NCBI GenBank assembly: GCA_028344675.1
Contig: JAOMBT010000002.1
Coordinates: 830-64,829 of the forward strand
Direction: 5' to 3'
DNA from: Acidimicrobiaceae bacterium
GTDB taxonomy: Bacteria; Actinomycetota; Acidimicrobiia; Actinomarinales; Actinomarinaceae
Length of the DNA stretch: 64,000 nucleotides
The notes beneath the pieces are model-generated. The model was not told where the DNA came from, did not search any database, and saw nothing but the letters and a program-made list of their open reading frames with translations. A program made the position numbers and the translations under genes. Below are positions 1 through 64,000 of the stretch, piece after piece (position 1 is the stretch's first letter; every line of letters begins with the position of its first letter).

Positions 1-1389
1 AATCAAATTTCTTTCCTCTTCATTTAAATCACCATTGAAATTGATATATGACACCTGAGGGACACTTTCTAATATTTTTCTTGCTCTAACTTGTGCATAC
101 TGAATATATATGCCCGTTTTACCATTAGTTTCAGTAAATTGATCAATTTCAAATTTGTAATTCTGAGTTCTATTTGGAATCAGGTCAGAGTAAGTCAGTA
201 TTGTGTTTGTAAGTATTTCTAGGCTATTTTCTTCAGAATTCTTTTTTTTCAATTCATTTTTTATGTCATCTCTTAATGTAGTTAATTTATAAACTCCTCC
301 GTCTCTAGTTTTTAAAGGTTTATTATCGACTCCATTCATAGTTCCATAAGAAATGTGTTGAAATTCTTTATCTGATAAGCCAAAGTAACTTACAGTTGAG
401 AATAGTTGCTTAAAATGATTTGATTGTCTTTGGTCTACGACATAAAGATATTTATTGAAAGCTTGTTTTTCTTCTCTAAAATATATTGTTCCTAAGTCAG
501 TAGTAAGGTAAAGAAAAGACCCATCTGATTTAATTAATATTATTGGAGGTTCATGCTTTTCTTTAGAAACTAAAGCCCCACTATCATCAACTACTTTTTT
601 TTGGATTTTAGCATTTGCGATTACTTTTTTAGTTTCCTCTACAACATCACTTTCACCGTAAAACCAGTCAAAACTGTGCCCCATCTCTTTTAATAATTTC
701 TTGATTTCTGTTACGGATGTTTTATAGATTTTTCTCCAATTGTTCAAAGTTAATTTGTCACCGTTATTTAGTTTTTTAGCAATCTTTTTAGCATTTTCAT
801 AAAAGACTTCATCAGATTTTGCTAGATTATTTGCATCTGGATAAATAGATTCTAGATCTAAATAGTTTACTGAGTTGATATCTATCTTGTTCTTTTCAAT
901 GAATGCCAATATCAGAGCAACAGGCATTCCCCAGTCTCCAAGGTGTATATCGGAGATGATCTTATTACCAGCTAGTTTGTTTGTATTGTAAATAGATCTT
1001 CCAATATTAAGAGTTCTCAAATGTCCAACGTGCAGAGCTTTGCCTATATTAGGACCACCATAGTCAATTATTATTGATTGTTTATTCTCATTTATTTGCT
1101 TGATTTCTGTATTTAAGTTTTCATTAAAGTACTTAATACTTAGTTCAATATTTATAAAATTATTTTTAGCTAATGATACTTTATGAATATATTCATTTTC
1201 GCTTAGAGTATTTTTTAATTCTCTTTTAATTTCTTCAATATTTGAATTTTTAGCATGTTTAACAAGATTATTACACTGAATGTCAACATTTTCAAATTGT
1301 GAGTAGCTTAGTTCTACTAATTCAATAATTGAATATTTTTTTAATACCACTTTAATATCACTAATGATATTTTTAGTTCCAACTATCAT
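1..1389 (-). CDS. argS: Arginyl-tRNA synthetase, N-terminal ~463 aa; the 3' end lies beyond the window start
   Basis: Hand translation of the minus strand from the ATG at 1389 gives MIVGTKNIISDIKV... and then IIDYGGPNIGKALHVGHLRTLNIGRSIYN...DIHLGDWGMPVALILAFIEKN. This aligns with E. coli ArgRS [25 protein letters not shown]...HVGDWGTQFGMLIAWLEKQ (class I HIGH motif region). The ORF is absent from the track because it has no in-window stop. Confidence 0.85.
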   Translation of the reverse strand, partial: MIVGTKNIISDIKVVLKKYSIIELVELSYSQFENVDIQCNNLVKHAKNSNIEEIKRELKNTLSENEYIHKVSLAKNNFINIELSIKYFNENLNTEIKQINENKQSIIIDYGGPNIGKALHVGHLRTLNIGRSIYNTNKLAGNKIISDIHLGDWGMPVALILAFIEKNKIDINSVNYLDLESIYPDANNLAKSDEVFYENAKKIAKKLNNGDKLTLNNWRKIYKTSVTEIKKLLKEMGHSFDWFYGESDVVEETKKVIANAKIQKKVVDDSGALVSKEKHEPPIILIKSDGSFLYLTTDLGTIYFREEKQAFNKYLYVVDQRQSNHFKQLFSTVSYFGLSDKEFQHISYGTMNGVDNKPLKTRDGGVYKLTTLRDDIKNELKKKNSEENSLEILTNTILTYSDLIPNRTQNYKFEIDQFTETNGKTGIYIQYAQVRARKILESVPQVSYINFNGDLNEEERNLI

Positions 1390-1484
1390 GAAGTAATTTT
1401 AATAACTAATAATTTGATTAAATACGATTAACAGATAATTTTAAAAAAAATATTTGTTGATATTGAGCTTAATATAATGTTTAA

Positions 1485-2948
1485 GTGAGAACTGTTAGCT
1501 TATTTTATAAAAAAGAAAATGTGACTATTCTTGGTCTATCATTAATCTTTCTCTACAATCTTAGGGATTTATTGTTTCCCCTTAACTATCAGCAAGATGA
1601 TATTACTGAACTAGAACCTACTTATCTTGAGAGTTTTATGTGTGCATTTGGTTGGGGAGACCAGCACCCTCTATTTTCAGGTATAATTTGGACTCTTTCA
1701 AGAATATTCGAAAGCCCAGAACATGCTGTGTCTATTTTAGTTCTTTTTTTTGGAATTCTAACTATTGTCATATTTTTCAACACTCTATCAAACTTATTTA
1801 ATTATTCTTATGCAGTTTTAGGAACTGTTTTTTTGATAACCTCACCCATTTTTAATACCTACTCAGTTGGACTTAAGCAGTACAATTTTGAAATACTGAC
1901 CTCAGTAATATGCCTGTATTTTTTACAGAAAAATTCAAAAGCATTATTAGTAAAAAAAGATTACATAGTACTTTCAGTATCATCCCTGTTTTTATTTCTC
2001 TTGAGTTTTGTAAATATTCTTATGCTGTTTTTATTATTGTTATTTTTAATAAATAAAATCACTTTAAAACAAACCACTTATTTTGCTACTTTTTTTGCAT
2101 CGGTAGTGATATTCCAAGGTGAACTTATTAGTAAAATTCAAAGAGTTTCTAATGGAGGTTATTGGGATAACTTTTTTATAAATACAACATCAGGTTATGA
2201 ATTTTTTGATTCTTTTTATTTTTTAAGTCAATTATTTTTTAAATCTTTATTTCCTATTGTATTGCATCCAATATCAGTATTTTTGTTATTTATTTCAATA
2301 GTATTTGTTTTTATACGAAATGATTTGATTGTTTTCTATTCACTTTGCTCGATATTCTTACTTTATGTTTTATCAGCTCTAAAGCTCTATCCCCTGGGGG
2401 GAGGAAGAACAGATCTTTTGTTTATACCATTTTTGATAATTATAATTTTAAATTTTTTCAAGTATATTTCAGAAACTATTTTGATTGTAAAAGGTAGTAA
2501 CTCTTTTTTTATTTTAGCTGTGTTGTACTTATCAATAATTTTGTTATTAACTCAGCCGTACTATAAAAATGAAACAATAAATCCTATATTAATTGAGATT
2601 GAAAATACTTATAACAGTGAAGAAGTAGCAATAGTGGTTACAGAAGAACAGAGTCATTCATTTCTTTACTATTCTAAAAAATTATACGGCTTTAGTTATA
2701 AATCTTCTCAAACCTGTTCATTTGAATCAAACATTAATAATTTGTTTATTCAGCGTAATGATGAAAAGATAGAGCCTATAAAAGAAATTCAAAATTTTCA
2801 AGAAATCATATTGGTTGGAATCGAGCTACCAAATACAAGTGGTCAACTAAGGCTTATAACAAATCAATTAATTGACGAAGGTTATCATGTAAAAGATGAA
2901 AAAACATATTCTGGATATCTTAAGCTACTATATTTTACAGAAGGTTAA
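1485..2948 (+). CDS. Polytopic membrane protein with a C-terminal soluble domain; candidate GT-C-fold (ArnT/PMT-like) glycosyltransferase
   Basis: 487 aa with at least 10 predicted hydrophobic helices. An acidic motif (QQDDITELEPTY) follows the first helix and a ~130 aa hydrophilic C-terminus follows the last. Uses a GTG start. Function is inferred from topology only. Confidence 0.35.
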   Translation: MRTVSLFYKKENVTILGLSLIFLYNLRDLLFPLNYQQDDITELEPTYLESFMCAFGWGDQHPLFSGIIWTLSRIFESPEHAVSILVLFFGILTIVIFFNTLSNLFNYSYAVLGTVFLITSPIFNTYSVGLKQYNFEILTSVICLYFLQKNSKALLVKKDYIVLSVSSLFLFLLSFVNILMLFLLLLFLINKITLKQTTYFATFFASVVIFQGELISKIQRVSNGGYWDNFFINTTSGYEFFDSFYFLSQLFFKSLFPIVLHPISVFLLFISIVFVFIRNDLIVFYSLCSIFLLYVLSALKLYPLGGGRTDLLFIPFLIIIILNFFKYISETILIVKGSNSFFILAVLYLSIILLLTQPYYKNETINPILIEIENTYNSEEVAIVVTEEQSHSFLYYSKKLYGFSYKSSQTCSFESNINNLFIQRNDEKIEPIKEIQNFQEIILVGIELPNTSGQLRLITNQLIDEGYHVKDEKTYSGYLKLLYFTEG

Positions 2949-2950
2949 TT

Positions 2951-4093
2951 ATGGAAACCGAAGTCTTTATAATTTCGACATCTTTATTTACAGGAGGTGC
3001 AGAGCGTCAAGCTATTTGGCTTTCTAATTCATTAAGTAAAACAGGTTATACAGTCAACCTCTTGGTACTAAAAAAGGGTGATGAACTTAGTCATTTAGTA
3101 AACAAAAAAGTAAACATCTCAAGATTTAAAATATATTCATCAGACTCCAAGTTAATATTCAAATATTTACGACTAGCAAGACTCGCATTTCTTACCATTC
3201 TTAAAATTAATAAGATGCTTAAAAAGAGTGATAAAAAAAATATAGTAGTAATTTCTTATATGTTTCATTCCTATGTTTTTGGGTTCATCACGAAAATTTT
3301 AAATCCTAAAATTAAACTTATTTATTCAGTAAGAAGTGATCGCTTAGGAAGAAGAACAAGTAAAAAGTCAAAAACTAGACATTTAATATTTAAATTAATA
3401 TCTAAAAACACATACGCAATCTTATTCAATTCAACTAAAGGTATGAATTCTTTTAAAAAAGAATTAAACAAAAAAAGTAATCTTCAATTTATTCCAAACG
3501 GAATAAATTCTATAGATAAATGCGATGATGATAAAACCTCGCAAATAATAAAAGAATTCCTAGGTGATAGTAGTCTGAATTATGTTGTATCAGCGAGAGT
3601 AGACCCCTTAAATAATTATTTTAATCTGATTAAAGCTTTGAGTATTCTTAATCAGAATGGGTGTGATTTTAAATGTGTAATCTTTGGAAGGGGAGTTGAA
3701 TCGGCAAAGATTCAACTACAGATTAAAGATTTAAACCTTTCTGACAAAATTTTGATGATGGGAAATGTAAAAAATGCGTCTTCATATTATCACTTTTTCA
3801 ATCTGTTAATCCATCCCGCTTTTCACGCAGGTTTCTCTAATTCAGTCACTGAAGCTATTCAGATTGGTCTAAATGTTGTTATTGGCAAAGTTGGAGATAC
3901 AACAAACATATTTAATAAAAGTAATTTAGTTTTTGAACTATTTACTGAGGATGCAATATACAAATCAATAAATAACTTTAACAATCTTGAACCACAAGAA
4001 AAAGAAATGTTAATCATAGAATCACAAAATAAACTTTATAGTCTCTTAAACAATGACAAGACTATAAAAAAGTGGGTGGATATTATTGAATAA
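2951..4093 (+). CDS. Glycosyltransferase, GT-B fold (GT4 family)
   Basis: N-terminal FIISTSLFTGGAERQAIWLSNSL is typical of a GT4 N-terminal domain. The length and C-terminal domain are consistent with retaining GT4 enzymes. Confidence 0.7.
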   Translation: METEVFIISTSLFTGGAERQAIWLSNSLSKTGYTVNLLVLKKGDELSHLVNKKVNISRFKIYSSDSKLIFKYLRLARLAFLTILKINKMLKKSDKKNIVVISYMFHSYVFGFITKILNPKIKLIYSVRSDRLGRRTSKKSKTRHLIFKLISKNTYAILFNSTKGMNSFKKELNKKSNLQFIPNGINSIDKCDDDKTSQIIKEFLGDSSLNYVVSARVDPLNNYFNLIKALSILNQNGCDFKCVIFGRGVESAKIQLQIKDLNLSDKILMMGNVKNASSYYHFFNLLIHPAFHAGFSNSVTEAIQIGLNVVIGKVGDTTNIFNKSNLVFELFTEDAIYKSINNFNNLEPQEKEMLIIESQNKLYSLLNNDKTIKKWVDIIE

Positions 4094-5159
4094 GTTGTAT
4101 ATATTTCTTCCAACTTTAGGTTACGGAGGAGCTGAAATTTCCCTCTCAAGAGTTGCAGAGTTTTTGGCAGATACTTCTGGAGTTGAAATTAAGTTGATAG
4201 TTGCAAAAAAATTAAAACACGACCCCGAACTAAAGATTACAAATTCATTAAAAGTTGAATACTTAAACTCTCAAAAAACTTTTTTTTCATTATTTAAATT
4301 ACTTTTATTAATAAATAAGGAAAAACCAGATGTAATTATTAGTACATTGCCTACACCAAATTTTATGGTTACTATTTTAAAAAAATTACGATTAATTAAT
4401 TCTAAAATTGTTCTAAGAGAGGCAAATTCCAACTATTTAAATTGGAACAATAGTTTAATTAATAAAATTAAAGGAAAAATGTCAATTTTTTCATTTAATA
4501 ATTCTGATGCCAACATTTTTATATCTAAAGAGTTAAAAGAAAATATTGAAAAGCATCTTTCAAATAAAAAAAATATTGTAATTTACAATCCAGTTTTTAC
4601 TGAAGATTTTTTTCAAAGAGCTAATGAAAAAGTTTCAGAAATTAATTTTAAAAATAAAGAAATATGGATTACTACGTCAAGGCTTGAACACCAAAAGGGT
4701 TTAGATCTTCTCTTTGATGCAGTTCATGAATTAAAAGATGTTAAAAATTTTATCCTACTAGTAATTGGTGATGGGAGTTTGGAAACTGTTTTTAAAAATA
4801 AATATTCTAAATTACCAATAAAGTTCCTAGGGAATGTTCAAAATCCCTTGAAGTATTTAAATTTAGCTGATATCTTCTTCTTTCCTTCAAGAAGAGAGGG
4901 GCTAGGAAATTCATTAATAGAAGCTCAGATACTTGGCAAAAATATAATTTCTTCTGATTGCCCTTCAGGTCCAAAAGAGATTGTTAACTTTTTCAAAAAT
5001 GGTGTATTGTTCGAATCAAATAATCTAAATGATTTAGTCAAATCGATTTTAAATATTGAATTAAAACAAGGAAACACAGTTTCTAATGATTTAATTAATG
5101 AGTTTTCCGTAGCAAGAATAAGCGAACAATATTATGACTTAATACAAGAAGTTATCTAA
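4086..5159 (+). CDS. Glycosyltransferase, GT4 family
   Basis: N-terminal LPTLGYGGAEISLSRVAEFL. C-terminal SRLEHQKGLDLLFDAV...FPSRREGLGNSLIEAQILGKNIISSDCPSGPKEIV matches the GT4 E-x7-E nucleotide-sugar binding signature. Its start overlaps the previous stop by 4 nt, suggesting an operon. Confidence 0.8.
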   Translation: MNKLYIFLPTLGYGGAEISLSRVAEFLADTSGVEIKLIVAKKLKHDPELKITNSLKVEYLNSQKTFFSLFKLLLLINKEKPDVIISTLPTPNFMVTILKKLRLINSKIVLREANSNYLNWNNSLINKIKGKMSIFSFNNSDANIFISKELKENIEKHLSNKKNIVIYNPVFTEDFFQRANEKVSEINFKNKEIWITTSRLEHQKGLDLLFDAVHELKDVKNFILLVIGDGSLETVFKNKYSKLPIKFLGNVQNPLKYLNLADIFFFPSRREGLGNSLIEAQILGKNIISSDCPSGPKEIVNFFKNGVLFESNNLNDLVKSILNIELKQGNTVSNDLINEFSVARISEQYYDLIQEVI

Positions 5160-5208
5160 TAAATAAATATGCCCAATTTGATTTATATACAATTATAATT
5201 ACAAACTA

Positions 5209-5772
5209 ATGGACCAAATTGATAAATATCTCAAAGAATCAGCTGATGTAGCTCTTGAACAAATAAAACTAAAATCAGTATTCTTTGATATTGCCGAACA
5301 AGTTCTTCATAGAGTTCAAAATGGAGGGACTGTGTTTTTTTGTGGTAATGGAGGTTCAGCAGCCGATTCTCAGCATTTGGCTGCAGAGTTAATAGGAAGA
5401 TTTAAAAAAAATAGAAAACCAATTAGCTCTATTGCTCTGACTACAGATACTAGTATTATTACATCTACAGCAAATGATTTTTCATACGAAGAAATATTCT
5501 CCAGACAACTACTAGGGCTAGCTAGTGATAAAGATGTTTTAATTGCAATTTCTACAAGCGGTGAAAGCCAGTCAGTACTGAACGCAGTGAATGTTGCAAA
5601 TGATATTGGTATGCTGACTGTTGGTTTTAGTGGAAAAAATTATAATAAGCTATGTGAAATAGTAAAGTATAAGCTTCAAATACCATCAAAGGAAACTGGC
5701 ATTATCCAACAAGGACATATTACATTTGGTCAATTACTCTGTTTGTTCTTAGAAGAAAAATTATTTAATTAA
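5209..5772 (+). CDS. gmhA: D-sedoheptulose-7-phosphate isomerase (SIS domain)
   Basis: FFCGNGGSAADSQHLAAELIGRF followed by ISTSGESQSVLNAV is the GmhA/SIS signature. The length (187 aa) fits. Confidence 0.85.
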   Translation: MDQIDKYLKESADVALEQIKLKSVFFDIAEQVLHRVQNGGTVFFCGNGGSAADSQHLAAELIGRFKKNRKPISSIALTTDTSIITSTANDFSYEEIFSRQLLGLASDKDVLIAISTSGESQSVLNAVNVANDIGMLTVGFSGKNYNKLCEIVKYKLQIPSKETGIIQQGHITFGQLLCLFLEEKLFN

Positions 5773-5791
5773 TATTTGAATTTTTAAAATC

Positions 5792-6988
5792 ATGGTATTC
5801 AAATTAAAAGAGTTTCAGAAAAACTCTCCAGGCATCATAATATTTTCTCATAAAGAATTCGTTAAATATTCACAATACAAAACATTCAACAAAGTATTAA
5901 AAAGATATAAGAATAACTATTTTTTTGCTGTTCATTGGGGAGCTTCATATGAAAATACTTCAGAATACAATTTTGAAAATATAGATATAAACTTTTGTTA
6001 TCCTGAACAACTCCCAGACTTAGAAAATCAAGAGATATTATCTTATACGACTAGGTCTTTTATACCAAGTACAATTTTTAATAATGCAACAAGCAAAGAA
6101 AAGGAAATCGATCTAATAACTGTTACAAGAAAAGTTAACGCAAAATATAATAGGGATATATTTAATATCAGCAAAGAGTTGATATTAGTCAATCCCAATA
6201 TAAAAATTACAATACTTGTTGCTAATCCTAATTATGTAAAGTCAAACTATGATCACCTATTTAATGAAAATTTCGAAGAAATTTTGGGAGCTTATAAAAA
6301 TAAAAATGTAAAGCTTATTAGGTTTGATGAAATTCCTAAACAAGAGATTGTTGCAGATTATTTAAAAAGATCTAAATTATTTTTATTCACATCTAGAAAA
6401 GAAGGTGTGGCTAAAGTAACTGCAGAAGCAGCCTTGTGTAACCTGCCAGTTTTAATAAATTCAAATTTTTTTGGGGGAGCAAGAGCAGGCATAAATACAA
6501 AGTTTTTACTTGAGTATGATTCAGTTAAAACAGCCGTAATAAAAATTAATCAAATATTGAATCTACAAAAATCTAATGCTAGAACTTCTGATATAGAAGT
6601 TGCAACTGAAAGTTTAAATGATATTAAAAACCTCAGAAATTTACATAAAGATTTACAAATCTATTTTGAACGAAAAGGTAAACCTTATTTTGGTGATCTA
6701 GATGAAAATAATCTAAAAAATAGGATGAATAGTTTTTTGAAGGAACTCCCTGATTTATACGTTGTCGAGAACAACGACCTAAAGTCAATATTTGCACTTG
6801 CAAAATATTTTCAAAATTTGTGTATTGGTGATTTTAAACAATCTAAGAGCGGACTATTATATGATAGAATTTTAAATTTTCGTTTAAATTTGAATATTAA
6901 AGATATTATTTTTAAATTAAGTCCAGTTTGGTTTATTAAGATTATCAGAAGAAGAACAGTCTTGAAAAATGAGCTTTCGTATGAATAA
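5792..6988 (+). CDS. Hypothetical protein with a GT-B-like C-terminal segment; possible divergent glycosyltransferase
   Basis: FTSRKEGVAKVTAEAALCNLPVLINSNFFGG resembles the GT4 FPSxxEGFGxxxLEAmaxGxPVI motif. The N-terminal half is unrecognised. Confidence 0.3.
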   Translation: MVFKLKEFQKNSPGIIIFSHKEFVKYSQYKTFNKVLKRYKNNYFFAVHWGASYENTSEYNFENIDINFCYPEQLPDLENQEILSYTTRSFIPSTIFNNATSKEKEIDLITVTRKVNAKYNRDIFNISKELILVNPNIKITILVANPNYVKSNYDHLFNENFEEILGAYKNKNVKLIRFDEIPKQEIVADYLKRSKLFLFTSRKEGVAKVTAEAALCNLPVLINSNFFGGARAGINTKFLLEYDSVKTAVIKINQILNLQKSNARTSDIEVATESLNDIKNLRNLHKDLQIYFERKGKPYFGDLDENNLKNRMNSFLKELPDLYVVENNDLKSIFALAKYFQNLCIGDFKQSKSGLLYDRILNFRLNLNIKDIIFKLSPVWFIKIIRRRTVLKNELSYE

Positions 6989-8432
6989 TAAAAAATTTAG
7001 CAACATAACGCTTAACTATTTAATATCTAATTTTTCACCCAGATTAGCAAGTTTAATACTTTTACCCGTTTTTTTAAGGCTTATGGAGATTAACATATGG
7101 GGAGAAATATCCTTGTTGCTAGCTTTTCAAATACTGTTTGTAAATATTTTTTCATGGGGACTTGATTCATTAGGACATAGAATATTTCAAGATCTTGATT
7201 CGAATAAAAAAAGCGAATTCATTAAAAGAACCACTAAAAAATTTTTTATATACAATTTATTTTTTTTAATAATCCTAGAATTTGTTTTAAATACTAATCT
7301 CACAAATTTTTTTAAAGTTGATTATGGTGTTCCTTTCAGGCTGGCAGTCTTTACTGGTATATTAATTTCATATACTAGATTACTAATAAATCTTTATAAA
7401 TCATTGAATGAATCTACAGTTATTAGAAATTCAATATATATTGAATCTCTTCTTATCCCAATTTTTCAGTTATTACTAGTCACATTAGTTATCTATTTTT
7501 ATGGTTTTGAAGATAGGATGATTGTGAGCTCATACTTTATAGGACAATTTTTTGGGACTTTAATTAAAACCGTGTATCTTAAACGTAAGTCGAATATTTT
7601 GTTTTCTACATTCCACGAAAAATCATTAAACATAAGTAAAAAAATGCAAGAAAATTATTCAAACTTAAGCTATATTTATGCAATATTCGCAATGTTATTA
7701 GCTTGGCAAGATAGATTTATCTTATCAAGGTTGTATACCTTGGAAGAAGTTGCTGAATATTCAACTGTCTACAGACTTGCTGATTTACACGGTGTATTTA
7801 TAGGTGCTTTTGTCTCAGCAATTGCTCCAATATTATGGTCAGTAAACAATAAAAATAAAAATAAAAGCTTAGAATTGTTTAAATCAATAATATCAATTTC
7901 AAGCCTACTTGGTTGTTTGGGAGTTTGTATCTCGGTAATAATCGGACCAATTTTACTTCCTCCAAAATATCAAAGTGCATTAGCAATTATTCCTTACCTA
8001 TCGGTAGGTTTTATTTTTTCAAGCTATGCTTCATTGTACGGACTTCTGCTTGAAAAAAAATATAAATTAAATATACGACTGGTCTCAATGATTTTTGGCG
8101 CAGTAATTAATTTTTTGTTAATTTATATAACAATTGACGAACTTGGAATACTTGGTTTAGCAGTTTCAACCATGGTGGGTTATTTCGTAGTATTTCTTAT
8201 AAATTACGCATACGCAGAAAAAGAATATAAATATTTTTTACTTAACAAAGAATTAATTTTTTCTATTGTAATTATTATTGCATTTAAAATTTTGTACAAA
8301 GATGTATGGTTTTTTAATTTATTTTTTTTAGTACTATCAGTGTTAATATTAATCTTAATGTTCAATCAATTTAAAAAATTATTACATATTCAAAATGATG
8401 ATTTTTTTAACATCGGTGAAAAAAATGATTAA
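6969..8432 (+). CDS. Wzx-like polysaccharide flippase (MOP superfamily)
   Basis: 487 aa with ~12-14 helices. The N-terminus NITLNYLISNFSPRLASLILLPVFLRLMEINIWGE is typical of O-antigen and polysaccharide biosynthesis flippases. Confidence 0.6.
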   Translation: MSFRMNNKKFSNITLNYLISNFSPRLASLILLPVFLRLMEINIWGEISLLLAFQILFVNIFSWGLDSLGHRIFQDLDSNKKSEFIKRTTKKFFIYNLFFLIILEFVLNTNLTNFFKVDYGVPFRLAVFTGILISYTRLLINLYKSLNESTVIRNSIYIESLLIPIFQLLLVTLVIYFYGFEDRMIVSSYFIGQFFGTLIKTVYLKRKSNILFSTFHEKSLNISKKMQENYSNLSYIYAIFAMLLAWQDRFILSRLYTLEEVAEYSTVYRLADLHGVFIGAFVSAIAPILWSVNNKNKNKSLELFKSIISISSLLGCLGVCISVIIGPILLPPKYQSALAIIPYLSVGFIFSSYASLYGLLLEKKYKLNIRLVSMIFGAVINFLLIYITIDELGILGLAVSTMVGYFVVFLINYAYAEKEYKYFLLNKELIFSIVIIIAFKILYKDVWFFNLFFLVLSVLILILMFNQFKKLLHIQNDDFFNIGEKND

Positions 8433-9216
8433 ATCAACTGCTTATTTTATTAATTCAATTGTTAAAGAAATTTCGGATGTATTTTATTGGTCAAAATTAC
8501 CGAATAATGAATTTACTAATAAGGGATTTGTAATTATAGAAAATTTTTTAGATAGTGATTTATGTGATGAGTTAGTTCAAGTTGGAATTCAAAATACAAA
8601 AGAAAAGTCTCAAATGATTGCTGATAATGTTTGGATAAATGTTAGAGCTGAAGCTGCAGATGGTAAAGACAGTAAGGTAAAAAATATATTTAATTTTAAT
8701 TTATTAAATAAAAAGTTAGATGATTTAATTAATTCAAATGTTTTAACAGAAAAATTAGAAGAACAACTAGGTGATAAAGTAATTCTAAAAACTTGTTCCT
8801 TACAAATTGACGAGCCAGATATTAGAACTAAGAGGAGCTGGCATGTTGATAGGAACCCCCCTCCTACTTTTAAAGCATTTATCTACTTAACCGATGTAGA
8901 TTCTGAATTAGAGGGACCATATTGTGCCATTCCAGGTTCACACAAATGGAGAATTAAAAGATTATTAAATATATTCACAAATCTAGTTACTGGAGCAAAA
9001 AGATCTGATATGCATAGATATATTGGCGAAAGGGATGATTATTTTCTTGCTAAAAAAGGTACATTAATTTTTTCAACACAGACTTTATTTCACCGTGGAA
9101 GTCCTAAGCATGAAAGTAAAACTAGATACATGTTAATAAACTATTTTAAGGCTGAAAAATTTGATGATGGTAAAGAATTCGAATTAGGAAAACCAGAAGA
9201 ATGGATGATGAACTAA
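8395..9216 (+). CDS. Phytanoyl-CoA dioxygenase (PhyH)-like Fe(II)/2-oxoglutarate oxygenase
   Basis: SWHVDRNPPPTFKAFIYLTDVDSELEGPYCAIPGSHKW and a later FHRGSP give an HxD...H facial triad in a PhyH-like arrangement. Confidence 0.5.
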   Translation: MMIFLTSVKKMIKSTAYFINSIVKEISDVFYWSKLPNNEFTNKGFVIIENFLDSDLCDELVQVGIQNTKEKSQMIADNVWINVRAEAADGKDSKVKNIFNFNLLNKKLDDLINSNVLTEKLEEQLGDKVILKTCSLQIDEPDIRTKRSWHVDRNPPPTFKAFIYLTDVDSELEGPYCAIPGSHKWRIKRLLNIFTNLVTGAKRSDMHRYIGERDDYFLAKKGTLIFSTQTLFHRGSPKHESKTRYMLINYFKAEKFDDGKEFELGKPEEWMMN

Positions 9217-9222
9217 GCTATC

Positions 9223-10020
9223 ATGTCAAAACACAAGGCGGCGATTTTAACAGGAGGAAGCGGATTTTTAGGTAAGCACTTTATAAATGGACTATCAAAA
9301 AACCACCAAACAATATATATTTTGGATACAAAAGAGCTCAATAAAGAAATTAAAAACAATTTTAGTACCATAGATATTCAATTTTTTAATGTAAATGTTT
9401 CTGAAGAAAAAGAGGTTGTAAATTTTTTCAACTCTATTGTAGAAAATGAAATTCCATTAACTACATTATTAAATGCCGCAGCAAGCAACCCCTCAATTAA
9501 TTTAGATGGCATGATGGATAGTTCAAAATTTGAAGATTTTAAGGTGTTGAATTTTAACTCTTCATTGATTAATTCACTAACAGGAAGTGCGCTAATGTGT
9601 AGAGAGTTTGTTAAACTCGCTTCAATTCAAAATAATGGTTATGAAAAGTTGATATTAAATATAGGATCAGATTTATCTGTAATTGCTCCAGATAATAGAA
9701 TTTATGAAAAAGAAGGAAGCAGCGAAGAGATGTTTAAACCAATAGAATATTCAATTTCAAAACACGGCATCTTGGGTCTTACTAAGTATCTTGCAGTTTA
9801 CCTTGCTGATAAAAATTTTAGAGTAAATACACTGTCTCCAACAGGAGTATTTAATAATCAAGACAAAGAGTTTATAAAAAATTTTTCAAACACTGTTCCA
9901 CATGGGAGAATGCTTAATCCTGAAGAGTTGGTATCACACGTATCATATCTTACAAGTGAAGATTCTAAATTTTTAACTGGTCAAAATATTTTGGTTGACG
10001 GAGGAAGGTCAATCTGGTGA
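9223..10020 (+). CDS. Short-chain dehydrogenase/reductase (SDR)
   Basis: N-terminal AAILTGGSGFLGKHF (TGxxGxxG Rossmann motif). Catalytic YSISKHG (YxxxK). Confidence 0.7.
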   Translation: MSKHKAAILTGGSGFLGKHFINGLSKNHQTIYILDTKELNKEIKNNFSTIDIQFFNVNVSEEKEVVNFFNSIVENEIPLTTLLNAAASNPSINLDGMMDSSKFEDFKVLNFNSSLINSLTGSALMCREFVKLASIQNNGYEKLILNIGSDLSVIAPDNRIYEKEGSSEEMFKPIEYSISKHGILGLTKYLAVYLADKNFRVNTLSPTGVFNNQDKEFIKNFSNTVPHGRMLNPEELVSHVSYLTSEDSKFLTGQNILVDGGRSIW

Positions 10021-10728
10021 GAAAAGGTTCTGGCCTCCATCTAAAATAATTTCTGTGTTGACAATATTTTTATTCTCAATTAAAAACCTAATAGCTTTAT
10101 AAATATCCTCGGGAAAAATCCAAGTTTTGTTAGGCATTGTATTATTTAAAAAAGTAATTTCTTCTTTTTTATCTTTGAACTTTCTATTCCACACTGAATT
10201 TTCGTGCATTATGTTGCCCGGCAGAATTGAGTTTACTCTTATCCCATACTCAAGAAAATCTTTTGCTAAAATTCTAGAATAGTTTAATAATGCTGATTTT
10301 GTTTGTTTGTATTCCTCAGAACACTTAAAGTTTTCAAGTGCACAAATAGAATTTATAAAAATAAAGTTTTCAACTATTTGAAGCTCCGTAGGGTATTCTT
10401 TTAAAATTTCTATAAAATTTTTGGAAGTATATAAGTTTTGTTTCATAAGCTCTTCTTTTCTGTCCTCAAATTTTTCTTTATTTGAACTACCTTGACCTGC
10501 ATTAAAAATTATGTTTTTCGGCATAATTTCAGAGCTATGAAATAATTCAATCAATTTTTCTACCTCATTTTTGATGCTAAGATCACATAAAAAATCTGTA
10601 GTATTGCTTTCAGTTCTTGCAACTCCTAAGGAATTTAAATTATCTGATTCAAACAAGTTGTATAGATCCTTACCAAGACCCTTTGAACTACCTAAGATTA
10701 AAATGTCACTAATTTTAGAGTATTGCAT
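10009..10728 (-). CDS. SDR-family oxidoreductase (divergent)
   Basis: ILILGSSKGLGKDL glycine-rich N-terminus, and IRVNSILPGNI typical of the SDR C-terminal region. Convergent with, and overlapping, the previous SDR by 12 nt. Confidence 0.5.
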   Translation of the reverse strand: MQYSKISDILILGSSKGLGKDLYNLFESDNLNSLGVARTESNTTDFLCDLSIKNEVEKLIELFHSSEIMPKNIIFNAGQGSSNKEKFEDRKEELMKQNLYTSKNFIEILKEYPTELQIVENFIFINSICALENFKCSEEYKQTKSALLNYSRILAKDFLEYGIRVNSILPGNIMHENSVWNRKFKDKKEEITFLNNTMPNKTWIFPEDIYKAIRFLIENKNIVNTEIILDGGQNLFSPD

Positions 10729-11515
10729 TTTCTACAAATGTTTTATATTTAATCATTACATCTTTATCTTTCATGCCAGGTATTCTTGCAGCTTGAAGTA
10801 TTAAATTCTTTTCATAATTGAGTTTTTTTAATTCTTTCAATACATTTGTGATACTTGCATCTCCCTCTCCTAAAGGCACTGTTTTCCCTTGGAATAACCT
10901 ATCTTTAATATGAATATTTTCTATTAAGTCAAAATAATCATCAAATTCATTTTGAAAATTGTAGCCTTCGTAAGCGCTATTTCCAATATCATAATTTATT
11001 TTAAATATGTTTTTGTCGATAGAGTTAAAAAGCATTTTGATATTTTCAGAATTTAGATCAGATTCAATACATATTTTTATATTTTTTGGCACAATTTTTT
11101 GAATTTGTTCAAATATATGTATTTGATTTTTTATTTCAAGATTTTTTAAAGTCATTTTTTCTAGTAATGGTAAAACATAAAGTGAAGTCTTTAATTGTGA
11201 CATTTTCATAAAAACACGCTCCATATGTTCAAGTATTTTCCCAGATAAAATATCAGACCTTTCATGTTGAAGAAAAAAGTCATCTGACACACTTCCAATG
11301 ACTATATTATTTTCATGTAAAATTTTATTTACATAATCATGGTTAAACAAGAATGGATTTGTTTTAATACTTTTTTTATCAAGTACCCATTCAATTATTT
11401 GGAAATTAAGTTTTTTTGCATAAACTAATTCCTCTTCCCAATGTTTGGATGGAAATTCTTGTATTTGCGCATGTAAAGGCTTCACCATCCTTCCTTGCAT
11501 AAAACCAATTTTCAT
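10715..11515 (-). CDS. Hypothetical protein; possibly a TIM-barrel sugar-phosphate isomerase/epimerase
   Basis: 266 aa. The N-terminus MKIGFMQGRM resembles xylose-isomerase-like TIM barrel proteins. Not verified. Sits inside the NeuB/NeuA block. Confidence 0.2.
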   Translation of the reverse strand: MKIGFMQGRMVKPLHAQIQEFPSKHWEEELVYAKKLNFQIIEWVLDKKSIKTNPFLFNHDYVNKILHENNIVIGSVSDDFFLQHERSDILSGKILEHMERVFMKMSQLKTSLYVLPLLEKMTLKNLEIKNQIHIFEQIQKIVPKNIKICIESDLNSENIKMLFNSIDKNIFKINYDIGNSAYEGYNFQNEFDDYFDLIENIHIKDRLFQGKTVPLGEGDASITNVLKELKKLNYEKNLILQAARIPGMKDKDVMIKYKTFVENAIL

Positions 11516-11811
11516 AAATCTTTAAAAAATATTTTATCGGAAATTCCCTTATCATCAACAAATATATCAGCGTCAGGTTTGCCAAATATTAATTCATTAT
11601 ATTTGACTCCCCAATCTTTTAACTGCTGTTTTGTTAGTTCAGTCCAATCAAGGTTTGTAGTACTACCTCTTGCTGTGAACAAAATTATTTTATGATCTTC
11701 AATGTATAGTTTGTTTACTAAGTTAATTCTGTCGACAAAAGGTTCAGCTTTTTCATAGTCTCCATTTGTATTTGTACAAATCGTTCCATCAATGTCGAAA
11801 CAATAATTCAC
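11512..11811 (-). CDS. Small capless HAD-superfamily phosphatase
   Basis: FDIDGTIC (motif I, DxDGT), FTARGS (motif II), GKP (motif III) and FVDDKG (motif IV) in only 99 aa. Translationally coupled to the neuB-like gene. Could be a sugar-phosphate phosphatase (GmhB-like, or a nonulosonate-9-P phosphatase). Confidence 0.55.
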   Translation of the reverse strand: MNYCFDIDGTICTNTNGDYEKAEPFVDRINLVNKLYIEDHKIILFTARGSTTNLDWTELTKQQLKDWGVKYNELIFGKPDADIFVDDKGISDKIFFKDL

Positions 11812-12671
11812 AACCAGTATCTTAATTTTTTAGCAATTATTTTTTCTTGATCGGTAATTAATTTAACACCATTACCAAGAACAACTGGTAATTTTTTGAC
11901 CATATCAACTAAGTTTTTGAGTCCAGAGCCTTCCAGTGAAGCTGCTTGGTCAGATCCATAAGAAGATCTATCTTTTGTAATATGTCTTTCAATAGCTGTT
12001 GCACCTAAGCATGCCGCAACTAATGATGGAGATACAGATGGCTCATGACCGGAGTAGCCAATTGGAAGGTCAAATTTTTCTTTTAACGTAACTATACAAT
12101 TCAGATTAAGATTTTCTTCAGGAGAGGGATATTCAGAATTAGTGTGCATTAATGTAATGGGGCAACTATTTTTTTTAAAAATATTTACAACATCTTCTAT
12201 TTCTTCAAGAGTTGTCATTCCAGTTGAGACGAAAGTTGGCTTACCTTCTTTGGCTACATGTTCAACAAACTCAAGATTAGTTGCCATTGCGGATGCAATT
12301 TTGTTATAAGGAACATTGAATTGCTTCAAAAAGTCATGACTTGGAATATCCCAAGCAGACGCAAACCAGATAATATCAATTTCCTTTGCATAAGAATCTA
12401 TCTCACGGTATTCTGACTCATTAAACTCAAGCCCTTCTTTTTGTTCTCGCTGGGTTGTACCCCAAGGGGATTCCCTACTCTCCTTTAGAAATTCTTTGGT
12501 GTAAACAATATCAATAGTTCTTTTTTGAAACTTTACAGCATCACAACCAGAATCTTTAGCCATCTTCATCAACTCTTTGGCTAATTTTAAATCTCCATTA
12601 TGATTTATCCCTATTTCAGCAATTATAAATATATCATGTCCAGTTGTTGAATCGTTATCAAACCCAATCAT
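11808..12671 (-). CDS. neuB: NeuB-family nonulosonic acid synthase (N-acetylneuraminate / legionaminate / pseudaminate synthase family), lacking the C-terminal SAF domain
   Basis: IFIIAEIGINHNGDLKLAKELMKMAKDSGCDAVKFQK is the hallmark NeuB TIM-barrel N-terminus. At 287 aa it is shorter than canonical NeuB (~340 aa), so the antifreeze-like SAF domain appears to be absent. Confidence 0.8.
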   Translation of the reverse strand: MIGFDNDSTTGHDIFIIAEIGINHNGDLKLAKELMKMAKDSGCDAVKFQKRTIDIVYTKEFLKESRESPWGTTQREQKEGLEFNESEYREIDSYAKEIDIIWFASAWDIPSHDFLKQFNVPYNKIASAMATNLEFVEHVAKEGKPTFVSTGMTTLEEIEDVVNIFKKNSCPITLMHTNSEYPSPEENLNLNCIVTLKEKFDLPIGYSGHEPSVSPSLVAACLGATAIERHITKDRSSYGSDQAASLEGSGLKNLVDMVKKLPVVLGNGVKLITDQEKIIAKKLRYWL

Positions 12672-12677
12672 AGATAT

Positions 12678-13796
12678 CTAGTTTCTTTCATTATTTTCTT
12701 TAATTATATGCGCAATAATATTTTTAGCACTTAAATCAGAATCTATATTTATAAATTTTTGTGCACCCAAAAGCTGCATGTCAAAAAGATTTCTCTGGTA
12801 ATTTAAATCATTATTTAATTTTGATATCTTTTTAAATAACTCATCGACATTCTTTACCAAGCTTTCGGGAGATAGGTACTCATTTTTATAATCATCAAAT
12901 GGCCAAATTACAGCATAAATTCTTCCTATTAATGAAACCTCATGAATAGATGAAGAAGGACCAGAGATAATACAATGATTTTCTCTAATATCACTTTCAA
13001 TATCAGTTTCATGTAATATATTTACATTTTTTAAACTTTTATATTTTTCGTAATCGCCAAAATTGTCTCTAGGGTGCACTTTTATATTTAATATGTAGTT
13101 ATCTGAAAGTGAGGAATTTATAATTTCCTCAATTATTTTTGACTGCCAAGAACTTTCCCAATCAACTTTGTGATAAGAAGCAGCAGAAGTCAAGAAAAGT
13201 AAGTTATTAATCTTTTGTGACCGGTGATTACTTGATGTTTTAAATGATGCAACAATGTTTGTATATCTTGGCACCCCATAATTGAAGATGATATTTTTTT
13301 TATTAGTAAAATTTTCGAGTTTAATTTTTGGACTTTCCCCAGTAGTAAAATATCCGTTTACATTATCCAGAAAGTTTTTCTTAGGTTGAAGTTCCTTTTG
13401 TGAGTTAAGGTATAAATAAATTTTCGCACCAGCTTCAATGAAGTATGTTTTTTTTGAGTTGTTTCTGAATTTTTTTGTTAAACGACCTTCATAAAATCCT
13501 CCAGGAGAAAATATGTATACATCAAAATATGTTCCGTAATATTTAATTTTTAAAAATTTAAAAAATAAAATTATTAACTTATTAAGTTTATTTAATTTTC
13601 TTATATTTTTAAAAACAGAACGCTCTTTGATTACTTTAATATTTTTCGGTATTTCTAAATTTGAAATTGGTTGGGCGTACATAGATCTTAAATCAAGCAA
13701 AGCTACTTCATTTATTTTATTTTCTGATAATAGTTTTGCAATGGGAAATATGTTTTCCAATCCTTGTTTGTTATGAAAGCTAATTAAATACTTCAT
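12678..13796 (-). CDS. Hypothetical protein; candidate GT-B-fold nonulosonic acid (sialic-acid-like) transferase
   Basis: 372 aa, no TM helices. Contains KVHPRDNF, an HP motif characteristic of bacterial sialyltransferase-like GT-B enzymes. It lies immediately upstream of neuB in the same operon. Weak evidence. Confidence 0.25.
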   Translation of the reverse strand: MKYLISFHNKQGLENIFPIAKLLSENKINEVALLDLRSMYAQPISNLEIPKNIKVIKERSVFKNIRKLNKLNKLIILFFKFLKIKYYGTYFDVYIFSPGGFYEGRLTKKFRNNSKKTYFIEAGAKIYLYLNSQKELQPKKNFLDNVNGYFTTGESPKIKLENFTNKKNIIFNYGVPRYTNIVASFKTSSNHRSQKINNLLFLTSAASYHKVDWESSWQSKIIEEIINSSLSDNYILNIKVHPRDNFGDYEKYKSLKNVNILHETDIESDIRENHCIISGPSSSIHEVSLIGRIYAVIWPFDDYKNEYLSPESLVKNVDELFKKISKLNNDLNYQRNLFDMQLLGAQKFINIDSDLSAKNIIAHIIKENNERN

Positions 13797-13834
13797 TTTT
13801 TTAATACTAATAGGTGTATAGTAAATAATATCTA

Positions 13835-14542
13835 ATGAACAATATTAACTCTATTGCGATTATTTTGGCTCGAGGTGGCAGTAAAGAAATTCCGAATAAA
13901 AATCTTGAGACTATCAATAATAAATCTCTTTTAGAAATTACAATTAATCAAATCAAACAAGAGGTAAATATTGATATATTTGTTTCTTCAGATTCAGAAA
14001 ATATTCTTGATCAAGCTTCCAATTTTAATTGTTTTCCAATTAAACGTCCTGATCACTTATCTGGAGATGAGAGTTTGTCAGAGGATGCAATACTACATGC
14101 TATTAATTTTATTGAAAAAAATTTTAATATTGAATTTAATACAATATTATTTCCACAATTAACTTCACCGCTTAGAAATAATAAAAATTTTAAAGAAGCT
14201 CTTGAATTATATGAAAATAAAAATTATGATTCTCTTTTTTCATCTAATGATGCAAGTGACTGTCTTTTGTGGAGTAAAGATAAAACCGGAAAGCTCATTG
14301 AGGTAAATTTTAATAATAAAGAGAGAACAAGAAGACAGGAAAAAGATTTACAATTAATTGAGAACGGCTCTTTTTATATTTTTGATAAAGATAAATTTAA
14401 GATTCATAAAACAAGATTATTTGATTCAATAGGTGAGTACAGGATGGAATCATGGCAAGTATTTGAAATTGACAATTTTGATGATTTAGAATTATGTAGA
14501 CACATATCTAAAATAAAGAATATTGATGGGATTTATGGATAG
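13835..14542 (+). CDS. neuA: CMP-nonulosonic acid synthetase (acylneuraminate cytidylyltransferase family)
   Basis: IAIILARGGSKEIPNKNL matches the CMP-NeuAc synthetase P-loop-like signature IPARGGSKGIPxKN. 235 aa. Confidence 0.8.
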   Translation: MNNINSIAIILARGGSKEIPNKNLETINNKSLLEITINQIKQEVNIDIFVSSDSENILDQASNFNCFPIKRPDHLSGDESLSEDAILHAINFIEKNFNIEFNTILFPQLTSPLRNNKNFKEALELYENKNYDSLFSSNDASDCLLWSKDKTGKLIEVNFNNKERTRRQEKDLQLIENGSFYIFDKDKFKIHKTRLFDSIGEYRMESWQVFEIDNFDDLELCRHISKIKNIDGIYG

Positions 14543-15512
14543 TAAAAGAAAAGTTTGGATAAATGGGCAACTTTTACCTGAGTCAGAGGCAAAAGTACCA
14601 ATTTATGATTCAGCACTAATGTTTGGTGATACAGTATTTGAGATGACAAGATCATTTAATAAAGAACACTTTCTATTAGATGAGCACATAGACAGGCTTA
14701 ATGCTTCTGCAGAGTTTGTAGAGATAAAAATGCCTTATACTAAAAATCAGATACTTGATGCAATTGAAGAAGTTACGGAATATCACAATAATATATTCAC
14801 TTCTGACGATGAACATAGGTTAATGATCAACCTTACAAGAGGTTTGTTGGGAATATATGAAAATAATGTAGATTTTCCCGTGAAAGGTCCTATTTTAACT
14901 ATTGCTAACTTCCCTCTAAAGTGGACTGTATCTGGAATGTCAGATTATTTTTTTAATGGTATTCATGCAGTTGTTTCTAATCAAAAAATGATTCCAGATT
15001 TTCTGCTTAATGCAGCAGTAAAAAACAGAAGCAGACTTCATTATATGATGGCAAATATTGATGTGTCTAAAATGAATTTAGAGAGAGCGTGGGCATTATT
15101 AGAAGATTTAGAAGGGAATATCTGCGAAGGGACTGGTTCAAATATTTTTTTTGTTAAGAATGACGAAATTTTTACTCCAAAACCAAAAAATATGTTGAGA
15201 GGGATATCTAGGCAGTATGTTATTGACTTGGCCAGAAAAAATAATATCAACGTATACGAGGAAGACATAAAAGAAGAAGATTTTTCAAGTTTTTCTGAAG
15301 CTTTCTTTACTGCTACACCCTTCTGTATGGTTCCATGTTTTAAACTAAATGACCACATTTTAGACTTTCGACCTGAAGGTGGAATATACAATAAGGTGCT
15401 TTCTTTATGGTCTAATGAGGTTAGTGTAGATATTGAAAAACAAATAGTAAATTGGAATAAAGAAAAAGATTATTCTGGAAATAACTCAACCCCCTATAAG
15501 TTTAAAAACTAA
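14523..15512 (+). CDS. Aminotransferase class IV (BCAT / D-amino-acid aminotransferase fold)
   Basis: WINGQLLPESEAKVPIYDSALMFGDTVFEMTRSFNKEHFLLDEHIDRLNASAEF is a fold-type IV PLP enzyme N-terminus. Overlaps neuA by 20 nt. Confidence 0.65.
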   Translation: MMGFMDSKRKVWINGQLLPESEAKVPIYDSALMFGDTVFEMTRSFNKEHFLLDEHIDRLNASAEFVEIKMPYTKNQILDAIEEVTEYHNNIFTSDDEHRLMINLTRGLLGIYENNVDFPVKGPILTIANFPLKWTVSGMSDYFFNGIHAVVSNQKMIPDFLLNAAVKNRSRLHYMMANIDVSKMNLERAWALLEDLEGNICEGTGSNIFFVKNDEIFTPKPKNMLRGISRQYVIDLARKNNINVYEEDIKEEDFSSFSEAFFTATPFCMVPCFKLNDHILDFRPEGGIYNKVLSLWSNEVSVDIEKQIVNWNKEKDYSGNNSTPYKFKN

Positions 15513-16711
15513 CTTTTTACATTTTTAAATCTTAAACTACAAACAAAAATGATTACTAGAAAAGGTTCAATTAAAACTCTAGTTCTTGAATTCCCAAATG
15601 GTAATATTGATGAGACCACTATATATCCAACCGTTATTAGCAAAAGGCTCAATAAAAAATCACTTTTATTTTTACTAAGAACCATCCTCAATAATGAAAA
15701 ATTGATTAATGATACATAAATTAGTGAAAATAATCTAATAGATAAATATACGTAATTGTTATCACTAATACTTTCCCAATTTGATCCCCTAATTCCGAAC
15801 ATATTCCATACAGTACTTCTTGATATTGAAAGTAACTTACAGTGAACATTTTTAAAAAATCCAATTTTGGAGTCTAGTTTTAATTTATTTATCAAAATTT
15901 TAGAATCACTTTGCTTAGATAAGTTATTTTCTAATAGCCAGTTTTCAAAAACATACCCCGGTTCTGAAACTTCTAACTCATTAAAATCATAATTTTTGCA
16001 AATATTATTACTTGCTGTATTGAACCATTGCATGTGGAATGAACTGCTAGTTGAGTAAAAACTAGTTTCATACTGTATATAATTATTCACATAAACAGAA
16101 CCAATTAAAATTACAGGAAATAAAGCAATTTTAAAATAGTTAGTCAGTTTTTTATTTCTTCTAAGAATTAAAAGTATTAAATAAAAAAACACCACATAAA
16201 GGCCTAAGGGTTTAATTATTCCAAGCAAACCTACCGAAAGACCACTAAATGTATATTTTTTTTCATCAAAAAAATAAAAAGATGTAAACAATAATGTTGT
16301 CGATATACTTTCTGTCATGATTTGTGTAGAGCTAATTAGAGAATTTGGATTAATTAAAAATATTATGCAACCAATGCAGGCAATAGTTGAATCATAATAT
16401 TTGAATAAAATTTTATAAATTAAGTATAGAGTCAGTAAGTCTGCAATAAAATTTACAAAAATTAATAGGTTAACATCAAAGATTTTATGAAATATATTTA
16501 TAAGTAGTGGGTAACCAGGCATTCTAAATGTACTTAGCCAATAATCGTTAAGATTATCATTTAAAAAGTAATATGAAATATTACTGGAAAGCTCTAAATA
16601 GTGATCTGAGTCTTTAGTAAGATATATTTTTTCTAATTTAGAAGCATAGATTAGAAATAAAAATCTAGAAAAAATCAGAAATGATATAGAAGTTTTTGTA
16701 ATTTTTTCCAT
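15509..16711 (-). CDS. Polytopic membrane protein; candidate O-antigen polymerase or GT-C-like glycosyltransferase
   Basis: 400 aa, ~10 helices. First-loop motif DSDHYLELSSNI resembles the ArnT/PMT DExxY..I pattern. Confidence 0.35.
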   Translation of the reverse strand: MEKITKTSISFLIFSRFLFLIYASKLEKIYLTKDSDHYLELSSNISYYFLNDNLNDYWLSTFRMPGYPLLINIFHKIFDVNLLIFVNFIADLLTLYLIYKILFKYYDSTIACIGCIIFLINPNSLISSTQIMTESISTTLLFTSFYFFDEKKYTFSGLSVGLLGIIKPLGLYVVFFYLILLILRRNKKLTNYFKIALFPVILIGSVYVNNYIQYETSFYSTSSSFHMQWFNTASNNICKNYDFNELEVSEPGYVFENWLLENNLSKQSDSKILINKLKLDSKIGFFKNVHCKLLSISRSTVWNMFGIRGSNWESISDNNYVYLSIRLFSLIYVSLINFSLLRMVLSKNKSDFLLSLLLITVGYIVVSSILPFGNSRTRVLIEPFLVIIFVCSLRFKNVKS

Positions 16712-16816
16712 CTAGTAAGTATAAATTTATACATAAAAATTCTCCTATAAAAATGAATACAATATAAGTAAACAACCTTATAGTTTTACGGTTTTAGTAC
16801 TAGAATTACCAAAATA

Positions 16817-18478
16817 ATGAACAAAATTTTAAAAATTGCGATTATTGTTGATGATTTGTTTATTTCTGACTACATTGCTGATTTAATTACCTGGTCAGAA
16901 AATATTGATTGTATTGATATCTCAAACTTCGTATATCTAGTTAATGATAAAGAAGATAGATTACCAAAGAAATCCAGACTGCAAAAGATACTCTCTATGG
17001 ATTTTTGGAAACAATATCCAAGAAGAAGACTTAAAAATTTTATTGTTTCACTTGAAAAAAAGAGAAATTTAAAAAATAATAAAATTCATCAAAATTCAGT
17101 TGATAAACATAATTTATACAATTTTGGATTGAAAAAGATAGAAGTACATCAGGAACCAACAAAATCTAAAGTGTCATTTAGAGCTACCCAAAAATCTTTA
17201 GATCTTTTAAAGAAGGAACAATTTGATCTTTTTATTCGATTTAATAAAAAAATAATAAGAGGCGATCTTTTGACGGTTTCAAATTTTGGCATTCTTTCAA
17301 TGCATCATGGAAGCGATCTTAACTATAGAGGTGGCCCATCAGGTTTTTGGGAGGTTTATAATAGTGATAATAAGTCTGGATATATTATCCAACAACTTAC
17401 TGAAGAGCTAGATAATGGAAATATATTATTTAGAGGTTTTATCCCAACTCAAAAATCTTGGCTATTAAATAAGTCAGAATTAAATATAAGATCTTTTTTC
17501 TATCTTAAAAAAATAATTTTTGAGATAAGCAAAGCGCACGAACTTCCTAATTTTTTGGTCAATGTTCCATATTCAAAGAGTTTGAATAAAGATCCAACAA
17601 TTTTTGTGATGATCAAGTATTTATTTAAAAAACTTAAAAACAAACAAGACTCAAAAAAATTTAAAAATGCTGATAATAGATATCTAGTTGGTTATCAGGA
17701 GGGAGAGTGGGGAAGCTTGAACTATCGAAATGCTAATTTTATCAAGAATCCAGATAACAAATTTTTAGCTGATCCATTTATAATTTCAAAAAATCATAAA
17801 AACTATTGTTTTTTAGAATCGTACGATTACTTTTTGGATAAAGGAACCATAGATGTTTATGAACTCACGAGCGGTAATAGTGAATTTTTAGGCACTGCCA
17901 TTGAAGAAGAGTTTCATTTGTCATTCCCATATTTGCTTGAGACAGAAAACGAAATATATTTAATTCCTGAAAGTTCAAAAAATAGGGATATAAGAATATA
18001 TAAGTCAATTGACTTTCCACTAAAGTGGAAATTGGAAAACGTAATAATAGATGATATCGATGCTTCGGATTCTATAATTTTTCACCGAGATAATTTATGG
18101 TGGCTACTAACCAATGTTGATGAACTAGGTTTAGGAGATCATAATTATCAAATGAATATTTACTATTCTGATAATTTATTATCACAAGATTGGAAACCAC
18201 ATAATTTAAATCCGATTATATTAAATCCCTCCTATGGACGTAATGGAGGTTTTTTAAAAAAAGGCGATAACTTGTATAGGGTTGCACAAAAATATGGCTT
18301 CAATCAAAAGTATGGCGAAGGAATTTCAATTAGAAAAATTCAAGAGATAACAAAAAATTCTTATGTGGAGGAAGAAATTGCTTCATATGTTGATTTTTAT
18401 GATGACAGTATTCTTGGAACTCATCATTTGTCATCAAATAATATTTTTACAGTATTTGATATCTGGAAAAGTCCATAA
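16817..18478 (+). CDS. Formyltransferase-domain protein fused to a ~300 aa C-terminal domain of unknown function
   Basis: ILSMHHGSDLNYRGGPSGFWEVYNSDNKSGYIIQQLTEELDNGNILFRG aligns with the PurN/Fmt core LNIHPSLLPKYPGLHTHRQAL...GTSVHFVTDELDGGPVILQ. The catalytic Asn is replaced by Ser (SMH instead of NIH). The C-terminal 300 aa are unrecognised. Confidence 0.5.
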   Translation: MNKILKIAIIVDDLFISDYIADLITWSENIDCIDISNFVYLVNDKEDRLPKKSRLQKILSMDFWKQYPRRRLKNFIVSLEKKRNLKNNKIHQNSVDKHNLYNFGLKKIEVHQEPTKSKVSFRATQKSLDLLKKEQFDLFIRFNKKIIRGDLLTVSNFGILSMHHGSDLNYRGGPSGFWEVYNSDNKSGYIIQQLTEELDNGNILFRGFIPTQKSWLLNKSELNIRSFFYLKKIIFEISKAHELPNFLVNVPYSKSLNKDPTIFVMIKYLFKKLKNKQDSKKFKNADNRYLVGYQEGEWGSLNYRNANFIKNPDNKFLADPFIISKNHKNYCFLESYDYFLDKGTIDVYELTSGNSEFLGTAIEEEFHLSFPYLLETENEIYLIPESSKNRDIRIYKSIDFPLKWKLENVIIDDIDASDSIIFHRDNLWWLLTNVDELGLGDHNYQMNIYYSDNLLSQDWKPHNLNPIILNPSYGRNGGFLKKGDNLYRVAQKYGFNQKYGEGISIRKIQEITKNSYVEEEIASYVDFYDDSILGTHHLSSNNIFTVFDIWKSP

Positions 18479-18515
18479 ATCAGTGAATATTGTAGTAAGT
18501 ATATTTCTATACTGA

Positions 18516-19470
18516 ATTAGGGGGTATTATTTCTTATTTAAGTAGAGCTATTATTTTTGAAAAAGAATTATTAAATAGTTTTGGAGTAAACAATATTAAT
18601 TTAATTGATGTTGGTTCTTCATTTAACCTTTTTGAGCCATTTAACCATATTGAATATAGTTGGAGGAAAGATTTAAAAATCTTATGTTTTGAACCAAATG
18701 AAGAAACTGACATAGTATCTTCAAAAGCAACAAGAATAAATATTAACAATGCCTTATGGAGCAATGAGCAAAAAATTAATTTCCATATTGCTAAAGAAAA
18801 AAGTAAGTCATCTGTTCACCCTCCTAATATTGAACTAATCAAAAAATTTAGTGATGAAAATTGGATTGAACGTGTGACAGATAAAACTGTTGAAATTGAT
18901 GCCGTGACTTTAGATAGTGTTATAAATCAATATAAATTTGAAGCGGATTTTATCAAAATTGACACACAGGGCTCGGAGTATGAGATCTTAGAAGGAGCCA
19001 AGAAATCAATATCCAAAGGTATTTTTGGAGCTTTACTTGAAACATGGTCATATCCATTTCACCAGGATCAAAAACTTATTTATGATGTTATGAAAATTAT
19101 GGATGATAATGGATATTTTCTTGTTGATTTGAATAAAGGTGGTTACTATCGTCGAAAAACAGTTCAAAATTCTACTTTATTTCTTGGTCAGATAGGTCAA
19201 CTTGACCTACTCTACTTTGAAACTTTTGAAAAATTTACGTCTACTGATAAATCGAATGAAAAGATAGTTAAGGCTGCATGTCTAGCTGACTTATATGGAA
19301 TGACTGATTATTCAGTTGAGTTACTAAATCATTACGGTAATTTTACTGAGCTAATTGAACAAATTTTAAAAAAAAGAAAAACACTCATAAAAAATGTTGA
19401 AAATCAATGGAGAGTTGAAAAGATAAAAAATCTTTTAAAATTTCAACCAAGAACTCCACCACTTCATTGA
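18516..19470 (+). pseudogene. FkbM-family methyltransferase, apparently frameshifted near 18597-18606 and lacking a canonical start
   Basis: Frame 0 reads ...FEKELLNSFGVNNINFN* and frame +1 continues (T)ILILIDVGSSFNLFEP...NALWSNEQKINFHIA...DFIKIDTQGSEYEILEGAKKSI. Together they give a typical FkbM N-terminus (LL..G...I.DVG) and the IKIDVEG motif. There is no ATG/GTG/TTG between the upstream stop (18513) and the motif. The listed ORF 18874..19470 is only the 3' part. Confidence 0.45.
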
Positions 19471-19698
19471 TTTTACAATTTTTGGTTCATTTCAATTTCA
19501 AATTAGCATCTATTTGTGGCATTCGTTGCAAGTTCAACATATGTAGTTGTGTTCGATAGAGACTCTTCACCTAACTCTATATAGTAAGGATCAACTGTTT
19601 CCAATCCTTGAACTTACATTTTTATTTGAAAAAAACACCTTCAGAATTGGCTAAGGAATCTAAATTTCCAGCTATTCTGTAATTTTTTGGTATTTAAT

Positions 19699-20160
19699 TT
19701 ATTTCTGTACACAAATATACACCCATGGCTTCAGACTGTCGTCATTGTTTCTTGCTTTGCCATTTATTTTATAAGTTGTTGCACCTAAGCTTTTAAATAA
19801 GTTTTCTAATCCAATAGCACTAATAGCAATTGGGTCAGTTTCAGATACTGATTTAAAATTTTTAGGATCATGTGACGCTGAATGATTTAAAATCAAAATG
19901 CCATCGGTTTTTAAATGTGATAACCAATTTTTAAACATACTATTAGGATTGAATGAATGGTCCCAAGAATTACTATATATAAAATCAAACGTATTTTTCC
20001 ACTCCAATTTATCACAATTCATATCGAAATTAATAGTGTTAGGATATTTTTCAAGATTTGGACCGATGTCAGTTCCAAATACATATGAATCATGGTTTAA
20101 AAATTTATTAAACCACTCTTGTTCTTTTCCTGTTCTAGTACCGTGACAAACACCACTCAA
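19699..20160 (-). CDS. Class I SAM-dependent methyltransferase, probably 5'-truncated (TTG start directly after an in-frame stop)
   Basis: FDFIYSNSWDHSFNPNSMFKNWLSHLKTDGILILN matches the post-motif-I/II region of Methyltransf_11/23 enzymes. The reading frame begins (K)LSGVCHGTRTG immediately after a TGA, with no room for the usual N-terminal ~30 aa. Confidence 0.45.
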   Translation of the reverse strand: MSGVCHGTRTGKEQEWFNKFLNHDSYVFGTDIGPNLEKYPNTINFDMNCDKLEWKNTFDFIYSNSWDHSFNPNSMFKNWLSHLKTDGILILNHSASHDPKNFKSVSETDPIAISAIGLENLFKSLGATTYKINGKARNNDDSLKPWVYICVQK

Positions 20161-20430
20161 TTTTCAATGAAAGCTATGTTTCCATAAATTTTTTAAATAA
20201 TTTTTATGATATCGATTTTATTACATGGGATAATATTCCCAATATGGAGGCAGAGCAAATACCAAACTTTTATAAAGATTATGACTTCGTTATATTTGAA
20301 TCTTCTATTGATTCTTTTTTTGAAAGTAGAATATTAAAATTTTCAAACTAAAAATTTTGAACAAAAGTGCAGTTATGTGGGCAGTTTTGATTAGTTTATT
20401 TGTGAAGACCAATATAGCCTATGTTTATTG

Positions 20431-20503
20431 TGGCCAGAGGCAGAATCGAACTGCCGACCCCTTGTTTTTCAGACAAGTGCTCTACCGACTGAGCTATCTG
20501 GCC
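20431..20503 (-). tRNA. tRNA-Phe (anticodon GAA)
   Basis: The reverse complement folds as GGCCAGA-TA-GCTC-AGTCGGTA-GAGC-A-CTTGT-CTGAAAA-ACAAG-GGGTC-GGCAG-TTCGATT-CTGCC-TCTGGCC-A. Full cloverleaf. Loop CT-GAA-AA. No encoded CCA (followed by CAA). Confidence 0.9.
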
Positions 20504-20579
20504 AGTTAGATTATTATATTACAAACAAAATAAAGAAGTAATAGAAAATTTTTCTTATTTTGTGAGGTAATCTATTTTT

Positions 20580-21356
20580 GTGAATAAAAAAATTACCATA
20601 ATTTTAAATTCTCTAAAATTTCAATCATTCAGTTTTTTAAAATATGTTTTTTTTAAGAAAAAAAGAAAACGTATTAAAAGACATGCCACAGATTATTTTT
20701 ATAATTTACCATGTATAGATTTTGATAATTGGGCTAAAGAAATAGATATAAATTTATTTAATGAGATGCAAAAATTCCAAGTACATTTTCAAGAGTATGA
20801 AACAAATTTTAATTTTACCTATTTAGGAGGAGCTCGTGGACTTAATCAGTACGGCGCACTTTATTTCTTAACAAGGTTGATAAAACCCCAAAACACTTTA
20901 GAAACGGGAGTTGCAAATGGCTTCTCATCCTATAGTTTTCTGAGTGCTATTGAAAAAAATAATTTTGGAAGATTAATTAGTAATGATTTGCCGCCATTGG
21001 ACATAGAAAAGAAAAATTGGAAATATATTGGCCAGATGGTTCCCAAAAAATTTCACAATATTTGGACATTGCATCTAGGCAGTGATCGAAAAAATTTGAA
21101 TTCAATTTGTAAAGAAAACACATTTGACTTGGCACATTTTGATAGCGATAAACTATCTTCGGGAAAAATGTACTGTATCAATACGCTATTGAAGTACAAC
21201 AAAACGTCACCTATTATTCTAATTGACAATTGTGCAGATGACTTTTTTTGGAAAAACTTAATAATAAAATCATATAAAAAAGTTGTTTTTGATCAAAACA
21301 CTAAAAGATTTGGAATCTTAATTCATAAAGATGACATTACAAATTTTCAACTGTAG
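20580..21356 (+). CDS. Class I SAM-dependent methyltransferase-like protein (Methyltransf_24 / CmcI-like)
   Basis: LGGARGLNQYGALYFLTRLIKPQNTLETGVANGFSSYSFLSAI resembles the E(I/T)G(T/V)xxGxS motif-I region of O-methyltransferase family 3. GTG start. Sits alone between tRNA-Phe and tRNA-Asp. Confidence 0.4.
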   Translation: MNKKITIILNSLKFQSFSFLKYVFFKKKRKRIKRHATDYFYNLPCIDFDNWAKEIDINLFNEMQKFQVHFQEYETNFNFTYLGGARGLNQYGALYFLTRLIKPQNTLETGVANGFSSYSFLSAIEKNNFGRLISNDLPPLDIEKKNWKYIGQMVPKKFHNIWTLHLGSDRKNLNSICKENTFDLAHFDSDKLSSGKMYCINTLLKYNKTSPIILIDNCADDFFWKNLIIKSYKKVVFDQNTKRFGILIHKDDITNFQL

Positions 21357-21360
21357 ATAG

Positions 21361-21435
21361 CGGGGACGACGGGATTCGAACCCGCGACCTCCTGCGTGAC
21401 AGGCAGGCGTGAACTCCAGACTTCACCACGCCCCC
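21361..21435 (-). tRNA. tRNA-Asp (anticodon GTC)
   Basis: The reverse complement is GGGGGCG-TG-GTGAA-GTCTGGAG-TTCAC-G-CCTGC-CTGTCAC-GCAGG-AGGTC-GCGGG-TTCGAAT-CCCGT-CGTCCCC-G. The anticodon arm is identical to the canonical bacterial tRNA-Asp. No CCA encoded. Confidence 0.85.
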
Positions 21436-21636
21436 GAAAAATTTATTCCACTTAATACTAATAGTTATTAACTATATTTAATTTATTAAAAAAATAATTT
21501 TACAAAACTGATTTTTTAATTGTTATGTACATAAGTAATCTATTTACAATTAATAGATATGGATACACAATAAAGAGGGTTATTAATACTTTCAAACTAA
21601 ATCTTTATATAGAAAAATTTATAAGATTAATATTTC

Positions 21637-22530
21637 TCAACTAGTATCTTTATTATTATTTATAAGATTTCCTAATATTCCAACAAAGATTGTCTGAATA
21701 CCAAACAGAAATAAAAGGCTAATTAGATTATCATTTTGAATAAATTTTTCATTTATGCCAGCATTAAAAAGATAAATTTGATATGAACTTATAAGAATTG
21801 AGATAAACATAAGTAAACTGCCTAATTTACCAAATGTAGAAAGTGGTTTTAATGAGGAGTAAATTATGAAAATTTGCCAAAACACTTTAAATGGATACTT
21901 TAAACTAACAAAACTGCTTCCATGAATTCTTTTGTTAAAAGTAATGGGTACCTGTTTAAATTTGTAACCTAATATAGAAGCCTCAATTAACACTTGTTGT
22001 GTGTAGTTATAATTACCTAGCATTCTAATTTTTCTTGCAAGATCTATTTTCATAGCAATGAATCCAGGTTGTGAATCTGTAATTTTATAACCCGTTAACC
22101 ATTTTGTAAGTGAACTAAAAAATTTGTTACCCACTTTTCTAATAAATTCCATTTTGTATTTTATTTCTCCATTAAATCTATCGCCATAAACTAAATCTAC
22201 TTCTTCATTTATTTCATTTAGAAGTAGGTCAATTTCTTCAAGATTATGTTGGAGGTCTGCGTCAACTTTAACAACATAATCTACCTCCAGTTTTCTTGCC
22301 TCATCGATACCGCTTTTTACCGCACTGGCTAGTCCCAAGTTTTTTTTATGACTTATTAAGAGATGATTAAGATTTGCTGTTTTAAGAATTTCGAGAGAAT
22401 TATCTTGTGATCCATCATTAACAAATATAAATATAAATTCGGGCCGTACAATTTTTTCAATATTTTTAAACAAAATTGGTAAACTTTTCGCTTCATTAAA
22501 CATAGGTATAATAATTGCAGTTTTTTTCAT
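21637..22530 (-). CDS. GT2 polyprenyl-phosphate glycosyltransferase (GtrB/ArnC/DPM1-like)
   Basis: AIIIPMFNEAKSLP...FIFVNDGSQDNSLEIL...VDADLQHN (DxD/DADLQH motifs), plus two C-terminal TM helices. This architecture matches undecaprenyl-phosphate sugar synthases. Confidence 0.8.
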   Translation of the reverse strand: MKKTAIIIPMFNEAKSLPILFKNIEKIVRPEFIFIFVNDGSQDNSLEILKTANLNHLLISHKKNLGLASAVKSGIDEARKLEVDYVVKVDADLQHNLEEIDLLLNEINEEVDLVYGDRFNGEIKYKMEFIRKVGNKFFSSLTKWLTGYKITDSQPGFIAMKIDLARKIRMLGNYNYTQQVLIEASILGYKFKQVPITFNKRIHGSSFVSLKYPFKVFWQIFIIYSSLKPLSTFGKLGSLLMFISILISSYQIYLFNAGINEKFIQNDNLISLLFLFGIQTIFVGILGNLINNNKDTS

Positions 22531-23903
22531 ACTTCCTCTTTATCAATATTAGCTAGAAAAAGTACTGCTGGAATTAATAAATGTGTTGCATATCTTGGTA
22601 TAAAGTGAGTAAAAAAAGCAAAAAATCCCCAAAGAGTGATTAAAAACAAAGAAGACAACGAGACTTTTTTATTTAGTAAATTACTTAAAGATTTTAGTAA
22701 TGCATATGGAATAAAAAACAGTCTTAAAAATGATAATACTTCTTTTACAAATAAAGAAATATTTTCAGGTAATGAGTAAAACTCGGTAAATTCAAAATTT
22801 ATAGAAGGAAATATCCCCCTATACCCAAACACCGTGCTCAACAACAAATGTTGAGAAAAGTTTTCTTTAATCAAATCAGTCGAAACAGTATTTAGAATCT
22901 TTTGCTGTTCAGTATATGTTTTAGACTCAAAACTTACTATTTCTAATCTACTTCCTACAGCACCAGTCAAATTTTTGGCCATTTTATACGAAGAGTTTGA
23001 GTTTGACCTGTCGTAAAGTATATCAGATCCAGAATCTATAACATAGCTCCAGAGGCTACCTTGTATTGAACCAAAAATAAATGGTTTAGCCGGTGTATAG
23101 AATATATAGCCAGCGAGTATTTGTTCAAAACTATTTGTACTGTATTCCGCTCTAATTGATAAAACTTCTGCTGCACGTCCAGTAATTGAAAATTCATTAA
23201 TAGTTAAATAATTTCTAGTCATCCACATTAATGATGGAAGTAGCAAAACAAGCATGACAGCAAACCATTTTTTTAAAGATTCTTTTTTATGAAAAAAATA
23301 TATCGTAAACACAAACGGTAGTAAATATAAAAATACAGCGTTGCTCAATGGCAAAATACTAAAAATAAATAAACTCCAATTTTTTTGTTTGTAATAGTTA
23401 TGAATACTTGTAGTTAATAAGAAAACAGTAATCAAGTCTTTGTATTCAATGGGAAGCATTAATAATAATGTGATTGATAATAAAATACTAAAAAATGTGG
23501 AAAAACGGCGATTTAAATTTTTAAAGATCAAAATAACAATAGAAATTTTTAATAAATAAGCCAGAAATACCAAAAGTTCTACTTCTTCATCGAAAGCGTC
23601 ACAACGAACGGATAAACAATTTTCTATAGGAATATTATTTGAAAAGTTTTGAACTCTCATTATTGAGGCAATTATAAAAGGATAAACCGGCTCACCCCTT
23701 CTGTAGCCAAGTTCTAATTTTGAATTTTCATCGATGTTGCTATTGATAACTTCTCTTTTGTATTCTCCTGAATTAAAAATTCCATAACCAATTTCCCAGT
23801 ATTGGATTTCATCACCTTCATTAGGAATTGACGCTAAGTCACTTTGGTAATTTGGAATTAGAAACAGTATTGAAACAAAAATTATAAATACTAGTTGCTT
23901 CAA
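22527..23903 (-). CDS. Polytopic membrane protein, candidate GT-C-fold glycosyltransferase (ArnT / Gtr type-specific transferase-like)
   Basis: 458 aa with >10 helices. First periplasmic-loop motif GDEIQYWEIGYGIF ([DE][DE]xxYxxI, cf. ArnT/PMT DExRYAEIA). Translationally coupled (4 nt overlaps) between the gtrA-like and gtrB-like genes. Confidence 0.45.
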   Translation of the reverse strand: MKQLVFIIFVSILFLIPNYQSDLASIPNEGDEIQYWEIGYGIFNSGEYKREVINSNIDENSKLELGYRRGEPVYPFIIASIMRVQNFSNNIPIENCLSVRCDAFDEEVELLVFLAYLLKISIVILIFKNLNRRFSTFFSILLSITLLLMLPIEYKDLITVFLLTTSIHNYYKQKNWSLFIFSILPLSNAVFLYLLPFVFTIYFFHKKESLKKWFAVMLVLLLPSLMWMTRNYLTINEFSITGRAAEVLSIRAEYSTNSFEQILAGYIFYTPAKPFIFGSIQGSLWSYVIDSGSDILYDRSNSNSSYKMAKNLTGAVGSRLEIVSFESKTYTEQQKILNTVSTDLIKENFSQHLLLSTVFGYRGIFPSINFEFTEFYSLPENISLFVKEVLSFLRLFFIPYALLKSLSNLLNKKVSLSSLFLITLWGFFAFFTHFIPRYATHLLIPAVLFLANIDKEEV

Positions 23904-24259
23904 TTCATTTCCTTTGAAAATAAAATAATTCTAATTAGGTGGACAATAATACTAATAAAAATTGTTGAAAGTACCACATACGGAAAGTACTGGCTAATTA
24001 AAGAAAAAATAAAATAATCAATTAAAAACAAAATAATATTTAGTCTTAAAAATAAAAAAAATGATGAGCTATTAATACTTCTTTTAAGCGTAAACTTACA
24101 ATGCAAAAAGTAACTCTGAAAATAAATATATATTAAAATCAATCCATAAAATAATTTGTTACTTTGATTAAAAAAATCAAAAATTAAAAAAACTAATACA
24201 TTCTTTATTAAATAGTTGAATCCAGATACTGTCGTAATTTTGATTGATCTATTAATCAT
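23900..24259 (-). CDS. GtrA-like small membrane protein (polyprenyl-P-sugar flippase family)
   Basis: 119 aa, 4 helices. SIKITTVSGFNYLIKNVLVFLIF fits the GtrA pattern (F.KF..VG.......F). First gene of a three-gene module downstream of tRNA-Lys. Confidence 0.45.
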   Translation of the reverse strand: MINRSIKITTVSGFNYLIKNVLVFLIFDFFNQSNKLFYGLILIYIYFQSYFLHCKFTLKRSINSSSFFLFLRLNIILFLIDYFIFSLISQYFPYVVLSTIFISIIVHLIRIILFSKEMN

Positions 24260-24268
24260 AATTCTTTG

Positions 24269-24341
24269 TGGGTCGGGTGGGAATCGAACCCACGACCTTG
24301 AGCTTAAAAGGCTCCTGCTCTACCGATTGAGCTACCGACCC
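24269..24341 (-). tRNA. tRNA-Lys (anticodon TTT)
   Basis: The reverse complement is GGGTCGGTAGCTCAATCGGTAGAGCAGGAGCCTTTTAAGCTCAAGGTCGTGGGTTCGATTCCCACCCGACCCA, near-identical in layout to E. coli tRNA-Lys(UUU). Loop CT-TTT-AA. No CCA. Confidence 0.85.
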
Positions 24342-24392
24342 AATATATTACAAATTGATGGTACACGAAAAATAAAAATAAATTAAATAAAC

Positions 24393-24701
24393 TTACTCTT
24401 CCTCTTTATTTAAAAGATCTCCAACTTTATTTTTTCCATCTTCAATGAGTTCATTTAACTCATTACTTATTTTTTTTATAATTTCTTTAGTTTCTGATCT
24501 AATCTCTTCATCTTTAACAGTCTCATCTACAGCTGTTATTAGATTTTTAAGTATCTCTTTACTGTTTTCTAAAGTTAACTGAAAAGAGTCTTTAAGATCG
24601 TCAATTGAATTTTCACTTACTACCTTATCTTTTATTTTCTTTTTAATTTCTGATACATCATTAGATATCTCATCCCATGAATTATTTTGTTGGTTATCCA
24701 T
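24393..24701 (-). CDS. Small acidic coiled-coil protein, unknown function
   Basis: 102 aa, rich in E/K/D, predicted helical. No recognisable motif. Confidence 0.3.
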   Translation of the reverse strand: MDNQQNNSWDEISNDVSEIKKKIKDKVVSENSIDDLKDSFQLTLENSKEILKNLITAVDETVKDEEIRSETKEIIKKISNELNELIEDGKNKVGDLLNKEEE

Positions 24702-24722
24702 TATTTAATAATATCTATATGG

Positions 24723-25565
24723 TTAAAATTTTGCTTTATCTTTAAAAAGAAGATTTGGATTCTTATTTATCCTCTGTTTTGCCCATCTAGCTGGTGCGAT
24801 TAATCTAAAAAAAGGTGGCAAAAACGGTCTTGTATATTTTAAAAATGCAAGATTAAAACCAAGAATGAATGATTTTAATTTACTGTCTTTAACACTATAA
24901 AGTTCTTTAAATTCACTTGGGAGTGTATTGAAGGCTGTAAAAGCAATAAAAGGCCATATTGGTTTAATATGAGTTGGCACTGGACCTCCTGCAATAATTT
25001 CCTGAACATCTTTTGCTACATCGGTATAAATCAAATAGTTCCTAGTTTTAGACTTTTCAATAACCCAATTTTTTAAACCTTCATGAGTTTGTGGCATTTC
25101 TTTAATATTCACTAAAACTAAATCTGCAGAAAGCATATTTTCTTTGTGGTACTGATTTTTCTCTTCTTCAGTAAGCTTTTTTACTGTTTTTTCATAAAAA
25201 TAAATTGAAGAAATCTGTAAACAAGCATGAACCCAAAGTAACTGTTCATGATCTAAGGCATCATATATATCGCCAGTAATTTCATCAGTACCTTTAATGA
25301 CTTCATGTAATTTATTTATTCTATGAGCACTCTCATCCGCTTCTTTTTTGGTGCCAAAAGTAACAGAGTTTTGTAATGATAGGGTTCTAATTAATCTTTT
25401 CCATGGATCTCTTTGGTAAAAAGATGTTTGCCTAGCACCAGCCGCAATTAGTGGATGAGCAGCGTGCATTAAAAGTGCTCGCGCACCTCCAAAAAGTACT
25501 GTAATTTCTTTATTAACCTTCCACATCATTGAGTTTGGGCCAAAATATCCTGGATCACCATTCAT
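24723..25565 (-). CDS. DUF2236 / MpaB-family putative oxygenase
   Basis: FGGARALLMHAAHPLIAAGARQTSFY is the hallmark of the ER-bound oxygenase MpaB/DUF2236 family. Confidence 0.45.
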   Translation of the reverse strand: MNGDPGYFGPNSMMWKVNKEITVLFGGARALLMHAAHPLIAAGARQTSFYQRDPWKRLIRTLSLQNSVTFGTKKEADESAHRINKLHEVIKGTDEITGDIYDALDHEQLLWVHACLQISSIYFYEKTVKKLTEEEKNQYHKENMLSADLVLVNIKEMPQTHEGLKNWVIEKSKTRNYLIYTDVAKDVQEIIAGGPVPTHIKPIWPFIAFTAFNTLPSEFKELYSVKDSKLKSFILGFNLAFLKYTRPFLPPFFRLIAPARWAKQRINKNPNLLFKDKAKF

Positions 25566-25613
25566 ATCTTTAAATTTTAGGCTACTTTATAGTTAATATT
25601 GAATTAGAAAACC

Positions 25614-26741
25614 ATGGAATTAAATTATATAACTTATCAAGGTATTCCTAGTAATACTGCTCATGGAATACATACCTTTTCTTTAATTAAATACTTTGTA
25701 AAGAATGGATTAGATATAAAACTTGTATTTCCATTACGAGATAAGGGTGCAACTACTGAATTAACCAAGTTACAAAATCATTATGAAATCAATGAAAATT
25801 TTAAGATTGAAGCAACAAAACATTATCTTCCGTTTGGTCGAACAAAATTTCTTAAGAAATATACATATTTATTCAGTCATATTTTATGGTCTTTTTATAT
25901 TTCAAAAAAATACAAAAAAAACAGTAAAGATTTAGTTTTTACTTTGTCAGATTGGGTTTTCTATTTCTTGTCAAAAAAAAATATTAATGTAACTTACGAA
26001 TGTCACGACTTAACCGTTATTAGAAAAAAATTAATTAAGAAAGCCTTACTTTTCCCCAATTCAAAAATAATTTGCATTAATAAATTTGTCAAAGAGGACC
26101 TAGGTCTTGAAGAAAGTAAAAATGTTGTTGTATTGGAAAATGGATTTGATCATGAAGTATTTTCTCAAAAAATAAAAAAAGAATCTCCAATTAGGGTTTT
26201 GTTTGCAGGAAACTTAGAAAGATTCGGTAAAACAAGGGGTATTGAGCAAATTATCAAATATTTTTTAAAAACTAATTTTTCAAAAAAAGTCCAGCTTCAT
26301 ATCTTTGGAGGTCCTACATCACTAGTAGAAAATTTAAGACATAAATACAATCATGAGAGTTTATTTATTCATGGACATATAAAGAGATCAGAACTATCCA
26401 AAGAAATGGCAATATCTCATATTGGAGTGCTCACTAATATTGAAAGTACCCATTCACAAAGACATACTTCTCCACTTAAATTTTATGAGTACATTGGCTC
26501 GGGATTAAAGGTACTAGCTACAGATGCTTTAACACATAAATCTCTTCCGTATCAAGATTCAGTTTATTTCTTTGATTTAAATAATTTTGAAAGTTTTAAA
26601 AATTCAATTAGTTTAGCGATTGATAATATAACAAAAAACGAATCTTTAAATTATGAGAAGTCAACAATTGACTTTAGAGTTAAAGCGATTATAAAGTTTA
26701 TCTCTGCGCGCCCGGAAGGACTCGAACCCTCAACCCCCTGA
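25614..26741 (+). CDS. GT4 glycosyltransferase (WbuB-like); 3' end reads 35 nt into tRNA-Arg
   Basis: SPLKFYEYIGSGLKVLATDA matches the WbuB-type GT4 motif (PxKLFEYMAaGkPVI). The last 12 codons (ISARPEGLEPSTP) are antisense to the tRNA-Arg 3' half, so the native C-terminus may have been replaced. Confidence 0.55.
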   Translation: MELNYITYQGIPSNTAHGIHTFSLIKYFVKNGLDIKLVFPLRDKGATTELTKLQNHYEINENFKIEATKHYLPFGRTKFLKKYTYLFSHILWSFYISKKYKKNSKDLVFTLSDWVFYFLSKKNINVTYECHDLTVIRKKLIKKALLFPNSKIICINKFVKEDLGLEESKNVVVLENGFDHEVFSQKIKKESPIRVLFAGNLERFGKTRGIEQIIKYFLKTNFSKKVQLHIFGGPTSLVENLRHKYNHESLFIHGHIKRSELSKEMAISHIGVLTNIESTHSQRHTSPLKFYEYIGSGLKVLATDALTHKSLPYQDSVYFFDLNNFESFKNSISLAIDNITKNESLNYEKSTIDFRVKAIIKFISARPEGLEPSTP

Positions 26742-26780
26742 TCCGAAGTCAGGTGCTCTATCCAATTGAGCTACGGACGC
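26707..26780 (-). tRNA. tRNA-Arg (anticodon TCG)
   Basis: The reverse complement is GCGTCCG-TA-GCTC-AATTGGATA-GAGC-A-CCTGA-CTTCGGA-TCAGG-GGGTT-GAGGG-TTCGAGT-CCTTC-CGGGCGC-G. The acceptor has one G-T pair. Loop CT-TCG-GA. No CCA. Confidence 0.8.
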
Positions 26781-27912
26781 AAAAATCTAATAATTTTTTG
26801 TTTCTATATTCCCAAGAGTAGTTGGGTATATTCCTCTTAGAGTTTTCTATAAGTTGTTCTCTAATCTTTTTATTCTCTAGAAGATATTTTATTTTTAATT
26901 TAAAGTCTTCGTAGTCATCATGTTTGAAATACTCAATACCTAAACCAGAATCTTTTAGTTCTAGATTGCTTTTTATGTCTGAAGCAATAACTACAGTACC
27001 ACTTGCTGCGTATTCAAAAATTTTTAGTGGAGAAGCATAGTTTGACATGTGATAGTCATCTGGGTATGGAACTATTCCAATATCAAGGCTTTTCATATAA
27101 TCAGGAACTTCATATTTTGGTATTTTGTACAAATGGTCAAATTCGGTTTCATTATCTTGAAAATCTTCAATAATTTCATCAATTTTTTTACTAGGACCAC
27201 CAATTAAAGTTAATTTAAAATCAAAATCTGTGGAAAGTTTTTTCAATTCGTTAAATGCTTTTCTTACTCCTTTGTCCTTACCATATGTTTCTAGCATTCC
27301 AATGTATCCAATGTTTAATTTATTTGTTTTTTTTCTTGAACTTTCTTCTTTGTAGTCATTGATACTCACACCATTAGTTAAATATATTGTTTTCTCAGGT
27401 GAAAGCTTGTAAAGCTCTTTGAATGAAGTTTGTGAAGTACCAACAAAAATTACATTCTTATACTTAGAGAGTTTATTAATAACATATTTTTGAATATATT
27501 TTCCTGCTCCATGCTTTTCGTATATAAGCGTAGCTTTTGAAGACACCTGCCTAAGTAATATATTTGGGTTAGTTGACCATAGGTAATCTTCCATGCTTAT
27601 GTAGGAATTTAAATTTTTAGACCATAAATTGGCACCCAGATTCCAAATAATTTTTGTTATAAAACTCGGAAGAATTTTATAAAATCTATATTTAGTAAAA
27701 TCATAGTTTTCGACTTCTATGAAGTTTATTCTTGAATTTTTGTAATACTGTGCAGGAGATATTTCTATTGTCTTATCGTTGTTTGTTTTTGAGTAGTAAA
27801 CAGTTACAGTAGTTTTATTGTCTATAAACCCGTTAGCAATATCAATAATATGCGAACCGTATGCTTTTTCAGTTGGAAACCTTCCGTAAACTAACAGACC
27901 TATTTTTTTCAT
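26758..27912 (-). CDS. GT4 glycosyltransferase (WbuB-like)
   Basis: ASPLKIFEYAASGTVVIASD (WbuB-type motif) and GMLETYGKDKG (GT-B C-terminal domain start). Paralogous motif to 25614..26741. Confidence 0.65.
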   Translation of the reverse strand: MKKIGLLVYGRFPTEKAYGSHIIDIANGFIDNKTTVTVYYSKTNNDKTIEISPAQYYKNSRINFIEVENYDFTKYRFYKILPSFITKIIWNLGANLWSKNLNSYISMEDYLWSTNPNILLRQVSSKATLIYEKHGAGKYIQKYVINKLSKYKNVIFVGTSQTSFKELYKLSPEKTIYLTNGVSINDYKEESSRKKTNKLNIGYIGMLETYGKDKGVRKAFNELKKLSTDFDFKLTLIGGPSKKIDEIIEDFQDNETEFDHLYKIPKYEVPDYMKSLDIGIVPYPDDYHMSNYASPLKIFEYAASGTVVIASDIKSNLELKDSGLGIEYFKHDDYEDFKLKIKYLLENKKIREQLIENSKRNIPNYSWEYRNKKLLDFCVRSSIG

Positions 27913-27980
27913 TACATGATTAATACTAATTAATTCAATTAATTTAATAAGTTATTTATTTCCTAATTACAATATATATA

Positions 27981-29015
27981 GTGAAAGCGTTAATTACAGG
28001 AATAACAGGTCAAGATGGAGCCTACTTGGCCGAACTTTTACTTGAAAAAGATTACGAAGTTCACGGCACTGTAAGACGCTCATCATCCATAAATACAGAG
28101 AGAATAGATGGTTTAATTTCTAAATATTCTAATGATCATCAACTGAATCTTCACTATTCAGATCTTCTAGATTCCTCTTCAATAACCAACCTACTTAATA
28201 ATATTGTTCCAGATGAGGTATACAATTTAGCTGCCCAATCGCATGTTTCGGTGTCATTTTCGAACCCAATATTCACAACCCAAATCGGTACTCTTGGATC
28301 TATTTCAATACTTGAGGGTATTAGGCACCTTGATAAAGATGTAAAATTTTATCAAGCTTCCTCATCTGAAATGTTCGGAGGGACTAGTAAAGAAAGCTTA
28401 AATGAAAAATCTTTGTTTGATGCTAAAAGCCCCTACGGAGCTTCAAAAGTTTTTGCTCATGAAATTACAAAAATATACAGGGAATCTTATGACTTGTTCG
28501 GAGTAAATGGAATTCTATTTAATCATGAATCACCACTAAGGGGTGAAACCTTTGTCACTAGAAAAATTAGTAAAGCTGTAGGGAGAATATCTGTAGGAGT
28601 TCAAGAAAGATTGACTTTAGGAAATCTTGATGCAAGTAGAGACTGGGGATATGCCAAAGATTATGTTGAAGGTATGTGGAGAATGATGCAACATACAACT
28701 GCAGAAGACTGGGTTCTAGCCACAGGGATAACAAAAACAGTTAAAGAATTTGCTGAAGCAGCTTTTAATTTTGTTGGTTTAAATTGGGAGGATTATGTAG
28801 ATGTTTCTGAAAAATACTTTAGACCAAACGAGGTTGAGTATTTGATGGGTGATGCAACAAAAGCCAAGAAAATACTTGGGTGGAAACCTACAGTTGATTT
28901 TAAAGAACTCGTAAAGGTTATGGTTGAACATGATATTATAGAAGCCAAAAAAGATTTAGCTTTATTAAAGGACAATTTAATATTTCCAACCTGGGAACAT
29001 CCAAAAGAACTGTAA
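27981..29015 (+). CDS. gmd: GDP-mannose 4,6-dehydratase
   Basis: [45 protein letters not shown] is near-identical in pattern to E. coli Gmd ([41 protein letters not shown]). Catalytic SSSEMFG...YGASK. Confidence 0.9.
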   Translation: [344 protein letters not shown]

Positions 29016-29018
29016 CTC

Positions 29019-29942
29019 ATGAAAGTATTATTAGTTGGTTCCGAAGGCTTTCTTGGAGGATGGGTAAAAAAATTATTACTCAAAGATAATGAACATGAAT
29101 TAGTTGAAATCCGTGGAAAAAACGACTTAGATATAACAAATATAGAGAAACTTGATAAATTTTTCATAAATCACAAACCACAAGCAGTTATAAACTGTGC
29201 TGCTTTTGTTGGAGGTATCTCCTATGGCTACAAATTTCCGGCAAAAATGCTGTATGAAAATTCAAAAATGGCTTTAAATCTTTATCAAATTTCTAATTCG
29301 AACAAAGTTTCAGTACTAGTAAACCCAATTTCAAACTGCGCCTACCCAGGACATTTAAATACATATAAAGAAGATAATTTCTTTGACGGGCCTCCACATG
29401 AATCAGTTTATAACTACGCAATGTCAAAAAGAATGTGTGTAGATTTAGGTAACAGTTTTTTCAACGAATATAACTTTACTTCTGCAAATGTCATATTGTC
29501 GAACATGTATGGTCCCGAAGATCATTTTGATATTGAGCGATCTCATGCATTAGGTGCCCTAGTTAAAAAAATATCTGATGCAAAAATGAATAATGAAAGC
29601 AGTGTAGAAATTTGGGGTACAGGAAATCCAATAAGAGAATGGTTATATGTTCATGATGGTGCAAGAGCTTTGCTGAAATCTTTAAACCTAAAGAGCGGCC
29701 ACTATTTTTTTAACATTGGAGTAAAAAAAGGAATATCAATTATTGATTTAGCAAATATTATTAAAGAAAAGGTTGGGTGGAAAGGAAAATTTTCATTCAA
29801 TTTGGATAAACCTGATGGAGTTCTCGAAAAAAAAGTTGATGGTATAAAGGGTTCTCAACTTTTAGAATGGGAACCAGAGTTTGAATTAGAATACGGAATA
29901 GAAAAAACTATAAATTGGTATAAAGAAACACATGGAAGATAA
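29019..29942 (+). CDS. fcl: GDP-L-fucose synthase (GDP-4-keto-6-deoxymannose 3,5-epimerase/4-reductase)
   Basis: NCAAFVGGISYGYKFPAKMLYEN...SNMYGPEDHF...IWGTGNPIREWLYVHDGA parallels E. coli Fcl AAKVGGIVANNTYPADFIYQN...NLYGPHDNF...VWGSGTPMREFLHVDD. Immediately downstream of gmd. Confidence 0.75.
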   Translation: MKVLLVGSEGFLGGWVKKLLLKDNEHELVEIRGKNDLDITNIEKLDKFFINHKPQAVINCAAFVGGISYGYKFPAKMLYENSKMALNLYQISNSNKVSVLVNPISNCAYPGHLNTYKEDNFFDGPPHESVYNYAMSKRMCVDLGNSFFNEYNFTSANVILSNMYGPEDHFDIERSHALGALVKKISDAKMNNESSVEIWGTGNPIREWLYVHDGARALLKSLNLKSGHYFFNIGVKKGISIIDLANIIKEKVGWKGKFSFNLDKPDGVLEKKVDGIKGSQLLEWEPEFELEYGIEKTINWYKETHGR

Positions 29943-30357
29943 AAATATAAAACATATCACCCTAAATGGTGAAATATATGCTTCAATTTTTGACATAAGA
30001 AATATTCCAGAAGGTCTCGATTTTTTAACTAATGACAAATCTTTCATTCAAGTAGGCACTTGGAATTACAAAAAAGATAAGATTTTAGATGCGCATTTTC
30101 ATAATTACTTTGAAAGAAGCTCATACAGAACACAAGAAGTTGTATATGTCTTACAAGGAAAGATTAAATGTAATCTATACGAAGAGGATACGTCTTATAT
30201 TGATTCTGCAATTGTAGAAGCAGGAATGATGATTGTTCAATATCAAGGGGTTCACGAATATGAAATGATAGAAGATTCAAAAGTTTTAGAAGTTAAAAAT
30301 GGACCTTATCATGGACCAGACAAAGATCGAACACGAGTAAATGTTAGAAAAAATTAA
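29932..30357 (+). CDS. Cupin-fold sugar 3,4-ketoisomerase (FdtA/WxcM-like)
   Basis: 141 aa. ...DAHFHNYFERSSYRTQEVVYVLQGKIKCNLYEED carries the HxH pair (cf. FdtA RGxHAH) and the beta-rich layout of WxcM-like isomerases. Overlaps fcl by 11 nt. Confidence 0.5.
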   Translation: MEDKNIKHITLNGEIYASIFDIRNIPEGLDFLTNDKSFIQVGTWNYKKDKILDAHFHNYFERSSYRTQEVVYVLQGKIKCNLYEEDTSYIDSAIVEAGMMIVQYQGVHEYEMIEDSKVLEVKNGPYHGPDKDRTRVNVRKN

Positions 30358-31429
30358 TCAAGTAGAACCAAATATTTCTGGAGACGACATTCAGAGAGTG
30401 AATGATTATATGTCTAGTGGTGCATGGATAACTGAGCATGCACTAACTAAAGAATTAGAAGAGAAGATAGCCGATTTTGTTGGTCGAAAATATGCAGTTG
30501 CAGTACCTAATGGCACCATTGCTATCTACTTGTCATTGCTTGCTGCGGGACTTACTGAAGGTAAGCGAGTTGCAGTTCCGAATATAACTATGATTGCAAC
30601 AATTAATGCAATACTTTGGGCAGGAGCTGAGCCAGTAATAATAGATCTTAATGAGCGCTTATGTATGTCTCTCAAGTCATTACAAACAGTGGACAAGCTT
30701 GATGGAGTTATATATGTACCATTAAATGGTAGAACAGAAGACGGTATAGCAATAGAAAACTATTGTAATGATAAAAATATTATCTTAATCGAAGATTCTG
30801 CTCACTCTCTTGGTTCACGGTATCAAGATAAGATGTGTGGTTCACTCGGAAGTATAAGTGTATTTTCATTTACACCTCATAAAATAATCACAATGGGCCA
30901 AGGGGGTCTAGTCTTAACTGATGATGATAGTCTTTATGAGTATCTTTTAGATTTAAAAACGTTTAATAGATCAAAAGATAGAAGTGACTGGCATGACGGA
31001 TTTGGACTTAATTTTAAAATAACCGATTTACAATCTGCGCTGGGTCTTTCACAATTTGAAAAAATTAATGAATTTGTAAAAGTAAAAAGAGAAATGTTTC
31101 AAATTTATAAAAGTAGTATTGAAAATTATAATTTTATTAATTTTTTTGAATACGAAACTCCTTGGTTTGTAGATTTAATTTGCAAATCAGAAACAGAAAG
31201 AAATGATTTAAAACTTTCTCTTGAAGATAATAATATTTTAACCAGAGAATCCTATCCAGCTTTAAGTAAGCAAAGTTTTTTACAGAGTGTTGAGAAAACG
31301 AATCTAGAATTTTCTGAAAATGTTTCTGATAACATCCTCTGGTTACCGTCTTCTACTAATTTAACAAAAGATCAAATAAATGAAATCGTTGATCAAATTT
31401 CAACTTTATGGACAACAAAGTATTTATAA
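30341..31429 (+). CDS. DegT/DnrJ/EryC1/StrS-family PLP-dependent sugar aminotransferase
   Basis: VPNGTIAIYLSLLAAGLTEGKRVAVPNITMIATINAILWAGAEPVIID and SFTPHKIITMGQGGLVLTDD (the PLP-lysine region SFxxxKxxxxGEGG). Confidence 0.8.
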   Translation: MLEKINQVEPNISGDDIQRVNDYMSSGAWITEHALTKELEEKIADFVGRKYAVAVPNGTIAIYLSLLAAGLTEGKRVAVPNITMIATINAILWAGAEPVIIDLNERLCMSLKSLQTVDKLDGVIYVPLNGRTEDGIAIENYCNDKNIILIEDSAHSLGSRYQDKMCGSLGSISVFSFTPHKIITMGQGGLVLTDDDSLYEYLLDLKTFNRSKDRSDWHDGFGLNFKITDLQSALGLSQFEKINEFVKVKREMFQIYKSSIENYNFINFFEYETPWFVDLICKSETERNDLKLSLEDNNILTRESYPALSKQSFLQSVEKTNLEFSENVSDNILWLPSSTNLTKDQINEIVDQISTLWTTKYL

Positions 31430-31433
31430 AATA

Positions 31434-32114
31434 ATGAAAACACAAGACACTGAATTACATGATGTTTCCTTAATTATTGCAACATACAATGAAGAGGAAT
31501 CCCTTGGTTATGTTCTTGATGAAATAAAAGACTTTAACATAGGAGAAATTATTATTATCGACAAAAATTCAACAGATAATACTAAACATATTGCAGAAAA
31601 ATACGATGTAAAATTTATCACTCAGTCACAAGAAGGTTGGGGAGGTGCTGTTAAAGAAGCCATAGGCCTGTCTTCTAAAGAATATATAACATATATGGAT
31701 GGAGATGGTTCATACAATCCAAAAGCTTTACATGAAATGAAAAGTCTTATAAAAGACCAAGATGCGGTTTTTTGTTCAAGATATAAAGATGGTGCAAAGA
31801 GTCCTGATGATACATTTATTAGAGCAATTGGAAATAAACTTTTTACAAATTTTGTTAGATTTAGATTTGGTTGTGAAATTACAGATTCTCTTTTCTTTTA
31901 CCCGATGTTTAATAGAGATATTTTAAAAAAAGTTAATCTTCAATCTGACGACTTCACACTGTGTTTGGAACTTCCTGTAAAAGTTCATCAAAATAAATTG
32001 AAATATACTGAAATTCTCAGCGAAGAAAGAGAAAGATATGCTGGTAAAACAAAAGTCAATGCTTTAATTGACGGTTCTAAAATACTGAAAGGAATCTTTT
32101 CAATAACAAGATAG
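31434..32114 (+). CDS. GT2 glycosyltransferase (DPM1-like, soluble)
   Basis: VSLIIATYNEEESLGYVLDEIKDF...IIIIDKNSTDNT...YMDGDGSYNP (DxD and DGDGS motifs). The start is taken at the internal MKTQ (track ORF 31380..32114) to avoid overlapping the aminotransferase. Confidence 0.65.
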   Translation: MKTQDTELHDVSLIIATYNEEESLGYVLDEIKDFNIGEIIIIDKNSTDNTKHIAEKYDVKFITQSQEGWGGAVKEAIGLSSKEYITYMDGDGSYNPKALHEMKSLIKDQDAVFCSRYKDGAKSPDDTFIRAIGNKLFTNFVRFRFGCEITDSLFFYPMFNRDILKKVNLQSDDFTLCLELPVKVHQNKLKYTEILSEERERYAGKTKVNALIDGSKILKGIFSITR

Positions 32115-32115
32115 T

Positions 32116-32658
32116 ATGAAATTACATTTAGGTTGCGGTAAAAGGTATATAGAAGGCTTTACACATATTGATGTAGTCAAATACGATCATATAGATTTTG
32201 AAATACCGGTTGATAAGTTAGATATATTTTCCAACAACTCTATAGATGAAATTTACGCATCTCATGTTATTGAGTACTTTGATAGAGATAAAGTAAAGAA
32301 TGTACTGGAAGAATGGTATAGGGTACTAAAACCAGGAGGACTTTTAAGGCTTGCAGTTCCTAATTTTAATTCATTGATTAAAGTCTATGAAAAATCAAAT
32401 GATTTGAATAAAATACTTGGACCTCTATACGGTAAGTGGGATATTGGTGATGAGAGTATTTATCATAGAACTGTTTATGACAAACAAAGCTTAACGGATG
32501 TACTGCTAGAAGCTAAATTTTATAATGTTATAGAGTGGGACTGGTCAATAGTTTTCAAAGATTTAGTTAATTATGATGATCATTCTCAGGCATATTTTCC
32601 ACATATGGATAAATCAAATGGGATACATATTAGTTTGAATTTGGAATGTACTAAGTGA
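32116..32658 (+). CDS. Class I SAM-dependent methyltransferase (Methyltransf_11-like)
   Basis: MKLHLGCGKRYIEGFTHIDV...VIEYFDRDKVKNVLEEWYRVLKPGGLLRL matches motifs I and post-II/III of type 11 methyltransferases. Confidence 0.7.
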   Translation: MKLHLGCGKRYIEGFTHIDVVKYDHIDFEIPVDKLDIFSNNSIDEIYASHVIEYFDRDKVKNVLEEWYRVLKPGGLLRLAVPNFNSLIKVYEKSNDLNKILGPLYGKWDIGDESIYHRTVYDKQSLTDVLLEAKFYNVIEWDWSIVFKDLVNYDDHSQAYFPHMDKSNGIHISLNLECTK

Positions 32659-33860
32659 AGTCGAAACAAGATAAGAAACATTTTTATCTTGTTTCAATAA
32701 TACATCTAATAATTTTTGTTCCTTTTGTTATACAAAAAACAATTGGTCCAGATTGGGATTCATACGCATTAATTGGGACTATTACAAACTTGTACAAAGA
32801 TTCTCTGTACTTGCCTTCTAGGCCGCCAGGTTTTCCTGTTTATGAATTTTTCTTAACAGGTCTTTACTCAATTTCAAATATTATAAATATAGAATTTGAA
32901 GTCGTTTTTATTTTAAGTCAGTATCTATTTGTTCTTGCTAACAACTATTTGATTTATAAATTTTTCCTAAAATTAGATTATAAAAATTATTTACTTTATT
33001 ACGTAGCCGTTTTATCACCTATATATTTAATTAGCGGCTTATCTATTATTGATTATCATGCAGGTTTATTGTTTGGGTTCTTAGGAATATTTTTAGCGCT
33101 CTACAAACCTCATTCAATATATTTTGTTTCTGTATTCTTAGCTATCTCTTCTGGTATTAGATTATCTAATCTTTTATTTTTTATTGTTGTTGTAGGTATA
33201 TTGCTTGGAAATAAAATTGAATTTAGAAGAATTGCTTACTTTTCCGCTGTCACTTTATTTTTATCTTTAGTAATTTACATTCCAGGATATATAAATTTAT
33301 GGGATTCATCTCTTTCAGGCAAGTTAACAAATTATTTTGATATCGTATGTGTTTTGAACTTGACCAACATAGACCATTCACTACTTGATCGTTTAGGAAG
33401 GTTTGTTTTGAAACAGTTAGATTTTTTAGGCATTGTAGGTTCTATTATTGTACTAATCTGCCTAACTAAGATTCGAAAAGAGAATATATACAATAATTAT
33501 TATTTCTTTATGATTTTTATTCTTTTTCAAATAAGTTTTTTAAGACTACCCACTGAAGAGGGCCATTTATTACCAGCTTTTATAGCATTCATTTTTATAT
33601 TAAATTCTTTGAAAATTAAAAATATGTTCTTAATGATTATTCTCATCTCTACATTATTAAGCAACTTCCTATTTATAAGCATTTATGATGTAGATACCCC
33701 AGATCAAGCTACTGAAATCTATTTTAATTTTGAATTAGAGCAAGGCCTACTTTTTAAAGACTTTGAAGCTAGAGAAAATATAGGTAAAGATAAAAAATAT
33801 CATTATGAAAATTCTTATTACTCAATTAAAGATGTTTGGAAAGACGGGTGTCCTAATTAA
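32655..33860 (+). CDS. Polytopic membrane protein, candidate GT-C-like glycosyltransferase
   Basis: 401 aa with ~11 helices. First-loop motif GPDWDSYALIGTITNLYK (DxDxYxxI). Confidence 0.3.
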   Translation: MKSKQDKKHFYLVSIIHLIIFVPFVIQKTIGPDWDSYALIGTITNLYKDSLYLPSRPPGFPVYEFFLTGLYSISNIINIEFEVVFILSQYLFVLANNYLIYKFFLKLDYKNYLLYYVAVLSPIYLISGLSIIDYHAGLLFGFLGIFLALYKPHSIYFVSVFLAISSGIRLSNLLFFIVVVGILLGNKIEFRRIAYFSAVTLFLSLVIYIPGYINLWDSSLSGKLTNYFDIVCVLNLTNIDHSLLDRLGRFVLKQLDFLGIVGSIIVLICLTKIRKENIYNNYYFFMIFILFQISFLRLPTEEGHLLPAFIAFIFILNSLKIKNMFLMIILISTLLSNFLFISIYDVDTPDQATEIYFNFELEQGLLFKDFEARENIGKDKKYHYENSYYSIKDVWKDGCPN

Positions 33861-33867
33861 TTAAGAA

Positions 33868-34353
33868 TTAGTTTGTATTGAAAAGTATTGAAATAAAATT
33901 TTGTAGAAGTACAAAATTTTTAATCCTTGAAGTTAATTTATATCCACCATCAACTTTTTCTATATATCCTGTGTAGAGCTGCTCTTCAATTCTCTTGTCT
34001 AAAAAAGTATCATTATTTGTAATTTTTTTTATTTCATTTCTTAGTTCATCCTTTGTTATTACGGTATCCACTACTTCTTGCGTAAGATTATTAAGTAAAC
34101 TTACAGATACAGACCTCTCATAACTAACAGGGAATAAAACAAAAAAACCAAAATTCATAGAGAAAACCATAACTATAATCATTAATGTATTGACTGCCTT
34201 TTTTCTTAACAAATAATAATTAAATAATGACGAAATAAGTAACAAATAAATTCCATCGAAGAAATAAATATTTGTAAATTTCAAGAAATCAAATTGAAGT
34301 AAAATGATAAAAAGAACGGTTGTGAAAGTGAATATTTTTATAAAATTTTTCAA
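33868..34353 (-). CDS. Membrane protein (3 TM helices plus a C-terminal soluble segment), unknown function
   Basis: Hydrophobicity only. Translationally coupled to the upstream large membrane protein. Confidence 0.3.
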   Translation of the reverse strand: MKNFIKIFTFTTVLFIILLQFDFLKFTNIYFFDGIYLLLISSLFNYYLLRKKAVNTLMIIVMVFSMNFGFFVLFPVSYERSVSVSLLNNLTQEVVDTVITKDELRNEIKKITNNDTFLDKRIEEQLYTGYIEKVDGGYKLTSRIKNFVLLQNFISILFNTN

Positions 34354-36338
34354 TTGAAAACCTTTACTTTTTTTAGTAATTTTCTAATTTGTTCATCATT
34401 GTAAAGATTATTTAAAGATAAAAAGCAAAGACCTATAATAATGTGTCTTGGATAGAAAAGTTCTGGATCATAAATTAGAAATGGGATAAGATTCAATAAA
34501 CCTAGAATATAGAAATCATTTTTTTGAAAAGTTCTACTCTTGAGTATTGATATTAAAAAATTTAAATTAGATAATAGAAAAATACTGAATCCTATATAAA
34601 TTATTTCTGGTCCAAGCGTCATCAATATTTTCTCATTAAAAGGGTTGATTATTATATAGTTTAAATTTTTTACGAGGTCAAAATCTAAATTTCTACCGTA
34701 GTTCCAACCAGTAGTAATCAATACAAATTCTTTTCCAAAATATAAATTATGAATTAATGGAAGTAAAAGAATTAAAAAGAAAGAAGCCCCTTTCTTAAAA
34801 GTTATATTTTGTCTGTAGAAAAATAATGTGCCTAATGCAAATAAACCAGTTTCTGGCCTAATGAGTACACCAAGTGCAAGAACGAAAACTCCTATTGTTA
34901 TTTTATTTTTTTTCAGCATGTAAATTGATATTAAAAATATCATTAGCGAACTTGCTTCAGACATTCCATATAGAAAAATATTTCTTACATTATCTGAAAT
35001 TAAAAATATTACAAAGAGAAAGGAGATAGGATTAATATTTTTTGAACATAGAAATATAAGGTTTACACACAATGAAAGCATGGCAATCCATACAACATTC
35101 CAAAAATCCCCAAAAATTAAATGAAGTGAGTAAAGAAAATATCTGTAGCCAGGAGAATATAAGAAAACACTTGACCCCCCTCTAAGTCCATCTCCTTCAA
35201 AAATTAGTCTTGCTTGATTTTCATATGTTAAGCTGTCAGATCCTCCAGGTTTAACAATTAAATCAAAAGTATTCCATGGATAGTCAATGATTATGAATGA
35301 AAGGAGTATGAAAATTTGTACGAAATTAAAGTAGGAGAATTTTGAATTGTTGAAATAGAGGTAGATTAAAAGTAAGCATAAGTAAGCGTAAATTTTTATA
35401 AATCTACTCTGGGAAATATCAAAATTGTAAATTAAAGACAAAACAAATGTCAATATAAACAAAAACAAATAATTTCTATTTATATTTCTCGTTATATTTT
35501 TTAAATTAAAAATAACGAATGCACAAATTACTATAAAGGAATAAAAATTAGTACTTACTCTCGAACCCCCGTCTTCTGTTATTACTAATTTGGCAAATTT
35601 TTCATAAGGGTAGCCACTTTTTAATGTTGGTATATGCTTAATTTTCCACTCAAGATAAGAATATTTAATCATTACATGAGTAGCATCTTTTGGTACGTCA
35701 ATAGTAACTGTATTTTCATTCCAATATCTAGTTGGTATCCCGTAGCCAGTTGAGCCATCATTAAATTTTACAGTTACTTCTCCTATGTAATTAATTTCTA
35801 ACTGGGAAGTATTTTTATCTAGCTCTTTGTAAAGTTTCATTTTAAAAGGAAGCCAATCTCGTCTCAGTTCATAAATATTAAATTTTGAGTGATTTAAAAA
35901 ACCTAAAGGAAAATTTGAAGAGTTAGCACCCAGCCATTGATAATTTTCATCAAGAGTTTTAAATTCAATTTTTTCAACTTTGTCGGTAAAAATTGAATTT
36001 AAATTGTTAAAACTTTTCGCACATGTTGAGTCGTAGTATTCATATGTAAAACTATTTTGGACAGGAGTTGAGCTGTCATCTACACAAATTAACCACAAAT
36101 TTGGTGTGCTAACTAAAAAAAATACTTTTACAAAAAATAAAATTGAAAAAAATAGATAACTTATTTTTAAATTTTTTTGTTCTATCTTGTAAATACATAA
36201 AACTAACAATAATAATAATAAAAATGAAGTTTTTGAATTATATGGGATTCCAGATAAATAACCTAAACCCTTGACTGGAAATACAACAATTATTAAAAAT
36301 AATAATTTATAAATCATATTTTTTTTTATAAAACTCAT
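34350..36338 (-). CDS. Large membrane protein: N-terminal ~280 aa extracytoplasmic domain plus a C-terminal polytopic domain related to the 36421/38120 paralogs; candidate GT-C glycosyltransferase
   Basis: 662 aa. The C-terminal half has GGSDSLTYENQARLIFEGDGLRGGSSVFLYSPGYRYF (DxxxYxxxARLI, cf. ArnT DEARYAEIAREM) followed by at least 8 helices. Confidence 0.35.
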   Translation of the reverse strand: MSFIKKNMIYKLLFLIIVVFPVKGLGYLSGIPYNSKTSFLLLLLLVLCIYKIEQKNLKISYLFFSILFFVKVFFLVSTPNLWLICVDDSSTPVQNSFTYEYYDSTCAKSFNNLNSIFTDKVEKIEFKTLDENYQWLGANSSNFPLGFLNHSKFNIYELRRDWLPFKMKLYKELDKNTSQLEINYIGEVTVKFNDGSTGYGIPTRYWNENTVTIDVPKDATHVMIKYSYLEWKIKHIPTLKSGYPYEKFAKLVITEDGGSRVSTNFYSFIVICAFVIFNLKNITRNINRNYLFLFILTFVLSLIYNFDISQSRFIKIYAYLCLLLIYLYFNNSKFSYFNFVQIFILLSFIIIDYPWNTFDLIVKPGGSDSLTYENQARLIFEGDGLRGGSSVFLYSPGYRYFLYSLHLIFGDFWNVVWIAMLSLCVNLIFLCSKNINPISFLFVIFLISDNVRNIFLYGMSEASSLMIFLISIYMLKKNKITIGVFVLALGVLIRPETGLFALGTLFFYRQNITFKKGASFFLILLLPLIHNLYFGKEFVLITTGWNYGRNLDFDLVKNLNYIIINPFNEKILMTLGPEIIYIGFSIFLLSNLNFLISILKSRTFQKNDFYILGLLNLIPFLIYDPELFYPRHIIIGLCFLSLNNLYNDEQIRKLLKKVKVFN

Positions 36339-36420
36339 TGAGTTAAAGCTATCCTTTATGTTGAAGTCATATTATATAAATTTATAGTAATGCAAATAAA
36401 AAAATTTTTGAGGAAAGTAC

Positions 36421-38097
36421 GTGGTAATAAATAAATTTAAAGTTTTTTCAATTTTTTATTTTTTTTCTTCATTAATTTTTACTTTTAGTATTGGTGAAAT
36501 TTTTTATAACTCAATTGATGGAACTGATTTCTATCGTTATTTTCGATATATTGAATATTTTAAGGGGTCGATAGAAACTACGTCTAGAGAACAAGGTTTA
36601 TTTTATTTTTGGTTTATATCATTATTTATTGACTTCTACGATCAGTATTATATTGCCGATAAATGGGAGTTTATATACAGCTCTGCTATTCAGATGGGAA
36701 ATTTTATTTTATATTTAATTGGATTATTAGGTTTATTTATTTTTCTAAAAACCAAAAAGATAAATACGACAAAAATTTTTATTTCCCTATCCTTTTTAAA
36801 CTTTTTCCCACCTGTATTTGGTGCGAGGTTAATAATGAAACCTGAGATGCTTGCATTTGCAATATTTCCCTGGATTTTGATAGGTTTAGATAAATACTTT
36901 TTAAACAAAGAAATTTCACACCTTCTGAGTGTTGTCCCACTATTGGCAATTATTGCAACAAGTAAAGGAACAGTTTTTATTTTAATAGCTTCATCACTTC
37001 TATTTATTTACTTCAACAAGATTAGAAAACTGAAATTTTTCGATATTGGAATTGCCATTACAATTTTTACAATAATGTCATACTTTCTATATCAAGAAAA
37101 TCTAAATGCTAATTCTGTAAGCATGCTTTCTCATCCAGAACTAGAGTCATATCGATATAAAGCAAGCTTTTCATTTATTTATACCCTCAGTATTAGCGAT
37201 TTATTTTTAAAACCTTTTAGGAATGTTCACGCAGGGTCTCTTTTTGGAATTACCTTTATAGATTTATTCGGGGATTACTTTAATCGGTATTGGGATCATG
37301 AAAGAAGTTTATTTATTTCTAATAGAAGAGAGGTGGTTTCATTTTTAGATTATCCAAGACGAAACATCTCAGTAATTTTTTCAATTGTATTTTTTATATC
37401 AACTTTCATAAAAGGAAAATCATTTAAGCACTCTCCATACACTAAAGTCTATTTAGTTGGTATAGCAATACTTTTATTAACATCACTTGGGGTATTTGGT
37501 CTTCACTTTAATCCAAACAAAGGAGATACAGTAAAAACACATTACTACTTCTTTTTACTAGCTTTTTCATTCATATTTATAGTTATAAAATTTTTGAATG
37601 AAACAAAACAAAAAACACATGTAATTTTTCTTATTTTTATCTTCCTAGCTTTTTCATTTATAGTTGGCTTTCCTAAAAACTATGAAGCTGATTTTAACGA
37701 GACACTGAGTGAAAAAATTTCTACAACATTAAGTTGTCGTTTCGTCAGTTCTTATTTTGAGAATATTAAAGATCTTGATATTAAGTGCTTAACAAAACAG
37801 CTTGCTACTTGTGGCTCATTCAATCAATACAATAAACCAATTGAACACGAGGATGGGTACCTAATATTTCAGGCAGATGAATTTTTTCAAAACGTTAATT
37901 TACAAGACACTGATGGAAATACGGTAACAGTTACAGGATATGCAGAATGTTTACATTATCTTGAAGGAGGGTATTTCAAAAATCAATCAGTTGATTATGT
38001 GGATAGGACACCTCCGGTCAATAGATTATTTTTGTATTTAGCCATGCTTAGTATTTTTTACATACTTTATAACAGTAGAAATAGTTTCAAAAAATAA
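36421..38097 (+). CDS. Polytopic membrane protein, paralog A (candidate GT-C-fold glycosyltransferase)
   Basis: Shares four motif blocks with 38120..39445. They are DGTDFYRYFRYIEYFKG...TSREQGLFYFW, LNFFPPVFGARLIMKPEMLAF, FGITFIDLFGDYFNRYWDHERSLF and NPNKGDTVKTHYY. There are also ~150 aa of extra C-terminal extracytoplasmic sequence. Confidence 0.4.
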   Translation: MVINKFKVFSIFYFFSSLIFTFSIGEIFYNSIDGTDFYRYFRYIEYFKGSIETTSREQGLFYFWFISLFIDFYDQYYIADKWEFIYSSAIQMGNFILYLIGLLGLFIFLKTKKINTTKIFISLSFLNFFPPVFGARLIMKPEMLAFAIFPWILIGLDKYFLNKEISHLLSVVPLLAIIATSKGTVFILIASSLLFIYFNKIRKLKFFDIGIAITIFTIMSYFLYQENLNANSVSMLSHPELESYRYKASFSFIYTLSISDLFLKPFRNVHAGSLFGITFIDLFGDYFNRYWDHERSLFISNRREVVSFLDYPRRNISVIFSIVFFISTFIKGKSFKHSPYTKVYLVGIAILLLTSLGVFGLHFNPNKGDTVKTHYYFFLLAFSFIFIVIKFLNETKQKTHVIFLIFIFLAFSFIVGFPKNYEADFNETLSEKISTTLSCRFVSSYFENIKDLDIKCLTKQLATCGSFNQYNKPIEHEDGYLIFQADEFFQNVNLQDTDGNTVTVTGYAECLHYLEGGYFKNQSVDYVDRTPPVNRLFLYLAMLSIFYILYNSRNSFKK

Positions 38098-38119
38098 AAT
38101 ATTTTAAGTATTTTCAAAT

Positions 38120-39445
38120 CTAAATTAATAAATTATAAAAGTATGATAATTGGCTAAATACTGCAGTTTTTAAATCAATATTAAATGACCATGGAAACCC
38201 AAAGATAAATATAATAATCAAAAAGTAAAGTGCAAACACTGAGTAATTAAAAACAGGCTTTCTCTTTTGAATTAATTCAATCAGTATAAAAATAAATGAC
38301 AAGGCTAATAAATGTGAATAATAATGAGTTTTAAGGGTATCTCCCTTATCAGGGTTAAAATATGTTCCAAAAAACCCATATGCCGTTAATAATATTAAAA
38401 ATATTCCAAGAAAATATGATCTTGAATATAATTTAAACTTCTTACCTTTGCTTGCAAACAATGAAAGAATAATAAATGTTAAAGAAACTAATATAGATAC
38501 ATATCTACGAACCAAATTTAAATCATAATTACTTGATTCGATACGATTTTTAAAAAAAAGACTTCGACCATGGTCCCAGTATCTTTCAAAATAGTCTCCA
38601 AATAAATCTATCAACGTTATTCCAAAAAATGAATTTCTCATATTATCTCTAAATGGGTTATTAATTAATTGATTTAGATCAAAGTTATAAATTAAACTAA
38701 AGGTAGCTTTATAGTTGTATTGTTCTACTAGTTCATGATATAAAAAGCCCACGTTATTTATTTTGTAGTCATTATAAAAAATTAATAAACATAAAACTAA
38801 AGAAGGAATAATAAAATAAATTAGGTGCATTACATCAAATTCTTTAATTTTAGGAAGAAATTTTAATATTAGAAGTAAGCTTAAAGAAGCTGTAATAAAG
38901 GCTTTGGCTGTAAAACTTAATAAAATTAATGGAATTAGATAGATAAGTTTAAGAAGTTTCTTTGATTCCAGATAAGTTTCTAAAAAGTAAATAATCCAAG
39001 GAAGAAGTGAAAAAGCCAATATTTCTGGTTTCATTATTAACCTTGCTCCAAATATTGGTGGAAAAAAGTTTAAAAAAGCTAAAACCATATAGATATCTTC
39101 ACTTTGAAACTTATAAAACCTTAGTAGCTTAAAAAAACCGAATGCTCCAAACAAATAATAAATTGTATTTGAAATTTGAATTGATATATTAATTAGCGAT
39201 TGAAAGTCAGGTAAATTAGATAATACTGATCCTATCTCTGCAACTTTATATACTGTCCAAAAATAAAAAACCCCTTGTTCTCTGGAAGTATATTCAGCAT
39301 TACCCAAAAAATATTCAATATATCTGTAGTACCTATTAAAGTCCGTCCCATTAGTAGAGTCATAAAATGTCAAACCTAAAATTATTGAAAATAATAAAGA
39401 AGAGCTAAAAATAAATTGTGAAACTCGAGTTCGGTTTTTTTTCAT
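38120..39445 (-). CDS. Polytopic membrane protein, paralog B (candidate GT-C-fold glycosyltransferase)
   Basis: Has NGTDFNRYYRYIEYFLG...TSREQGVFYFW, LNFFPPIFGARLIMKPEILAF, FGITLIDLFGDYFERYWDHGRSLF and NPDKGDTLKTHYY. Convergent with paralog A. Confidence 0.4.
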   Translation of the reverse strand: MKKNRTRVSQFIFSSSLLFSIILGLTFYDSTNGTDFNRYYRYIEYFLGNAEYTSREQGVFYFWTVYKVAEIGSVLSNLPDFQSLINISIQISNTIYYLFGAFGFFKLLRFYKFQSEDIYMVLAFLNFFPPIFGARLIMKPEILAFSLLPWIIYFLETYLESKKLLKLIYLIPLILLSFTAKAFITASLSLLLILKFLPKIKEFDVMHLIYFIIPSLVLCLLIFYNDYKINNVGFLYHELVEQYNYKATFSLIYNFDLNQLINNPFRDNMRNSFFGITLIDLFGDYFERYWDHGRSLFFKNRIESSNYDLNLVRRYVSILVSLTFIILSLFASKGKKFKLYSRSYFLGIFLILLTAYGFFGTYFNPDKGDTLKTHYYSHLLALSFIFILIELIQKRKPVFNYSVFALYFLIIIFIFGFPWSFNIDLKTAVFSQLSYFYNLLI

Positions 39446-40260
39446 ATTATTACAATCTATATGTGATATTAATTACTAAATTAAAGATATTCATCGCAAA
39501 ATATTTGTTAATTTTCATAAGTTTTTTTAAAAATATAGACATCAATGAATTCACCCGTAAGGGGATAAAGTGGCACACTCCTCTTAATGATATCGTAGGT
39601 TTAAGTCTGTATCTTTTAGGAAGTTTTGAAAAGCATAATGTTAAAAAAGTAAGTAAGTACATAAACAATGGGACAACTGTAATCGATATTGGAGCAAATA
39701 TTGGCACATTTACCATTGGTCTTTTAAAAAGATGCCCAGAAAAGATTGAAAAAATAATTTCCTATGAACCTGAAAAAAAGAACTATAAGAATCTCAAGAA
39801 AAATATAAAAGAGAACAACCTGGAGTCAAAATCAGAAGCCTTCAACAAGTTTGTAGGGCTTGGCAACGTAGATAAAATAACAAGCAACTATCCTCTCATA
39901 CATAAAGGACCTAAGGTTCAAAATATTTACTATGGGCTAAAGGGAGACTATAAAGGTGTTCAATCTAGTAATTTGGATGAGATTAATTTCGATGCAAATA
40001 AAAATTATTTTATAAAAATAGATGTTGACGGATACGAAGCTGAAGTCATGTCAGTAATAAATAAAAAGTTAAAGTTTCGACCGACTATTTTAATTGAAGT
40101 TAATAAAGTATTGTTGGATGAAATAGAAGTAGAATATTTAGTAGAAGTGTTTGAAAAAAATAATTACAAATTTGTTTATTTTGGTAAACAACTTTCACCA
40201 AAAATTATATTAAATGATTTTCGAAAAATTGGATTAGATTTGATAGCAGTTCCTGTTTAA
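39418..40260 (+). CDS. FkbM-family methyltransferase
   Basis: VIDIGANIGTFTIGLLKRC (the DxGAN.G SAM motif) and NYFIKIDVDGYEAEVM (the IKIDVEG motif). Confidence 0.75.
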   Translation: MKLEFGFFSYYYNLYVILITKLKIFIAKYLLIFISFFKNIDINEFTRKGIKWHTPLNDIVGLSLYLLGSFEKHNVKKVSKYINNGTTVIDIGANIGTFTIGLLKRCPEKIEKIISYEPEKKNYKNLKKNIKENNLESKSEAFNKFVGLGNVDKITSNYPLIHKGPKVQNIYYGLKGDYKGVQSSNLDEINFDANKNYFIKIDVDGYEAEVMSVINKKLKFRPTILIEVNKVLLDEIEVEYLVEVFEKNNYKFVYFGKQLSPKIILNDFRKIGLDLIAVPV

Positions 40261-40311
40261 AAATTTAATAATTGTTTACGTATATATAACATGATTAATA
40301 TGGAAGTTATT

Positions 40312-42387
40312 ATGAAAGTTTTTAGATATATATTATTTATTTTCATTGTTTCATGTGGCAATAATAATGAAAGTGGACTAACAGTTGTCTCCACTTCATT
40401 ACCACCTGCAATTGACACACCCTCTACTTCATTGTCAACTACAACAACTTCAGTAACCACAACCACAGTTGTAACTTATGATGGCTGTATCCCCGAGGAC
40501 AATCAGAGTGTTAATTTTAATGATTTAAAGAATGTTCAAAATTTTCTTAATAGATATGGATTTGATGCTGGAACTGAGGATGGCCTATCAGGCAACCAGA
40601 CTCGAGAGGCTGTTAAAAGATTTCAAGCATACGTTGGCATCACAATAGATGGAGATTTGGGACCAACAACATATGGAAAAATGAATTCATACACTGGTTG
40701 TGAGGAAAGAATAAATGAGTATACTTCCTCTCCTACTTCAACTACTTCAACAACTATTATCAGTGAAGAGAATACAACCGAGTCAACTACTACAACAACT
40801 ACTACAATCCCCGTAACAACTACTACAACAGTGATAGCTACCACCTATGATTATGGATTTCAAGGCATGGTTTCTCCTGAAAGTGGGAACTTCGCTGATA
40901 TTTTAACTACTCAAAATGAAAACAACACCTTTTGTTCAAACATAGCACCGTTGTACGGTGAACAAAATCAACGAACTGATCTCGGTTTCCCTAGTATTTA
41001 TAACCTATACCCATCTCCACCATCTCTAACTTCGGGTGTTTCAACACAGATATCTTCGAATACTTCCTCAACATTCACAGTTGAAGTTAACGGAAATGGG
41101 GATGAAAATTTTAAGTTTTATTTTATTGAACCCTTTACTTCTTCATACAAAACTTTAGATCCAATAAGTATTTCAACCAGTAGTGGACTTACTAAGGCAA
41201 CTTTTAATAAAGATGGCCTGACTCAGGGTTATTGGTTCTACGGATATGCTGATAATGGTTCTGGGGGAATAGTTAAAGCCGATGGTTTACGAGAATTTTT
41301 AGCTGGACCTCCAATAGTTCAAAATGATGTAAATATTAGTTCTTTTGATAATGTTTGGCTTCACACCTCAGAAAATTTGATAAGTAACGGTGAATTTGTT
41401 GCAAATAATTCTGAAATGTATATTACTTATATTATGGATACAGGATTCAATTCATTTTCAACAGTATCTAACGAAATAAATACAACAACAACCTCAATAA
41501 CAGTTGTAAGTGATAGTAGTTATGCAGTTGGTGATATTGTATTACTTGATAACGAATTTATGTTAATTCAAGAGATTTCTAATCAGACTCTTACCGTTGA
41601 AAGAGGATATCGTAACTCTCTACAACAAATTCATGGTATCGGAACCGCTGTGCAGAAATTAATTACAGACACAGATATGAAAGCCGTGAGAGGTTATGCA
41701 CTTTTTAAAGGTGAGAAAGGATATAGTTTTTCAGTTTCACTTGGCAAGGAAGGTGTGCCAAATAAGTTTACAATATCTGACTCCTGTCCAAAAGATTTAT
41801 ATTCACTTGATTTTATAAAAGTTTATTCATGGAGAGAAAAGGGTGAATCAACAGCAAGATCTATTGATGCTGGTAGAGGTGATGTAAATATCGCTAATGA
41901 TAAATTTACTTTATATCAAGGGATTCAGGATTATATATTTCCCGACATATTTGCTTCAGATCCAAGTAATGGTCAGTTTTTAAATCTCGGACCTAGGGAA
42001 GCAACTTACTCTGCAGGAGATACAATTAGCTTTGATTTTGCTGGAATAGTCTCTGGAAGTAATGAAATTAAATATATTGAATTAGAATTCGACATGTTCC
42101 CTACTGGTTCAAAAGCAACAGCTTCAAGAAAAATTATTTTTACTCCAAATAATAATGAATATAAGTACACCTCATCCATCTCTTCAGTATCTTCGACACC
42201 AATATTTACTAACAATGTGTGGGAAAGTGGATATAGGTATGTTTTAAAGCATGTAAAGATAAATGATGGTGTATCTGAATTAATATTTAAAAATAATAGT
42301 GAATTAGAAAATGTAACGCTCGGAACCAAATCAACTCACAGTGTTTATTATCTTGACCAGTTTGCTTTTACAATCAGCAACAATTAA
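40312..42387 (+). CDS. Thr/Ser-rich lipoprotein with a peptidoglycan-binding (PG_binding_1) domain and a large C-terminal domain of unknown function
   Basis: The MKVFRYILFIFIVSCG signal carries a lipobox (IVS-C). LQNFLNRYGFDAGTEDGLSGNQTREAVKRFQAYVGITIDGDLGPTTYGKM is the PG_binding_1 consensus. It is flanked by SSPTSTTSTTII...TTESTTTTTTTIPVTTTTTVIATT linkers. The track start 40291 is probably over-extended. Confidence 0.6.
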   Translation: MKVFRYILFIFIVSCGNNNESGLTVVSTSLPPAIDTPSTSLSTTTTSVTTTTVVTYDGCIPEDNQSVNFNDLKNVQNFLNRYGFDAGTEDGLSGNQTREAVKRFQAYVGITIDGDLGPTTYGKMNSYTGCEERINEYTSSPTSTTSTTIISEENTTESTTTTTTTIPVTTTTTVIATTYDYGFQGMVSPESGNFADILTTQNENNTFCSNIAPLYGEQNQRTDLGFPSIYNLYPSPPSLTSGVSTQISSNTSSTFTVEVNGNGDENFKFYFIEPFTSSYKTLDPISISTSSGLTKATFNKDGLTQGYWFYGYADNGSGGIVKADGLREFLAGPPIVQNDVNISSFDNVWLHTSENLISNGEFVANNSEMYITYIMDTGFNSFSTVSNEINTTTTSITVVSDSSYAVGDIVLLDNEFMLIQEISNQTLTVERGYRNSLQQIHGIGTAVQKLITDTDMKAVRGYALFKGEKGYSFSVSLGKEGVPNKFTISDSCPKDLYSLDFIKVYSWREKGESTARSIDAGRGDVNIANDKFTLYQGIQDYIFPDIFASDPSNGQFLNLGPREATYSAGDTISFDFAGIVSGSNEIKYIELEFDMFPTGSKATASRKIIFTPNNNEYKYTSSISSVSSTPIFTNNVWESGYRYVLKHVKINDGVSELIFKNNSELENVTLGTKSTHSVYYLDQFAFTISNN

Positions 42388-42447
42388 AAGTTATCAGAGA
42401 GAATCTAAACTTTTAAATAATTTGTACGTTTTATGTGCGTTTGAGCT

Positions 42448-42623
42448 TTATGGCCCTCCAGGTAATGACTCACAAGGCTCACCGTCATTATCTCCATCTA
42501 GATTTGCAACATCTCCATAGTATGGAAAATAAGTATCGAACCAATTTTTAGCTTCTGAATAGTTAGCAAAGTCTCCACAATTTTTTGTATCTCCAATAGA
42601 AAGAATGACTTTAATGTTAGATA
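42448..42623 (-). pseudogene. Excalibur (extracellular calcium-binding) domain fragment without a canonical start
   Basis: The minus-strand translation ...SIGDTKNCGDFANYSEAKNWFDTYFPYYGDVANLDGDNDGEPCESLPGGP* contains the Excalibur DxDxDGxxCE motif and the CxDF start. The frame opens right after a TAA and has no ATG/GTG/TTG. Confidence 0.35.
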
Positions 42624-42779
42624 ATTATGGAGTAGATATGGTTTATCACGACATCATATCAATATTAATTTTTTCAACTGTCATCTATTTAGTTTATAGG
42701 CTTTACAAAAGGTTTTAATTTTTCTACAAAATGTGGGCTTGAGTGGTTTTTTGTAGGGTATATTTCTGAAAAACCCTTG

Positions 42780-42853
42780 TGGGCGCTACAGGATTTGAAC
42801 CTGTGACTTCTTCCTTGTAAGGGAAGCGCTCTGCCGGACTGAGCTAAGCGCCC
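42780..42853 (-). tRNA. tRNA-Val (anticodon TAC)
   Basis: The reverse complement is GGGCGCT-TA-GCTC-AGTCCGGC-AGAGC-G-CTTCC-CTTACAA-GGAAG-AAGTC-ACAGG-TTCAAAT-CCTGT-AGCGCCC-A. No CCA (followed by CAA). Confidence 0.85.
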
Positions 42854-42901
42854 TAAGTAAATCTATTATATTGTATGTCTTGAATTTATTTAAAATAATT
42901 T

Positions 42902-44332
42902 TTAATTATTTGAAACTTCTTCGTGATATTCGCCATCAATATTAACTTCCCAAGGATCAAAATTTCCATGACCCATTAGAGTCCTAGCGGCATACAACCC
43001 AGTTGCCATTGCGTGATCTTGATTATTATATTTAAACATTCCAGACCTTCCAATTGCAGTTATGTTTGGTAGTGACGAAAGCCATTCTTTAATAATATCA
43101 ATATGAACTTGATAACCTGTTTTAATGACAGGGTAAGCTTTGGGGCTTCTACTAATTGCAGAGTGGACTACATTAAATTCAACATCAAAAATACTTTTGA
43201 GTTCTTTTAACCCGTATTCAATTATTTCGTTATTTGGTTTATTCCATATTTCATCATTTTCGAAACAAAAGTATTCAAGAGTTAAGGGGTAGTTGCCTTC
43301 AACACTCATTTCTTCTGAAAAGTTAGTAAAGTCGGCAATCCTTGCCATAGTTACATTTGGTGAATGAATATATATCCAGTTGTCATCAAAGAGTTTTTTA
43401 TCAACAGTTATATGAACACTTATATGATTTCTATAATTTAAACTTTTTGCCGAATCTATAACCTCTTGTGGAACACTACCATCAAAGATATCTATAAACT
43501 CCAAAAGAGGATTACTAAAAAATATATTTTTTGCTTCTTCAGATTTTTCATTACCTTCACTGTCTTTAAAAGAAACAATGAAACCTTTATCTGTAGTTGT
43601 TACATCAGTTACAGTTTTTTCTTTTGAAACTTCTATATTCTTTTTTGTCACAATTTCTTCAAATTTCTCCCACAGCATCCCAGCACCCAGCTTTGGATAG
43701 TAAAACTTATCAACTAAAGTTTTTGGTCTCTTTTTACTGTTTGGAAATAAAGCAAACTTAATTGCAGTTGATAAACTTAGACCTTTTATTCTTTGTGCTG
43801 CCCAATCTGAGCCAATATCCTTACAATCTATACCCCAAACTTTTTCTGTGTAATTTTTAAAGAAATTATTAAAAAGCTTTCTCCCAAACCTATCAACAAC
43901 CCAGTCTTCAAAATTGTTAATCTTTGTAATACGAAGATAGCTTTTTAGTCTTGCAATTATATAGGAAAAACCAATTGTAATAGACTCAAAAACTCCTAAA
44001 CCAAATAAAGCATTCAGTGGAGTCAGAGGATAATCAAAGTAGCTATTTTTAAAGAGTATTCTGGTTTTTCTTTTTACTGCAACTGCATCATCATCAAGCA
44101 CTTTAAGGAATAAATCATAGACTTCTTTATTTTTAGTAAAAAACCTATGGGGACCTATGTCATATCTATAATCTCCATAGACTTTTGTTTCAGCAAGGCC
44201 TCCAACTCGAGGTTTTTTTTCAAGTATGAGTACTTTTTTACCAGAATCTGAAAGTTCATATGCTGCAGTTAGGCCAGCAGGTCCTGCTCCAATAATTATT
44301 ACGTCGTACATAATTCCTAATCTACCACTCAA
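42902..44332 (-). CDS. FAD-dependent oxidoreductase (amine-oxidase / UDP-galactopyranose-mutase-like Rossmann family)
   Basis: YDVIIIGAGPAGLTAAYELSDSGKKVLILEKKPRVGGL (GxGxxG FAD dinucleotide-binding motif) and IGPHRFFTKNKEV (cf. Glf GPHIFHT). 476 aa. The specific substrate is unknown. Confidence 0.55.
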   Translation of the reverse strand: MSGRLGIMYDVIIIGAGPAGLTAAYELSDSGKKVLILEKKPRVGGLAETKVYGDYRYDIGPHRFFTKNKEVYDLFLKVLDDDAVAVKRKTRILFKNSYFDYPLTPLNALFGLGVFESITIGFSYIIARLKSYLRITKINNFEDWVVDRFGRKLFNNFFKNYTEKVWGIDCKDIGSDWAAQRIKGLSLSTAIKFALFPNSKKRPKTLVDKFYYPKLGAGMLWEKFEEIVTKKNIEVSKEKTVTDVTTTDKGFIVSFKDSEGNEKSEEAKNIFFSNPLLEFIDIFDGSVPQEVIDSAKSLNYRNHISVHITVDKKLFDDNWIYIHSPNVTMARIADFTNFSEEMSVEGNYPLTLEYFCFENDEIWNKPNNEIIEYGLKELKSIFDVEFNVVHSAISRSPKAYPVIKTGYQVHIDIIKEWLSSLPNITAIGRSGMFKYNNQDHAMATGLYAARTLMGHGNFDPWEVNIDGEYHEEVSNN

Positions 44333-44594
44333 TAGTAAGGTTCAAATCTGACTTAATGATAGCAGAACAAGGGAGGACCTCATTTTTACCAATGTAAGCT
44401 ACAGGTTCATAAGTGTATTCAACTTCACCTTCATTCATAATAGTTCTACATGTACCACAGTGTGCCTCTTGGCACTCATATTCAATTTCGTAACCATTTT
44501 TTTCAAGAACACGAAGTAGATTTTCATTTTTATTACAAACGATTTCTGTTGAGTCGTTAACTTTGACAGTTACTTTTGTTTCATCGGACTTCAT
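44322..44594 (-). CDS. 2Fe-2S ferredoxin
   Basis: CQEAHCGTCRT (Cx4Cx2C) and a later LPCSAI give the plant/adrenodoxin-type four-Cys pattern. 90 aa. Confidence 0.7.
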   Translation of the reverse strand: MKSDETKVTVKVNDSTEIVCNKNENLLRVLEKNGYEIEYECQEAHCGTCRTIMNEGEVEYTYEPVAYIGKNEVLPCSAIIKSDLNLTIEW

Positions 44595-44599
44595 GCAAT

Positions 44600-45730
44600 T
44601 TAAAGCTCGAAGTCTCCTAAGTCTTCAACGTTAACTTCACTATCAACTTGTCCAACTAAATAGGAGCTTATCTCTACTTCTTGTGGCGCTACTTGAACTG
44701 TGTCACTAGCTAACCAGGTCTTCATCCAAGGAATAGGATTCTTTGTTATATTGAAGATTGGATCAATTCCAACAGCTTTTACCCTTACATCAGTAATATA
44801 TTCTACATATTGACACAAGATTTCCTTATTTAGTCCAAGCATGGAGCCATCTTTAAATAAGTACTCAGCCCATTCTTTTTCTTGTTCTGCACCCTCTTTG
44901 AACATATCAGCCGCATCTTGTTTACATTCTTCAGCAATCTCTGCCATTTCGGGATCATCTTGACCTGTTCTTATAAGATTAATCATGTGTTGTGTGCTTG
45001 AGAGATGTAATTGTTCGTCACGTGCAATTAGTTTTATGATTTTTGCATTTCCCTCCATTAAGCCTCGTTCAGCAAAAGCAAAACTACATGCGAAACTCAC
45101 GTAAAATCTTATTGCCTCAAGTACATTTACAGACATCAAACACATATATAGCTTTCTTTTTAAATCATGCATATTGATATCAAGCTCACCAACATCTGTT
45201 TTGTGCACACCCTCACCATGAAGGTTATATGCTTGCTGATAGTTAATTAAGTCGTCATAGTATCGAGATGTGTACTCTGCTCTTTCGACAATATCTTTGT
45301 TTCCGACAATATCATCAAAAATCAAGGATGGATCATTAGTAATATTCCTGATTATATGTGTATAGCTTCTGCTGTGAATAGTCTCACTAAAAGCCCATGT
45401 TTCTATCCATGTCTCAAGCTCAGGAAGTGAAACTAATGGTAGTAAAGCTACATTGGGTGACCTTCCCTGGATGCTATCAAGAAGTGTTTGGTACTTAAGA
45501 TTACTAATAAAGATGTGTCTTTCATGATCAGACATTTTGCCATAATCAATTCGATCTTTTGATACGTCTATTTCCTCTGGTCTCCAGAAAAAACTTAATT
45601 GTTTTTCAATTAGTTTTTCGAAGATTTCAAATTTTTGTTGGTCGTATCTTGCAACATTTACTGGATTGCCAAAGAACATTGGTTCTTTGAGTGCATCATT
45701 TTTTTCTTGGCTAAATGTAGAATATGCCAT
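44600..45730 (-). CDS. nrdB: Ribonucleotide reductase class Ia beta subunit
   Basis: [39 protein letters not shown] is the di-iron/tyrosyl radical R2 signature. 376 aa. Confidence 0.9.
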
Positions 45731-45745
45731 TATTTCCTCGCTTTC

Positions 45746-48253
45746 TTATATTTTACAAGAATCTCCACAATCATCTGGATCTTCTTGTATGTAATCTACC
45801 GCTCCATATTTATCTGAAGTTGTTGAATAAGTATCTGATTGATCCTCATTGGTAGAAATCTCTTCTGTTGTCTCTACAACCTTCTGTTCAGCTTCTACTT
45901 CTTTTTCTGCTTGTGCATCGGTAGAACCATCTCTTGTATTGTGGTAGTAGAGTGTTTTAATACCTAATTTATAGGTTGTTAAAATATCTTGAATCATTTT
46001 TTGGAGTGGTAATTTTCCATCTTCAAATTTGCTAGGATCATAATTTGTATTAGCAGAGATAGTTTGATCAACAAACTTCTGCATAATTGCTACTAATTCT
46101 AGGTACCCTTTGTTGTCTGGAATATTCCATAACAATTCGTACTTATCTTTCAACTCTTCAAAATCCGGGACAACTTGTTTCATAATTCCATCTTTACTCT
46201 GCTTGACTGAGACATAACCTCTTGGTGGCTCTATTCCATTTGTAGCATTACTGATTTGAGCCGAGGTTTCTGCAGGCATAAGAGCAGTTAGTGTACTGTT
46301 TCTTAGTCCGTGTTCTTTAATGTCGGTCCTGAGCTGCTCCCAATCTAAGTGAAGTTTTTCATCACATATATCATCTACATCTTTTTTGTAGGTATCTATT
46401 GGCAAGAGCCCTTTTGCATAGTTTGTTTCGTGGAATAGTTCACATGCTCCTTGTTCTTTTGCTAGTTCGTTGGAAGCTTTCAGTAAGTAGTACTGGATAG
46501 ATTCAAAGAGTTTATGTGTTAGATTATTTGCTGAACCATCAGAATACTTAACATCATTTTTTGCTAAATAGTACGCATAGTTTATCACTCCAACTCCAAG
46601 GGTTCTCCTTCTTTTTCCAGAATTAATTGCAGCTGGAACTGGATAATCTTGATAGCTTAATAAGCCGTCTAGTGCCCTAACTATTAATTCGGCTGTATCT
46701 TCTAAGTCCTCTAAATCTTCAATTACCCCAAGATTAAATGCAGATAAAGTACATAGTGCTATTTCACCATCTGGATCGTCGACATTACTGAGTGGTTTAG
46801 TAGGAAGAGCTATTTCAAGGCATAGGTTACTTTGTCTAATTGGAGCGACAGATGGATCAAATGCTCCATGGGTATTACAATGGTCAACATTTTGAAGATA
46901 GATTCTTCCAGTACTCGCTCTTTCATTCATAAATAATGAAAAAAGTTCAACGGCTTTAATTGTTTTCCTTCTTATGTCTGGATCTGCTTCATAAATTTCG
47001 TACAGTTCTTGAAACTTATCTTGGTCTTCAAAAAATGCGTCATAAAGCCCTGGGACATCGGAGGGGCTAAACAGACTAATATCTTCATTTTTTATGAGTC
47101 TTTCGTACATTGTTTTATTAAATTGAACACCGTAGTCAATATGTCTAACTCTATTTTCTTCAACCCCACGGTTGTTTTTTAATACTAATAAATCTTCAAC
47201 TTCGTAATGCCAAAGGGGATAAAACAAAGTGGCAGCTCCTCCTCGTACTCCTCCTTGTGAACAACTTTTAACTGCTGATTGAAAATGCTTGTAGAACGGT
47301 ATGCATCCAGTGTGAAACGCTTCACCATTACGTATAGGGCTACCTATTGCCCTTATTCTTCCTGCATTAATTCCTATTCCCGCTCTTTGGCTTACATAAC
47401 GTACAATTGCCCCTGATGTGGCATTAATTGAATCCAAAGAATCACTAGTTTCAATTAAAACACAGGAGCTAAATTGACGTGTTGGAGTCCTGACTCCAGA
47501 CATAATAGGTGTTGGTAGAGAAAGCTTGAATGTTGATGCAGCATTGTAGAATCTCTCAACATAATCAAGTCTTGTTTCTTTTGGATATTTAGAAAAAAGA
47601 CAAGCACCCACAAGAAGAAAAATGAATTGGGGACTTTCGTAAACATCTCCATTTACTCTATTTTGTACAAGATACTTTCCTTCGAGCTGTTTTACTGCAG
47701 CATAAGTAAATTTCATATCACGCCAGTGATCTATGAATCCATCCATAGTTGAAAATTCGTCTTCGGTATAATCTGTTAATAGCTCAGGATCATACCTTCC
47801 TTCACTAACCATTTTTGTGACCTGTTCATACAGAGAAGGTGGTTTAAACTGCCCATAAGCTTTTTTTCTTAAATGAAATATTAATAGTCTTGCAGCAAGG
47901 TATTGATAATCAGGGGATTCAGTTGAAATAAGATCAGCTGCTGCTTTTATCATAGTTTCGTGAATTTCTTCAGTTGTAATACCGTCATAGAATTGGATTT
48001 GTGAATTTAGCTCCACTTGAGAAGGGGATACATCTAGATCTTCAGATGCCCAAAAAATTACTCTGTGAATTTTTTCTAAATCTATTGGCTCCTGCTTACC
48101 ATTCCTTTTCGTAATAAAAATAGTGTTTTTGGGATCCTCAAGATTAATTTCTTCTTGTTCTACTACTTCTTCTTTGCTTACACTTGTCTTTTCCACTTCG
48201 CTCCTTAACCCTGTTTCTTCTTCCACTTCTACTCCCATTTGCAAATAAACCAA
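45746..48253 (-). CDS. nrdA: Ribonucleotide reductase class Ia alpha subunit
   Basis: ATP-cone IFITKRNGKQEPIDLEKIHRVIFWASE. Catalytic NLCLEIALP / SCVLIE region. C-terminal CGDSCKI redox tail. The ~45 aa acidic N-terminal extension suggests the true start may be the internal Met at 48238. Confidence 0.9.
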   Translation of the reverse strand: MVYLQMGVEVEEETGLRSEVEKTSVSKEEVVEQEEINLEDPKNTIFITKRNGKQEPIDLEKIHRVIFWASEDLDVSPSQVELNSQIQFYDGITTEEIHETMIKAAADLISTESPDYQYLAARLLIFHLRKKAYGQFKPPSLYEQVTKMVSEGRYDPELLTDYTEDEFSTMDGFIDHWRDMKFTYAAVKQLEGKYLVQNRVNGDVYESPQFIFLLVGACLFSKYPKETRLDYVERFYNAASTFKLSLPTPIMSGVRTPTRQFSSCVLIETSDSLDSINATSGAIVRYVSQRAGIGINAGRIRAIGSPIRNGEAFHTGCIPFYKHFQSAVKSCSQGGVRGGAATLFYPLWHYEVEDLLVLKNNRGVEENRVRHIDYGVQFNKTMYERLIKNEDISLFSPSDVPGLYDAFFEDQDKFQELYEIYEADPDIRRKTIKAVELFSLFMNERASTGRIYLQNVDHCNTHGAFDPSVAPIRQSNLCLEIALPTKPLSNVDDPDGEIALCTLSAFNLGVIEDLEDLEDTAELIVRALDGLLSYQDYPVPAAINSGKRRRTLGVGVINYAYYLAKNDVKYSDGSANNLTHKLFESIQYYLLKASNELAKEQGACELFHETNYAKGLLPIDTYKKDVDDICDEKLHLDWEQLRTDIKEHGLRNSTLTALMPAETSAQISNATNGIEPPRGYVSVKQSKDGIMKQVVPDFEELKDKYELLWNIPDNKGYLELVAIMQKFVDQTISANTNYDPSKFEDGKLPLQKMIQDILTTYKLGIKTLYYHNTRDGSTDAQAEKEVEAEQKVVETTEEISTNEDQSDTYSTTSDKYGAVDYIQEDPDDCGDSCKI

Positions 48254-48426
48254 TTATAGGAATTGCACTTGGATCACTCCTGATTTATATTTGTGGTGTT
48301 ATTGGCCTGATACTAATTATCAATACATCAGTATCAAATGCAATCACTATAGGTGTTGTGCCGTTCATAATTGGTGATGTTATTAAATCCATAATGGCAG
48401 TAGCGGTAGCGTACAGACTGAAATAA
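48184..48426 (+). pseudogene. bioY: bioY (biotin ECF transporter S component) 3' remnant; only the last ~55-60 residues are homologous
   Basis: TSVSNAITIGVVPFIIGDVIKSIMAVAVAYRLK matches the BioY C-terminal consensus (...AaGvlPFlpGDliKavlAallap...). The upstream frame closes at 48145 and is antisense to the nrdA start. TTG start only. A full BioY needs ~110 more N-terminal codons, which would lie inside nrdA. Confidence 0.45.
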
Positions 48427-48428
48427 TT

Positions 48429-50126
48429 ATGAGTCAAAAAAGAATCCTTATCGCTAACCGTGGTGAAATTGCATTACGAATAATAAGATCTGCAAAAGAA
48501 ATGGATCTATATACCATAGCTGTTTTCTCAGATGCAGATGAGGATTCACTTCACGTAAAAAGAGCGGATGAGTCATACTATCTTGGCAGTTCCCTACCAG
48601 CTGATAGTTATAGAAATTTAAAAAAACTGGTAAAAGCTGCTGTAGATACAAAAGCAGACTTAGTGCATCCTGGATATGGTTTTCTTGCAGAAAATGCAGA
48701 GTTTGCCAAGGCTATTGAGAAGAAGGGTATATCGTGGATAGGCCCTAAACCAGAAACTATTAAATCCATGGGTGACAAAATAGAATCAAGAAAGTTAGTT
48801 ACAAAAATTGGATTGAATCCTGTTCCAGGTCAATTAAAACCTTCCCGTCTCAAAAGAGAGGCGGTAAAAGATGCAGAGAGTTTTGGTTACCCAGTTGCAT
48901 TAAAAGCAGCGCATGGTGGTGGAGGAAAAGGGCTGCGAATTGTCCATAATGAAAAGGAGTTGCTTGAAAATTTTGAGATTGTAAGAAGAGAAAGTGAAGC
49001 TTATTTTGGATCTGATCAAATCTACGTAGAGAAATTTATAAAACCAGCTCGACACGTAGAAACTCAGATTCTTGCTGATAAACATGGTAATGTTCTTTAT
49101 CTAGGTGAGAGGGACTGTTCCCTCCAGAGAAGAAATCAAAAACTTATAGAGGAAAGTCCTCCTGCATGGCTTTCAGATTATGGAAGAGAGAAATTAAAAG
49201 AATACACTTTAAAGATTGCCTCTAACTCTGCATATATAAATGCAGGGACTGTTGAATTTTTAGCTGATAGTGATGAAAATTTTTATTTCTTAGAAATGAA
49301 TACAAGACTTCAAGTAGAACATACTGTCACAGAGATGAGGTATGGTCTTGATTTAGTAAAAGAGCAGATAAAGATTGCCCTTGGACATTCTATAAAAGAC
49401 TATGAACTAGAAGCGCGAGGTCACAGTATTGAATTCAGAATAAATGCTGAAGACCCATCAAATAATTTCTTACCAACTCCAGGAACTATAACTGAATATA
49501 GAGAGCCAACAGGAAACGGTGTACGGGTTGACGGCTGGGCAAGAACAGGAACTCAGATTACTCATTTCTACGACAATTTAATCTCAAAATTAATTGTATG
49601 GGGAGTTTCGAGGGAAGAAGCTCGGTCAAAAGGAATTAGATGTTTAGAGGAGTATGTGATAGGGGGAATACCTACGACTATTAATGTGTTAGCTGATATT
49701 TTAAAAACTAAAGAGTTTATTAACAGCCAGATTCATGTTAAGTTTCTTGAGGAAAATTTTGAAATTAGAGAACTTGAAGAGGACGAAGTTAGTTCTGATA
49801 GGCCAAGTAAAGTAAATATTTCTCTTGAAGATTCTTCAAACCCTACTTTGGCACCACAAAGACCAAAAAAAATTGGAATGGATTTAACAGGGAATATTAA
49901 AAATCCTGGACTCATTTTTGCAGAAATGCAGGGAACTATTATGGAGACCATGACAAAGCAAGGGAAAAAAGTGAAAAAAGGTGACTCCTTATTTGTTCTA
50001 GAAGCAATGAAAATGGAAAATGTAATTACTTCACCAATTAATGGGGTAATAAAAGTATTTAATGTCACAAAAGCTCAAGCTGTAAAAAAAGGAGATCTTC
50101 TTGTTGAAATAGAAGTAAAATTCTAA
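48429..50126 (+). CDS. accC: Biotin carboxylase with C-terminal biotin carboxyl carrier domain (AccC-AccB fusion; acetyl/acyl-CoA carboxylase alpha)
   Basis: N-terminal ILIANRGEIALRIIRSAKEM. ATP-grasp GGGGKGLRIV. C-terminal biotinyl domain EAMKMENVITSPINGVIK. 565 aa, with no BT domain between the two. Confidence 0.85.
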   Translation: MSQKRILIANRGEIALRIIRSAKEMDLYTIAVFSDADEDSLHVKRADESYYLGSSLPADSYRNLKKLVKAAVDTKADLVHPGYGFLAENAEFAKAIEKKGISWIGPKPETIKSMGDKIESRKLVTKIGLNPVPGQLKPSRLKREAVKDAESFGYPVALKAAHGGGGKGLRIVHNEKELLENFEIVRRESEAYFGSDQIYVEKFIKPARHVETQILADKHGNVLYLGERDCSLQRRNQKLIEESPPAWLSDYGREKLKEYTLKIASNSAYINAGTVEFLADSDENFYFLEMNTRLQVEHTVTEMRYGLDLVKEQIKIALGHSIKDYELEARGHSIEFRINAEDPSNNFLPTPGTITEYREPTGNGVRVDGWARTGTQITHFYDNLISKLIVWGVSREEARSKGIRCLEEYVIGGIPTTINVLADILKTKEFINSQIHVKFLEENFEIRELEEDEVSSDRPSKVNISLEDSSNPTLAPQRPKKIGMDLTGNIKNPGLIFAEMQGTIMETMTKQGKKVKKGDSLFVLEAMKMENVITSPINGVIKVFNVTKAQAVKKGDLLVEIEVKF

Positions 50127-50500
50127 TGATATTTGGTATAGGTGTTGACCAAGTTGATCTAAATAGAGTAAGAAAGCTTCTAGATAAATCTCGAACAAAA
50201 TTTGAAAAGAGATGTTTCACAGAAAGTGAAATAATTTATGCAAATAGATTTGCTGATCCATCAAAAAGATTGGGAGCTAGATTTGCTGGTAAAGAAGCTG
50301 TAATGAAATCATTAGGTAAAGGATGGAGGCAAGTGAATTGGAGGGATATAGAAATTACAGGTGGTGGAAAACCAGAAGTTATCCTACATGGAAAAGCAAA
50401 AGACCTTGCTTCAAAATCAAAAATTGACAATGTACATATATCTTTATCTCATGAAAAAAATGCTGCAATTGCCTTTGCAATATCGGAAGTCTCAAATTGA
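50126..50500 (+). CDS. acpS: Holo-[acyl-carrier-protein] synthase
   Basis: MIFGIGVDQVDLNRVRKLL (cf. AcpS MIVGIGIDIVEIxRI). 124 aa. ATG overlaps the accC stop. Confidence 0.8.
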   Translation: MIFGIGVDQVDLNRVRKLLDKSRTKFEKRCFTESEIIYANRFADPSKRLGARFAGKEAVMKSLGKGWRQVNWRDIEITGGGKPEVILHGKAKDLASKSKIDNVHISLSHEKNAAIAFAISEVSN

Positions 50501-51405
50501 ATTGGGTAGCAATGTTTCCGGGACAAGGATCCCAACAAGTTGGTATGGGAGAAGAGCTACTTGATAAATACCCTGATTTATTAATTAATGAATTTGAAAA
50601 AACACTTAATTGGTCTCTTAAAGATGCGGTTTTAAAGAGTGACAAAGAAGAGATTACAAAAACTAATATTGCCCAACCTTACATTTTTGCTATTTCCTAC
50701 TGTTACGGGCTTGAAGCAATTAGGAAGCTTGGTAATCCAACTGTAGCAATCGGTCATTCTCTTGGAGAATACACTGCTTTAGCTTTAGGTGAATACCTAA
50801 CATTTAGTGATGCTCTTAAAATTATTTCTGTAAGAGGAGAAGCTATGCAAAGCGCAGTTGAAAACTCTGGTACAACAATGGCGGCAGTGCTGTCGTCTGA
50901 ATTAGAGAAAACTTTACAGTCAATTGAAGAGTTAAAATCCCAAGGTATTGAGATAAATATTTCAAACTATAACGATGCAACACAAATTGTTATCAGTGGA
51001 AAATATGAAGATATTGATTATTTAAAATCTAATTCGAACGCACTCAATGCAAAAAGGGTAATTCCTCTTGATGTAGCAGGGGCCTTTCACTCACCTGTTG
51101 TAGCTCCAGCCAAGGAAGCTGTTCATGAAATACTGGAAAATATAGAATTTAAACCTGGTAAGTTCGATGTTTACATGAATGTTGATGCCAAATTAGTTGA
51201 ATTAACTAATGTAAAAGAACGTCTTACAAGGCAGATAGACAGCAGTGTGTTATTCCATAAACAAATAATAACGATTGAAAAAAAAGAAAGTCCAGAATAT
51301 TGGTATCATATTGGTCCTGGAAATGTAACTGCTGGGATGGTTAAAAAGTCTATATCTAGTAAGGGAATAGGAATTATTAATTCGTTAGACTCTTTGAATA
51401 CTTAA
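50497..51405 (+). CDS. fabD: Malonyl-CoA:ACP transacylase
   Basis: FPGQGSQQVGMG and GHSLGEYTALA (active-site Ser). Confidence 0.85.
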   Translation: MNWVAMFPGQGSQQVGMGEELLDKYPDLLINEFEKTLNWSLKDAVLKSDKEEITKTNIAQPYIFAISYCYGLEAIRKLGNPTVAIGHSLGEYTALALGEYLTFSDALKIISVRGEAMQSAVENSGTTMAAVLSSELEKTLQSIEELKSQGIEINISNYNDATQIVISGKYEDIDYLKSNSNALNAKRVIPLDVAGAFHSPVVAPAKEAVHEILENIEFKPGKFDVYMNVDAKLVELTNVKERLTRQIDSSVLFHKQIITIEKKESPEYWYHIGPGNVTAGMVKKSISSKGIGIINSLDSLNT

Positions 51406-51417
51406 AAAGGAGTTATT

Positions 51418-52512
51418 TTGAAATCAACAATTACTGGTTGGGGGAAATGTTCACCTGACAATATTATGACAAATGATGATTTAGCTGTTTTTGTTGACAC
51501 GTCAGATGAGTGGATTCAACAAAGAACAGGAATTCAAGAAAGAAGATTTTGTCACGTAAACAATTCAGATATGGCATCTGTTGCAGGACAACATGCTATA
51601 GCTTGCGCTGGACTAACACCTGAGGATATTGATGTTGTAATTTTGGCAACATGTACTCCTGATAGTATTGTTCCTTCAGCAGCTGCACACGTACAAAGAA
51701 AAATTGGGGCAGTTAATGCCTCCGTCTATGATATAAATGCTGCATGTGCTGGATTTGTTTATGCACTCGAGCAAGGAAAAGCTTTTGTTGAAAGCGGACT
51801 ATATAAGAGAGCCCTTGTAATTGGTTCAGAACATATTACATGGCTATTAGATTGGTCAGATAGAAATACTGCGGTTCTTTTTGGAGATGGTGCAGGTGCG
51901 GTAGTTGTAGAGGAGAGTAAAGATCACTCTGAGGGTGAAATATACTCATTTGTTAATGGGATGAGTTCTGACAAATTAGATATCCTTGAAATCCCTAATT
52001 TTGGCTCAGCAATGGATAGGTTCAATCCAGATGAAGCAGCTAGAGTACATTGGACATTTGATGGGCCAGAAATTTTTAAAGGTGGTATTAGAGCTATGGC
52101 CAATTCATCTAGTGAGGTTATTGAAAAGTCTGGTTTAACTAAAGAAGACATTGATATTCTTATTCCTCATCAAGCAAATTTAAGAATAGTTGAAGGACTA
52201 GAGAAGTCACTAAAGCTTCCTAACGCTACAACTATAAAAAAAGTACATAAGTATGGAAATACTTCTGCTGCTTCAATTCCAACAGCATTAGTGGATGCCC
52301 TAGAAGCTGGAGAGATAAAGGGTGGAGAAACAGCAGTTTTTACAGCTGTTGGTGCTGGTCTCTCATGGGGAGCTTGTGCTCTTCGTCTTGGAGAAAGAAC
52401 AACCCCAATAAATACTTCCGATGCTAAGTTGCCCGATTTTGATGGAAAAGCTATAGACACAATAAGAAAAGCTATTGAATATCAAATTCCTGAAAAAAAA
52501 GATCTTATATGA
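51418..52512 (+). CDS. fabH: 3-oxoacyl-ACP synthase III
   Basis: ITGWGKCSPDNIMTNDDLA, AACAGFVYAL (active Cys) and GNTSAASIP. TTG start. Confidence 0.85.
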   Translation: MKSTITGWGKCSPDNIMTNDDLAVFVDTSDEWIQQRTGIQERRFCHVNNSDMASVAGQHAIACAGLTPEDIDVVILATCTPDSIVPSAAAHVQRKIGAVNASVYDINAACAGFVYALEQGKAFVESGLYKRALVIGSEHITWLLDWSDRNTAVLFGDGAGAVVVEESKDHSEGEIYSFVNGMSSDKLDILEIPNFGSAMDRFNPDEAARVHWTFDGPEIFKGGIRAMANSSSEVIEKSGLTKEDIDILIPHQANLRIVEGLEKSLKLPNATTIKKVHKYGNTSAASIPTALVDALEAGEIKGGETAVFTAVGAGLSWGACALRLGERTTPINTSDAKLPDFDGKAIDTIRKAIEYQIPEKKDLI

Positions 52513-53237
52513 AAACAGCACTAGTTACCGGTGGTTCTAGAGGCATTGGTAAAGCAGTATCAACTGTCCTGGGTAAAAATTATCACGTTGTAGTTGGATA
52601 TGTTACGTCAGAAGATAAAGCAGCTGAAGTTGTTAGTGAGATTAAAGAAAGTGGTGGAAGTGCCAGTAGTATTGAGGTTAATATATCAAGCAAAGAATCA
52701 GTTGATAAAGCTTTTGCAACTATAGAAAAGTCATACGGGTCTGTAGATATATTGATAAATAACGCAGGAATAACAAAAGATAATATATTACCTCGAATGA
52801 AGGAAGAAGAATGGATAAATGTAATCCAAACCAATTTAACAGGAAGTTTTTACACATCCCAACGGGCAATAAAACAAATGATGAAAAATAAATGGGGCAG
52901 AATTATATTTATTTCTTCAATTGTTGGAATGTCTGGAAACCAAGGCCAAGCAAATTATGCAGCATCAAAAGCTGGGCTTATAGGACTTGCTAAATCCATA
53001 AGTAAAGAACTAGGTTCTCGAAACATCACATCAAATGTTATAGCTCCTGGTTACATCGAGACTGATATGACATCTTTTCTTGATGATGAAAATAAGGAAA
53101 ATATTATAGAACAACTTTCAATTAAACGCATTGGAAAGCCAGAAGATATATCAAATGTGGTAGCTTTTTTATGTAATGATGAGTCAGAATATATAACAGG
53201 TCAAGTGATACCTGTAGATGGTGGTTTAACCACATAA
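52509..53237 (+). CDS. fabG: 3-oxoacyl-ACP reductase
   Basis: TGGSRGIGKAV, NAGIT, YAASKAG. 242 aa. Confidence 0.85.
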   Translation: MKTALVTGGSRGIGKAVSTVLGKNYHVVVGYVTSEDKAAEVVSEIKESGGSASSIEVNISSKESVDKAFATIEKSYGSVDILINNAGITKDNILPRMKEEEWINVIQTNLTGSFYTSQRAIKQMMKNKWGRIIFISSIVGMSGNQGQANYAASKAGLIGLAKSISKELGSRNITSNVIAPGYIETDMTSFLDDENKENIIEQLSIKRIGKPEDISNVVAFLCNDESEYITGQVIPVDGGLTT

Positions 53238-53249
53238 TGGGGGAAAATT

Positions 53250-53489
53250 ATGGAATTAAATGAAGTTTTTGAAAAAGTTAGAGGTCTTTTTGTAGAAGAT
53301 CTCGGTATTGATGAGTCAAAAGTTACTATGGAAGCCAAACTCGAAGAAGATTTAGAAATTGACTCACTAGGTATTGTTGAGGTAGTAATGGCCTTTGAAG
53401 ATGAGTTTGAAATAGAAATTGATGATGATGAACTAGCAAATGTTTCGACTGTTGGACAAGCTGTTCAGTTACTTCACTCAAAAATATAA
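53250..53489 (+). CDS. acpP: Acyl carrier protein
   Basis: DLEIDSLGIVEVVMAFEDEF (DSL phosphopantetheine site). 79 aa. Confidence 0.9.
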   Translation: MELNEVFEKVRGLFVEDLGIDESKVTMEAKLEEDLEIDSLGIVEVVMAFEDEFEIEIDDDELANVSTVGQAVQLLHSKI

Positions 53490-53497
53490 ATTAAATC

Positions 53498-54736
53498 GTG
53501 TCTAAAAGACGTGTCGTCGTAACCGGTCTTGGAACAATAAATCCATTAGGGAATAATGTCGCAGATACTTGGAATAACCTAATTAATGGTATTTCTGGAA
53601 TTGACTATATTACTTCATTTAAAACAGATGAACTTCCAGTAACTTTTGCAGGTGAAGTTAAAAATTTTGATGCTAACGAATATATGGGAAAGCAACATGC
53701 ACGTAAACTTGATCGGTCAGGACATCTCTCTATTTATGCAACCGAAGAAGCTCTTAAAGATGCGAATCTTGATACAGAACAAAGGTTGGGTAATGGAGTA
53801 GGAGTTGTTTTTGGAACTGGTATTGGTGGTATAGGTGCAACTGAACAAGCAGTGAGGACATACGATGAACGAGGTGCTTCTAGGATAAATCCATTAGCTA
53901 TAACACAATTGATGCCTAATTCAAGTACAGGACAAGTTGCAATTAAATTTGGTATCGAAGGACCTTCTTTGACAATCACTACAGCCTGTGCTGCTTCTGC
54001 TAATGCTGTTGGAGAAGCTAAAAATATGATTCAAAATGGAATTGTAGATATGGTGATTGCAGGTGGAACAGAAGCTGGAACAACTGCTATGACTATTGGT
54101 GCATTTGCTCAAATAAGAGCTCTTTCAACAAATAATAAAAACCCTAAAGGAGCCTGTAGACCATTTGATAAAGATCGAGATGGCTTCATAATGGGAGAGG
54201 GTTCAACAGTTTTAATTATGGAAAGTGAAGAATCTGCAATTAATAGAGGTGTCAATATATATGGTTATGTTGCTGGTTATGGTGCGTCAACAGATGCTCA
54301 TCATATTACTGCCCCAGCAGAAGGTGGTAAAGGTGCTGTTGATGCTATGAAGAAAGCACTATTTGATGCTGAACTAACATCTGATGATATTGATTATATC
54401 AATGCTCATGGAACTTCTACCCTAGCAAATGATAAAAATGAAACTGCTGCAATCAAAACAGTCTTCGGTGAAAAAGCATACGATATTAATATTTCTTCTA
54501 CAAAGTCAATGACAGGGCACTTACTTGGAGGTGGAGGTGCTTTTGAGTCATTAGTTTCCTTATTAAGTTTAAAAAATAATATTATTCCACCAACAATAAA
54601 TTTGAATAATCCAGATGAAGAATGTGATTTAAATTACACCCCAAATATATCCATAGAAAAAGACCTATCTACAGCAATGTCTAATTCTTTTGGATTTGGT
54701 GGTCACAATGGAGTTCTTGTATTTAAAAAAACTTAA
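53498..54736 (+). CDS. fabF: 3-oxoacyl-ACP synthase II
   Basis: RVVVTGLGTINPLGNN, active-site TACAASANAVGEA, and the HGTSTLANDKNE and GHLLGGGG motifs. Confidence 0.9.
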   Translation: MSKRRVVVTGLGTINPLGNNVADTWNNLINGISGIDYITSFKTDELPVTFAGEVKNFDANEYMGKQHARKLDRSGHLSIYATEEALKDANLDTEQRLGNGVGVVFGTGIGGIGATEQAVRTYDERGASRINPLAITQLMPNSSTGQVAIKFGIEGPSLTITTACAASANAVGEAKNMIQNGIVDMVIAGGTEAGTTAMTIGAFAQIRALSTNNKNPKGACRPFDKDRDGFIMGEGSTVLIMESEESAINRGVNIYGYVAGYGASTDAHHITAPAEGGKGAVDAMKKALFDAELTSDDIDYINAHGTSTLANDKNETAAIKTVFGEKAYDINISSTKSMTGHLLGGGGAFESLVSLLSLKNNIIPPTINLNNPDEECDLNYTPNISIEKDLSTAMSNSFGFGGHNGVLVFKKT

Positions 54737-54822
54737 GATTTCAATTACTTTAGATTTAATAATCATTAAAAATATTTACTAGAATTAAGTTTTAGAGAGA
54801 ATTAGAAATAAAGTCGTCTTTT

Positions 54823-55605
54823 TTACTTGTTAGGCAACATTGATCCACCAATAGAATGTACACCCCCATCAGCATGGATAATTTCACCAGTAACCATTTC
54901 AGAAAAATCTGAAAGTAAAAAACTGACTACCTTTGCGACGGGTTCAGGATTTTTTGTATCCCAACCAAGAGGTGCTCTGTTGTTCCACTCTTCATTCATA
55001 TCTGAAAATCCAGGTATATTTTTAGCTGCTGTGGTAGCAAGTGGACCTGCGGCAACAGCATTGACTCTGACTCCACTTTCTCCCATGTAGTATGCCAAGT
55101 ACCGAACTATTGACTGCAGACTAGATTTTGCTACCCCCTGCCAGTCGTAGCCTGGCCAAGCTTGTGTATTATCAAAATCTAAAGCAACAATAGATGCTGG
55201 TTTATTAAGTATTGGCTGAAATGAAGTAGCTAAAGTTTTTAATGAAAAAGCCGATATTTCAAAACTCTTAACTGCATCGGAGATATTAGTATTTAAAAAA
55301 TTACCCCCCATAGCTTCAGTAGGTGAAAAAGCTATTGCATGTAGAATTCCATCAATACTTCCAAACTCTTTTTTTATGCTTTCTACTGCAGAATTGACTT
55401 CTTCTTGATTTTCAATATCCATTGGAAATACTTTTATATCTTCGGAAAGTCTTTTAACAGCTCTTTCTGTAATTCTAAGTCCTTTACCAAACCCTGTAGC
55501 TACAACGGTTGCACCATTTTCTATAGCAATTTTTGCAGATGCATAAGCAATACTTTTGTCTGTAAGTATTCCAGTGATTACTAAGGTTTTATTTTTTAAA
55601 ATCAT
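54823..55605 (-). CDS. fabI: Enoyl-ACP reductase (NADH), FabI type
   Basis: LKNKTLVITGILTDKSIAYASAK parallels FabI [23 protein letters not shown]. 260 aa. Convergent with fabF. Confidence 0.75.
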   Translation of the reverse strand: MILKNKTLVITGILTDKSIAYASAKIAIENGATVVATGFGKGLRITERAVKRLSEDIKVFPMDIENQEEVNSAVESIKKEFGSIDGILHAIAFSPTEAMGGNFLNTNISDAVKSFEISAFSLKTLATSFQPILNKPASIVALDFDNTQAWPGYDWQGVAKSSLQSIVRYLAYYMGESGVRVNAVAAGPLATTAAKNIPGFSDMNEEWNNRAPLGWDTKNPEPVAKVVSFLLSDFSEMVTGEIIHADGGVHSIGGSMLPNK

Positions 55606-55667
55606 TTTTTCCTACAATTATTTGACTGAAGTTACTTTGCGTAAGTATCACAAAAAAATACTTTTTA

Positions 55668-56087
55668 TTAATCTTCAGTTGCGTAACCGTCAGAAGATTC
55701 TTCTTTTTTAATTTGAGATCCTGTTACAACTGCTAATCCTATTTCGACAAGACCAAAAGCTAAAAATCCATTAAATTCTGTGAATACAGCAAAAGTAATC
55801 AACCCTAAACCGCCGCTGTATCTTATTATGTTTAATTGTTTTCCATTTTCTGCATTACCCCCTAGTAGGAAAAAAGCCATTGCAGCAAAATAAAGGGGCA
55901 GGCCAATGGATCTAATAATCATTGCCTGATTTTCTGCTAATACAGCATTGAAATCAAATAAAAATAAACGGTAAACAACTTCTGGCATAATAAATCCGAC
56001 CAATACCAAAGCTAGATATACAAGCGGATCTAATCTATTTATTAATTTATAACTCATAGGGAAATTATATCCAATTAGGAGTATCAA
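55668..56087 (-). CDS. Small membrane protein (4 TM), unknown function
   Basis: Hydrophobicity profile only. Confidence 0.35.
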   Translation of the reverse strand: MILLIGYNFPMSYKLINRLDPLVYLALVLVGFIMPEVVYRLFLFDFNAVLAENQAMIIRSIGLPLYFAAMAFFLLGGNAENGKQLNIIRYSGGLGLITFAVFTEFNGFLAFGLVEIGLAVVTGSQIKKEESSDGYATED

Positions 56088-56128
56088 TTTGTTAATACTT
56101 AAGTTTTTTTTCAGACTTTTTGACTAAT

Positions 56129-58774
56129 CTATTTCATCAATTCAGCTTGAGCTGCAGCTAGTCTTGCTGCTGGAATTCTATATGGTGAGCATGAAATATA
56201 ATCAATATCCAAAGTATTTAGATAAAAAATTGAATTAGGATCTCCTGCATGTTCACCACATATCCCAATTTTAAGGGATCTATTGGCTTTCTTTCCATTT
56301 CTTGATGACATGTCTACAAGGCTACCAACACTTGGTTGATCAATTGAAACAAAAGGATCTTTATTAAAAATCTTTTTTTCAACATACAAACTTAAAAATT
56401 TAGACGCATCGTCTCGAGAAAGCCCAAGTGTTGTCTGAGTTAAGTCATTAGTACCATAAGAAAAGAAGTCAGCTTCTAAAGCAATTGATTCTGAATTTAA
56501 AGCTGCGCTTGGGAGTTCAATCATTGTCCCCATTGTGTAGGTAAATTCTGTGTTAAGTTCTAGTTCAATTTCTTTAATCTTCGCAGTTAATACATCTTTC
56601 ATCTGACTGAACTCATTTGCATTCATTACTAAAGGAATCATAATTTCTGGACTCAAGGTAATCGCTTCTTTTTTGGCAATGTTGTGAACAGCTCTAAATA
56701 TAGCTTCTACTTGCATCTCGTATATTTCTGGATAGCTTAAACCTAGCCTGACTCCTCTATGGCCTAACATCGGATTACTTTCAGAAAGCTTTAATAATAT
56801 TTCAAGAATATAACTAGTTGTTACCCCTGACTCTTTAGCTAAATTTGATATCTCAATATCACTTTTTGGAAGAAACTCATGCATTGGAGGATCTAATAAT
56901 CTAACCGTGATGGGCTTTTCTTTTAAAAGACTGAAGAGGGATTCAAAATCATTAATTTGAAATTTTATTAGTTTATCTAAGGCTCTTTCTCTGCCATTTG
57001 AAGTATCCGACATAATCATTTCTCGCATTGGCATTATTCTTTCGCCTTCAAAAAACATATGCTCTGTTCTACAAAGTCCAATACCCTCAGCTCCAAACTC
57101 TAACGCTTTAATAGTGTCAAGTTCTGTTTCTGCGTTTGCTCTTATTGATAATTTTCTATATTCATCACAGTACTCCATTAGTTTTAAAAAACTTTCGGAC
57201 ATATTAGGTGGTTCTACTGCTAAAGCACCGGTATACACTTCGCCTAAAGATCCATCTAAAGATATAACATCACCCTCTTTTAAAATAATATCTCCATTTG
57301 AAATACTCTTATCTTCAATATTTATTGCAAGGCTTTCTGCTCCAACAACACATGGCTTGCCCATTCCCCTAGCAACTACAGCAGCATGACTTGTCATTCC
57401 ACCTCTAGTTGTAAGTATTCCAACTGATGAATACATACCATTTATATCTTCAGGACTTGTTTCATCTCTAACTAATATTATTTTCTTGCCTTTCTCTGCT
57501 TCCTTTTCAGCCTTGCCTGTATCGAATACAATTTCTCCTACTGCTGCACCTGGAGACGCATTAAGAGCTTTTATAAATAATTCCCTATCTTGATTTTCGA
57601 TAAATTGAGGGTGCAATAAATTTGTAATATGGTCAGCATCAACCATCATCACTGCTTCTTCCTTGGTTACAACTCCCTCACTCTCCATATCTATTGCAAT
57701 ATTGACAGACGCTTGGGCAGTTCTCTTGGCTTTTCTTGTTTGTAAAAGGTAGACTTTTTGATCTTGAATAGTAAATTCAATATCCTGAACTTCTTTAAAA
57801 TGATTTTCAAGAGTTGATGCAATATCAGAAATTTCATTATAAATATCAGGAAATTTTTCTTGAAGTGAGCCTTGTGTTGTTTTGTCTTTAGATATAGGTT
57901 TTGGTGTTCTAATTCCTGCAACCACATCCTCTCCTTGTGCGTTAAGTAAGTATTCACCAAAAAGTTCTTTGTTACCATCTGATGGATTCCTAGTAAACAA
58001 AACTCCAGTACCTGAATCATCATTTAAGTTACCAAATACCATTGTTTGAATAGTTGCCCCTGTGCCCCATTCATCTGGAATATTGTTAAATTTTCTATAA
58101 TTGATAGCTCTTGTATTAAGCCAACTACTGAAAACAGCCTTTACTGCACCATTTAATTGCTCAATTGGGTCCTGAGGAAAAGGAACATCTGAAAATCTTT
58201 CAATGGTATTTTTATATGCATCAATAATCCAATTTAATTGATCCGGAGTGAAGTCTTTGTCAGAAGATACATTGTCTATTCTTTTTTTATTTTCAATTAC
58301 AGCTTCAAATCTACTGTAATCAAGGCCTAAAACAACATTTGAATACATTTGAATTAACCTTCTATAAGAATCTAATGCAAAACGCTCATCATTAAACTGC
58401 TCCACTAAGGAATTGATATTTCCATCATTGAGTCCAATATTTAATATAGAGTCCATCATTCCAGGCATTGAAATTCGACCACCTGATCTTACTGATAATA
58501 AAAGCGGGTTTGATTTGCCGTCAAAACTTAGGCCTGAATATAACTCAAGCTTACTCACAGCATTGATAATTTCTGTCTCCAAAGTATCTGGCAACTCATT
58601 ATTCTCCATAAAGTAATTGCATGCTTCAGTAGTAATTGTGAATCCAGGTGGAACAGAAATTCCAAGATTACTCATTTCTGCTAGGTTTGCCCCTTTACCT
58701 CCAAGAAGGTTGACCATTGATGCATTCCCATCTGTATGATCTTTTGAAAATTCAAAGATAAGTTTATTTTTCAT
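56129..58774 (-). CDS. ppdK: Pyruvate, phosphate dikinase
   Basis: NLLGGKGANLAEMSNLGISVPPGFTITTEAC (ATP-grasp N-terminus), GGMTSHAAVVARGMGKPCVVG (phosphohistidine domain), and a C-terminal PEP-utilising TIM barrel. 881 aa. Confidence 0.9.
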   Translation of the reverse strand: MKNKLIFEFSKDHTDGNASMVNLLGGKGANLAEMSNLGISVPPGFTITTEACNYFMENNELPDTLETEIINAVSKLELYSGLSFDGKSNPLLLSVRSGGRISMPGMMDSILNIGLNDGNINSLVEQFNDERFALDSYRRLIQMYSNVVLGLDYSRFEAVIENKKRIDNVSSDKDFTPDQLNWIIDAYKNTIERFSDVPFPQDPIEQLNGAVKAVFSSWLNTRAINYRKFNNIPDEWGTGATIQTMVFGNLNDDSGTGVLFTRNPSDGNKELFGEYLLNAQGEDVVAGIRTPKPISKDKTTQGSLQEKFPDIYNEISDIASTLENHFKEVQDIEFTIQDQKVYLLQTRKAKRTAQASVNIAIDMESEGVVTKEEAVMMVDADHITNLLHPQFIENQDRELFIKALNASPGAAVGEIVFDTGKAEKEAEKGKKIILVRDETSPEDINGMYSSVGILTTRGGMTSHAAVVARGMGKPCVVGAESLAINIEDKSISNGDIILKEGDVISLDGSLGEVYTGALAVEPPNMSESFLKLMEYCDEYRKLSIRANAETELDTIKALEFGAEGIGLCRTEHMFFEGERIMPMREMIMSDTSNGRERALDKLIKFQINDFESLFSLLKEKPITVRLLDPPMHEFLPKSDIEISNLAKESGVTTSYILEILLKLSESNPMLGHRGVRLGLSYPEIYEMQVEAIFRAVHNIAKKEAITLSPEIMIPLVMNANEFSQMKDVLTAKIKEIELELNTEFTYTMGTMIELPSAALNSESIALEADFFSYGTNDLTQTTLGLSRDDASKFLSLYVEKKIFNKDPFVSIDQPSVGSLVDMSSRNGKKANRSLKIGICGEHAGDPNSIFYLNTLDIDYISCSPYRIPAARLAAAQAELMK

Positions 58775-58829
58775 ATTTTGATTTTGTGGGTTCCCCTTCT
58801 AATCTTTAATTATATAGGGAGGGAATAAA

Positions 58830-59876
58830 ATGTCTAAAAATGTATTAGTAATTGGTACGGGCACAATAGGGGAACCACTCATAGGTCTCTTAGCTGAACA
58901 TAAAGAAATACTAGGTTTAGATAATGTTATATTTTTTAAACGAACTCCTCTATCGGATGAAAGAGGGAAAGTTGAAGCTCTATTAAGAAAGGGAGCACAA
59001 ATTGTATCAACTTCAGATGTCTTATCAGATTTTACTGAACTAGGTTTTTCGAGTATTTATGATGTAGAAAAGGCATATCAGGATGCTGATGTAATTATTG
59101 ACTGCACACCAAGTGGAAACAATAACTGGGATAATATTTACTCCTCTCTTGATGAAAACAAAAGGTACTTAGCACAGGGATCTGAACATGGATTTGGTTC
59201 CTTTTTTGCTTGGGGAATAAATAACGAAATCCTTGAGAATCAAGCTAATAAATATTTAATTGCATCTTGTAATACTCATAACATTGCATCGATAGTTAAA
59301 GCTTTTGCATTAGACCAGAATCGTGAATTGGCAGAAGGAAGATTTGTGTGTTTAAGAAGAGCAAATGATGTATCTCAAAATGATTCTTTCTCTCCTTCAC
59401 CAACAATTACCAAGCATACAAATCAAGAATTTGGAACACATCATGCACGAGATGTACATGAATTGTTTGCACAAGAAGGAAAAGATTTAAACCTTTTTTC
59501 TTCAGCAATTAAATTACCAACACAATATATGCACACTCTTTGGTTTACGTTAAATTTTAATGATCAAATTCAATTTGAGGATATTATAGAAAACCTAAGA
59601 GGTAATCAATTTTTAATGAGTACAGAGAAAATGTCATCGAATAAAGTGTTTTCTTTTGGTAGGGATCATGGCTATCACGGTAGGCTATTATCCCATGGTA
59701 TTGTCGCAGAACAGTCACTTCATGTAAAAGATAATGTACTCACAGGTTATTGCTTTACGCCTCAAGACGGAAATGCATTATTGTCATCAGTCGCAGCAAC
59801 AATACAGTATTACTACAAAAACGATTGGCAAAAGAAAATGGAAGTTTTTGATCGTTATATTTTTAAAAATATATAG
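58830..59876 (+). CDS. NAD(P)-binding oxidoreductase resembling type II (archaeal-type) glyceraldehyde-3-phosphate dehydrogenase
   Basis: N-terminal VLVIGTGTIGEPLIGLL Rossmann motif. LIASCNTHNIASIVKAF matches the type II GAPDH catalytic SCNTT motif. 348 aa. Assignment is tentative (ASADH-like enzymes share the Cys-x-Asn arrangement). Confidence 0.4.
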   Translation: MSKNVLVIGTGTIGEPLIGLLAEHKEILGLDNVIFFKRTPLSDERGKVEALLRKGAQIVSTSDVLSDFTELGFSSIYDVEKAYQDADVIIDCTPSGNNNWDNIYSSLDENKRYLAQGSEHGFGSFFAWGINNEILENQANKYLIASCNTHNIASIVKAFALDQNRELAEGRFVCLRRANDVSQNDSFSPSPTITKHTNQEFGTHHARDVHELFAQEGKDLNLFSSAIKLPTQYMHTLWFTLNFNDQIQFEDIIENLRGNQFLMSTEKMSSNKVFSFGRDHGYHGRLLSHGIVAEQSLHVKDNVLTGYCFTPQDGNALLSSVAATIQYYYKNDWQKKMEVFDRYIFKNI

Positions 59877-60252
59877 TCAGACAAGATTATATTATAACAC
59901 ATACTTATTTCACAAACAACTATAGCTTGTGCATATTGTATATTTAAGATACAGCCTGTGCAAAATACCTCTAGAGTTAAATTAGCTACAAGGGGGAAAG
60001 CTGGATCATTTAGGAGAGTGTTACTAGACGTACGGTAACACTATAAAAATTTCAAGAGCCAGCCCAGAATCTTGCAAAGACCAAATATGAAATAGGGATT
60101 TCTGGAGCTGGTTCTTTTATGCAAAAAATGTATAAAAAAAGCTCTCAATTTTCACATTTACTACTTAACTGTGCTATTTTTTTTATATGCAAAAATTAAA
60201 CGTTGTGAAAGTGGTGGTTTACATACATATGTAATGCCCTTATGCAACATTT

Positions 60253-60283
60253 TTTGATACCGGGCAGATGCCCGGTTTTTTTA
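60253..60283 (+). terminator. Rho-independent terminator hairpin (CCGGGCAGATGCCCGG followed by TTTTTTTATTTT) inside the aceA 5' leader
   Basis: GC-rich inverted repeat ccgggca/tgcccgg followed by a 7-T run. It lies ~95 nt upstream of the aceA start and 377 nt after the previous gene. The position fits an attenuator/expression platform or an sRNA 3' end. Confidence 0.55.
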
Positions 60284-60364
60284 TTTTAGGAAGGAAAAAA
60301 ATGAAAGAACAAGAAAGTAGCCATAGAAAGACTAACAATATACATAAGACCAAGTCAGATCTTT

Positions 60365-61660
60365 ATGAGAGTCTTTACGATGGAGAATAATTTTTTAGAT
60401 GCTGAATCGCTAAAAAACGATTGGGATACTAATCCTCGATGGAGGGGTATTACTAGGAACTACAGTGCTGAAGATGTGATAAGTATTCGAAACTCTGTAG
60501 AAATTAAACATACTCTTGCGGAAAATGGTGCTCAAAAACTCTTTGAAGATTTAAACAAAAAGGATGAATGGATATCAGCACTTGGTGCTTTATCTGGTAA
60601 TCAAGCTGTTCAAATGGTAAAAGCTGGTCTCAAAGCAATTTATTTGAGTGGATGGCAAGTTGCTGCCGATTCAAATCTTGGCGAGACAACTTATCCAGAT
60701 CAATCACTTTATCCAAGCAATAGTGCCCCAACACTTGCAAAACGCATTAATAATGCCCTATTAAGAGCAGAACAAGTAGATCGTGTAGAGGGAAATAACA
60801 GTATTGATTATCTTGTACCAATAGTGGCAGATGGTGAAGCAGGTTTTGGTGGAACGCTTAATGTATTTGAATTAACCAAAAAATTTATTGAAGCTGGAGC
60901 TGCAGGTGTGCATTTTGAAGATCAATTAGCTGCGGAAAAAAAATGTGGACATATGGGCGGTAAAGTATTAGTTCCAACTAGTCAACACATTAGGACCCTT
61001 ACCTCAGCAAGGCTTGCATCTGACACCATGGGTGTTCCAACTGTAATAATTGCAAGAACAGATGCATTGGCAGCAAACCTTGTCACGAGTGATATTGATG
61101 AGATCGACAGTGACTTTGTATTAGGTGAGAGAACTTCAGAAGGATTCTTTAAAGTAAAAAATGGTCCAGAGTCTGCAATTAGTAGAGGTCTCTCTTATGC
61201 CCCGTACTCTGATCTTGTATGGTGTGAAACTGGAAAACCAGATATTGGGTTTGCAAAAGAGTTTGCTGATGCAATACATGAAAAATTCCCTGATAAATTA
61301 TTAGCTTACAATTGTTCACCTTCCTTCAATTGGAAGCAATCACTTTCAGATGATGAAATAGCTACATTTCAAGAGAAATTAAGCTCTTTTGGGTATAAGT
61401 TCCAATTCATTACTTTGGCAGGATTTCACGCTCTTAATACATCTATGTTTGAACTTGCAATGAAGTACAAAGGTGGAAATATGTCTGCATATGTTGAACT
61501 TCAACAGAAAGAGTTTGCATTAGAGAAAGATGGATTTACATCTGTTAAACACCAGAGAGAAGTGGGTGCAGGTTATTTTGATACAATCTCTACAATCATA
61601 AGTGATGGAGATGCTTCAACACTTGCTCTTAAGGGTTCTACAGAAGAGGAACAATTTTAA
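60365..61660 (+). CDS. aceA: Isocitrate lyase
   Basis: [16 protein letters not shown] (cf. E. coli PRWEGITRPYSAEDV) and the [11 protein letters not shown] catalytic signature. Alternative start ATG at 60380 (MENNFLD...). Confidence 0.9.
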
Positions 61661-63222
61661 TGTTTAAAATAAATGATTCAACAAACTCAGAAAGTGTCAT
61701 TAATGATGACTCACTAGAATTTTTTGAAAAGTTTATTATTTCTTTTGATAAAAGACGTAAAGAACTTTTAGAAAAAAGAAATAAAACCCAAGAGTTTATC
61801 TCTAATGGAGGGAGATTCTCCTTTCCAGAAGATACTTCTATTAGAGATAGTGAATGGACTGTAGTTCCACCGCCACAGGATGTAGCCAATAGAAATGTTG
61901 AGATTACTGGTCCTGTCGATCGAAAGATGATTATTAATGCACTCAATTCTGGTGCAGATGTCTTTATGGCTGATTTTGAAGACTCAACATCACCAACTTG
62001 GGAAAATATTGTGAATGGACATGTTAATTTAATAGATGCTAATAAAAGAGAAATATCTTTCGAGAATAAAGAAAAAGGGAAATCCTATTCTCTTAATGAG
62101 GATTCTACAACTTCACTTTTCGTAAGACCAAGAGGATGGCACTTAGACGAAAAAAATGTTACTTACAATAATGAGCCTGTATCAGCTAGCTTGTTTGATT
62201 TTTGTATGTATATATTTCACAATGCTCAAATAAGATTAGATAATAATATTGGAACTTATTTTTATATTCCTAAACTGGAAACAGCCGAAGAGTCTCAGCT
62301 TTGGGATGATGTATTTACACTTGCTGAAGAAGAGTTGAATTTACCAATAAGTACTATAAGAGCAACTGTTCTTCTTGAGACGATTTCTGCATCATTTGAA
62401 ATGGATGAAATCTTATATAGTCTTAAAAACCACTCTTTAGGCATGAATGCTGGTAGGTGGGATTATATTTTTAGCGCTATAAAGAGACACAGAGAAGTTG
62501 AAGGTGTGATATTTCCAGACCGTTCTCAGATAACTATGACCGTTCCATTTATGAAGTCTTACACTGAGTTACTAGTTCAAAGTCTTCATAAACGTGGTGC
62601 ACATGCAATTGGAGGTATGTCAGCATTTATTCCTGATAGAAAAAGTCCTGATATCACCGAAGAAGCTTTTACAAAAGTAAGAAATGATAAAATTCGAGAG
62701 GCTGAAATGGGGTTTGACGGTTCTTGGGTTGCACATCCAGATCTTGTAAAAATCTGTAAGGATATTTTTTCAGAACATCTTGGTGAAGCTGATAACCAAA
62801 TTAGTTATGTTCCTGATTATGTAATTACAGATGACATGTTACAAGACTTCAATATTAAAAATTCCTCTATTACTGAAGAGGGTATTCGTACAAACATAAA
62901 AGTAGGAATTTTATATATTCAATCATGGCTTCTCGGTCAGGGTGCAGCTGCTTTATTTAATTTAATGGAAGATGCTGCAACTGCTGAAATCTCACGTTCA
63001 CAATTATGGCAATGGGTACACAACAATGCCGTAACCGATAGTGGTATTGAAATAAATATTGAATTTATAAAAAAACTAATAGAAGAGGAATTAAAAGAAA
63101 TTAAAAATTTAACTCCAACTAGTGAAATGTTGGATGAGGCAGGTACTCTTTTTGAAGATCTAATTATAAATATAGAGTTTGAAGATTTTTTAACACTTCC
63201 TGCATATAAATTAATTAATTAA
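61660..63222 (+). CDS. aceB: Malate synthase A
   Basis: 520 aa. GRWDYIFS and the GGMSAFIP / WVAHPDLV regions are typical of malate synthase (A type). ATG overlaps the aceA stop. Confidence 0.9.
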   Translation: MFKINDSTNSESVINDDSLEFFEKFIISFDKRRKELLEKRNKTQEFISNGGRFSFPEDTSIRDSEWTVVPPPQDVANRNVEITGPVDRKMIINALNSGADVFMADFEDSTSPTWENIVNGHVNLIDANKREISFENKEKGKSYSLNEDSTTSLFVRPRGWHLDEKNVTYNNEPVSASLFDFCMYIFHNAQIRLDNNIGTYFYIPKLETAEESQLWDDVFTLAEEELNLPISTIRATVLLETISASFEMDEILYSLKNHSLGMNAGRWDYIFSAIKRHREVEGVIFPDRSQITMTVPFMKSYTELLVQSLHKRGAHAIGGMSAFIPDRKSPDITEEAFTKVRNDKIREAEMGFDGSWVAHPDLVKICKDIFSEHLGEADNQISYVPDYVITDDMLQDFNIKNSSITEEGIRTNIKVGILYIQSWLLGQGAAALFNLMEDAATAEISRSQLWQWVHNNAVTDSGIEINIEFIKKLIEEELKEIKNLTPTSEMLDEAGTLFEDLIINIEFEDFLTLPAYKLIN

Positions 63223-63265
63223 TTCCATACTGCTTAATAATAATATATGTTTATACAATGAAGTC

Positions 63266-63778
63266 ATGGGAGAAGTAATCGCAATAGGAGTACCCGCCTT
63301 ATTTGTAGTTGGTATTGTGTGGCTGATTATTTCATCAAATAAACGAATAAATAATGCACTTACATTAGCTTCTGAGGTACTAGGTTTTACACCTGTACTT
63401 TCAAAAAATATATTTAGGAAAAAAAAGATAATTGGTGAATTAGATGGATATAACTGTGAAGTGGAGGTCTATACAAGAAGTCACGGTAAGTCGTCAACAA
63501 CATATGTATCTTTCTTTGCTTATTTTCCAGAAAGTTTTGACATGGGATTAAAAATTAATTGGCGAGGTGAGTTTGATGGAGATGATGAACACCTAATAGA
63601 TTTGTTTATTAAGCGAAATGAAGAACTAGTTGAAGAATCTAAAAAAAACCTTCGAAGACTTAAAATAGAGGACAACTTTGTAAATTCGAGAAAAATACTA
63701 TTCAGAAAATACTACAAAGCTGATGAGATTGTAAAAACTATGAGAGATGTCCTTAACTTAGCAAAAGCAATTAAATAG
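63266..63778 (+). CDS. Hypothetical protein with an N-terminal TM helix
   Basis: MGEVIAIGVPALFVVGIVWLIISS is followed by a charged soluble domain. No motif recognised. Confidence 0.35.
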   Translation: MGEVIAIGVPALFVVGIVWLIISSNKRINNALTLASEVLGFTPVLSKNIFRKKKIIGELDGYNCEVEVYTRSHGKSSTTYVSFFAYFPESFDMGLKINWRGEFDGDDEHLIDLFIKRNEELVEESKKNLRRLKIEDNFVNSRKILFRKYYKADEIVKTMRDVLNLAKAIK

Positions 63779-63845
63779 CTTTTTTAGCTAACTCTCTTTT
63801 TGAAAAATAATCACCGTTAATCATGTATTCGGAGTTTAATTCTTG

Positions 63846-64000
63846 TTAGACAAGTTCAAAAGATTTAATAATATTTTCTAAACCCTCTTTTGCATCTGCA
63901 AAAAGCATTTTTGCATTGTCATTTATAAATAGTGGATTTGCAATACCTGCATAACCAGGTGACATAGATCTTTTTATCACGATGACTTGCTTGGCTAAAT
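63846..64000 (-). CDS. 3' end of an unidentified minus-strand gene that continues beyond the window end
   Basis: The minus-strand frame reads ...[50 protein letters not shown] with the stop at 63846-63848. Not identified. Confidence 0.3.

Follow-up and report, generated by a model that had tools for sequence, protein, structure and literature searches.

Animals make sialic acid from sugar phosphates, while most bacteria start its synthesis from nucleotide sugars. The Neu5Ac-9-phosphate synthases take 6-phospho sugars as substrates (PMC6200933). This analysis concerns a gene block in a 64,000-nucleotide stretch of DNA (the window) from a marine actinobacterium of the Acidimicrobiaceae. The block is read here as the local copy of a widespread cassette, whose predicted function is to convert a sugar phosphate into a CMP-activated amino-ulosonic (sialic-acid-like) sugar by a route free of nucleotide-sugar intermediates. 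The probability of this reading is put at about 60%. No published biochemistry on the cassette was found in the literature.

The original prediction had placed a five-gene module at 10009–15512, comprising a synthase, a small phosphatase, a candidate transferase, a CMP-sugar synthetase and an aminotransferase. All five genes are present in the window at those coordinates, but the module is larger than was proposed, since two short-chain dehydrogenases (SDRs), a TIM-barrel enzyme and a SIS-domain isomerase had been missed. Two of these unnamed genes lie within the interval itself, an SDR (10009–10728, minus strand) and a xylose-isomerase-like TIM barrel (10715–11515, minus strand). The module covers at least 9223–15512 and probably starts at 5209. 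The set formed by the synthase (NeuBs), CTP_transf_3, a small HAD, an aminotransferase, AP_endonuc_2 and two SDRs, with or without SIS_2, is found in the window and in loci L001, L002, L005, L008, L009, L011 and L014–L018. Overall, more than 12 loci from at least seven phyla carry the cassette, with hosts among the Omnitrophota, Chloroflexota, Desulfobacterota, Alphaproteobacteria, Magnetococcales and Bacteroidota, as well as an archaeon, Methanoregula. Because the gene set recurs beside NeuBs orthologues across phyla, the grouping is far beyond chance, and its partners have not come together by accident. In L001, NeuBs, NeuA and the class IV aminotransferase alone are seen together, so the SDR and TIM-barrel steps may not be obligatory. 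Two alphaproteobacterial copies (L016 and L017) are located inside flagellar clusters, adjoining FlgK, FlaF, FlbT and flagellin genes, and TagF-domain proteins flank the cassette in L001, L002, L008 and L009.

The synthase NeuBs (11808..12671, minus strand; 287 aa) is a predicted NANS-like, PEP-condensing ulosonate(-phosphate) synthase. It carries the AEIGINHNG motif at residues 18–26, and its only Pfam domain is PF03102, covering residues 34–270. The lack of a SAF domain, pointed out as atypical in the original prediction, is thus borne out by Pfam; it is not rare, since about 30% of NeuB homologues have none (PMC8208679), and NeuBs belongs to a large, tightly conserved group of SAF-less orthologues. 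Its identity is 54–69% to the cassette orthologues, at most 36% to the solved NeuB, PseI, SpsE and 6ncs, and 38% (197 bits) to a vertebrate Neu5Ac-9-P synthase. In a neighbour-joining tree, built with few references and without BT1714 of B. thetaiotaomicron, the NeuBs clade (bootstrap 100%) stands apart from NmNeuB, PseI and SpsE, and is sister to the animal Neu5Ac-9-phosphate synthases (NANS) with a bootstrap of 92%. Where N. meningitidis NeuB has E134 and NANS has Asp, the cassette synthases aligned carry Met, with the L007 paralogue (Lys) as the one exception; they may therefore differ from NANS in mechanism or in how they handle the substrate.

The gene of the mini-HAD phosphatase (11512..11811, minus strand; 99 aa, GTG start, no cap domain) overlaps that of NeuBs. 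The four HAD motifs are readable (FDIDGT 5–10, FTARG 45–49, GKPDAD 77–82 and VDDK 85–88), and the coupling of this minimal phosphatase to the synthase, as first predicted, proves to be a real partnership. Among solved structures it comes closest to 9iqw (E 1.8e-11), a 'capsule biosynthesis protein', and orthologues 59–63% identical occur in L002, L008, L009 and L011. Fusions of the HAD to the class IV aminotransferase (L011 and L018) or to a methyltransferase (L016) indicate that the cassette partners are functionally tied together. The mini-HAD is absent from L005 and L006, where it is replaced by a HAD of the KdsC/Kdn-9-P-phosphatase type, located directly upstream of NeuBs in L005 and fused to a GmhA-like isomerase in L006. 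The mini-HAD is proposed to be an ulosonate-phosphate phosphatase.

On the opposite strand lies the NeuA-type CMP-ulosonate synthetase (13835..14542, plus strand; 235 aa; CTP_transf_3, PF02348, 61.6 bits), which is found in every version of the cassette. It contains ARGGSK at residues 12–17, and its best structural relatives are solved CMP-Neu5Ac synthetases (E 1.6e-22 to 3e-16). The cassette-specific fold-type IV aminotransferase AT4 (Aminotran_4) follows at 14523..15512 (plus strand; 329 aa; PF01063, E 9e-42). Depending on which of the start candidates is used (TTG 14523, ATG 14526 or ATG 14535), AT4 overlaps the NeuA stop codon (14540–14542) by 8–20 nt, confirming the overlap that had been noticed, and the two genes are translationally coupled. 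AT4 is 45–48% identical to the AT4 genes beside NeuBs in L001, L002, L005, L009 and L011, and the family-invariant motifs FEMTR, DDEHR and (V/I)KNRSR surround its catalytic Lys. Its scores are nearer to the branched-chain aminotransferases (BCAT; ilvE_I, 143 bits, cut-off 246) than to the D-amino-acid transaminases (DAAT, 111 bits, cut-off 277). In L003, L004, L008, L016 and L017 the aminotransferase slot holds a non-homologous class III (omega) enzyme, Aminotran_3, together with a glyoxalase-fold protein, and this replacement points to the amination of a sugar carbonyl.

These observations bear on two other explanations. One, which is highly improbable, takes the block for part of a standard Neu5Ac, legionaminic or pseudaminic acid cluster with its other genes elsewhere in the genome, and AT4 for a housekeeping IlvE that neighbours it by chance. 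The view is limited to 64 kb of the genome, and in NCBIfam the synthase does match NeuB_NnaB and PseI best, the cytidylyltransferase PseF and AT4 BCAT, but all of these matches fall well under the curated cut-offs (NeuBs reaches 247 bits of 400 for NeuB_NnaB and 195 of 340 for PseI). Nearly all matches of window genes to named NCBIfam equivalog models are in fact below their cut-offs, so no exact function transfers. Furthermore, the synthase clade is separate from the canonical enzymes, at least eight loci of distant phyla have an AT4 orthologue linked to NeuBs, with two HAD fusions, and NDP-sugar enzymes do not accompany the cassette in most loci. In the window copy, no UDP/GDP-sugar 4,6-dehydratase, Epimerase_2 or N-acetyltransferase was found in the cassette or in the rest of the 40 kb island. 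The idea of a module outside the three known pathways is thus supported, with the aminotransferase as a genuine, non-IlvE member. The second explanation, put forward originally as an alternative, is that AT4 makes a D-amino acid or other acyl donor to decorate the nonulosonic acid. Fold-type IV includes D-amino-acid transaminases, and AT4 scores 110 bits with TIGR01121, but this is under the DAAT cut-off and BCAT models score higher; as ATP-grasp proteins, ligases and acyltransferases are all lacking from the conserved cassette, and class III enzymes stand in for AT4 in five loci, this role is improbable in the extreme.

Every conserved enzyme of the cassette comes from a family acting on sugar phosphates or ulosonates, a logic that the original picture of the pathway had missed in the epimerase, the isomerase and the NANS-like synthase alike. 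The TIM-barrel enzyme (10715..11515, minus strand; 266 aa; PF01261) is a probable ketose-phosphate epimerase or isomerase. The closest solved match of its family profile, over the full length, is the E. coli L-ribulose-5-phosphate 3-epimerase UlaE (3cqh, E 1.9e-24); E151, D176, H202, K204, D205, R206, Q241 and R244 are invariant, the fourth metal ligand being Gln instead of Glu, a deviation that weighs against the reading. The SIS_2 sugar-phosphate isomerase (5209..5772, plus strand; 187 aa; PF13580, E 1e-24), 3.4 kb from the core genes, scores 162 bits against TIGR00441 (gmhA, cut-off 209), within a range of 162–176 bits for SIS_2 against GmhA. Homologues occur within the cassette or next to it in L003, L005, L006 (the KdsC-like HAD fusion), L008 and L015; their absence from the copies in L009, L011, L016 and L017, and the distance from the core genes in the window, weigh against the reading. 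No heptose kinase or nucleotidyltransferase was found within the window. This GmhA-like protein probably opens the pathway by isomerising a ketose phosphate into an aldose phosphate. The PtmA-like SDRb (9223..10020, plus strand; 265 aa) has the YSISK motif at residues 176–180 and matches PRK09186 (152 bits) and FlagModPtmA (88.6 bits), both under their cut-offs; the cassette ends with its orthologue in L002, L005, L008, L009, L011, L016, L017 and L018. SDRa (10009..10728, minus strand; 239 aa; PF13561, PF00106) shows GSSKGLG (13–19) and YKQTK (140–144), and has orthologues within the cassette in L005, L008, L009, L011 and L014–L017. Next to SDRb, a PhyH-family Fe(II)/2-oxoglutarate dioxygenase (8395..9216, plus strand; 273 aa; PF05721, E 1e-9), conserved there in L014/L015 only, is a lineage-specific accessory and possibly a tailoring hydroxylase.

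The neighbours of the window copy include GT4 genes, a flippase and PMT_2. A GT4-like glycosyltransferase identified by Pfam (5792–6988, plus strand) and a multi-pass membrane protein (6969–8432, plus strand), whose homologue in L014/L015 is a Polysacc_synt flippase, keep their gene order in those loci, and are glycan-assembly genes tied to the cassette in the marine lineage. U372 (12678..13796, minus strand; 372 aa) has no Pfam match. Its AF2 model (pLDDT 91) adopts a GT-B fold, with Foldseek matches including UDP-GlcNAc 2-epimerases, PglH, TagF and Bcs3; H241-P242 and an SSS-x-x-E motif are invariant across the family, and remote relatives match Pfam Glyphos_transf, A-2_8-polyST and Capsule_synth. 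As a GT-B protein of the HP-motif (CMP/CDP-donor) clan, U372 is a plausible candidate transferase for the CMP-activated sugar, in agreement with the original suggestion. It is unlikely to be a divergent NeuC/PseG-like nucleotide-sugar hydrolase or 2-epimerase supplying the sugar substrate, even if the fold search scores it equally well against UDP-GlcNAc 2-epimerases and transferases and its top Foldseek matches are such epimerases, including NeuC. Its IEAG motif resembles the VEAG motif of the epimerases, but where these have HGDT with its catalytic Asp, U372 has SPGG, according to a motif mapping done by hand on E. coli WecB numbering. A relative 25% identical to U372, P0133, occupies the usual neuC spot, beside a CTP_transf_3 gene (neuA) and a canonical neuB with SAF, with no other Epimerase_2 gene nearby; however, the Pfam model that P0133 and P0135 match above threshold is Glyphos_transf (TagF) and not Epimerase_2. 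The cassette also lacks a kinase to phosphorylate a free sugar, and in other phyla U372 is missing and TagF-domain proteins are found instead, which fits a lineage-specific, acceptor-specific transferase.

The sequences show which genes are present, how they are linked and fused across loci, and to which families they belong; from this we infer a route, including its substrate, the order in which the sugar is tailored, where the amino group sits, the number of carbons and the acceptor. A ketose phosphate of central metabolism would be reshaped by the UlaE-like epimerase, oxidised and reduced by one or both SDRs, and aminated by AT4. The GmhA-like isomerase would then turn the modified ketose phosphate into an aldose phosphate, which NeuBs would condense with PEP to an ulosonate bearing a terminal phosphate. 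After removal of this phosphate by the mini-HAD, the NeuA-type enzyme would form the CMP-sugar, and U372 would move the sugar onto a cell-surface acceptor built by the neighbouring glycosyltransferases and flippase. Such a route would be Kdo-like and nucleotide-sugar-independent. The novel nine-carbon keto-sugar first envisaged holds as regards the sialic-acid-like product class, while the number of carbons may differ from nine. A different order of steps, with an identical cassette and product class, is fairly unlikely: the synthase would act first, on an unmodified sugar phosphate (for example Man-6-P or heptose-7-P), and after dephosphorylation an SDR would oxidise a hydroxyl of the free ulosonic acid and AT4 would aminate it, following the logic of 8-amino-Kdo (KdnB/KdnA) in Shewanella. 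L001, with just NeuBs, NeuA and AT4, would suit late amination; the HAD-AT4 fusions fit dephosphorylation followed by oxidation/amination as consecutive steps; class III aminotransferases are typical for terminal aldehydes; and two invariant Arg next to the catalytic Lys of AT4 could bind a carboxylate. Nevertheless, ketose phosphates are the substrates of the UlaE-like and GmhA-like enzymes, which places both before condensation, and the step order is fixed by nothing in the sequences. If the sugar-phosphate route is true, a marine actinobacterium would make a sialic-acid-like sugar in the style of animals, via sugar phosphates.

The genes that the original prediction assembled into a nonulosonic-acid module are all real and lie where it had placed them, according to gene calls and domain searches. 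Five genes are tightly packed on the minus strand: a short-chain dehydrogenase (SDRa, 10009-10728), a xylose-isomerase-like TIM barrel of the AP_endonuc_2 family (10715-11515), a 99 aa HAD phosphatase (11512-11811, here the mini-HAD), the 287 aa NeuB-family synthase NeuBs (11808-12671) and the 372 aa protein U372 (12678-13796). Four of these genes overlap by 4-14 nt, and the gap between U372 and NeuBs is 6 bp. On the plus strand, a NeuA-type cytidylyltransferase of the CTP_transf_3 family (13835-14542) is followed by the class IV aminotransferase AT4 (14523-15512), with an overlap of 8-20 nt between its start and the NeuA stop, as had been noticed. The divergent U372 and NeuA genes leave just 38 bp between them (13797-13834), a tight space for two promoters; a promoter and terminator consensus scan of this AT-rich DNA gave matches no more frequent than in shuffled sequence. 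Upstream on the plus strand are a PtmA-like short-chain dehydrogenase, orthologous to the last gene of the cassette elsewhere (SDRb, 9223-10020), and a GmhA-like SIS_2 protein (5209-5772). Since marine loci match this gene order and both SDRb and the SIS_2 protein have cassette counterparts, the module extends over at least 9223-15512, with 5209 as its probable start.

NeuBs and these partners do not stand together by accident. Used as a query, NeuBs retrieved thousands of homologues, of which the best 120 are, a few fragments apart, NeuB-domain-only proteins of 253-309 aa with 62-100% identity. Loci were fetched around homologues of unrelated organisms, among others an Omnitrophota member (L001), an unclassified bacterium (L002), Dehalococcoidaceae (L003), two Desulfovibrionaceae (L004 and L006, the latter Desulfovibrio falkowii), the archaeon Methanoregula (L005), Ferrovibrio (L008), Bacteroidota (L009), Magnetococcales (L011) and three further MAG or metagenome contigs (L016-L018). 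The recurrent neighbours are a CTP_transf_3 gene, a HAD of about 100 aa, an aminotransferase, an AP_endonuc_2 TIM barrel and two short-chain dehydrogenases, usually in one operon. Two versions of this cassette can be distinguished: version A carries an Aminotran_4 gene (the window, L001, L002, L005, L009, L011, L014, L015 and L018), and in version B this position is taken by Aminotran_3 together with a glyoxalase-fold protein (L003, L004, L008, L016 and L017). Counterparts of the SIS_2 gene lie within the cassette (L008), directly upstream of NeuBs (L003), close upstream (L005) or nearby (L006 and L015). On two marine contigs, L014 and L015, the order of the window recurs gene for gene, including a PhyH dioxygenase, a flippase and a glycosyltransferase. 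Altogether, the cassette is carried by marine Actinomycetota, which are abundant in Tara/ENA metagenomes, and by Bacteroidota, Alphaproteobacteria, Magnetococcales, Desulfobacterota, Chloroflexota, Omnitrophota and a methanogen.

The sole Pfam domain of the synthase is PF03102 (229.9 bits, cut-off 22.1; residues 34-270 of 287). Canonical bacterial NeuB enzymes carry a C-terminal SAF domain that contributes Arg314 to the active site. The SAF domain is indeed absent from NeuBs, as predicted, and a conserved AKKLRYW tail stands in place of the linker and SAF; SAF-less NeuBs are already known as common and functionally unexplored proteins (PMC8208679). NeuBs falls below the NeuB_NnaB (TIGR03569, 247.3 vs 399.65 bits) and PseI (TIGR03586, 194.7 vs 340.25 bits) equivalog cut-offs. 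Its identity to the solved 6ncs, Campylobacter jejuni PseI, Bacillus subtilis SpsE and Neisseria meningitidis NeuB (NmNeuB) is at most 36%, compared with 54-69% to cassette orthologues across phyla. In the literature searched, 6NCS appears in a passing citation only. The motifs of the enzyme are KFQKR, SPWG-x-TQRxQKEGLEF, WFASAWD, GYSGHE, ERHIT.DR..YGSDQAASLE and the C-terminal AKKLRYW; GYSGHE and ERHIT keep the His residues aligned with the metal-binding H215 and H236 of NmNeuB. Vertebrate NANS has in common with NeuBs the motifs KFQK, WG..K..LEF, GYSGHE and ERHITLD..GSD..ASLE, and in a BLASTP comparison dolphin NANS (database sequence) scored 197 bits (38% identity, E 7e-66), above all of the solved bacterial enzymes (101-147 bits). 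In a neighbour-joining tree with few references, which did not include BT1714 or Shewanella SfmA, the cassette synthases form a clade with 100% bootstrap, sister to vertebrate NANS (92%), with NmNeuB, SpsE, PseI and 6ncs outside. The phylogenetic check called for originally therefore places NeuBs within none of NmNeuB, PseI or SpsE, and instead in a clade of its own beside NANS, which would be the closest prokaryotic relative of the animal Neu5Ac-9-phosphate synthase among the few references compared. By similarity, NeuBs is predicted to be a NANS-like synthase, its type of substrate being suggested by its relatives. NANS-type enzymes join PEP to 6-phospho sugars, and a phosphatase must act next (PMC6200933). 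At the position of NmNeuB E134, PseI and SpsE have Glu, and 6ncs and NANS have Asp; NeuBs has M129, and Met is found in all aligned cassette synthases but one (a Lys in the L007 paralogue). A parallel change in the cassette synthases converts the canonical S-D-H motif into S-G-H-E. Both substitutions look like a remodelled active site.

A candidate phosphatase is present, as such a synthase would demand. The four HAD motifs ascribed to the 99 aa protein are all there (FDIDGT at 5-10, T46 within FTARG, K78 and D86-D87). Its best solved relative is 9iqw (E 1.8e-11), and it scores below the cut-offs of Pfam and NCBIfam subfamily models; nothing relevant was found in the literature on 9IQW and BcbF/EcbF/BT0820. 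KdsC-type enzymes remove phosphate from Kdo-8-P and Kdn-9-P. The mini-HAD is absent from L005 and L006: Methanoregula has a stand-alone HAD of the KdsC/Kdn-9-P-phosphatase family directly upstream of NeuBs (L005 9464-9976), and D. falkowii has a GmhA-like isomerase fused to a KdsC/Kdn-9-P-phosphatase-like HAD (L006 12875-14098). The phosphatase slot is thus occupied by one of two types, the mini-HAD or a HAD of the Kdo-8-P/Kdn-9-P phosphatase family, and the fusion ties the isomerase physically to that phosphatase. The mini-HAD is also found N-terminally fused in one polypeptide to AT4 (L011 11640-13067, where the gene call had missed the HAD part, and L018 11293-12711) and to a SAM methyltransferase (L016 9896-10957); L017 probably has the same HAD-methyltransferase fusion.

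The remaining carbohydrate enzymes of the set fall below the equivalog cut-offs of their known relatives. The SIS_2 cassette proteins are GmhA-like (162-176 bits), and the window copy reaches 162.2 bits against a TIGR00441 cut-off of 209.45; it keeps most of what we take to be the catalytic and phosphate-binding residues of GmhA, with Gln at the position of H180 (numbering of the E. coli sequence). The TIM barrel is a homologue of UlaE, not an orthologue: its family profile, compared with PDB sequences, matches E. coli UlaE (3cqh) over the full length (E 1.9e-24), but the window protein misses the UlaE equivalog TIGR00542 (38 vs 272 bits), and its fourth metal ligand is Gln241 in a site that in UlaE/SgbU is Glu-Asp-His-Glu. 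The NeuA-type protein matches PF02348 (61.6 bits, cut-off 22.6), has a P-loop ARGGSK at residues 12-17 and lies below the PseF equivalog (83.9 vs 205.7 bits).

The aminotransferase had been proposed to be unusual for a nonulosonic-acid pathway, unless it proved to be an ordinary ilvE. It is not. AT4 belongs to PF01063 (143.9 bits, cut-off 28.5) and falls below ilvE_I (TIGR01122, 143.3 vs 245.55 bits), D_amino_aminoT (TIGR01121, 110.6 vs 277.45 bits) and PRK08320 (153.8 vs 363 bits). With the AT4 genes adjoining NeuBs in five phyla it shares 45-48% identity, and its best solved BCAT match scores about 111 bits. Its invariant motifs are its own: FEMTR (FEGIR in BCAT), DDEHR and (V/I)KNRSR at residues 166-171, whose catalytic Lys aligns within one column of that of BCAT, where the sequence is K-A-G-G-N-Y. 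The two Arg of this last motif, a difference from BCAT and DAAT, could bind a phosphate or carboxylate of a sugar substrate. A D-amino acid role, also suggested at the outset, is argued against by the class III enzyme that fills the same slot in version B, a replacement that speaks for the amination of a sugar carbonyl. The conversion of the ulosonic 2-oxo group into an amino acid by AT4 was rejected too, as it would remove the anomeric centre needed by the conserved CMP-transferase.

For U372, the original prediction of an HP-motif transferase holds in part. The HP motif is present, and the AlphaFold (AF2) model (pLDDT 91) has a GT-B fold (Foldseek probability 1.0, TM about 0.6). Invariant residues are E121-x-G123, G-x-P-R-Y at 174-178, H209, H241-P-R243 and S281-S-S...E286. 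TagF-like enzymes, the HP-motif sialyl- and polysialyltransferases (GT38, GT52 and GT80) and KpsC/S use CMP- or CDP-linked donors, and U372 resembles them in the GT-B fold, the invariant H241-P242 and S281-S283/E286. What does not agree is the acidic motif, E121-A-G123 instead of the D/E-D/E-G of HP-motif sialyltransferases and TagF-like enzymes, and Pfam membership: no Pfam model matches U372, nor did its family profile give any meaningful match to PDB sequences. Sequence relatives are few and come from marine metagenomes only; a profile search adds 861 distant ones, some of which match Pfam Glyphos_transf (TagF), A-2_8-polyST, Capsule_synth or Epimerase_2, with two (P0133 and P0135) passing the Glyphos_transf threshold. 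The most distant word-index relative is a neighbour of a CTP_transf_3 gene and of a NeuB gene of the canonical, SAF-containing type. Cassettes of other phyla have at their flanks proteins of about 640 aa whose C-terminal domain is TagF-like, and U372 resembles these weakly (hhalign probability 55%, E 1e-4). A NeuC-like enzyme is the rival to a transferase, and the fold search serves it equally well, with UDP-GlcNAc 2-epimerases, PglH, TagF and the Hib Bcs3 polymerase matching about equally. Sequence and model taken together, the best reading of U372 is a putative lineage-specific transferase for the CMP-sugar.

To our knowledge, three bacterial routes to such sugars are understood (Neu5Ac, Leg and Pse), all starting from nucleotide sugars. 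They proceed from UDP- or GDP-GlcNAc and involve a 4,6-dehydratase, a DegT aminotransferase, an acetyltransferase, an Epimerase_2 hydrolase and a SAF-containing synthase, with no phosphatase. The cassette shares with NeuC/B/A, LegB/C/H/G/I/F and PseB/C/H/G/I/F a NeuB-family synthase and a NeuA-family CMP-transferase, as well as their settings in surface-glycan islands and flagellin glycosylation loci, and SDRb is similar to PtmA from the Leg locus of Campylobacter. In contrast, it has none of their accessory genes and misses the NeuB, PseI and PseF equivalog cut-offs; domain searches found no NDP-sugar dehydratase, Epimerase_2 or N-acetyltransferase in the cassette or, the separate GDP-sugar pathway described below apart, in the island. 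Because every curated cut-off was missed, its enzymes are outside the NeuB, PseI, PseF, IlvE, DAAT, UlaE and GmhA equivalog families. The Kdo pathway (KdsD/KpsF isomerase, KdsA, KdsC and KdsB) has the same four-step logic, with a SIS-domain ketose-phosphate isomerase, a PEP condensation, a HAD phosphatase and a CTP_transf_3 cytidylyltransferase, and its first and third steps are joined in L006 by the GmhA-KdsC-like fusion. The differences are a synthase of NeuB/NANS instead of KdsA/DAHPS fold, an isomerase of GmhA instead of KdsD type, and the extra redox, epimerase and amination functions.

Also close is the phospho route to sialic acids of animals (NANS-NANP-CMAS) and, for Kdn, of Bacteroides thetaiotaomicron (synthase BT1714) and Prymnesium parvum, in which a sugar-6-phosphate and PEP give an ulosonate-9-phosphate, followed by a HAD phosphatase (in B. 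thetaiotaomicron the KdsC-type BT1713) and CMP activation (PMC6200933). NANS is the sister of NeuBs, and KdsC/Kdn-9-P-type phosphatases occur in the two cassette variants mentioned. The cassette departs from this route in a synthase without SAF/AFP domain and with Met where NANS has Asp, in a phosphatase that is a capless HAD of another subfamily, and in the lack of ManNAc kinase, GNE and N-acetyltransferase. It also adds the aminotransferase, the UlaE-like epimerase, two short-chain dehydrogenases and the GmhA-like isomerase, so plain Kdn or Neu5Ac is an unlikely product. The Shewanella oneidensis sfmABCDE operon, required for flagellin glycosylation, also has a NeuB-domain-only protein (SfmA, 290 aa) and a PtmA-like dehydrogenase (SfmC) (PMC3765264). 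SfmA was compared by its published description only. Its adjacency to a TPP enzyme is mirrored by a NeuBs-TPP pair in L006, but sfm has, besides this enzyme, a methyltransferase and an ATP-grasp enzyme, and lacks the aminotransferase, TIM barrel, HAD and NeuA.

Judged from its genes, the cassette would work both like the phospho route to Neu5Ac/Kdn and like the Kdo pathway. Its core would consist of isomerase, PEP condensation, phosphatase and CMP-transferase, to which redox, epimerisation and amination steps would be added. It appears to form a route of its own, complete in itself, that is based on phospho-sugars and includes an amination step. A bolder proposal, to which we give a probability of only about 0.3, is that it adds a fourth route to a sialic-acid-like sugar, one independent of nucleotide sugars, and that its product is a new amino-ulosonic acid, perhaps with a ten-carbon backbone derived from heptose-7-phosphate. 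Ten carbons come into question because the cassette includes a homologue of the phosphoheptose isomerase GmhA, which one locus has as a fusion with the proposed ulosonate-phosphate phosphatase; such a backbone is therefore a real possibility. The cassette itself is described nowhere in the literature searched, which covered little subscription-only work, and the published work found on NulO clusters does not mention its partner genes. A dedicated query on ten-carbon ulosonic acids likewise brought up no relevant paper.

The low-GC stretch in which the window cassette lies (1-40,000; G+C 26-29%) is a glycosylation island rich in GT4, GT2, PMT_2 and methyltransferase genes and tRNAs, as opposed to the housekeeping part downstream (32-37%), with ribonucleotide reductase, fatty-acid synthesis genes, PPDK and isocitrate lyase. 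Around the cassette lie GT4, flippase and PMT_2 genes, which makes a cell-envelope glycan its likely destination. Other contents of the island deserve mention. A 553 aa protein (16817-18478) matches GINT1_N strongly (E 6e-43) and has a weakly formyltransferase-like N-terminal part; GINT1_N comes from the N-terminus of the eukaryotic glucosamine inositolphosphorylceramide transferase and is unusual in an actinobacterial glycan island. Four tRNA genes (Phe, Asp, Lys and Arg) are scattered over 20430-26780, with an MpaB/rubber-oxygenase-family gene (24723-25565) and glycosyltransferase genes between them. A second, separate sugar pathway (27981-33860), comprising GDP-mannose 4,6-dehydratase, an NAD-dependent epimerase/reductase, a DegT aminotransferase, a GT2 and a methyltransferase, resembles a GDP-perosamine-type pathway. 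A link between its dehydratase and DegT genes (27981-31429) and the cassette was considered and discarded, as they form a separate GDP-sugar pathway never found with the cassette in other loci. The end of the island (33868-39445) holds four large ORFs (161, 662, 558 and 441 aa) without any Pfam match.

Other carriers place the cassette differently. In L016 and L017, version B lies inside an alphaproteobacterial flagellar cluster (FlgI, FlgK, FlgL-like, FlaF, FlbT and flagellin), between the hook-associated genes and the FlaF/FlbT/flagellin genes, where genes for glycosylating flagellin with nonulosonic acids are classically found. A TPR protein of 574-721 aa adjoins it there, a possible FlmG-like glycosyltransferase of flagellin. 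Genes for radical SAM/SPASM enzymes or for radical SAM enzymes that bind B12 occur near the cassette in L001, L002, L003, L007 and L008, and several SAM methyltransferases also recur beside it outside the marine lineage, which suggests C- or O-methylated sugar derivatives. Just upstream of the L018 cassette (2880-7573), a second NulO-like set (CTP_transf_3, a GFO/PtmF-like oxidoreductase, Epimerase_2, a DegT aminotransferase and an acetyltransferase) may mean that one organism makes two different ulosonic acids.

Sialic-acid-like sugars decorate flagella, capsules and S-layers, and shape phage recognition, motility and interactions with immune systems and grazers. Mass spectrometry has revealed unassigned 'higher-carbon' CMP-ulosonic acids in environmental bacteria, with unassigned C10 compounds reported in Magnetospirillum (bioRxiv 10.64898/2026.04.20.719630). 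The cassette offers concrete candidate genes for the ulosonic acids of such surveys and, if the ten-carbon reading is true, would be the genetic basis of the 'higher-carbon' compounds. It also provides a compact set of six to eight enzymes for the chemoenzymatic synthesis of new CMP-sugars. Finally, a prokaryotic clade beside the animal sialic acid synthases is relevant to where the animal pathway came from.

Follow-up and report, generated by a model that had tools for sequence, protein, structure and literature searches.

According to the available portions of Lopez-Perez et al. (2020, PMC7771536), the tRNAs of the flexible island fGI1 of Ca. Actinomarinales are hot spots for cassette insertion, and the island evolves via cassettes inserted at these tRNAs, with partial-tRNA direct repeats. 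A preprint ('Actinomarina, resolved', bioRxiv 10.64898/2026.04.03.716425) stresses, in its accessible part, that the hypervariable region is hard to assemble; in those portions, neither text mentions the deletion or the FkbM ATT start reported below. In a Ca. Actinomarinales (OCS155) genome, the window studied here (the whole stretch of DNA that was analysed, 64,000 nt) represents fGI1, the flexible island for envelope polysaccharides. The window carries five tRNAs, including those for Phe, Asp, Lys, and Arg; the GC content is 27–29% in the island versus 33–36% in the core; and a neighbouring GT2 gene has 87% identity to OCS155 SAG AG-426-D23, the nearest genome. The five tRNAs, the low GC, and the OCS155 neighbour agree with fGI1 as described in the available part of PMC7771536. 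Further likenesses are the taxon, the gene content (glycosyltransferases, methyltransferases, and O-acyltransferases), and the tRNA cassettes with repeats at the related loci L014, L020, and L032. The region discussed here is covered by locus tags OAJ33_00590–00605 in the NCBI metagenome-assembled genome (MAG).

The archetype of AUU-initiated bacterial genes is E. coli infC, which is autoregulated. In those model bacteria that have been tested, AUU initiates translation weakly. The initiation factor IF3 discriminates against non-canonical starts (PMC9723500, PMC5499595). Like infC, an FkbM-family methyltransferase gene of the window has a putative AUU start at the initiator position that is conserved across lineages, with a Shine-Dalgarno (SD)-like motif at canonical spacing. 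Unlike infC, it encodes an accessory envelope methyltransferase rather than a translation factor, its AUU start is predicted from comparative sequence, and no regulatory loop is known for it.

Two further comparisons concern a module that the window has lost. In the near-identical locus L032, an MBOAT gene is followed by an AlgX-like SGNH gene, as in the AlgI/AlgJ/AlgX and DltB/DltD O-acylation modules; unlike DltB, the L032 MBOAT protein scores 138.6 on TIGR04091, far under the cut-off of 375, and unlike all these modules, the window retains nothing of the SGNH partner gene but 62 codons at its 3' end. The loss resembles microhomology-mediated deletions that make truncated pseudogenes (a collinear 2.5-kb loss, 4-nt exact repeats, and two 5'-truncated genes), but it lies in a streamlined genome, where remnants are rare, and was caught before further decay. 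It also differs from the tRNA-targeted cassette swaps of fGI1 in being an internal microhomology deletion. We hold with good confidence that one very recent 2,505-nt deletion, plus an intact FkbM gene starting at AUU, explains the locus, which we judge to be ordinary island microdiversity combined with a non-canonical start. Current concepts are unchanged by either.

One 2,505-nt deletion separates the window from near-identical strains

A sequence-only reading of this region had described three damaged methyltransferase genes in a decay zone beside tRNA-Phe. The tRNA does lie beside the remnants (tRNA-Phe (GAA), 20430–20503, minus strand; ARAGORN and Rfam), as one of the island's five, and two of the three genes are real remnants; however, the FkbM gene appears intact, and the two remnants go back to one deletion rather than to independent decay. 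As that reading had suggested looking for, intact versions are present in related strains at the same position. L032 1–6995 corresponds to window 13178–20172 at 99.8% identity and L032 9485–9808 to window 20157–20480, and 2,505 nt of L032 (6988–9492) are missing from the window at the junction. L033, an NCBI metagenome contig independent of the metagenome contig L032, also runs on into this additional DNA (420 nt compared, 2 mismatches) and is, like L032, 99.8% identical to the window in the flanks. Base-by-base comparison with both places the junction at 20161–20164, a TTTT microhomology within an imperfect 9-nt repeat, TCA[A/T]TTTT[T/C].

The extra 2,505 nt comprise codons 1–98 of a class I methyltransferase gene, a whole MBOAT gene, and codons 1–272 of a gene for an AlgX-like SGNH protein; the corresponding open reading frames (ORFs) in L032 encode 252, 440, and 334 aa, respectively. 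A single junction relative to L032 and L033 thus explains both truncations in the window. The left flank differs from L032 by 13 substitutions in 6,987 nt, and the two stumps by none. This lack of any difference from the intact alleles marks the deletion as very recent, and a gradually decaying zone does not fit these data. As for the suggested recent cassette replacement or recombination, an event of the recombination type is retained, namely a microhomology deletion, but not a cassette replacement at the tRNA.

Illegitimate recombination at the TTTT microhomology would have caused one collinear loss of 2,505 nt. Two divergent genes would have lost their 5' portions in this way, and the MBOAT gene between them would have gone entirely, leaving back-to-back stumps joined at 20164/20165. 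The envelope glycan of the strain would thereby miss one O-acylation and one methylation step, and the loss of both steps would probably yield a new glycotype variant. With an O-acylation module and a methyltransferase removed from an envelope-glycan island, the locus offers an example of the glycotype microdiversity to which phage evasion is attributed in these bacteria, which are abundant in the ocean. The locus would also represent gene loss in a streamlined genome captured almost as it happened, with stumps free of substitutions, and it suggests that Actinomarinales islands change by plain microhomology deletion besides tRNA-targeted cassette insertion.

The two stumps derive from a methyltransferase and an AlgX-like protein

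The methyltransferase stump (19699–20164, minus strand) comprises codons 99–252 and the stop codon of a gene for a class I SAM-dependent methyltransferase of 252 aa, as defined by the intact L032 allele, whose 3' part is identical to it, and by homologues. Codons 1–98 and the promoter region are deleted, and homology to L018, L002, and L014 ends exactly at 20164. The observation that this ORF (19699–20160) begins with TTG right after an in-frame TGA, without the usual N-terminus, was correct: the TTG (20158–20160) stands two codons past the TGA (20164–20166), and the missing N-terminal region of approximately 98 residues is present in all seven full-length homologues (241–254 aa). The sequence TGA-AAA-TTG stands at the head of the stump because the deletion junction creates it. 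Read-through of the TGA as Sec or Trp was considered and rejected, given that the frame preceding it is merely the complement of the AlgX-like remnant, with two more stops 17 codons upstream.

Structural comparison predicts that the parent protein has a Rossmann-like class I methyltransferase fold. The AF2 model of a full-length homologue (P0051, pLDDT 83) gave 706 matches in the PDB at E <= 0.001 using Foldseek, the best being the CurJ C-methyltransferase (1.4e-8), and the stump begins at beta-1 (motif I, GVCHGT). Among Pfam methyltransferase profiles, Methyltransf_11 reached 19.5 bits, below the cut-off of 21.2, and P0051, P0054, and P0057 had no match; a profile of the family searched against PDB sequences returned a chance match alone (E = 0.089). 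The stump has probably lost its function, although its frame stays open over 153 codons and includes a TTG, and some residual expression may persist.

The second stump (20165–20351, plus strand) is the 3' end (62 codons and the stop) of a gene for a 334-aa AlgX/AlgJ-like SGNH protein, as identified by identity to L032 and by phmmer. The open frame at 20139–20351 contains no start codon upstream of an internal ATG at 20244. Its description as a start-less C-terminal fragment is upheld by both lines of evidence, but the left boundary is 20165 and not 20139, as positions 20139–20164 are the antisense of the methyltransferase stump; its assignment to a methyltransferase is replaced by the AlgX-like parent. 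The fragment is identical to codons 273–334 of the L032 gene (8675–9679, 334 aa) and aligns with the C-termini of AlgX-like proteins of ~330 aa that carry Pfam ALGX (phmmer against 1.8 billion representatives; best E 6.6e-10). A word-indexed protein search with the fragment gave no match, and it was identified only by the exhaustive phmmer search. The L032 protein itself scores 26.8 bits on ALGX (PF16822), marginally above the cut-off of 26.5, and its gene lies directly downstream of the MBOAT gene (E = 2.2e-37), with a 1-nt overlap; the JGI name for the MBOAT protein is 'AlgI'. Homology and gene order indicate that the parent is an AlgX/AlgJ-like SGNH protein, the putative partner of the deleted MBOAT O-acyltransferase. 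Full-length homologues or alleles were found for both stumps, which argues against naturally short genes.

The FkbM gene appears intact and most likely starts at ATT

The FkbM-family methyltransferase gene (18529–19470, plus strand) comprises 313 codons plus a TGA stop, with a likely ATT start at 18529–18531, as delimited by domain content, alignment, and dN/dS. Its N-terminal motif had been read as split over two frames at 18597–18606; instead, a single open frame (18499–19470) holds ...NLIDVGSSFNLFEPF..., the DVGSS motif, and the entire FkbM domain. The FkbM profiles pass their cut-offs (PF05050, 58.5 bits versus 22.7, E = 1.2e-15; TIGR01444, 50.4 bits versus 37.7). The SAM-binding motif I, LIDVGSSFN (18601–18627), shares its frame with the domain and recurs in every homologue; we take motif I of the FkbM family to be defined as D-x-G-x-x-x-G-like. 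Seven further loci have the same frame and 313-codon length, and the 7 comparisons showed neither stops nor indels; across all 12 lineages, the alignment of the first 31 codons is gap-free. A search for pseudogene marks against the homologues revealed no frameshift, no premature stop, and no change at 18597–18606. Relaxed selection (dN/dS near 1) was not seen either, with dN/dS at 0.08–0.15 in the 7 comparisons and ~0.1 for the whole gene out to dS = 2. The gene appears intact and under purifying selection rather than damaged. The frame and the ATT are common to independent assemblies and to diverged lineages, which excludes a sequencing error in a homopolymer as the explanation for FkbM.

The lack of a usual start codon was correctly noted. 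The frame contains no ATG, GTG, or TTG until GTG 18874, 125 codons in, and is the sole frame with >20 codons before a canonical start among 51 long open frames in the window. The ATT at 18529 is invariant in 12 of 12 distinct lineages and stands in the alignment where distant homologues have their Met: five of these (P0015–P0019) have Met1 at this position, and the DNA of L043 shows ATG there. It is retained down to ~64% protein identity (dS ~2, the most distant pair measured), even though one T-to-G change would turn it into ATG. The invariance alone is moderate evidence, because ATT is the commonest Ile codon in this AT-rich genome and codon 9, another Ile column, is invariantly ATT as well.

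Upstream of the ATT, the sequence behaves differently. In-frame stops occur 3–10 codons upstream in five lineages (L002, L006, L012, L013, and L040), which makes ATT the only start candidate common to all; L006 has, in addition, a 1-nt indel just 5' of the ATT that disrupts the upstream frame. Nucleotide homology of the window with L002, L018, and L010 starts at 18527–18529, and the variable columns by codon position number 15/8/26 downstream of the ATT versus 11/12/12 upstream. A G-rich SD-like motif, AGGGGG (18519–18524, plus strand), lies 4 nt 5' of the ATT. Such a motif (GGAG, GGGGG, GAGG, or AGG) is found 4–5 nt 5' of the ATT in 11 of 12 lineages, in upstream sequence that is otherwise unalignable; the L010/L011 lineage has no convincing one. 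By comparison, an SD-like tetramer precedes the mechanically called start in just 12 of the 52 other ORFs of the window, with a background rate of 14%. Translation most likely initiates at this conserved AUU, probably helped by the strong SD-like motif. Two other candidates were discarded. The longer N-terminus of P0001 (MNQGV...) is a gene-call artefact whose extension exists only if TAG is read as Q, and an upstream ATG mini-ORF (ATG AAT TAG, in L001 and L006), considered as a coupling device, has CTG in the window and is missing elsewhere.

Among the 14 close clusters, not one gene call has a start codon at the aligned FkbM N-terminus. Public models range from 188 to 299 aa, some without the SAM-binding motif, and PGAP picks an internal ATA that yields 252 aa. 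As gene callers recognise no start other than ATG, GTG, and TTG, all database entries seen give the gene in truncated form; FkbM methyltransferases would thus be shortened clade-wide in public databases, their real start most likely being ATT. The predicted N-terminal tryptic peptide is MSYLSR or MSYLSRAIIFEK if fMet is placed at AUU, and otherwise ISYLSR, with (M/I)SYLSRAIIFEK as the longer form. We tentatively raise the possibility, which we consider doubtful, that selection may keep AUU plus a strong SD-like motif as a throttle on the translation of an envelope methyltransferase, possibly an IF3-sensitive one. If true, this would add a streamlined marine bacterium to the rare documented examples of conserved non-canonical initiators, and standard gene callers would systematically shorten this FkbM family.

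Alternative explanations

Three independently inactivated methyltransferase genes, left as a decay zone by cassette replacement at tRNA-Phe, would suit an island that evolves by cassettes at its tRNAs with partial-tRNA repeats (the accessible part of PMC7771536; L014, L020, and L032), and the family of the methyltransferase stump was separately inactivated in L014–L017 by a TAT-to-TAA change. We nevertheless regard this account as extremely unlikely: FkbM appears intact and under purifying selection, the two stumps share one junction and are both covered by one deletion relative to L032 and L033, one stump comes from an AlgX-like SGNH protein rather than a methyltransferase, and the window has no partial tRNA-Phe repeat, its flank at 20165–20429 being collinear with L032. 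The deletion could instead be an artefact of metagenome assembly or binning, with the real genome carrying the intact three-gene module as in L032. A chimeric join is conceivable because the deletion allele occurs on a single MAG contig: the truncated 153-aa methyltransferase is recorded on one contig (MDC0076730.1, 92 kb), versus 14 for the intact 252-aa protein. The stumps without additional mutations and the difficulty of assembling the region, as stressed in the available part of the preprint (10.64898/2026.04.03.716425), point the same way. However, exact identity at the junction extends over just 4 nt, well short of any assembler's k-mer, and even the imperfect 9-nt match is too short to deceive such a program; the flanks are collinear and keep their native orientation, as in a simple deletion; and recent deletions are expected in flexible islands. 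An artefact is unlikely on this evidence, and we infer that the deletion is biological.

The remaining alternative concerns the FkbM gene, which might be a start-less pseudogene across the clade, or might have its sole start at a canonical codon further inside (GTG 18874 here). The first 125 codons without ATG, GTG, or TTG and the truncated models that gene callers produce everywhere are what it would predict; yet translation from GTG 18874 would leave out DVGSS, the SAM-binding motif I, and internal canonical codons are not kept between lineages. The first 34 codons, moreover, are conserved as protein (pN < pS in 7 of 7 comparisons), with a third-position excess of variable sites, and the low whole-gene dN/dS persists to dS = 2. 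We consider this alternative very unlikely and retain initiation at the AUU as the preferred reading.

The tRNA boundary and the intergenic spacer

Between tRNA-Phe and tRNA-Asp (GTC; 21360–21435, minus strand; ARAGORN and Rfam), the window has an 856-nt segment carrying a class I methyltransferase gene of the Methyltransf_24 family (20580–21356, plus strand; Pfam PF13578, E = 1.6e-9) that is not decayed, whereas in L002, L014, and L020 the two tRNAs are just 4–5 nt apart. Small cassettes in L014 and L020 are bordered by partial direct repeats of the tRNA-Phe 3' part, and L032 ends in one. A search of the window allowing <=3 mismatches in 30 nt revealed no second copy of this 3' part, and none of the repeat families in the window involves tRNA-Phe. 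A permissive E-value Rfam scan of 19300–20700 returned the tRNA as its sole match, and promoter and terminator consensus scans of 18300–21500 stayed at shuffle level.

The convergent FkbM gene and methyltransferase stump are separated by a 228-nt spacer (19471–19698), with no Rfam match above the gathering score and no terminator-like site. In tblastx and blastn searches of all fetched loci, the only matches of the spacer were to the close strains L032 and L033 at 99%, to L041 at 78% over 149 nt, and to L035 over 22 nt. The 153-aa and 258-aa proteins of the window are both recorded on the source MAG contig.

A single deletion underlies the two gene remnants beside tRNA-Phe

The sequence-only reading of this locus described three decayed methyltransferase genes beside tRNA-Phe (20430..20503, minus strand). 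Two of the three are true remnants, produced by one deletion, and the third, an FkbM methyltransferase gene, is intact. The class I methyltransferase remnant (19699..20164, minus strand) has, as had been noted, an ORF (19699..20160) that starts at a TTG two codons past a TGA and lacks the N-terminus: seven full-length homologues are 241–254 aa long and share a conserved helical N-terminal region of about 98 residues ahead of GVCHGTRTGKEQ. The AF2 model of one homologous protein, P0051 (pLDDT 83), adopts the class I methyltransferase fold, its best PDB match being the CurJ C-methyltransferase (1.4e-8); Pfam methyltransferase profiles scored just under their cut-offs for this family. Because the stump retains the Rossmann fold only from beta-1 onward, without the helical N-terminal region, it is very probably non-functional. 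At the related loci L002 and L018, 14 nt separate tRNA-Phe from the start of the full-length gene, and the DNA homology of the window to these two loci and to L014 ends exactly at 20164. Two database proteins of 305–306 aa (P0081 and P0084) are gene-caller artefacts, ORFs that read through tRNA-Asp (21360..21435, minus strand) and tRNA-Phe into this methyltransferase.

The adjoining remnant (20165..20351, plus strand) had no match in an indexed protein search; an exhaustive phmmer search matched it to the C-terminal ends of approximately 330-aa proteins that contain an AlgX SGNH-like domain (E-values down to 6.6e-10). A metagenome scan with the FkbM protein as query then yielded two contigs, L032 (Ga0222718_10005907) and L033 (VMHT01054785.1), that match the window at 99.8% identity as far as 20164–20172. 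The remnant is indeed a C-terminal fragment, identical to the final 62 codons of an AlgX-like gene (334 aa) in L032. Past 20164–20172, L032 carries 2,505 nt of extra DNA (6988–9492) before rejoining the window at 20157–20480, and L033 carries the same DNA for about 380 nt, to the end of the fetched stretch. The extra DNA comprises codons 1–98 of a 252-aa methyltransferase, a divergent intergenic region of 72 nt, a complete MBOAT gene (440 aa), and codons 1–272 of the AlgX-like gene. The junction is a TTTT at 20161–20164, inside the imperfect repeat TCA[A/T]TTTT. The left flank differs from L032 at 13 of 6,987 positions, and the two stumps do not differ at all. Taken together, these comparisons show that a single, very recent deletion left both remnants, one on either side, and that the TGA and TTG heading the methyltransferase stump are by-products of the junction. 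The intact versions sought at the same position in related strains are the 252-aa and 334-aa genes of L032.

That the deletion is an assembly artefact is unlikely, as the microhomology at the junction is 4 nt. Database records place the truncated 153-aa protein on a single contig and its intact 252-aa counterpart on 14, so the deletion allele is rare among recorded contigs. A cassette swap at the tRNA, one of the causes suggested earlier, does not fit either, since no partial tRNA-Phe repeat was found in the window. This sets the window apart from L014–L017, L020, and L032, which bear the signature published in PMC7771536 for fGI1, the flexible envelope-polysaccharide island of Ca. Actinomarinales. 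In L014–L017, tRNA-Phe and a 45-nt copy of its 3′ part enclose a SET-domain gene; in L020 (an OCS155 SAG; 10998–11736), a 127-aa membrane-protein gene is enclosed by tRNA-Phe and a second, probably partial tRNA-Phe.

Instead of a cassette swap, we propose that illegitimate recombination would have removed a three-gene decoration module (MBOAT O-acyltransferase, SGNH partner, and methyltransferase), together with the promoter region of the truncated methyltransferase. The envelope glycan of this strain would consequently be without one O-acyl and one methyl decoration, a predicted change that fits the glycotype diversification ascribed to phage pressure in PMC7771536. The locus is a case of ordinary island microdiversity.

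The FkbM gene is intact and most likely starts at AUU

The FkbM gene (18529..19470, plus strand) had been read as having its motif split over two frames near 18597–18606. Translation of 18481–19473 shows no such split: NLIDVGSSFNLFEPF and the FkbM domain share a single unbroken frame that opens at 18499 and closes with the TGA at 19468–19470. The lack of a usual start is real, the first ATG/GTG/TTG being a GTG at 18874, 125 codons in, whereas in every other open frame of at least 150 codons in the window (51 frames, FkbM included) a canonical start occurs in the first 20 codons. In five distant FkbM proteins (P0015–P0019, 33–36% identity), which start MSF..S.LF, the Met aligns exactly to the Ile of ISYLSRAIIF, encoded by ATT 18529; in the DNA of one of them (L043), the codon is indeed ATG, and an AGGA motif precedes it by 5 nt. 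Fourteen close clusters (64–93% identity) were called from varied downstream codons, except P0001, whose upstream ATG is a gene-caller artefact that needs a TAG read as Gln.

We then compared 5′ regions from 12 distinct lineages. The codon preceding S-Y-(L/I) is ATT in all 12; in the ATT-ATT pair of the window, the first ATT is the variable one. In-frame stops lie 3–10 codons upstream in L002, L006, L012, L013, and L040, and a 1-nt indel immediately 5′ of the ATT disrupts the upstream frame in L006. Variable columns per codon position number 15/8/26 over the 31 codons downstream and 11/12/12 (each of 12) over the 36 nt upstream. Nucleotide homology of the window to L002, L018, and L010 also starts at 18527–18529. 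A G-rich Shine-Dalgarno-like motif lies 4–5 nt 5′ of the ATT in 11/12 lineages, compared with only 12 of 52 other ORFs of the window that have such a tetramer no more than 20 nt ahead of the mechanically called start (background 14%); Shine-Dalgarno pairing seems to be little relied on by the host. From the ATT, the gene has 313 stop-free codons, with equal length and a dN/dS of 0.08–0.15 relative to seven other lineages. The homologue alignment, the 12-lineage conservation, the 313-codon frame, and the dN/dS indicate that the gene is intact and that, judged from sequence, translation most likely initiates at AUU.

Initiation at AUU is known and rare, with IF3 discrimination (PMC9723500) and degenerate start triplets (PMC5499595) documented. 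An accessory methyltransferase with a putative, clade-wide conserved AUU would be a new example without introducing a new principle. This probable non-canonical start is modestly interesting and is coupled with a systematic annotation error: the PGAP model in the source MAG is 252 aa long, starts at an internal ATA, and misses motif I.

Island setting and neighboring features

In the window, a segment of 27–29% GC (1–40 kb) adjoins a core of 33–36% GC; stretch by stretch, GC is 26–29% over most of the island (31–33% at 28–32 kb) and 32–37% in the core (40001–64000). The low-GC part holds five tRNAs (Phe, Asp, Lys, Arg, and Val) along with glycosyltransferase and methyltransferase genes, and the core genes include RNR, PPDK, the glyoxylate shunt, and FabH/FabF. 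The GC step is sharp near tRNA-Val (42779–42853), consistent with an island boundary. The database proteins of the region are MDC0076727–32 (locus tags OAJ33_00590 and OAJ33_00605, exact protein match), and the GT2 gene adjoining tRNA-Asp is 87% identical to a gene of OCS155 cluster bacterium AG-426-D23, a Ca. Actinomarinales SAG. By the description of Lopez-Perez et al. 2020 (PMC7771536), the low-GC region is fGI1, assigned there to envelope polysaccharide synthesis; both island and tRNA hot spots had been described before.

Other cassettes and possible scars were observed around the locus. The L014 lineage (7711–8354; 16 Tara contigs) has a homologue of the truncated methyltransferase in which, compared with L018, codon 54 has changed from TAT to TAA; the 117-aa ORF called there likewise stops early, and this is an independent pseudogenization of the same family. 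The SET-domain gene (100 aa; L014 7259–7695, also L015–L017) makes up a single-gene cassette, and no integrase lies close to it; the second tRNA-Phe call in L020, aberrant at 80 nt, is probably a partial repeat (att scar). In L032 (9758–9824), only the 43 nt at the 3′ end of tRNA-Phe follow the AlgX-like gene, after which the sequence diverges shortly before the contig end; this suggests a further cassette between this partial repeat and the real tRNA-Phe. The 228-nt non-coding spacer between the convergent genes (19471–19698) is long by the standards of this genome, whose intergenic regions are very short, and is conserved in close strains only; it yielded no RNA family or remnant and may be another recombination scar. 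The gap between tRNA-Phe and tRNA-Asp is 856 nt (20504–21359) in the window, with no partial-tRNA repeat at its flanks, and just 4–5 nt in L002, L014, and L020; it holds a Methyltransf_24 gene (20580–21356) antisense to both tRNAs. Farther on, tRNA-Arg (26706–26780) is overlapped by 23–36 nt by both flanking glycosyltransferase-type ORFs (25614..26741, plus strand; 26758..27912, minus strand), and L014 has the same overlap (genes 895..2049 and 2066..3205, tRNA-Arg 2027–2101).

Follow-up and report, generated by a model that had tools for sequence, protein, structure and literature searches.

Five tRNA genes in the flexible glycan island of Candidatus Actinomarina: evidence for integration at two sites and for cassette exchange at a third

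The question raised by this locus is why five tRNA genes lie among cassettes of glycan genes, and whether they take part in the turnover of these cassettes. The stretch of DNA analysed (64 kb; the window) is a piece of the chromosome of Candidatus Actinomarina, a tiny marine bacterium. A set of 53 species-level loci, together with about 15 contigs conspecific with the window, served for comparison (relatives labelled L001-L068). The PF09995 protein of the window was 74-95% identical in amino acid sequence in 53/53 species loci, and nearly all of the hosts were Ca. Actinomarina/OCS155. At least 42.8 kb of the window belong to the single order-wide flexible genomic island fGI1 (also HVR), which functions in the synthesis and decoration of cell-envelope glycans. 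The published island is 43-79 kb long and of 28% GC, its five internal tRNAs are hot spots of cassette insertion, and recent cassettes carry tRNA-fragment repeats where they end (Lopez-Perez et al., 2020; PMC7771536). The five-tRNA insertion picture was confirmed by Nielsen and Lui (2026; bioRxiv 10.64898/2026.04.03.716425), who describe the island as the tRNA-bounded HVR of Actinomarina. Since the five insertion targets were published in 2020, the layout seen in the window was already known; that tRNAs are landing pads in the island is likewise a published conclusion for the Actinomarina lineage (PMC7771536).

The window shares with published fGI1 the organism group, envelope-glycan genes, a GC content of about 28%, five internal tRNAs and cassette-wise variation, and tRNA-fragment direct repeats were found in its relatives; glycan gene content and low GC relative to the core match the published description (PMC7771536). 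The window is an fGI1 variant: a Phe/Arg/Lys/Asp tRNA group was named at one boundary of the published island, whereas the four-tRNA group of the window sits inside the island, a position that can arise, according to the paper, after rearrangement (PMC7771536). It also differs in a species-specific gene between tRNA-Asp and tRNA-Phe and in having no fresh insertion scars; nothing essential is different.

ARAGORN and Rfam RF00005 both put the number of tRNA genes in the window at exactly five, and every one of them is on the minus strand: tRNA-Phe(GAA) at 20431-20503, tRNA-Asp(GTC) at 21361-21435, tRNA-Lys(TTT) at 24269-24341, tRNA-Arg(TCG) at 26707-26780 and tRNA-Val(TAC) at 42780-42853, the last forming the proximal boundary of the island in the window. 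The RF00005 scores (60.8-75.3 bits) passed the gathering score of 29, and the coordinates and strand given in an earlier note, made from the sequence alone, were borne out. None of the five encodes CCA, as that note had also claimed: on reading of the 3' ends, discriminator A is followed by CAA in tRNA-Phe, tRNA-Lys and tRNA-Val, and the ends of tRNA-Asp and tRNA-Arg read G|CTA and G|CAG. The ACAA which the note set against CCA has no special meaning, as the A is the discriminator and the next C is part of the repeated att core; bases past the core are whatever DNA abuts, and element-occupied sites read ...GGCCA-CCA.

All five tRNA genes belong to the ordinary, essential set of the host; they are embedded in the island but form no part of its cargo. 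tRNA-Phe was identical in 41/41 relatives having it, tRNA-Asp had 0-2 mismatches across 42 loci and tRNA-Lys at most one across 51 loci; the two GT4 genes adjoining tRNA-Arg overlap it with their 3' ends, one by 35 nt in antisense and the other by 23 nt in sense orientation. Such genes could be scattered through a static glycan operon, with their clustering due to chance or transcriptional convenience, since small genomes often have dispersed tRNA genes and since these, as housekeeping genes, are identical across species. However, 22.4 kb hold five tRNAs where 0.9 would be expected, given about 44 in an Actinomarina genome of ~1.1 Mb (counts from bioRxiv 10.64898/2026.04.03.716425), a five-fold clustering (Poisson P(>=5) = 0.0023), and gene content varied extensively at the tRNA sites, both between and within species. 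The static-operon explanation was refuted by these comparative data and keeps a negligible probability.

The per-module GC comparison proposed in the earlier note gave 26-29% for the glycan modules and 34.6% for the core flank at 42.9-64 kb. The low-GC region stops at tRNA-Val, adjoining the 35%-GC core genes (42902..64000), which include those for an FAD oxidoreductase, class I ribonucleotide reductase, fatty-acid synthesis, PPDK, isocitrate lyase and malate synthase. The distal part of the glycosylation island (1..20160; 27.8% GC) runs past the left edge of the window, and its Pfam content comprises PMT_2/GT-C-like, GT4 (three), SIS, PhyH, SDR, NeuB, CMP-sugar cytidylyltransferase, aminotransferase, GINT1_N-like and FkbM methyltransferase genes. 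It was 99.7% identical to the conspecific contigs L061-L068, except for a 2.49 kb indel at ~20157-20172.

Alignment with relatives did not support the ancestral, contiguous five-tRNA array envisaged in the earlier note, as Asp-Phe was the only tight pair (5-7 nt apart in 38/42 loci and in all species other than that of the window). Lys-Asp-Phe were contiguous in only three species, Lys and Arg were separated in every locus by a conserved GT4 gene and the PF09995 gene, and tRNA-Val was a separate site. The contents of the slots differed between relatives, in size and in gene family, when the note's own test of variability was applied. Three species had a Lys|Asp spacer of about 50 nt; in most it was about 1.5 kb long and held a Bac_transf gene, and in the remainder it held other genes and measured 2.4-5.5 kb. 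In the three genomes with both tRNA-Val and tRNA-Arg on the plus strand of the locus, the distance between the two was 4.9, 7.7 or 16 kb. Everything distal to tRNA-Phe was hypervariable.

In the window, the Asp|Lys cassette (21637..24259, minus strand) encodes a GtrB-like GT2 with two C-terminal membrane segments (21637-22530; PF00535, E=4.7e-20), a 458-aa membrane protein (22527-23903) and a 119-aa membrane protein (23900-24259). It had been called a gtrB/GT-C/gtrA triad; the GT2 stood, but GT-C and GtrA found no Pfam support even at E<=5, those labels coming solely from size, order and predicted membrane segments. Among species representatives the triad recurred only in L001, at ~77% nucleotide identity, a divergence equal to that of the flanks; most species carried the Bac_transf gene in this slot. 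The Lys|Arg block (24393..26741) has the content previously claimed, namely a 102-aa acidic protein (minus strand), the PF09995 (former DUF2236) oxygenase-like protein (24723-25565, minus strand) and a GT4 (25614-26741, plus strand). A GT4-family ORF adjoined the PF09995 gene in most of the 53 species loci, and the block is quasi-core rather than a variable cassette.

The block between tRNA-Arg and tRNA-Val, 16 kb long as claimed, holds a GT4 and a GDP-sugar operon, and it encodes in all five multi-pass membrane proteins as well as an FkbM methyltransferase and a peptidoglycan-binding protein. The GT4 lies at 26758-27912 (minus strand). The operon (27981-33860, plus strand) encodes GDP-mannose 4,6-dehydratase, an epimerase/reductase, a 141-aa protein, a DegT aminotransferase, a GT2, a methyltransferase and a 10-TM protein; in relatives it was found after the acidic protein (L003, L005, L011 and L031) or distal to tRNA-Phe (L010). 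The rest of the block (33868..42387) encodes membrane proteins of 161, 662, 558 and 441 aa, the FkbM methyltransferase (39418-40260) and a 698-aa secreted PG_binding_1 protein (40291-42387). This part was ~90% identical to the conspecific contigs, against 100% for 29.4-21.6 kb.

Traces of integration were found at tRNA-Phe in the relatives. Of the first 59 loci, 23 had repeats of 42-45 nt of its 3' end (positions ~31-73), in some cases twice, and the conspecific contigs L061-L064 had them as well; the repeats were usually preceded by a conserved arm. A 9116-nt contig (L060), a 9.1 kb element bounded by tRNA-Phe fragments, carries the Phe-type arm and encodes a tyrosine integrase (PF00589, 1.3e-19; phrog_1, 1.9e-56), an HTH_17 protein and an AAA_25 protein; it could be an integrated or an excised copy. 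In the conspecific contig L055, which outside the element matches the window at ~96% identity along 14 kb of alignment, an excisionase/primase-helicase element 94% identical to L060 directly follows tRNA-Phe. No description of this integrase element was found in the literature searched. In L043 an integrase remnant abuts the arm and repeat. A mini-cassette encoding a 127-aa protein was 98-99.6% identical in four of its five carrier species and ~91% identical in the fifth, with neighbouring genes at 70-81%. Four states of the Phe site are found within the species of the window: an empty site, sites of 0.3 kb and of 2.2 kb, and a site with the L055 element (~9 kb, judged from L060).

tRNA-Phe is the predicted attB of this family of elements, and the site is empty in the window, where the flank AATAAACAT is that found after the repeat copy in L054. 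A search for att-like partial-tRNA repeats and for the Phe-type arm found none in the window. Nor was an integrase or transposase found by Pfam in 56/61 window ORFs of >=100 aa, as the earlier note had stated (the other five, of 102-124 aa, are nested inside longer ORFs), and tblastn with the lineage's own element integrase gave no match to the window. Integration is therefore deduced from the relatives, save for one degenerate arm match. The remark that the insertion mechanism was unclear holds for the window, which has no integrase, but a relative of the conspecific Phe-site element encodes one.

The degenerate match lies at tRNA-Val, the second site with 43-nt 3' repeats in relatives (L004 and L011, two loci), each preceded by a Val-type arm. 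A remnant of this arm was detected at 42330..42452 (minus strand; nhmmer E=4.6e-7, 29.5 bits, ~1.1 Mb searched). The remnant overlaps the PG_binding_1 gene at the end of that gene and is not followed by a tRNA-Val repeat. Between it and tRNA-Val, a C-terminal fragment of an Excalibur-domain protein with no start codon (42448..42620, minus strand; PF05901, E=9.2e-5, 23.2 bits, cut-off 22) is decayed cargo.

A different kind of change was observed in the Asp|Phe slot (857 nt), which contains a single methyltransferase gene, as had been claimed (20580..21356, plus strand; PF13578, E=1.6e-9), with its stop codon 4 nt from the tRNA-Asp 3' end. Compared with the conspecific L054-56, this gene is 58% identical in amino acid and ~65% in nucleotide sequence, and both flanks are 99-100% identical; the breakpoints fall at tRNA-Asp and tRNA-Phe (window vs L054). 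The replacement is one exact cassette swap bounded by these tRNAs, without scars. The swap, the mosaic identity profile and the lack of scars in the window would suit a purely recombinational replacement island, in which homologous double crossovers between conserved flanks produce all variation and tRNAs are passive landmarks. This model is very unlikely, however, given the repeats, arms, integrase element and near-identical mini-cassettes in divergent species at tRNA-Phe, and the arm remnant at tRNA-Val in the window itself. Such a model is likened to classical O-antigen/glycotype islands.

Conversely, all five tRNAs might be attB sites, every module having come by site-specific integration and the missing repeats having decayed. 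PMC7771536 names five tRNAs as insertion targets, and relatives differ in how large the Lys|Asp and Val|Arg slots are and in what they contain. Across the fetched loci, however, partial repeats derived only from tRNA-Phe and tRNA-Val, with none from Lys, Asp or Arg; no species lacks the conserved Arg|Lys block, and most have the conserved Bac_transf as their Lys|Asp gene; and the Asp|Phe insert, at the Asp 3' and Phe 5' ends, showed no duplicated tRNA segment. This model is improbable. It corresponds to the reading of the earlier note and to the literal wording of the 2020 paper. Of the note's claim that each spacer is a landing pad, the variability of slots stood and the repeats extended to two sites only.

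The tRNAs most probably aid island turnover in fGI1 by both site-specific integration and homologous recombination. The 3' 42-45 nt of tRNA-Phe and tRNA-Val would be attB sites, used by ~9 kb integrase/excisionase/primase-helicase elements and by small integrase-less cassettes sharing a ~150-nt arm. The integrase would act on the 43-nt core, and the small cassettes are presumably mobilised in trans. Insertion would leave an intact tRNA proximally and an arm with partial-tRNA repeat distally, pushing older material outward. Near-invariant tRNAs, conserved neighbour genes and sugar-nucleotide genes would serve as anchors for homologous recombination that swaps the DNA between them and leaves no repeats. 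A second step in identity (100% to ~90%) falls inside the epimerase gene; breakpoints are not confined to tRNAs, which may therefore be one conserved anchor class among several. The window represents a quiescent state, with the Phe attB empty, one decayed cassette at Val, and the Asp|Phe, Asp|Lys and Arg|Val slots filled with glycan genes unlike those of relatives. The literature suggests that phage pressure selects for glycan diversity.

Among known systems, the tycheposon islands of Prochlorococcus (Hackl et al., bioRxiv 10.1101/2020.12.28.424599) likewise belong to a streamlined marine host and abut tRNAs, with ~40-nt partial-tRNA repeats, tandem accretion and most island DNA devoid of element hallmark genes. 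Tycheposons are also ~10 kb long with a tyrosine recombinase, excisionase and primase/helicase. Host phylum and target tRNAs differ, the window holds no element, and the cargo is mainly envelope-glycan and membrane proteins in Actinomarina, as against nutrient-uptake genes. L055 and L060 also resemble phage-inducible chromosomal islands and tRNA-targeting integrative elements in their integrase/excisionase/replication module and tRNA 3' insertion; one difference is that PHROGs detected no capsid, terminase or other gene related to packaging in either. The O-chain cluster of Pelagibacterales is reportedly an example of a glycotype/O-chain replacement island. Such islands are likewise hypervariable, low-GC envelope polysaccharide clusters at a conserved position, exchanged by homologous recombination, but replaced as whole clusters, whereas the Actinomarina island varies by small cassettes at internal tRNAs (PMC7771536 and the present data).

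Five tRNA genes, all on the minus strand, were predicted in the window by ARAGORN and by the Rfam tRNA model, in agreement with each other and with the coordinates of the earlier note: tRNA-Phe(GAA) at 20431-20503, tRNA-Asp(GTC) at 21361-21435, tRNA-Lys(TTT) at 24269-24341, tRNA-Arg(TCG) at 26707-26780 and tRNA-Val(TAC) at 42780-42853. Their covariance-model scores were 60.8-75.3 bits (Rfam gathering score, 29), and neither further tRNAs nor other Rfam families were found in the 64 kb with the two programs. Genomes of the genus carry ~44 tRNAs per ~1.1 Mb (Nielsen & Lui 2026, bioRxiv 10.64898/2026.04.03.716425); in 22.4 kb, 0.9 tRNAs are expected and five are observed (P ~0.002). The five-tRNA observation is correct and non-random. 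Inspection of the sequence showed that CCA is encoded by none of the five, as had been noted. The 3' ends of tRNA-Phe, tRNA-Lys and tRNA-Val consist of a discriminator A followed by CAA; those of tRNA-Asp and tRNA-Arg are G followed by CTA and G followed by CAG respectively. The shared ACAA trailer to which attention had been drawn has no special meaning: its A is the discriminator and the next C is part of the att core, the ~43-nt tRNA 3' end that is found repeated in relatives. The bases past the core vary with the abutting DNA, and occupied sites read GGCCA-CCA.

Pfam scans covered 56 of the window's 61 ORFs that reach 100 aa; the other five (102-124 aa) are nested within longer ORFs. Positions 1 to 42.4 kb form a single long cell-envelope glycan region, with several GT4 and GT2 proteins, PMT_2/GT-C-like proteins, NeuB and a cytidylyltransferase, a GDP-mannose dehydratase/epimerase/DegT operon, FkbM and other methyltransferases, and many multi-pass membrane proteins. 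Core metabolism begins at 42.9 kb (class I ribonucleotide reductase, fatty-acid synthesis, PPDK and the glyoxylate shunt); the GC content is 26-29% in the glycan modules vs 34.6% in the core. In the Asp|Lys triad (21637-24259), previously labelled gtrB/GT-C/gtrA, the GT2 was confirmed by Pfam and has two C-terminal membrane segments. The putative GtrA (119 aa) and GT-C (458 aa) are compatible with these labels in membrane topology, size and order; both, together with other membrane proteins of the window, gave no Pfam match at E<=5. Exact-protein look-up returned no record for the small subunit of the ribonucleotide reductase or for a GINT1_N-like protein of the window. On the core flank, a 565-aa protein (48429-50126, plus strand) that adjoins the fatty-acid synthesis genes is a biotin carboxylase fused to a C-terminal biotinyl/lipoyl carrier domain.

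The single flexible island conserved across 'Ca. Actinomarinales', fGI1 (also called HVR), encodes envelope polysaccharide, measures 43-79 kb and has a GC content of 28% (Lopez-Perez et al. 2020, PMC7771536). Its chromosomal position is conserved, at 85-90% from dnaA. Direct repeats of parts of tRNAs mark recent cassettes, not all islands (Lopez-Perez et al. 2020). The tRNA-bounded HVR was confirmed in 84 complete genomes, with Phe, Arg, Lys and Asp named at one boundary and the integration mechanism described as remaining to be identified (Nielsen & Lui 2026); the word 'integrase' is absent from the texts of both papers. The window, which holds at least 42.8 kb of the island, resembles fGI1/HVR in its envelope polysaccharide genes, a GC content below that of the core, five internal tRNAs, and a gene content that differs at the same position among strains and species. 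It differs from recent fGI1 insertions in having no partial-tRNA direct repeat, whereas relatives have them at Phe and Val. The turnover of cassettes in a tRNA-studded island is already known for exactly this lineage; the main point being in the literature, the window therefore gives confirmation, not discovery. The mechanistic detail added here is that scars occur only at Phe and Val, and that a cassette was exchanged exactly between tRNA-Asp and tRNA-Phe. Glycan islands are believed to determine susceptibility to phages and to keep many lineages coexisting in abundant ocean bacteria; how such an island turns over in a genome reported as free of mobile elements therefore bears on marine population genomics.

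For comparison with relatives, the PF09995 (formerly DUF2236) protein encoded between tRNA-Lys and tRNA-Arg was used as the anchor, which gave 53 species-level loci at 74-95% identity, each reaching no more than 10 kb to the left and to the right of that gene. A further ~15 metagenome contigs of the window's own species came from exact-protein look-ups. Layouts were derived from tRNA prediction and from gene-family maps made by our own ORF calling and BLAST clustering. Nearly all of the 53 loci come from single-cell or metagenome-assembled genomes of Candidatus Actinomarina or OCS155, and the synteny Arg-GT4-PF09995-Lys-...-Asp-Phe is common to them and the window; the host belongs to Ca. Actinomarina / Actinomarinales. 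Five loci (L020, L030, L045, L049 and L051) lie in GenBank MAGs named Alphaproteobacteria, Gammaproteobacteria, Pelagibacter or Flammeovirgaceae, probably through binning contamination.

In the usual layout, arginyl-tRNA synthetase and WecG/TagA are followed by tRNA-Arg and GT4; then come PF09995, which a Wzy-like pair may precede, and tRNA-Lys, which an acidic protein may precede. Next are a Bac_transf priming transferase, tRNA-Asp and tRNA-Phe, and beyond them the hypervariable region. tRNA-Asp and tRNA-Phe lie 5-7 nt apart in 38 of 42 loci; a gap of 857-858 nt is confined to the window and other members of its species. Three species have ~50 nt between tRNA-Lys and tRNA-Asp; most have ~1.5 kb, and the remainder 2.4-5.5 kb. 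The Arg-Lys interval, which contains PF09995 in every locus, measures ~2.3-2.5 or ~4.6-4.8 kb in most loci, with three outliers of 3.9 and 5.5 kb. In the window's clade the DNA proximal to tRNA-Arg is also island and extends to tRNA-Val; the Val-Arg distance was 4.9, 7.7 and 16 kb in three genomes with both tRNAs on the plus strand of the locus. Slot contents (the DNA between neighbouring tRNAs, or distal to tRNA-Phe) vary: the GDP-sugar operon occupies the Arg|Val slot in the window, follows the acidic protein in L003, L005, L011 and L031, and lies distal to tRNA-Phe in L010.

The proposed variability of the slots was thus borne out, contents differing at the same positions between species and between strains. 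The ancestral five-tRNA array was not: only Asp-Phe, sometimes Lys-Asp-Phe, is a true array, and the Arg|Lys block is conserved. The view of the tRNAs as hot spots of glycan-cassette turnover holds, but insertion scars at every tRNA do not, being present at two of the five. Import of the tRNAs by a phage or by the island was rejected, since they are identical or nearly so across species (tRNA-Phe is invariant in 41 of 41 loci; tRNA-Lys differs by at most 1 nt and tRNA-Asp by at most 2 nt) and tRNA-Asp and tRNA-Phe are single-copy (Lopez-Perez et al. 2020). In the close relatives L003, L005, L008, L011 and L031, the acidic protein is not followed by tRNA-Lys, tRNA-Asp or tRNA-Phe (in L008 a short membrane-protein ORF is all that follows before the contig end), and tRNA-Val is inverted in L011; these layouts suggest rearrangements between tRNA-adjacent sites.

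In an alignment of the window with the conspecific contig L054, identity was 98-100% up to ~21,650, where a ~115-nt indel occurs in the spacer before tRNA-Asp. It fell to ~65% precisely between the 3' end of tRNA-Asp and the 5' end of tRNA-Phe, the methyltransferase of this slot being 58% identical in protein sequence, and was again 99-100% beyond tRNA-Phe. Because identity drops exactly between the two tRNAs, one cassette has been replaced with tRNA-Asp and tRNA-Phe as its borders. Around this Asp-methyltransferase-Phe segment, a promoter and terminator scan gave no signal above shuffled controls. Identity between conspecifics is mosaic elsewhere as well: 100% over 29.4-21.6 kb and ~90% over 35.5-29.5 kb. 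This second step, from 100% to ~90%, falls in the epimerase gene at ~29.4 kb against L054 and L058; against L057 it is at ~28.4 kb. The breakpoints are within the epimerase or GDP-mannose dehydratase genes, and conserved sugar-nucleotide genes thus also act as anchors.

Direct repeats were sought with all five tRNAs in the relatives' loci. Repeats of 42-45 nt, corresponding to positions ~31-73 of tRNA-Phe, were found in 23 of the first 59 loci, on the distal side of the intact gene and in two copies in seven of these loci, and also in the conspecific contigs L061-L064. Repeats of 43 nt of tRNA-Val were found in L004 and L011, and no partial repeat of tRNA-Lys, tRNA-Asp or tRNA-Arg in any locus searched. 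A conserved arm of ~150 nt (for example L001:14588-14776, L054:15169-15358 and L060:29-148) comes before most of the Phe repeats. It contains two short direct repeats in tandem, which match within any one element but not from one element to the next, together with the inverted repeat GCTCA..TGAGCGA and a stretch, AATAAGTTA..GGTTTGCC, that is conserved. The Val repeats likewise have an arm before them, similar in design. The second 'tRNA-Phe' (79-82 nt) called by ARAGORN in eight relatives was rejected as a gene; it is an element arm fused to the 3' repeat.

In the window itself, blastn-short with the five tRNAs and a direct-repeat search yielded only cross-matches among the tRNAs and fortuitous AT-rich pairs, with no att-like repeat at any module boundary, and the Phe-arm profile found no copy of that arm. 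As the earlier note had stated, no integrase or transposase is present in the window (Pfam on the scanned ORFs; for integrase also tblastn). A degenerate but significant match to the Val-type arm was found at 42330-42452 (minus strand, E=4.6e-7), with no tRNA-Val repeat beside it. Between this match and tRNA-Val lies a C-terminal Excalibur-domain fragment lacking a start codon (within 42330-42620, minus strand); by their sequences, the arm remnant and the fragment together look like a decayed cassette at tRNA-Val. Beside the Phe flank, at ~20157-20172, the window lacks 2.49 kb that are present in all conspecific contigs among the matches listed (8 of the 21 with the protein). This segment carries genes for an MBOAT and an ALGX-like protein and the 5' portion of the gene for a 252-aa methyltransferase, of which a 153-aa remnant ORF is left at 19699-20160; microhomology at the junction is limited to ~7 nt. 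An integron-like system was also considered. Integrons have IntI, attI and cassettes that end in attC, whereas the cassettes of the relatives end in tRNA-derived repeats, and this reading was rejected as the window has no IntI, no attC and no boundary repeats.

The Phe site occurs in four states in the window's species: empty, in the window, with the flank AATAAACAT beyond it; with an arm-only insert of 0.3 kb (L054 and L061); with a 2.2-kb cassette of four genes (L062 and L063); and with the element of L055, ~9 kb long as judged from its relative L060. L055 aligns with the window over 14 kb at ~96% identity, and at 100% over the 7.8 kb nearest the tRNAs. Its tRNA-Phe is followed directly by an element (L055:15019-20843) whose genes include an excisionase-like HTH_17 gene and a primase/helicase-like AAA_25 gene; the locus stops short of the expected integrase position. 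The contig L060 (1-9116 of 9116 nt) encodes a helicase 94% identical to that of L055 and a 384-aa tyrosine integrase (PF00589, E=1.3e-19; phrog_1, E=1.9e-56). Its ends are tRNA-Phe fragments (positions 31-58 and 51-73), and an arm lies within its first 148 nt. Capsid and terminase genes were not detected with PHROGs in the L055/L060 element. Viral contigs scanned with the 43-nt tRNA-Phe core and with the AAA_25 protein gave no match, and hence no free phage or attP copy. In L043, a C-terminal integrase remnant abuts the arm and repeat.

A mini-cassette of 0.6-0.7 kb (L001:14113-14776; also in L017, L034, L048 and L052) consists of a gene for a 127-aa membrane protein, the arm and the Phe repeat, with no integrase. 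Its nucleotide identity is 98-99.6% across four of the five carrier species and ~91% in L048, the fifth. For the GT4 and PF09995 genes next to it, identity among these species is 70-81%; the comparison indicates recent interspecies transfer.

In the tycheposon model of Prochlorococcus islands, tRNAs are seeds and transient integrase elements are vectors (Hackl et al., bioRxiv 10.1101/2020.12.28.424599). The Phe-site elements of Actinomarina fit this model, the likeness being functional only (integrase, HTH_17 and AAA_25). The recombinase is absent from the window and present in L060, with a remnant in L043; the flanks of a full tRNA and a ~40-nt partial copy are likewise absent from the window and found in relatives. 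With somewhat less than even confidence, we propose that the island was built by a previously undescribed tycheposon-like system with autonomous and non-autonomous members. The autonomous members would be ~9 kb long, encode a tyrosine integrase, an excisionase and a primase/helicase, and target the 3' 43 nt of tRNA-Phe, and a sister type would use tRNA-Val. Members of the non-autonomous kind would each carry a single gene and retain just the ~150-nt arm, with its paired direct repeats, and the att core; they would be mobilised in trans and so spread between species. Integrase activity and mobilisation in trans are what we infer from these arrangements. The candidate integrase element and the putatively trans-mobilised mini-cassettes are leads that lie outside the window and go beyond what the Actinomarina papers describe; the former could make the published question of the integration mechanism testable.

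Across Actinomarina species (L001-L059), tRNA-Arg(TCG) differs from the window copy at 0-13 of 74 positions, a fast divergence that sets it apart from tRNA-Phe, tRNA-Lys and tRNA-Asp. Both GT4 genes beside it terminate within the tRNA (26707-26780), the antisense gene overlapping it by 35 nt and the sense-strand gene by 23 nt. The complement of the tRNA-Arg T-arm and acceptor stem supplies the codons for the C-terminus of the antisense GT4, ...ARPEGLEPSTP. Of 45 loci, 13 have the 35-nt overlap; in most others the stop codon lies exactly at the tRNA or just before it.
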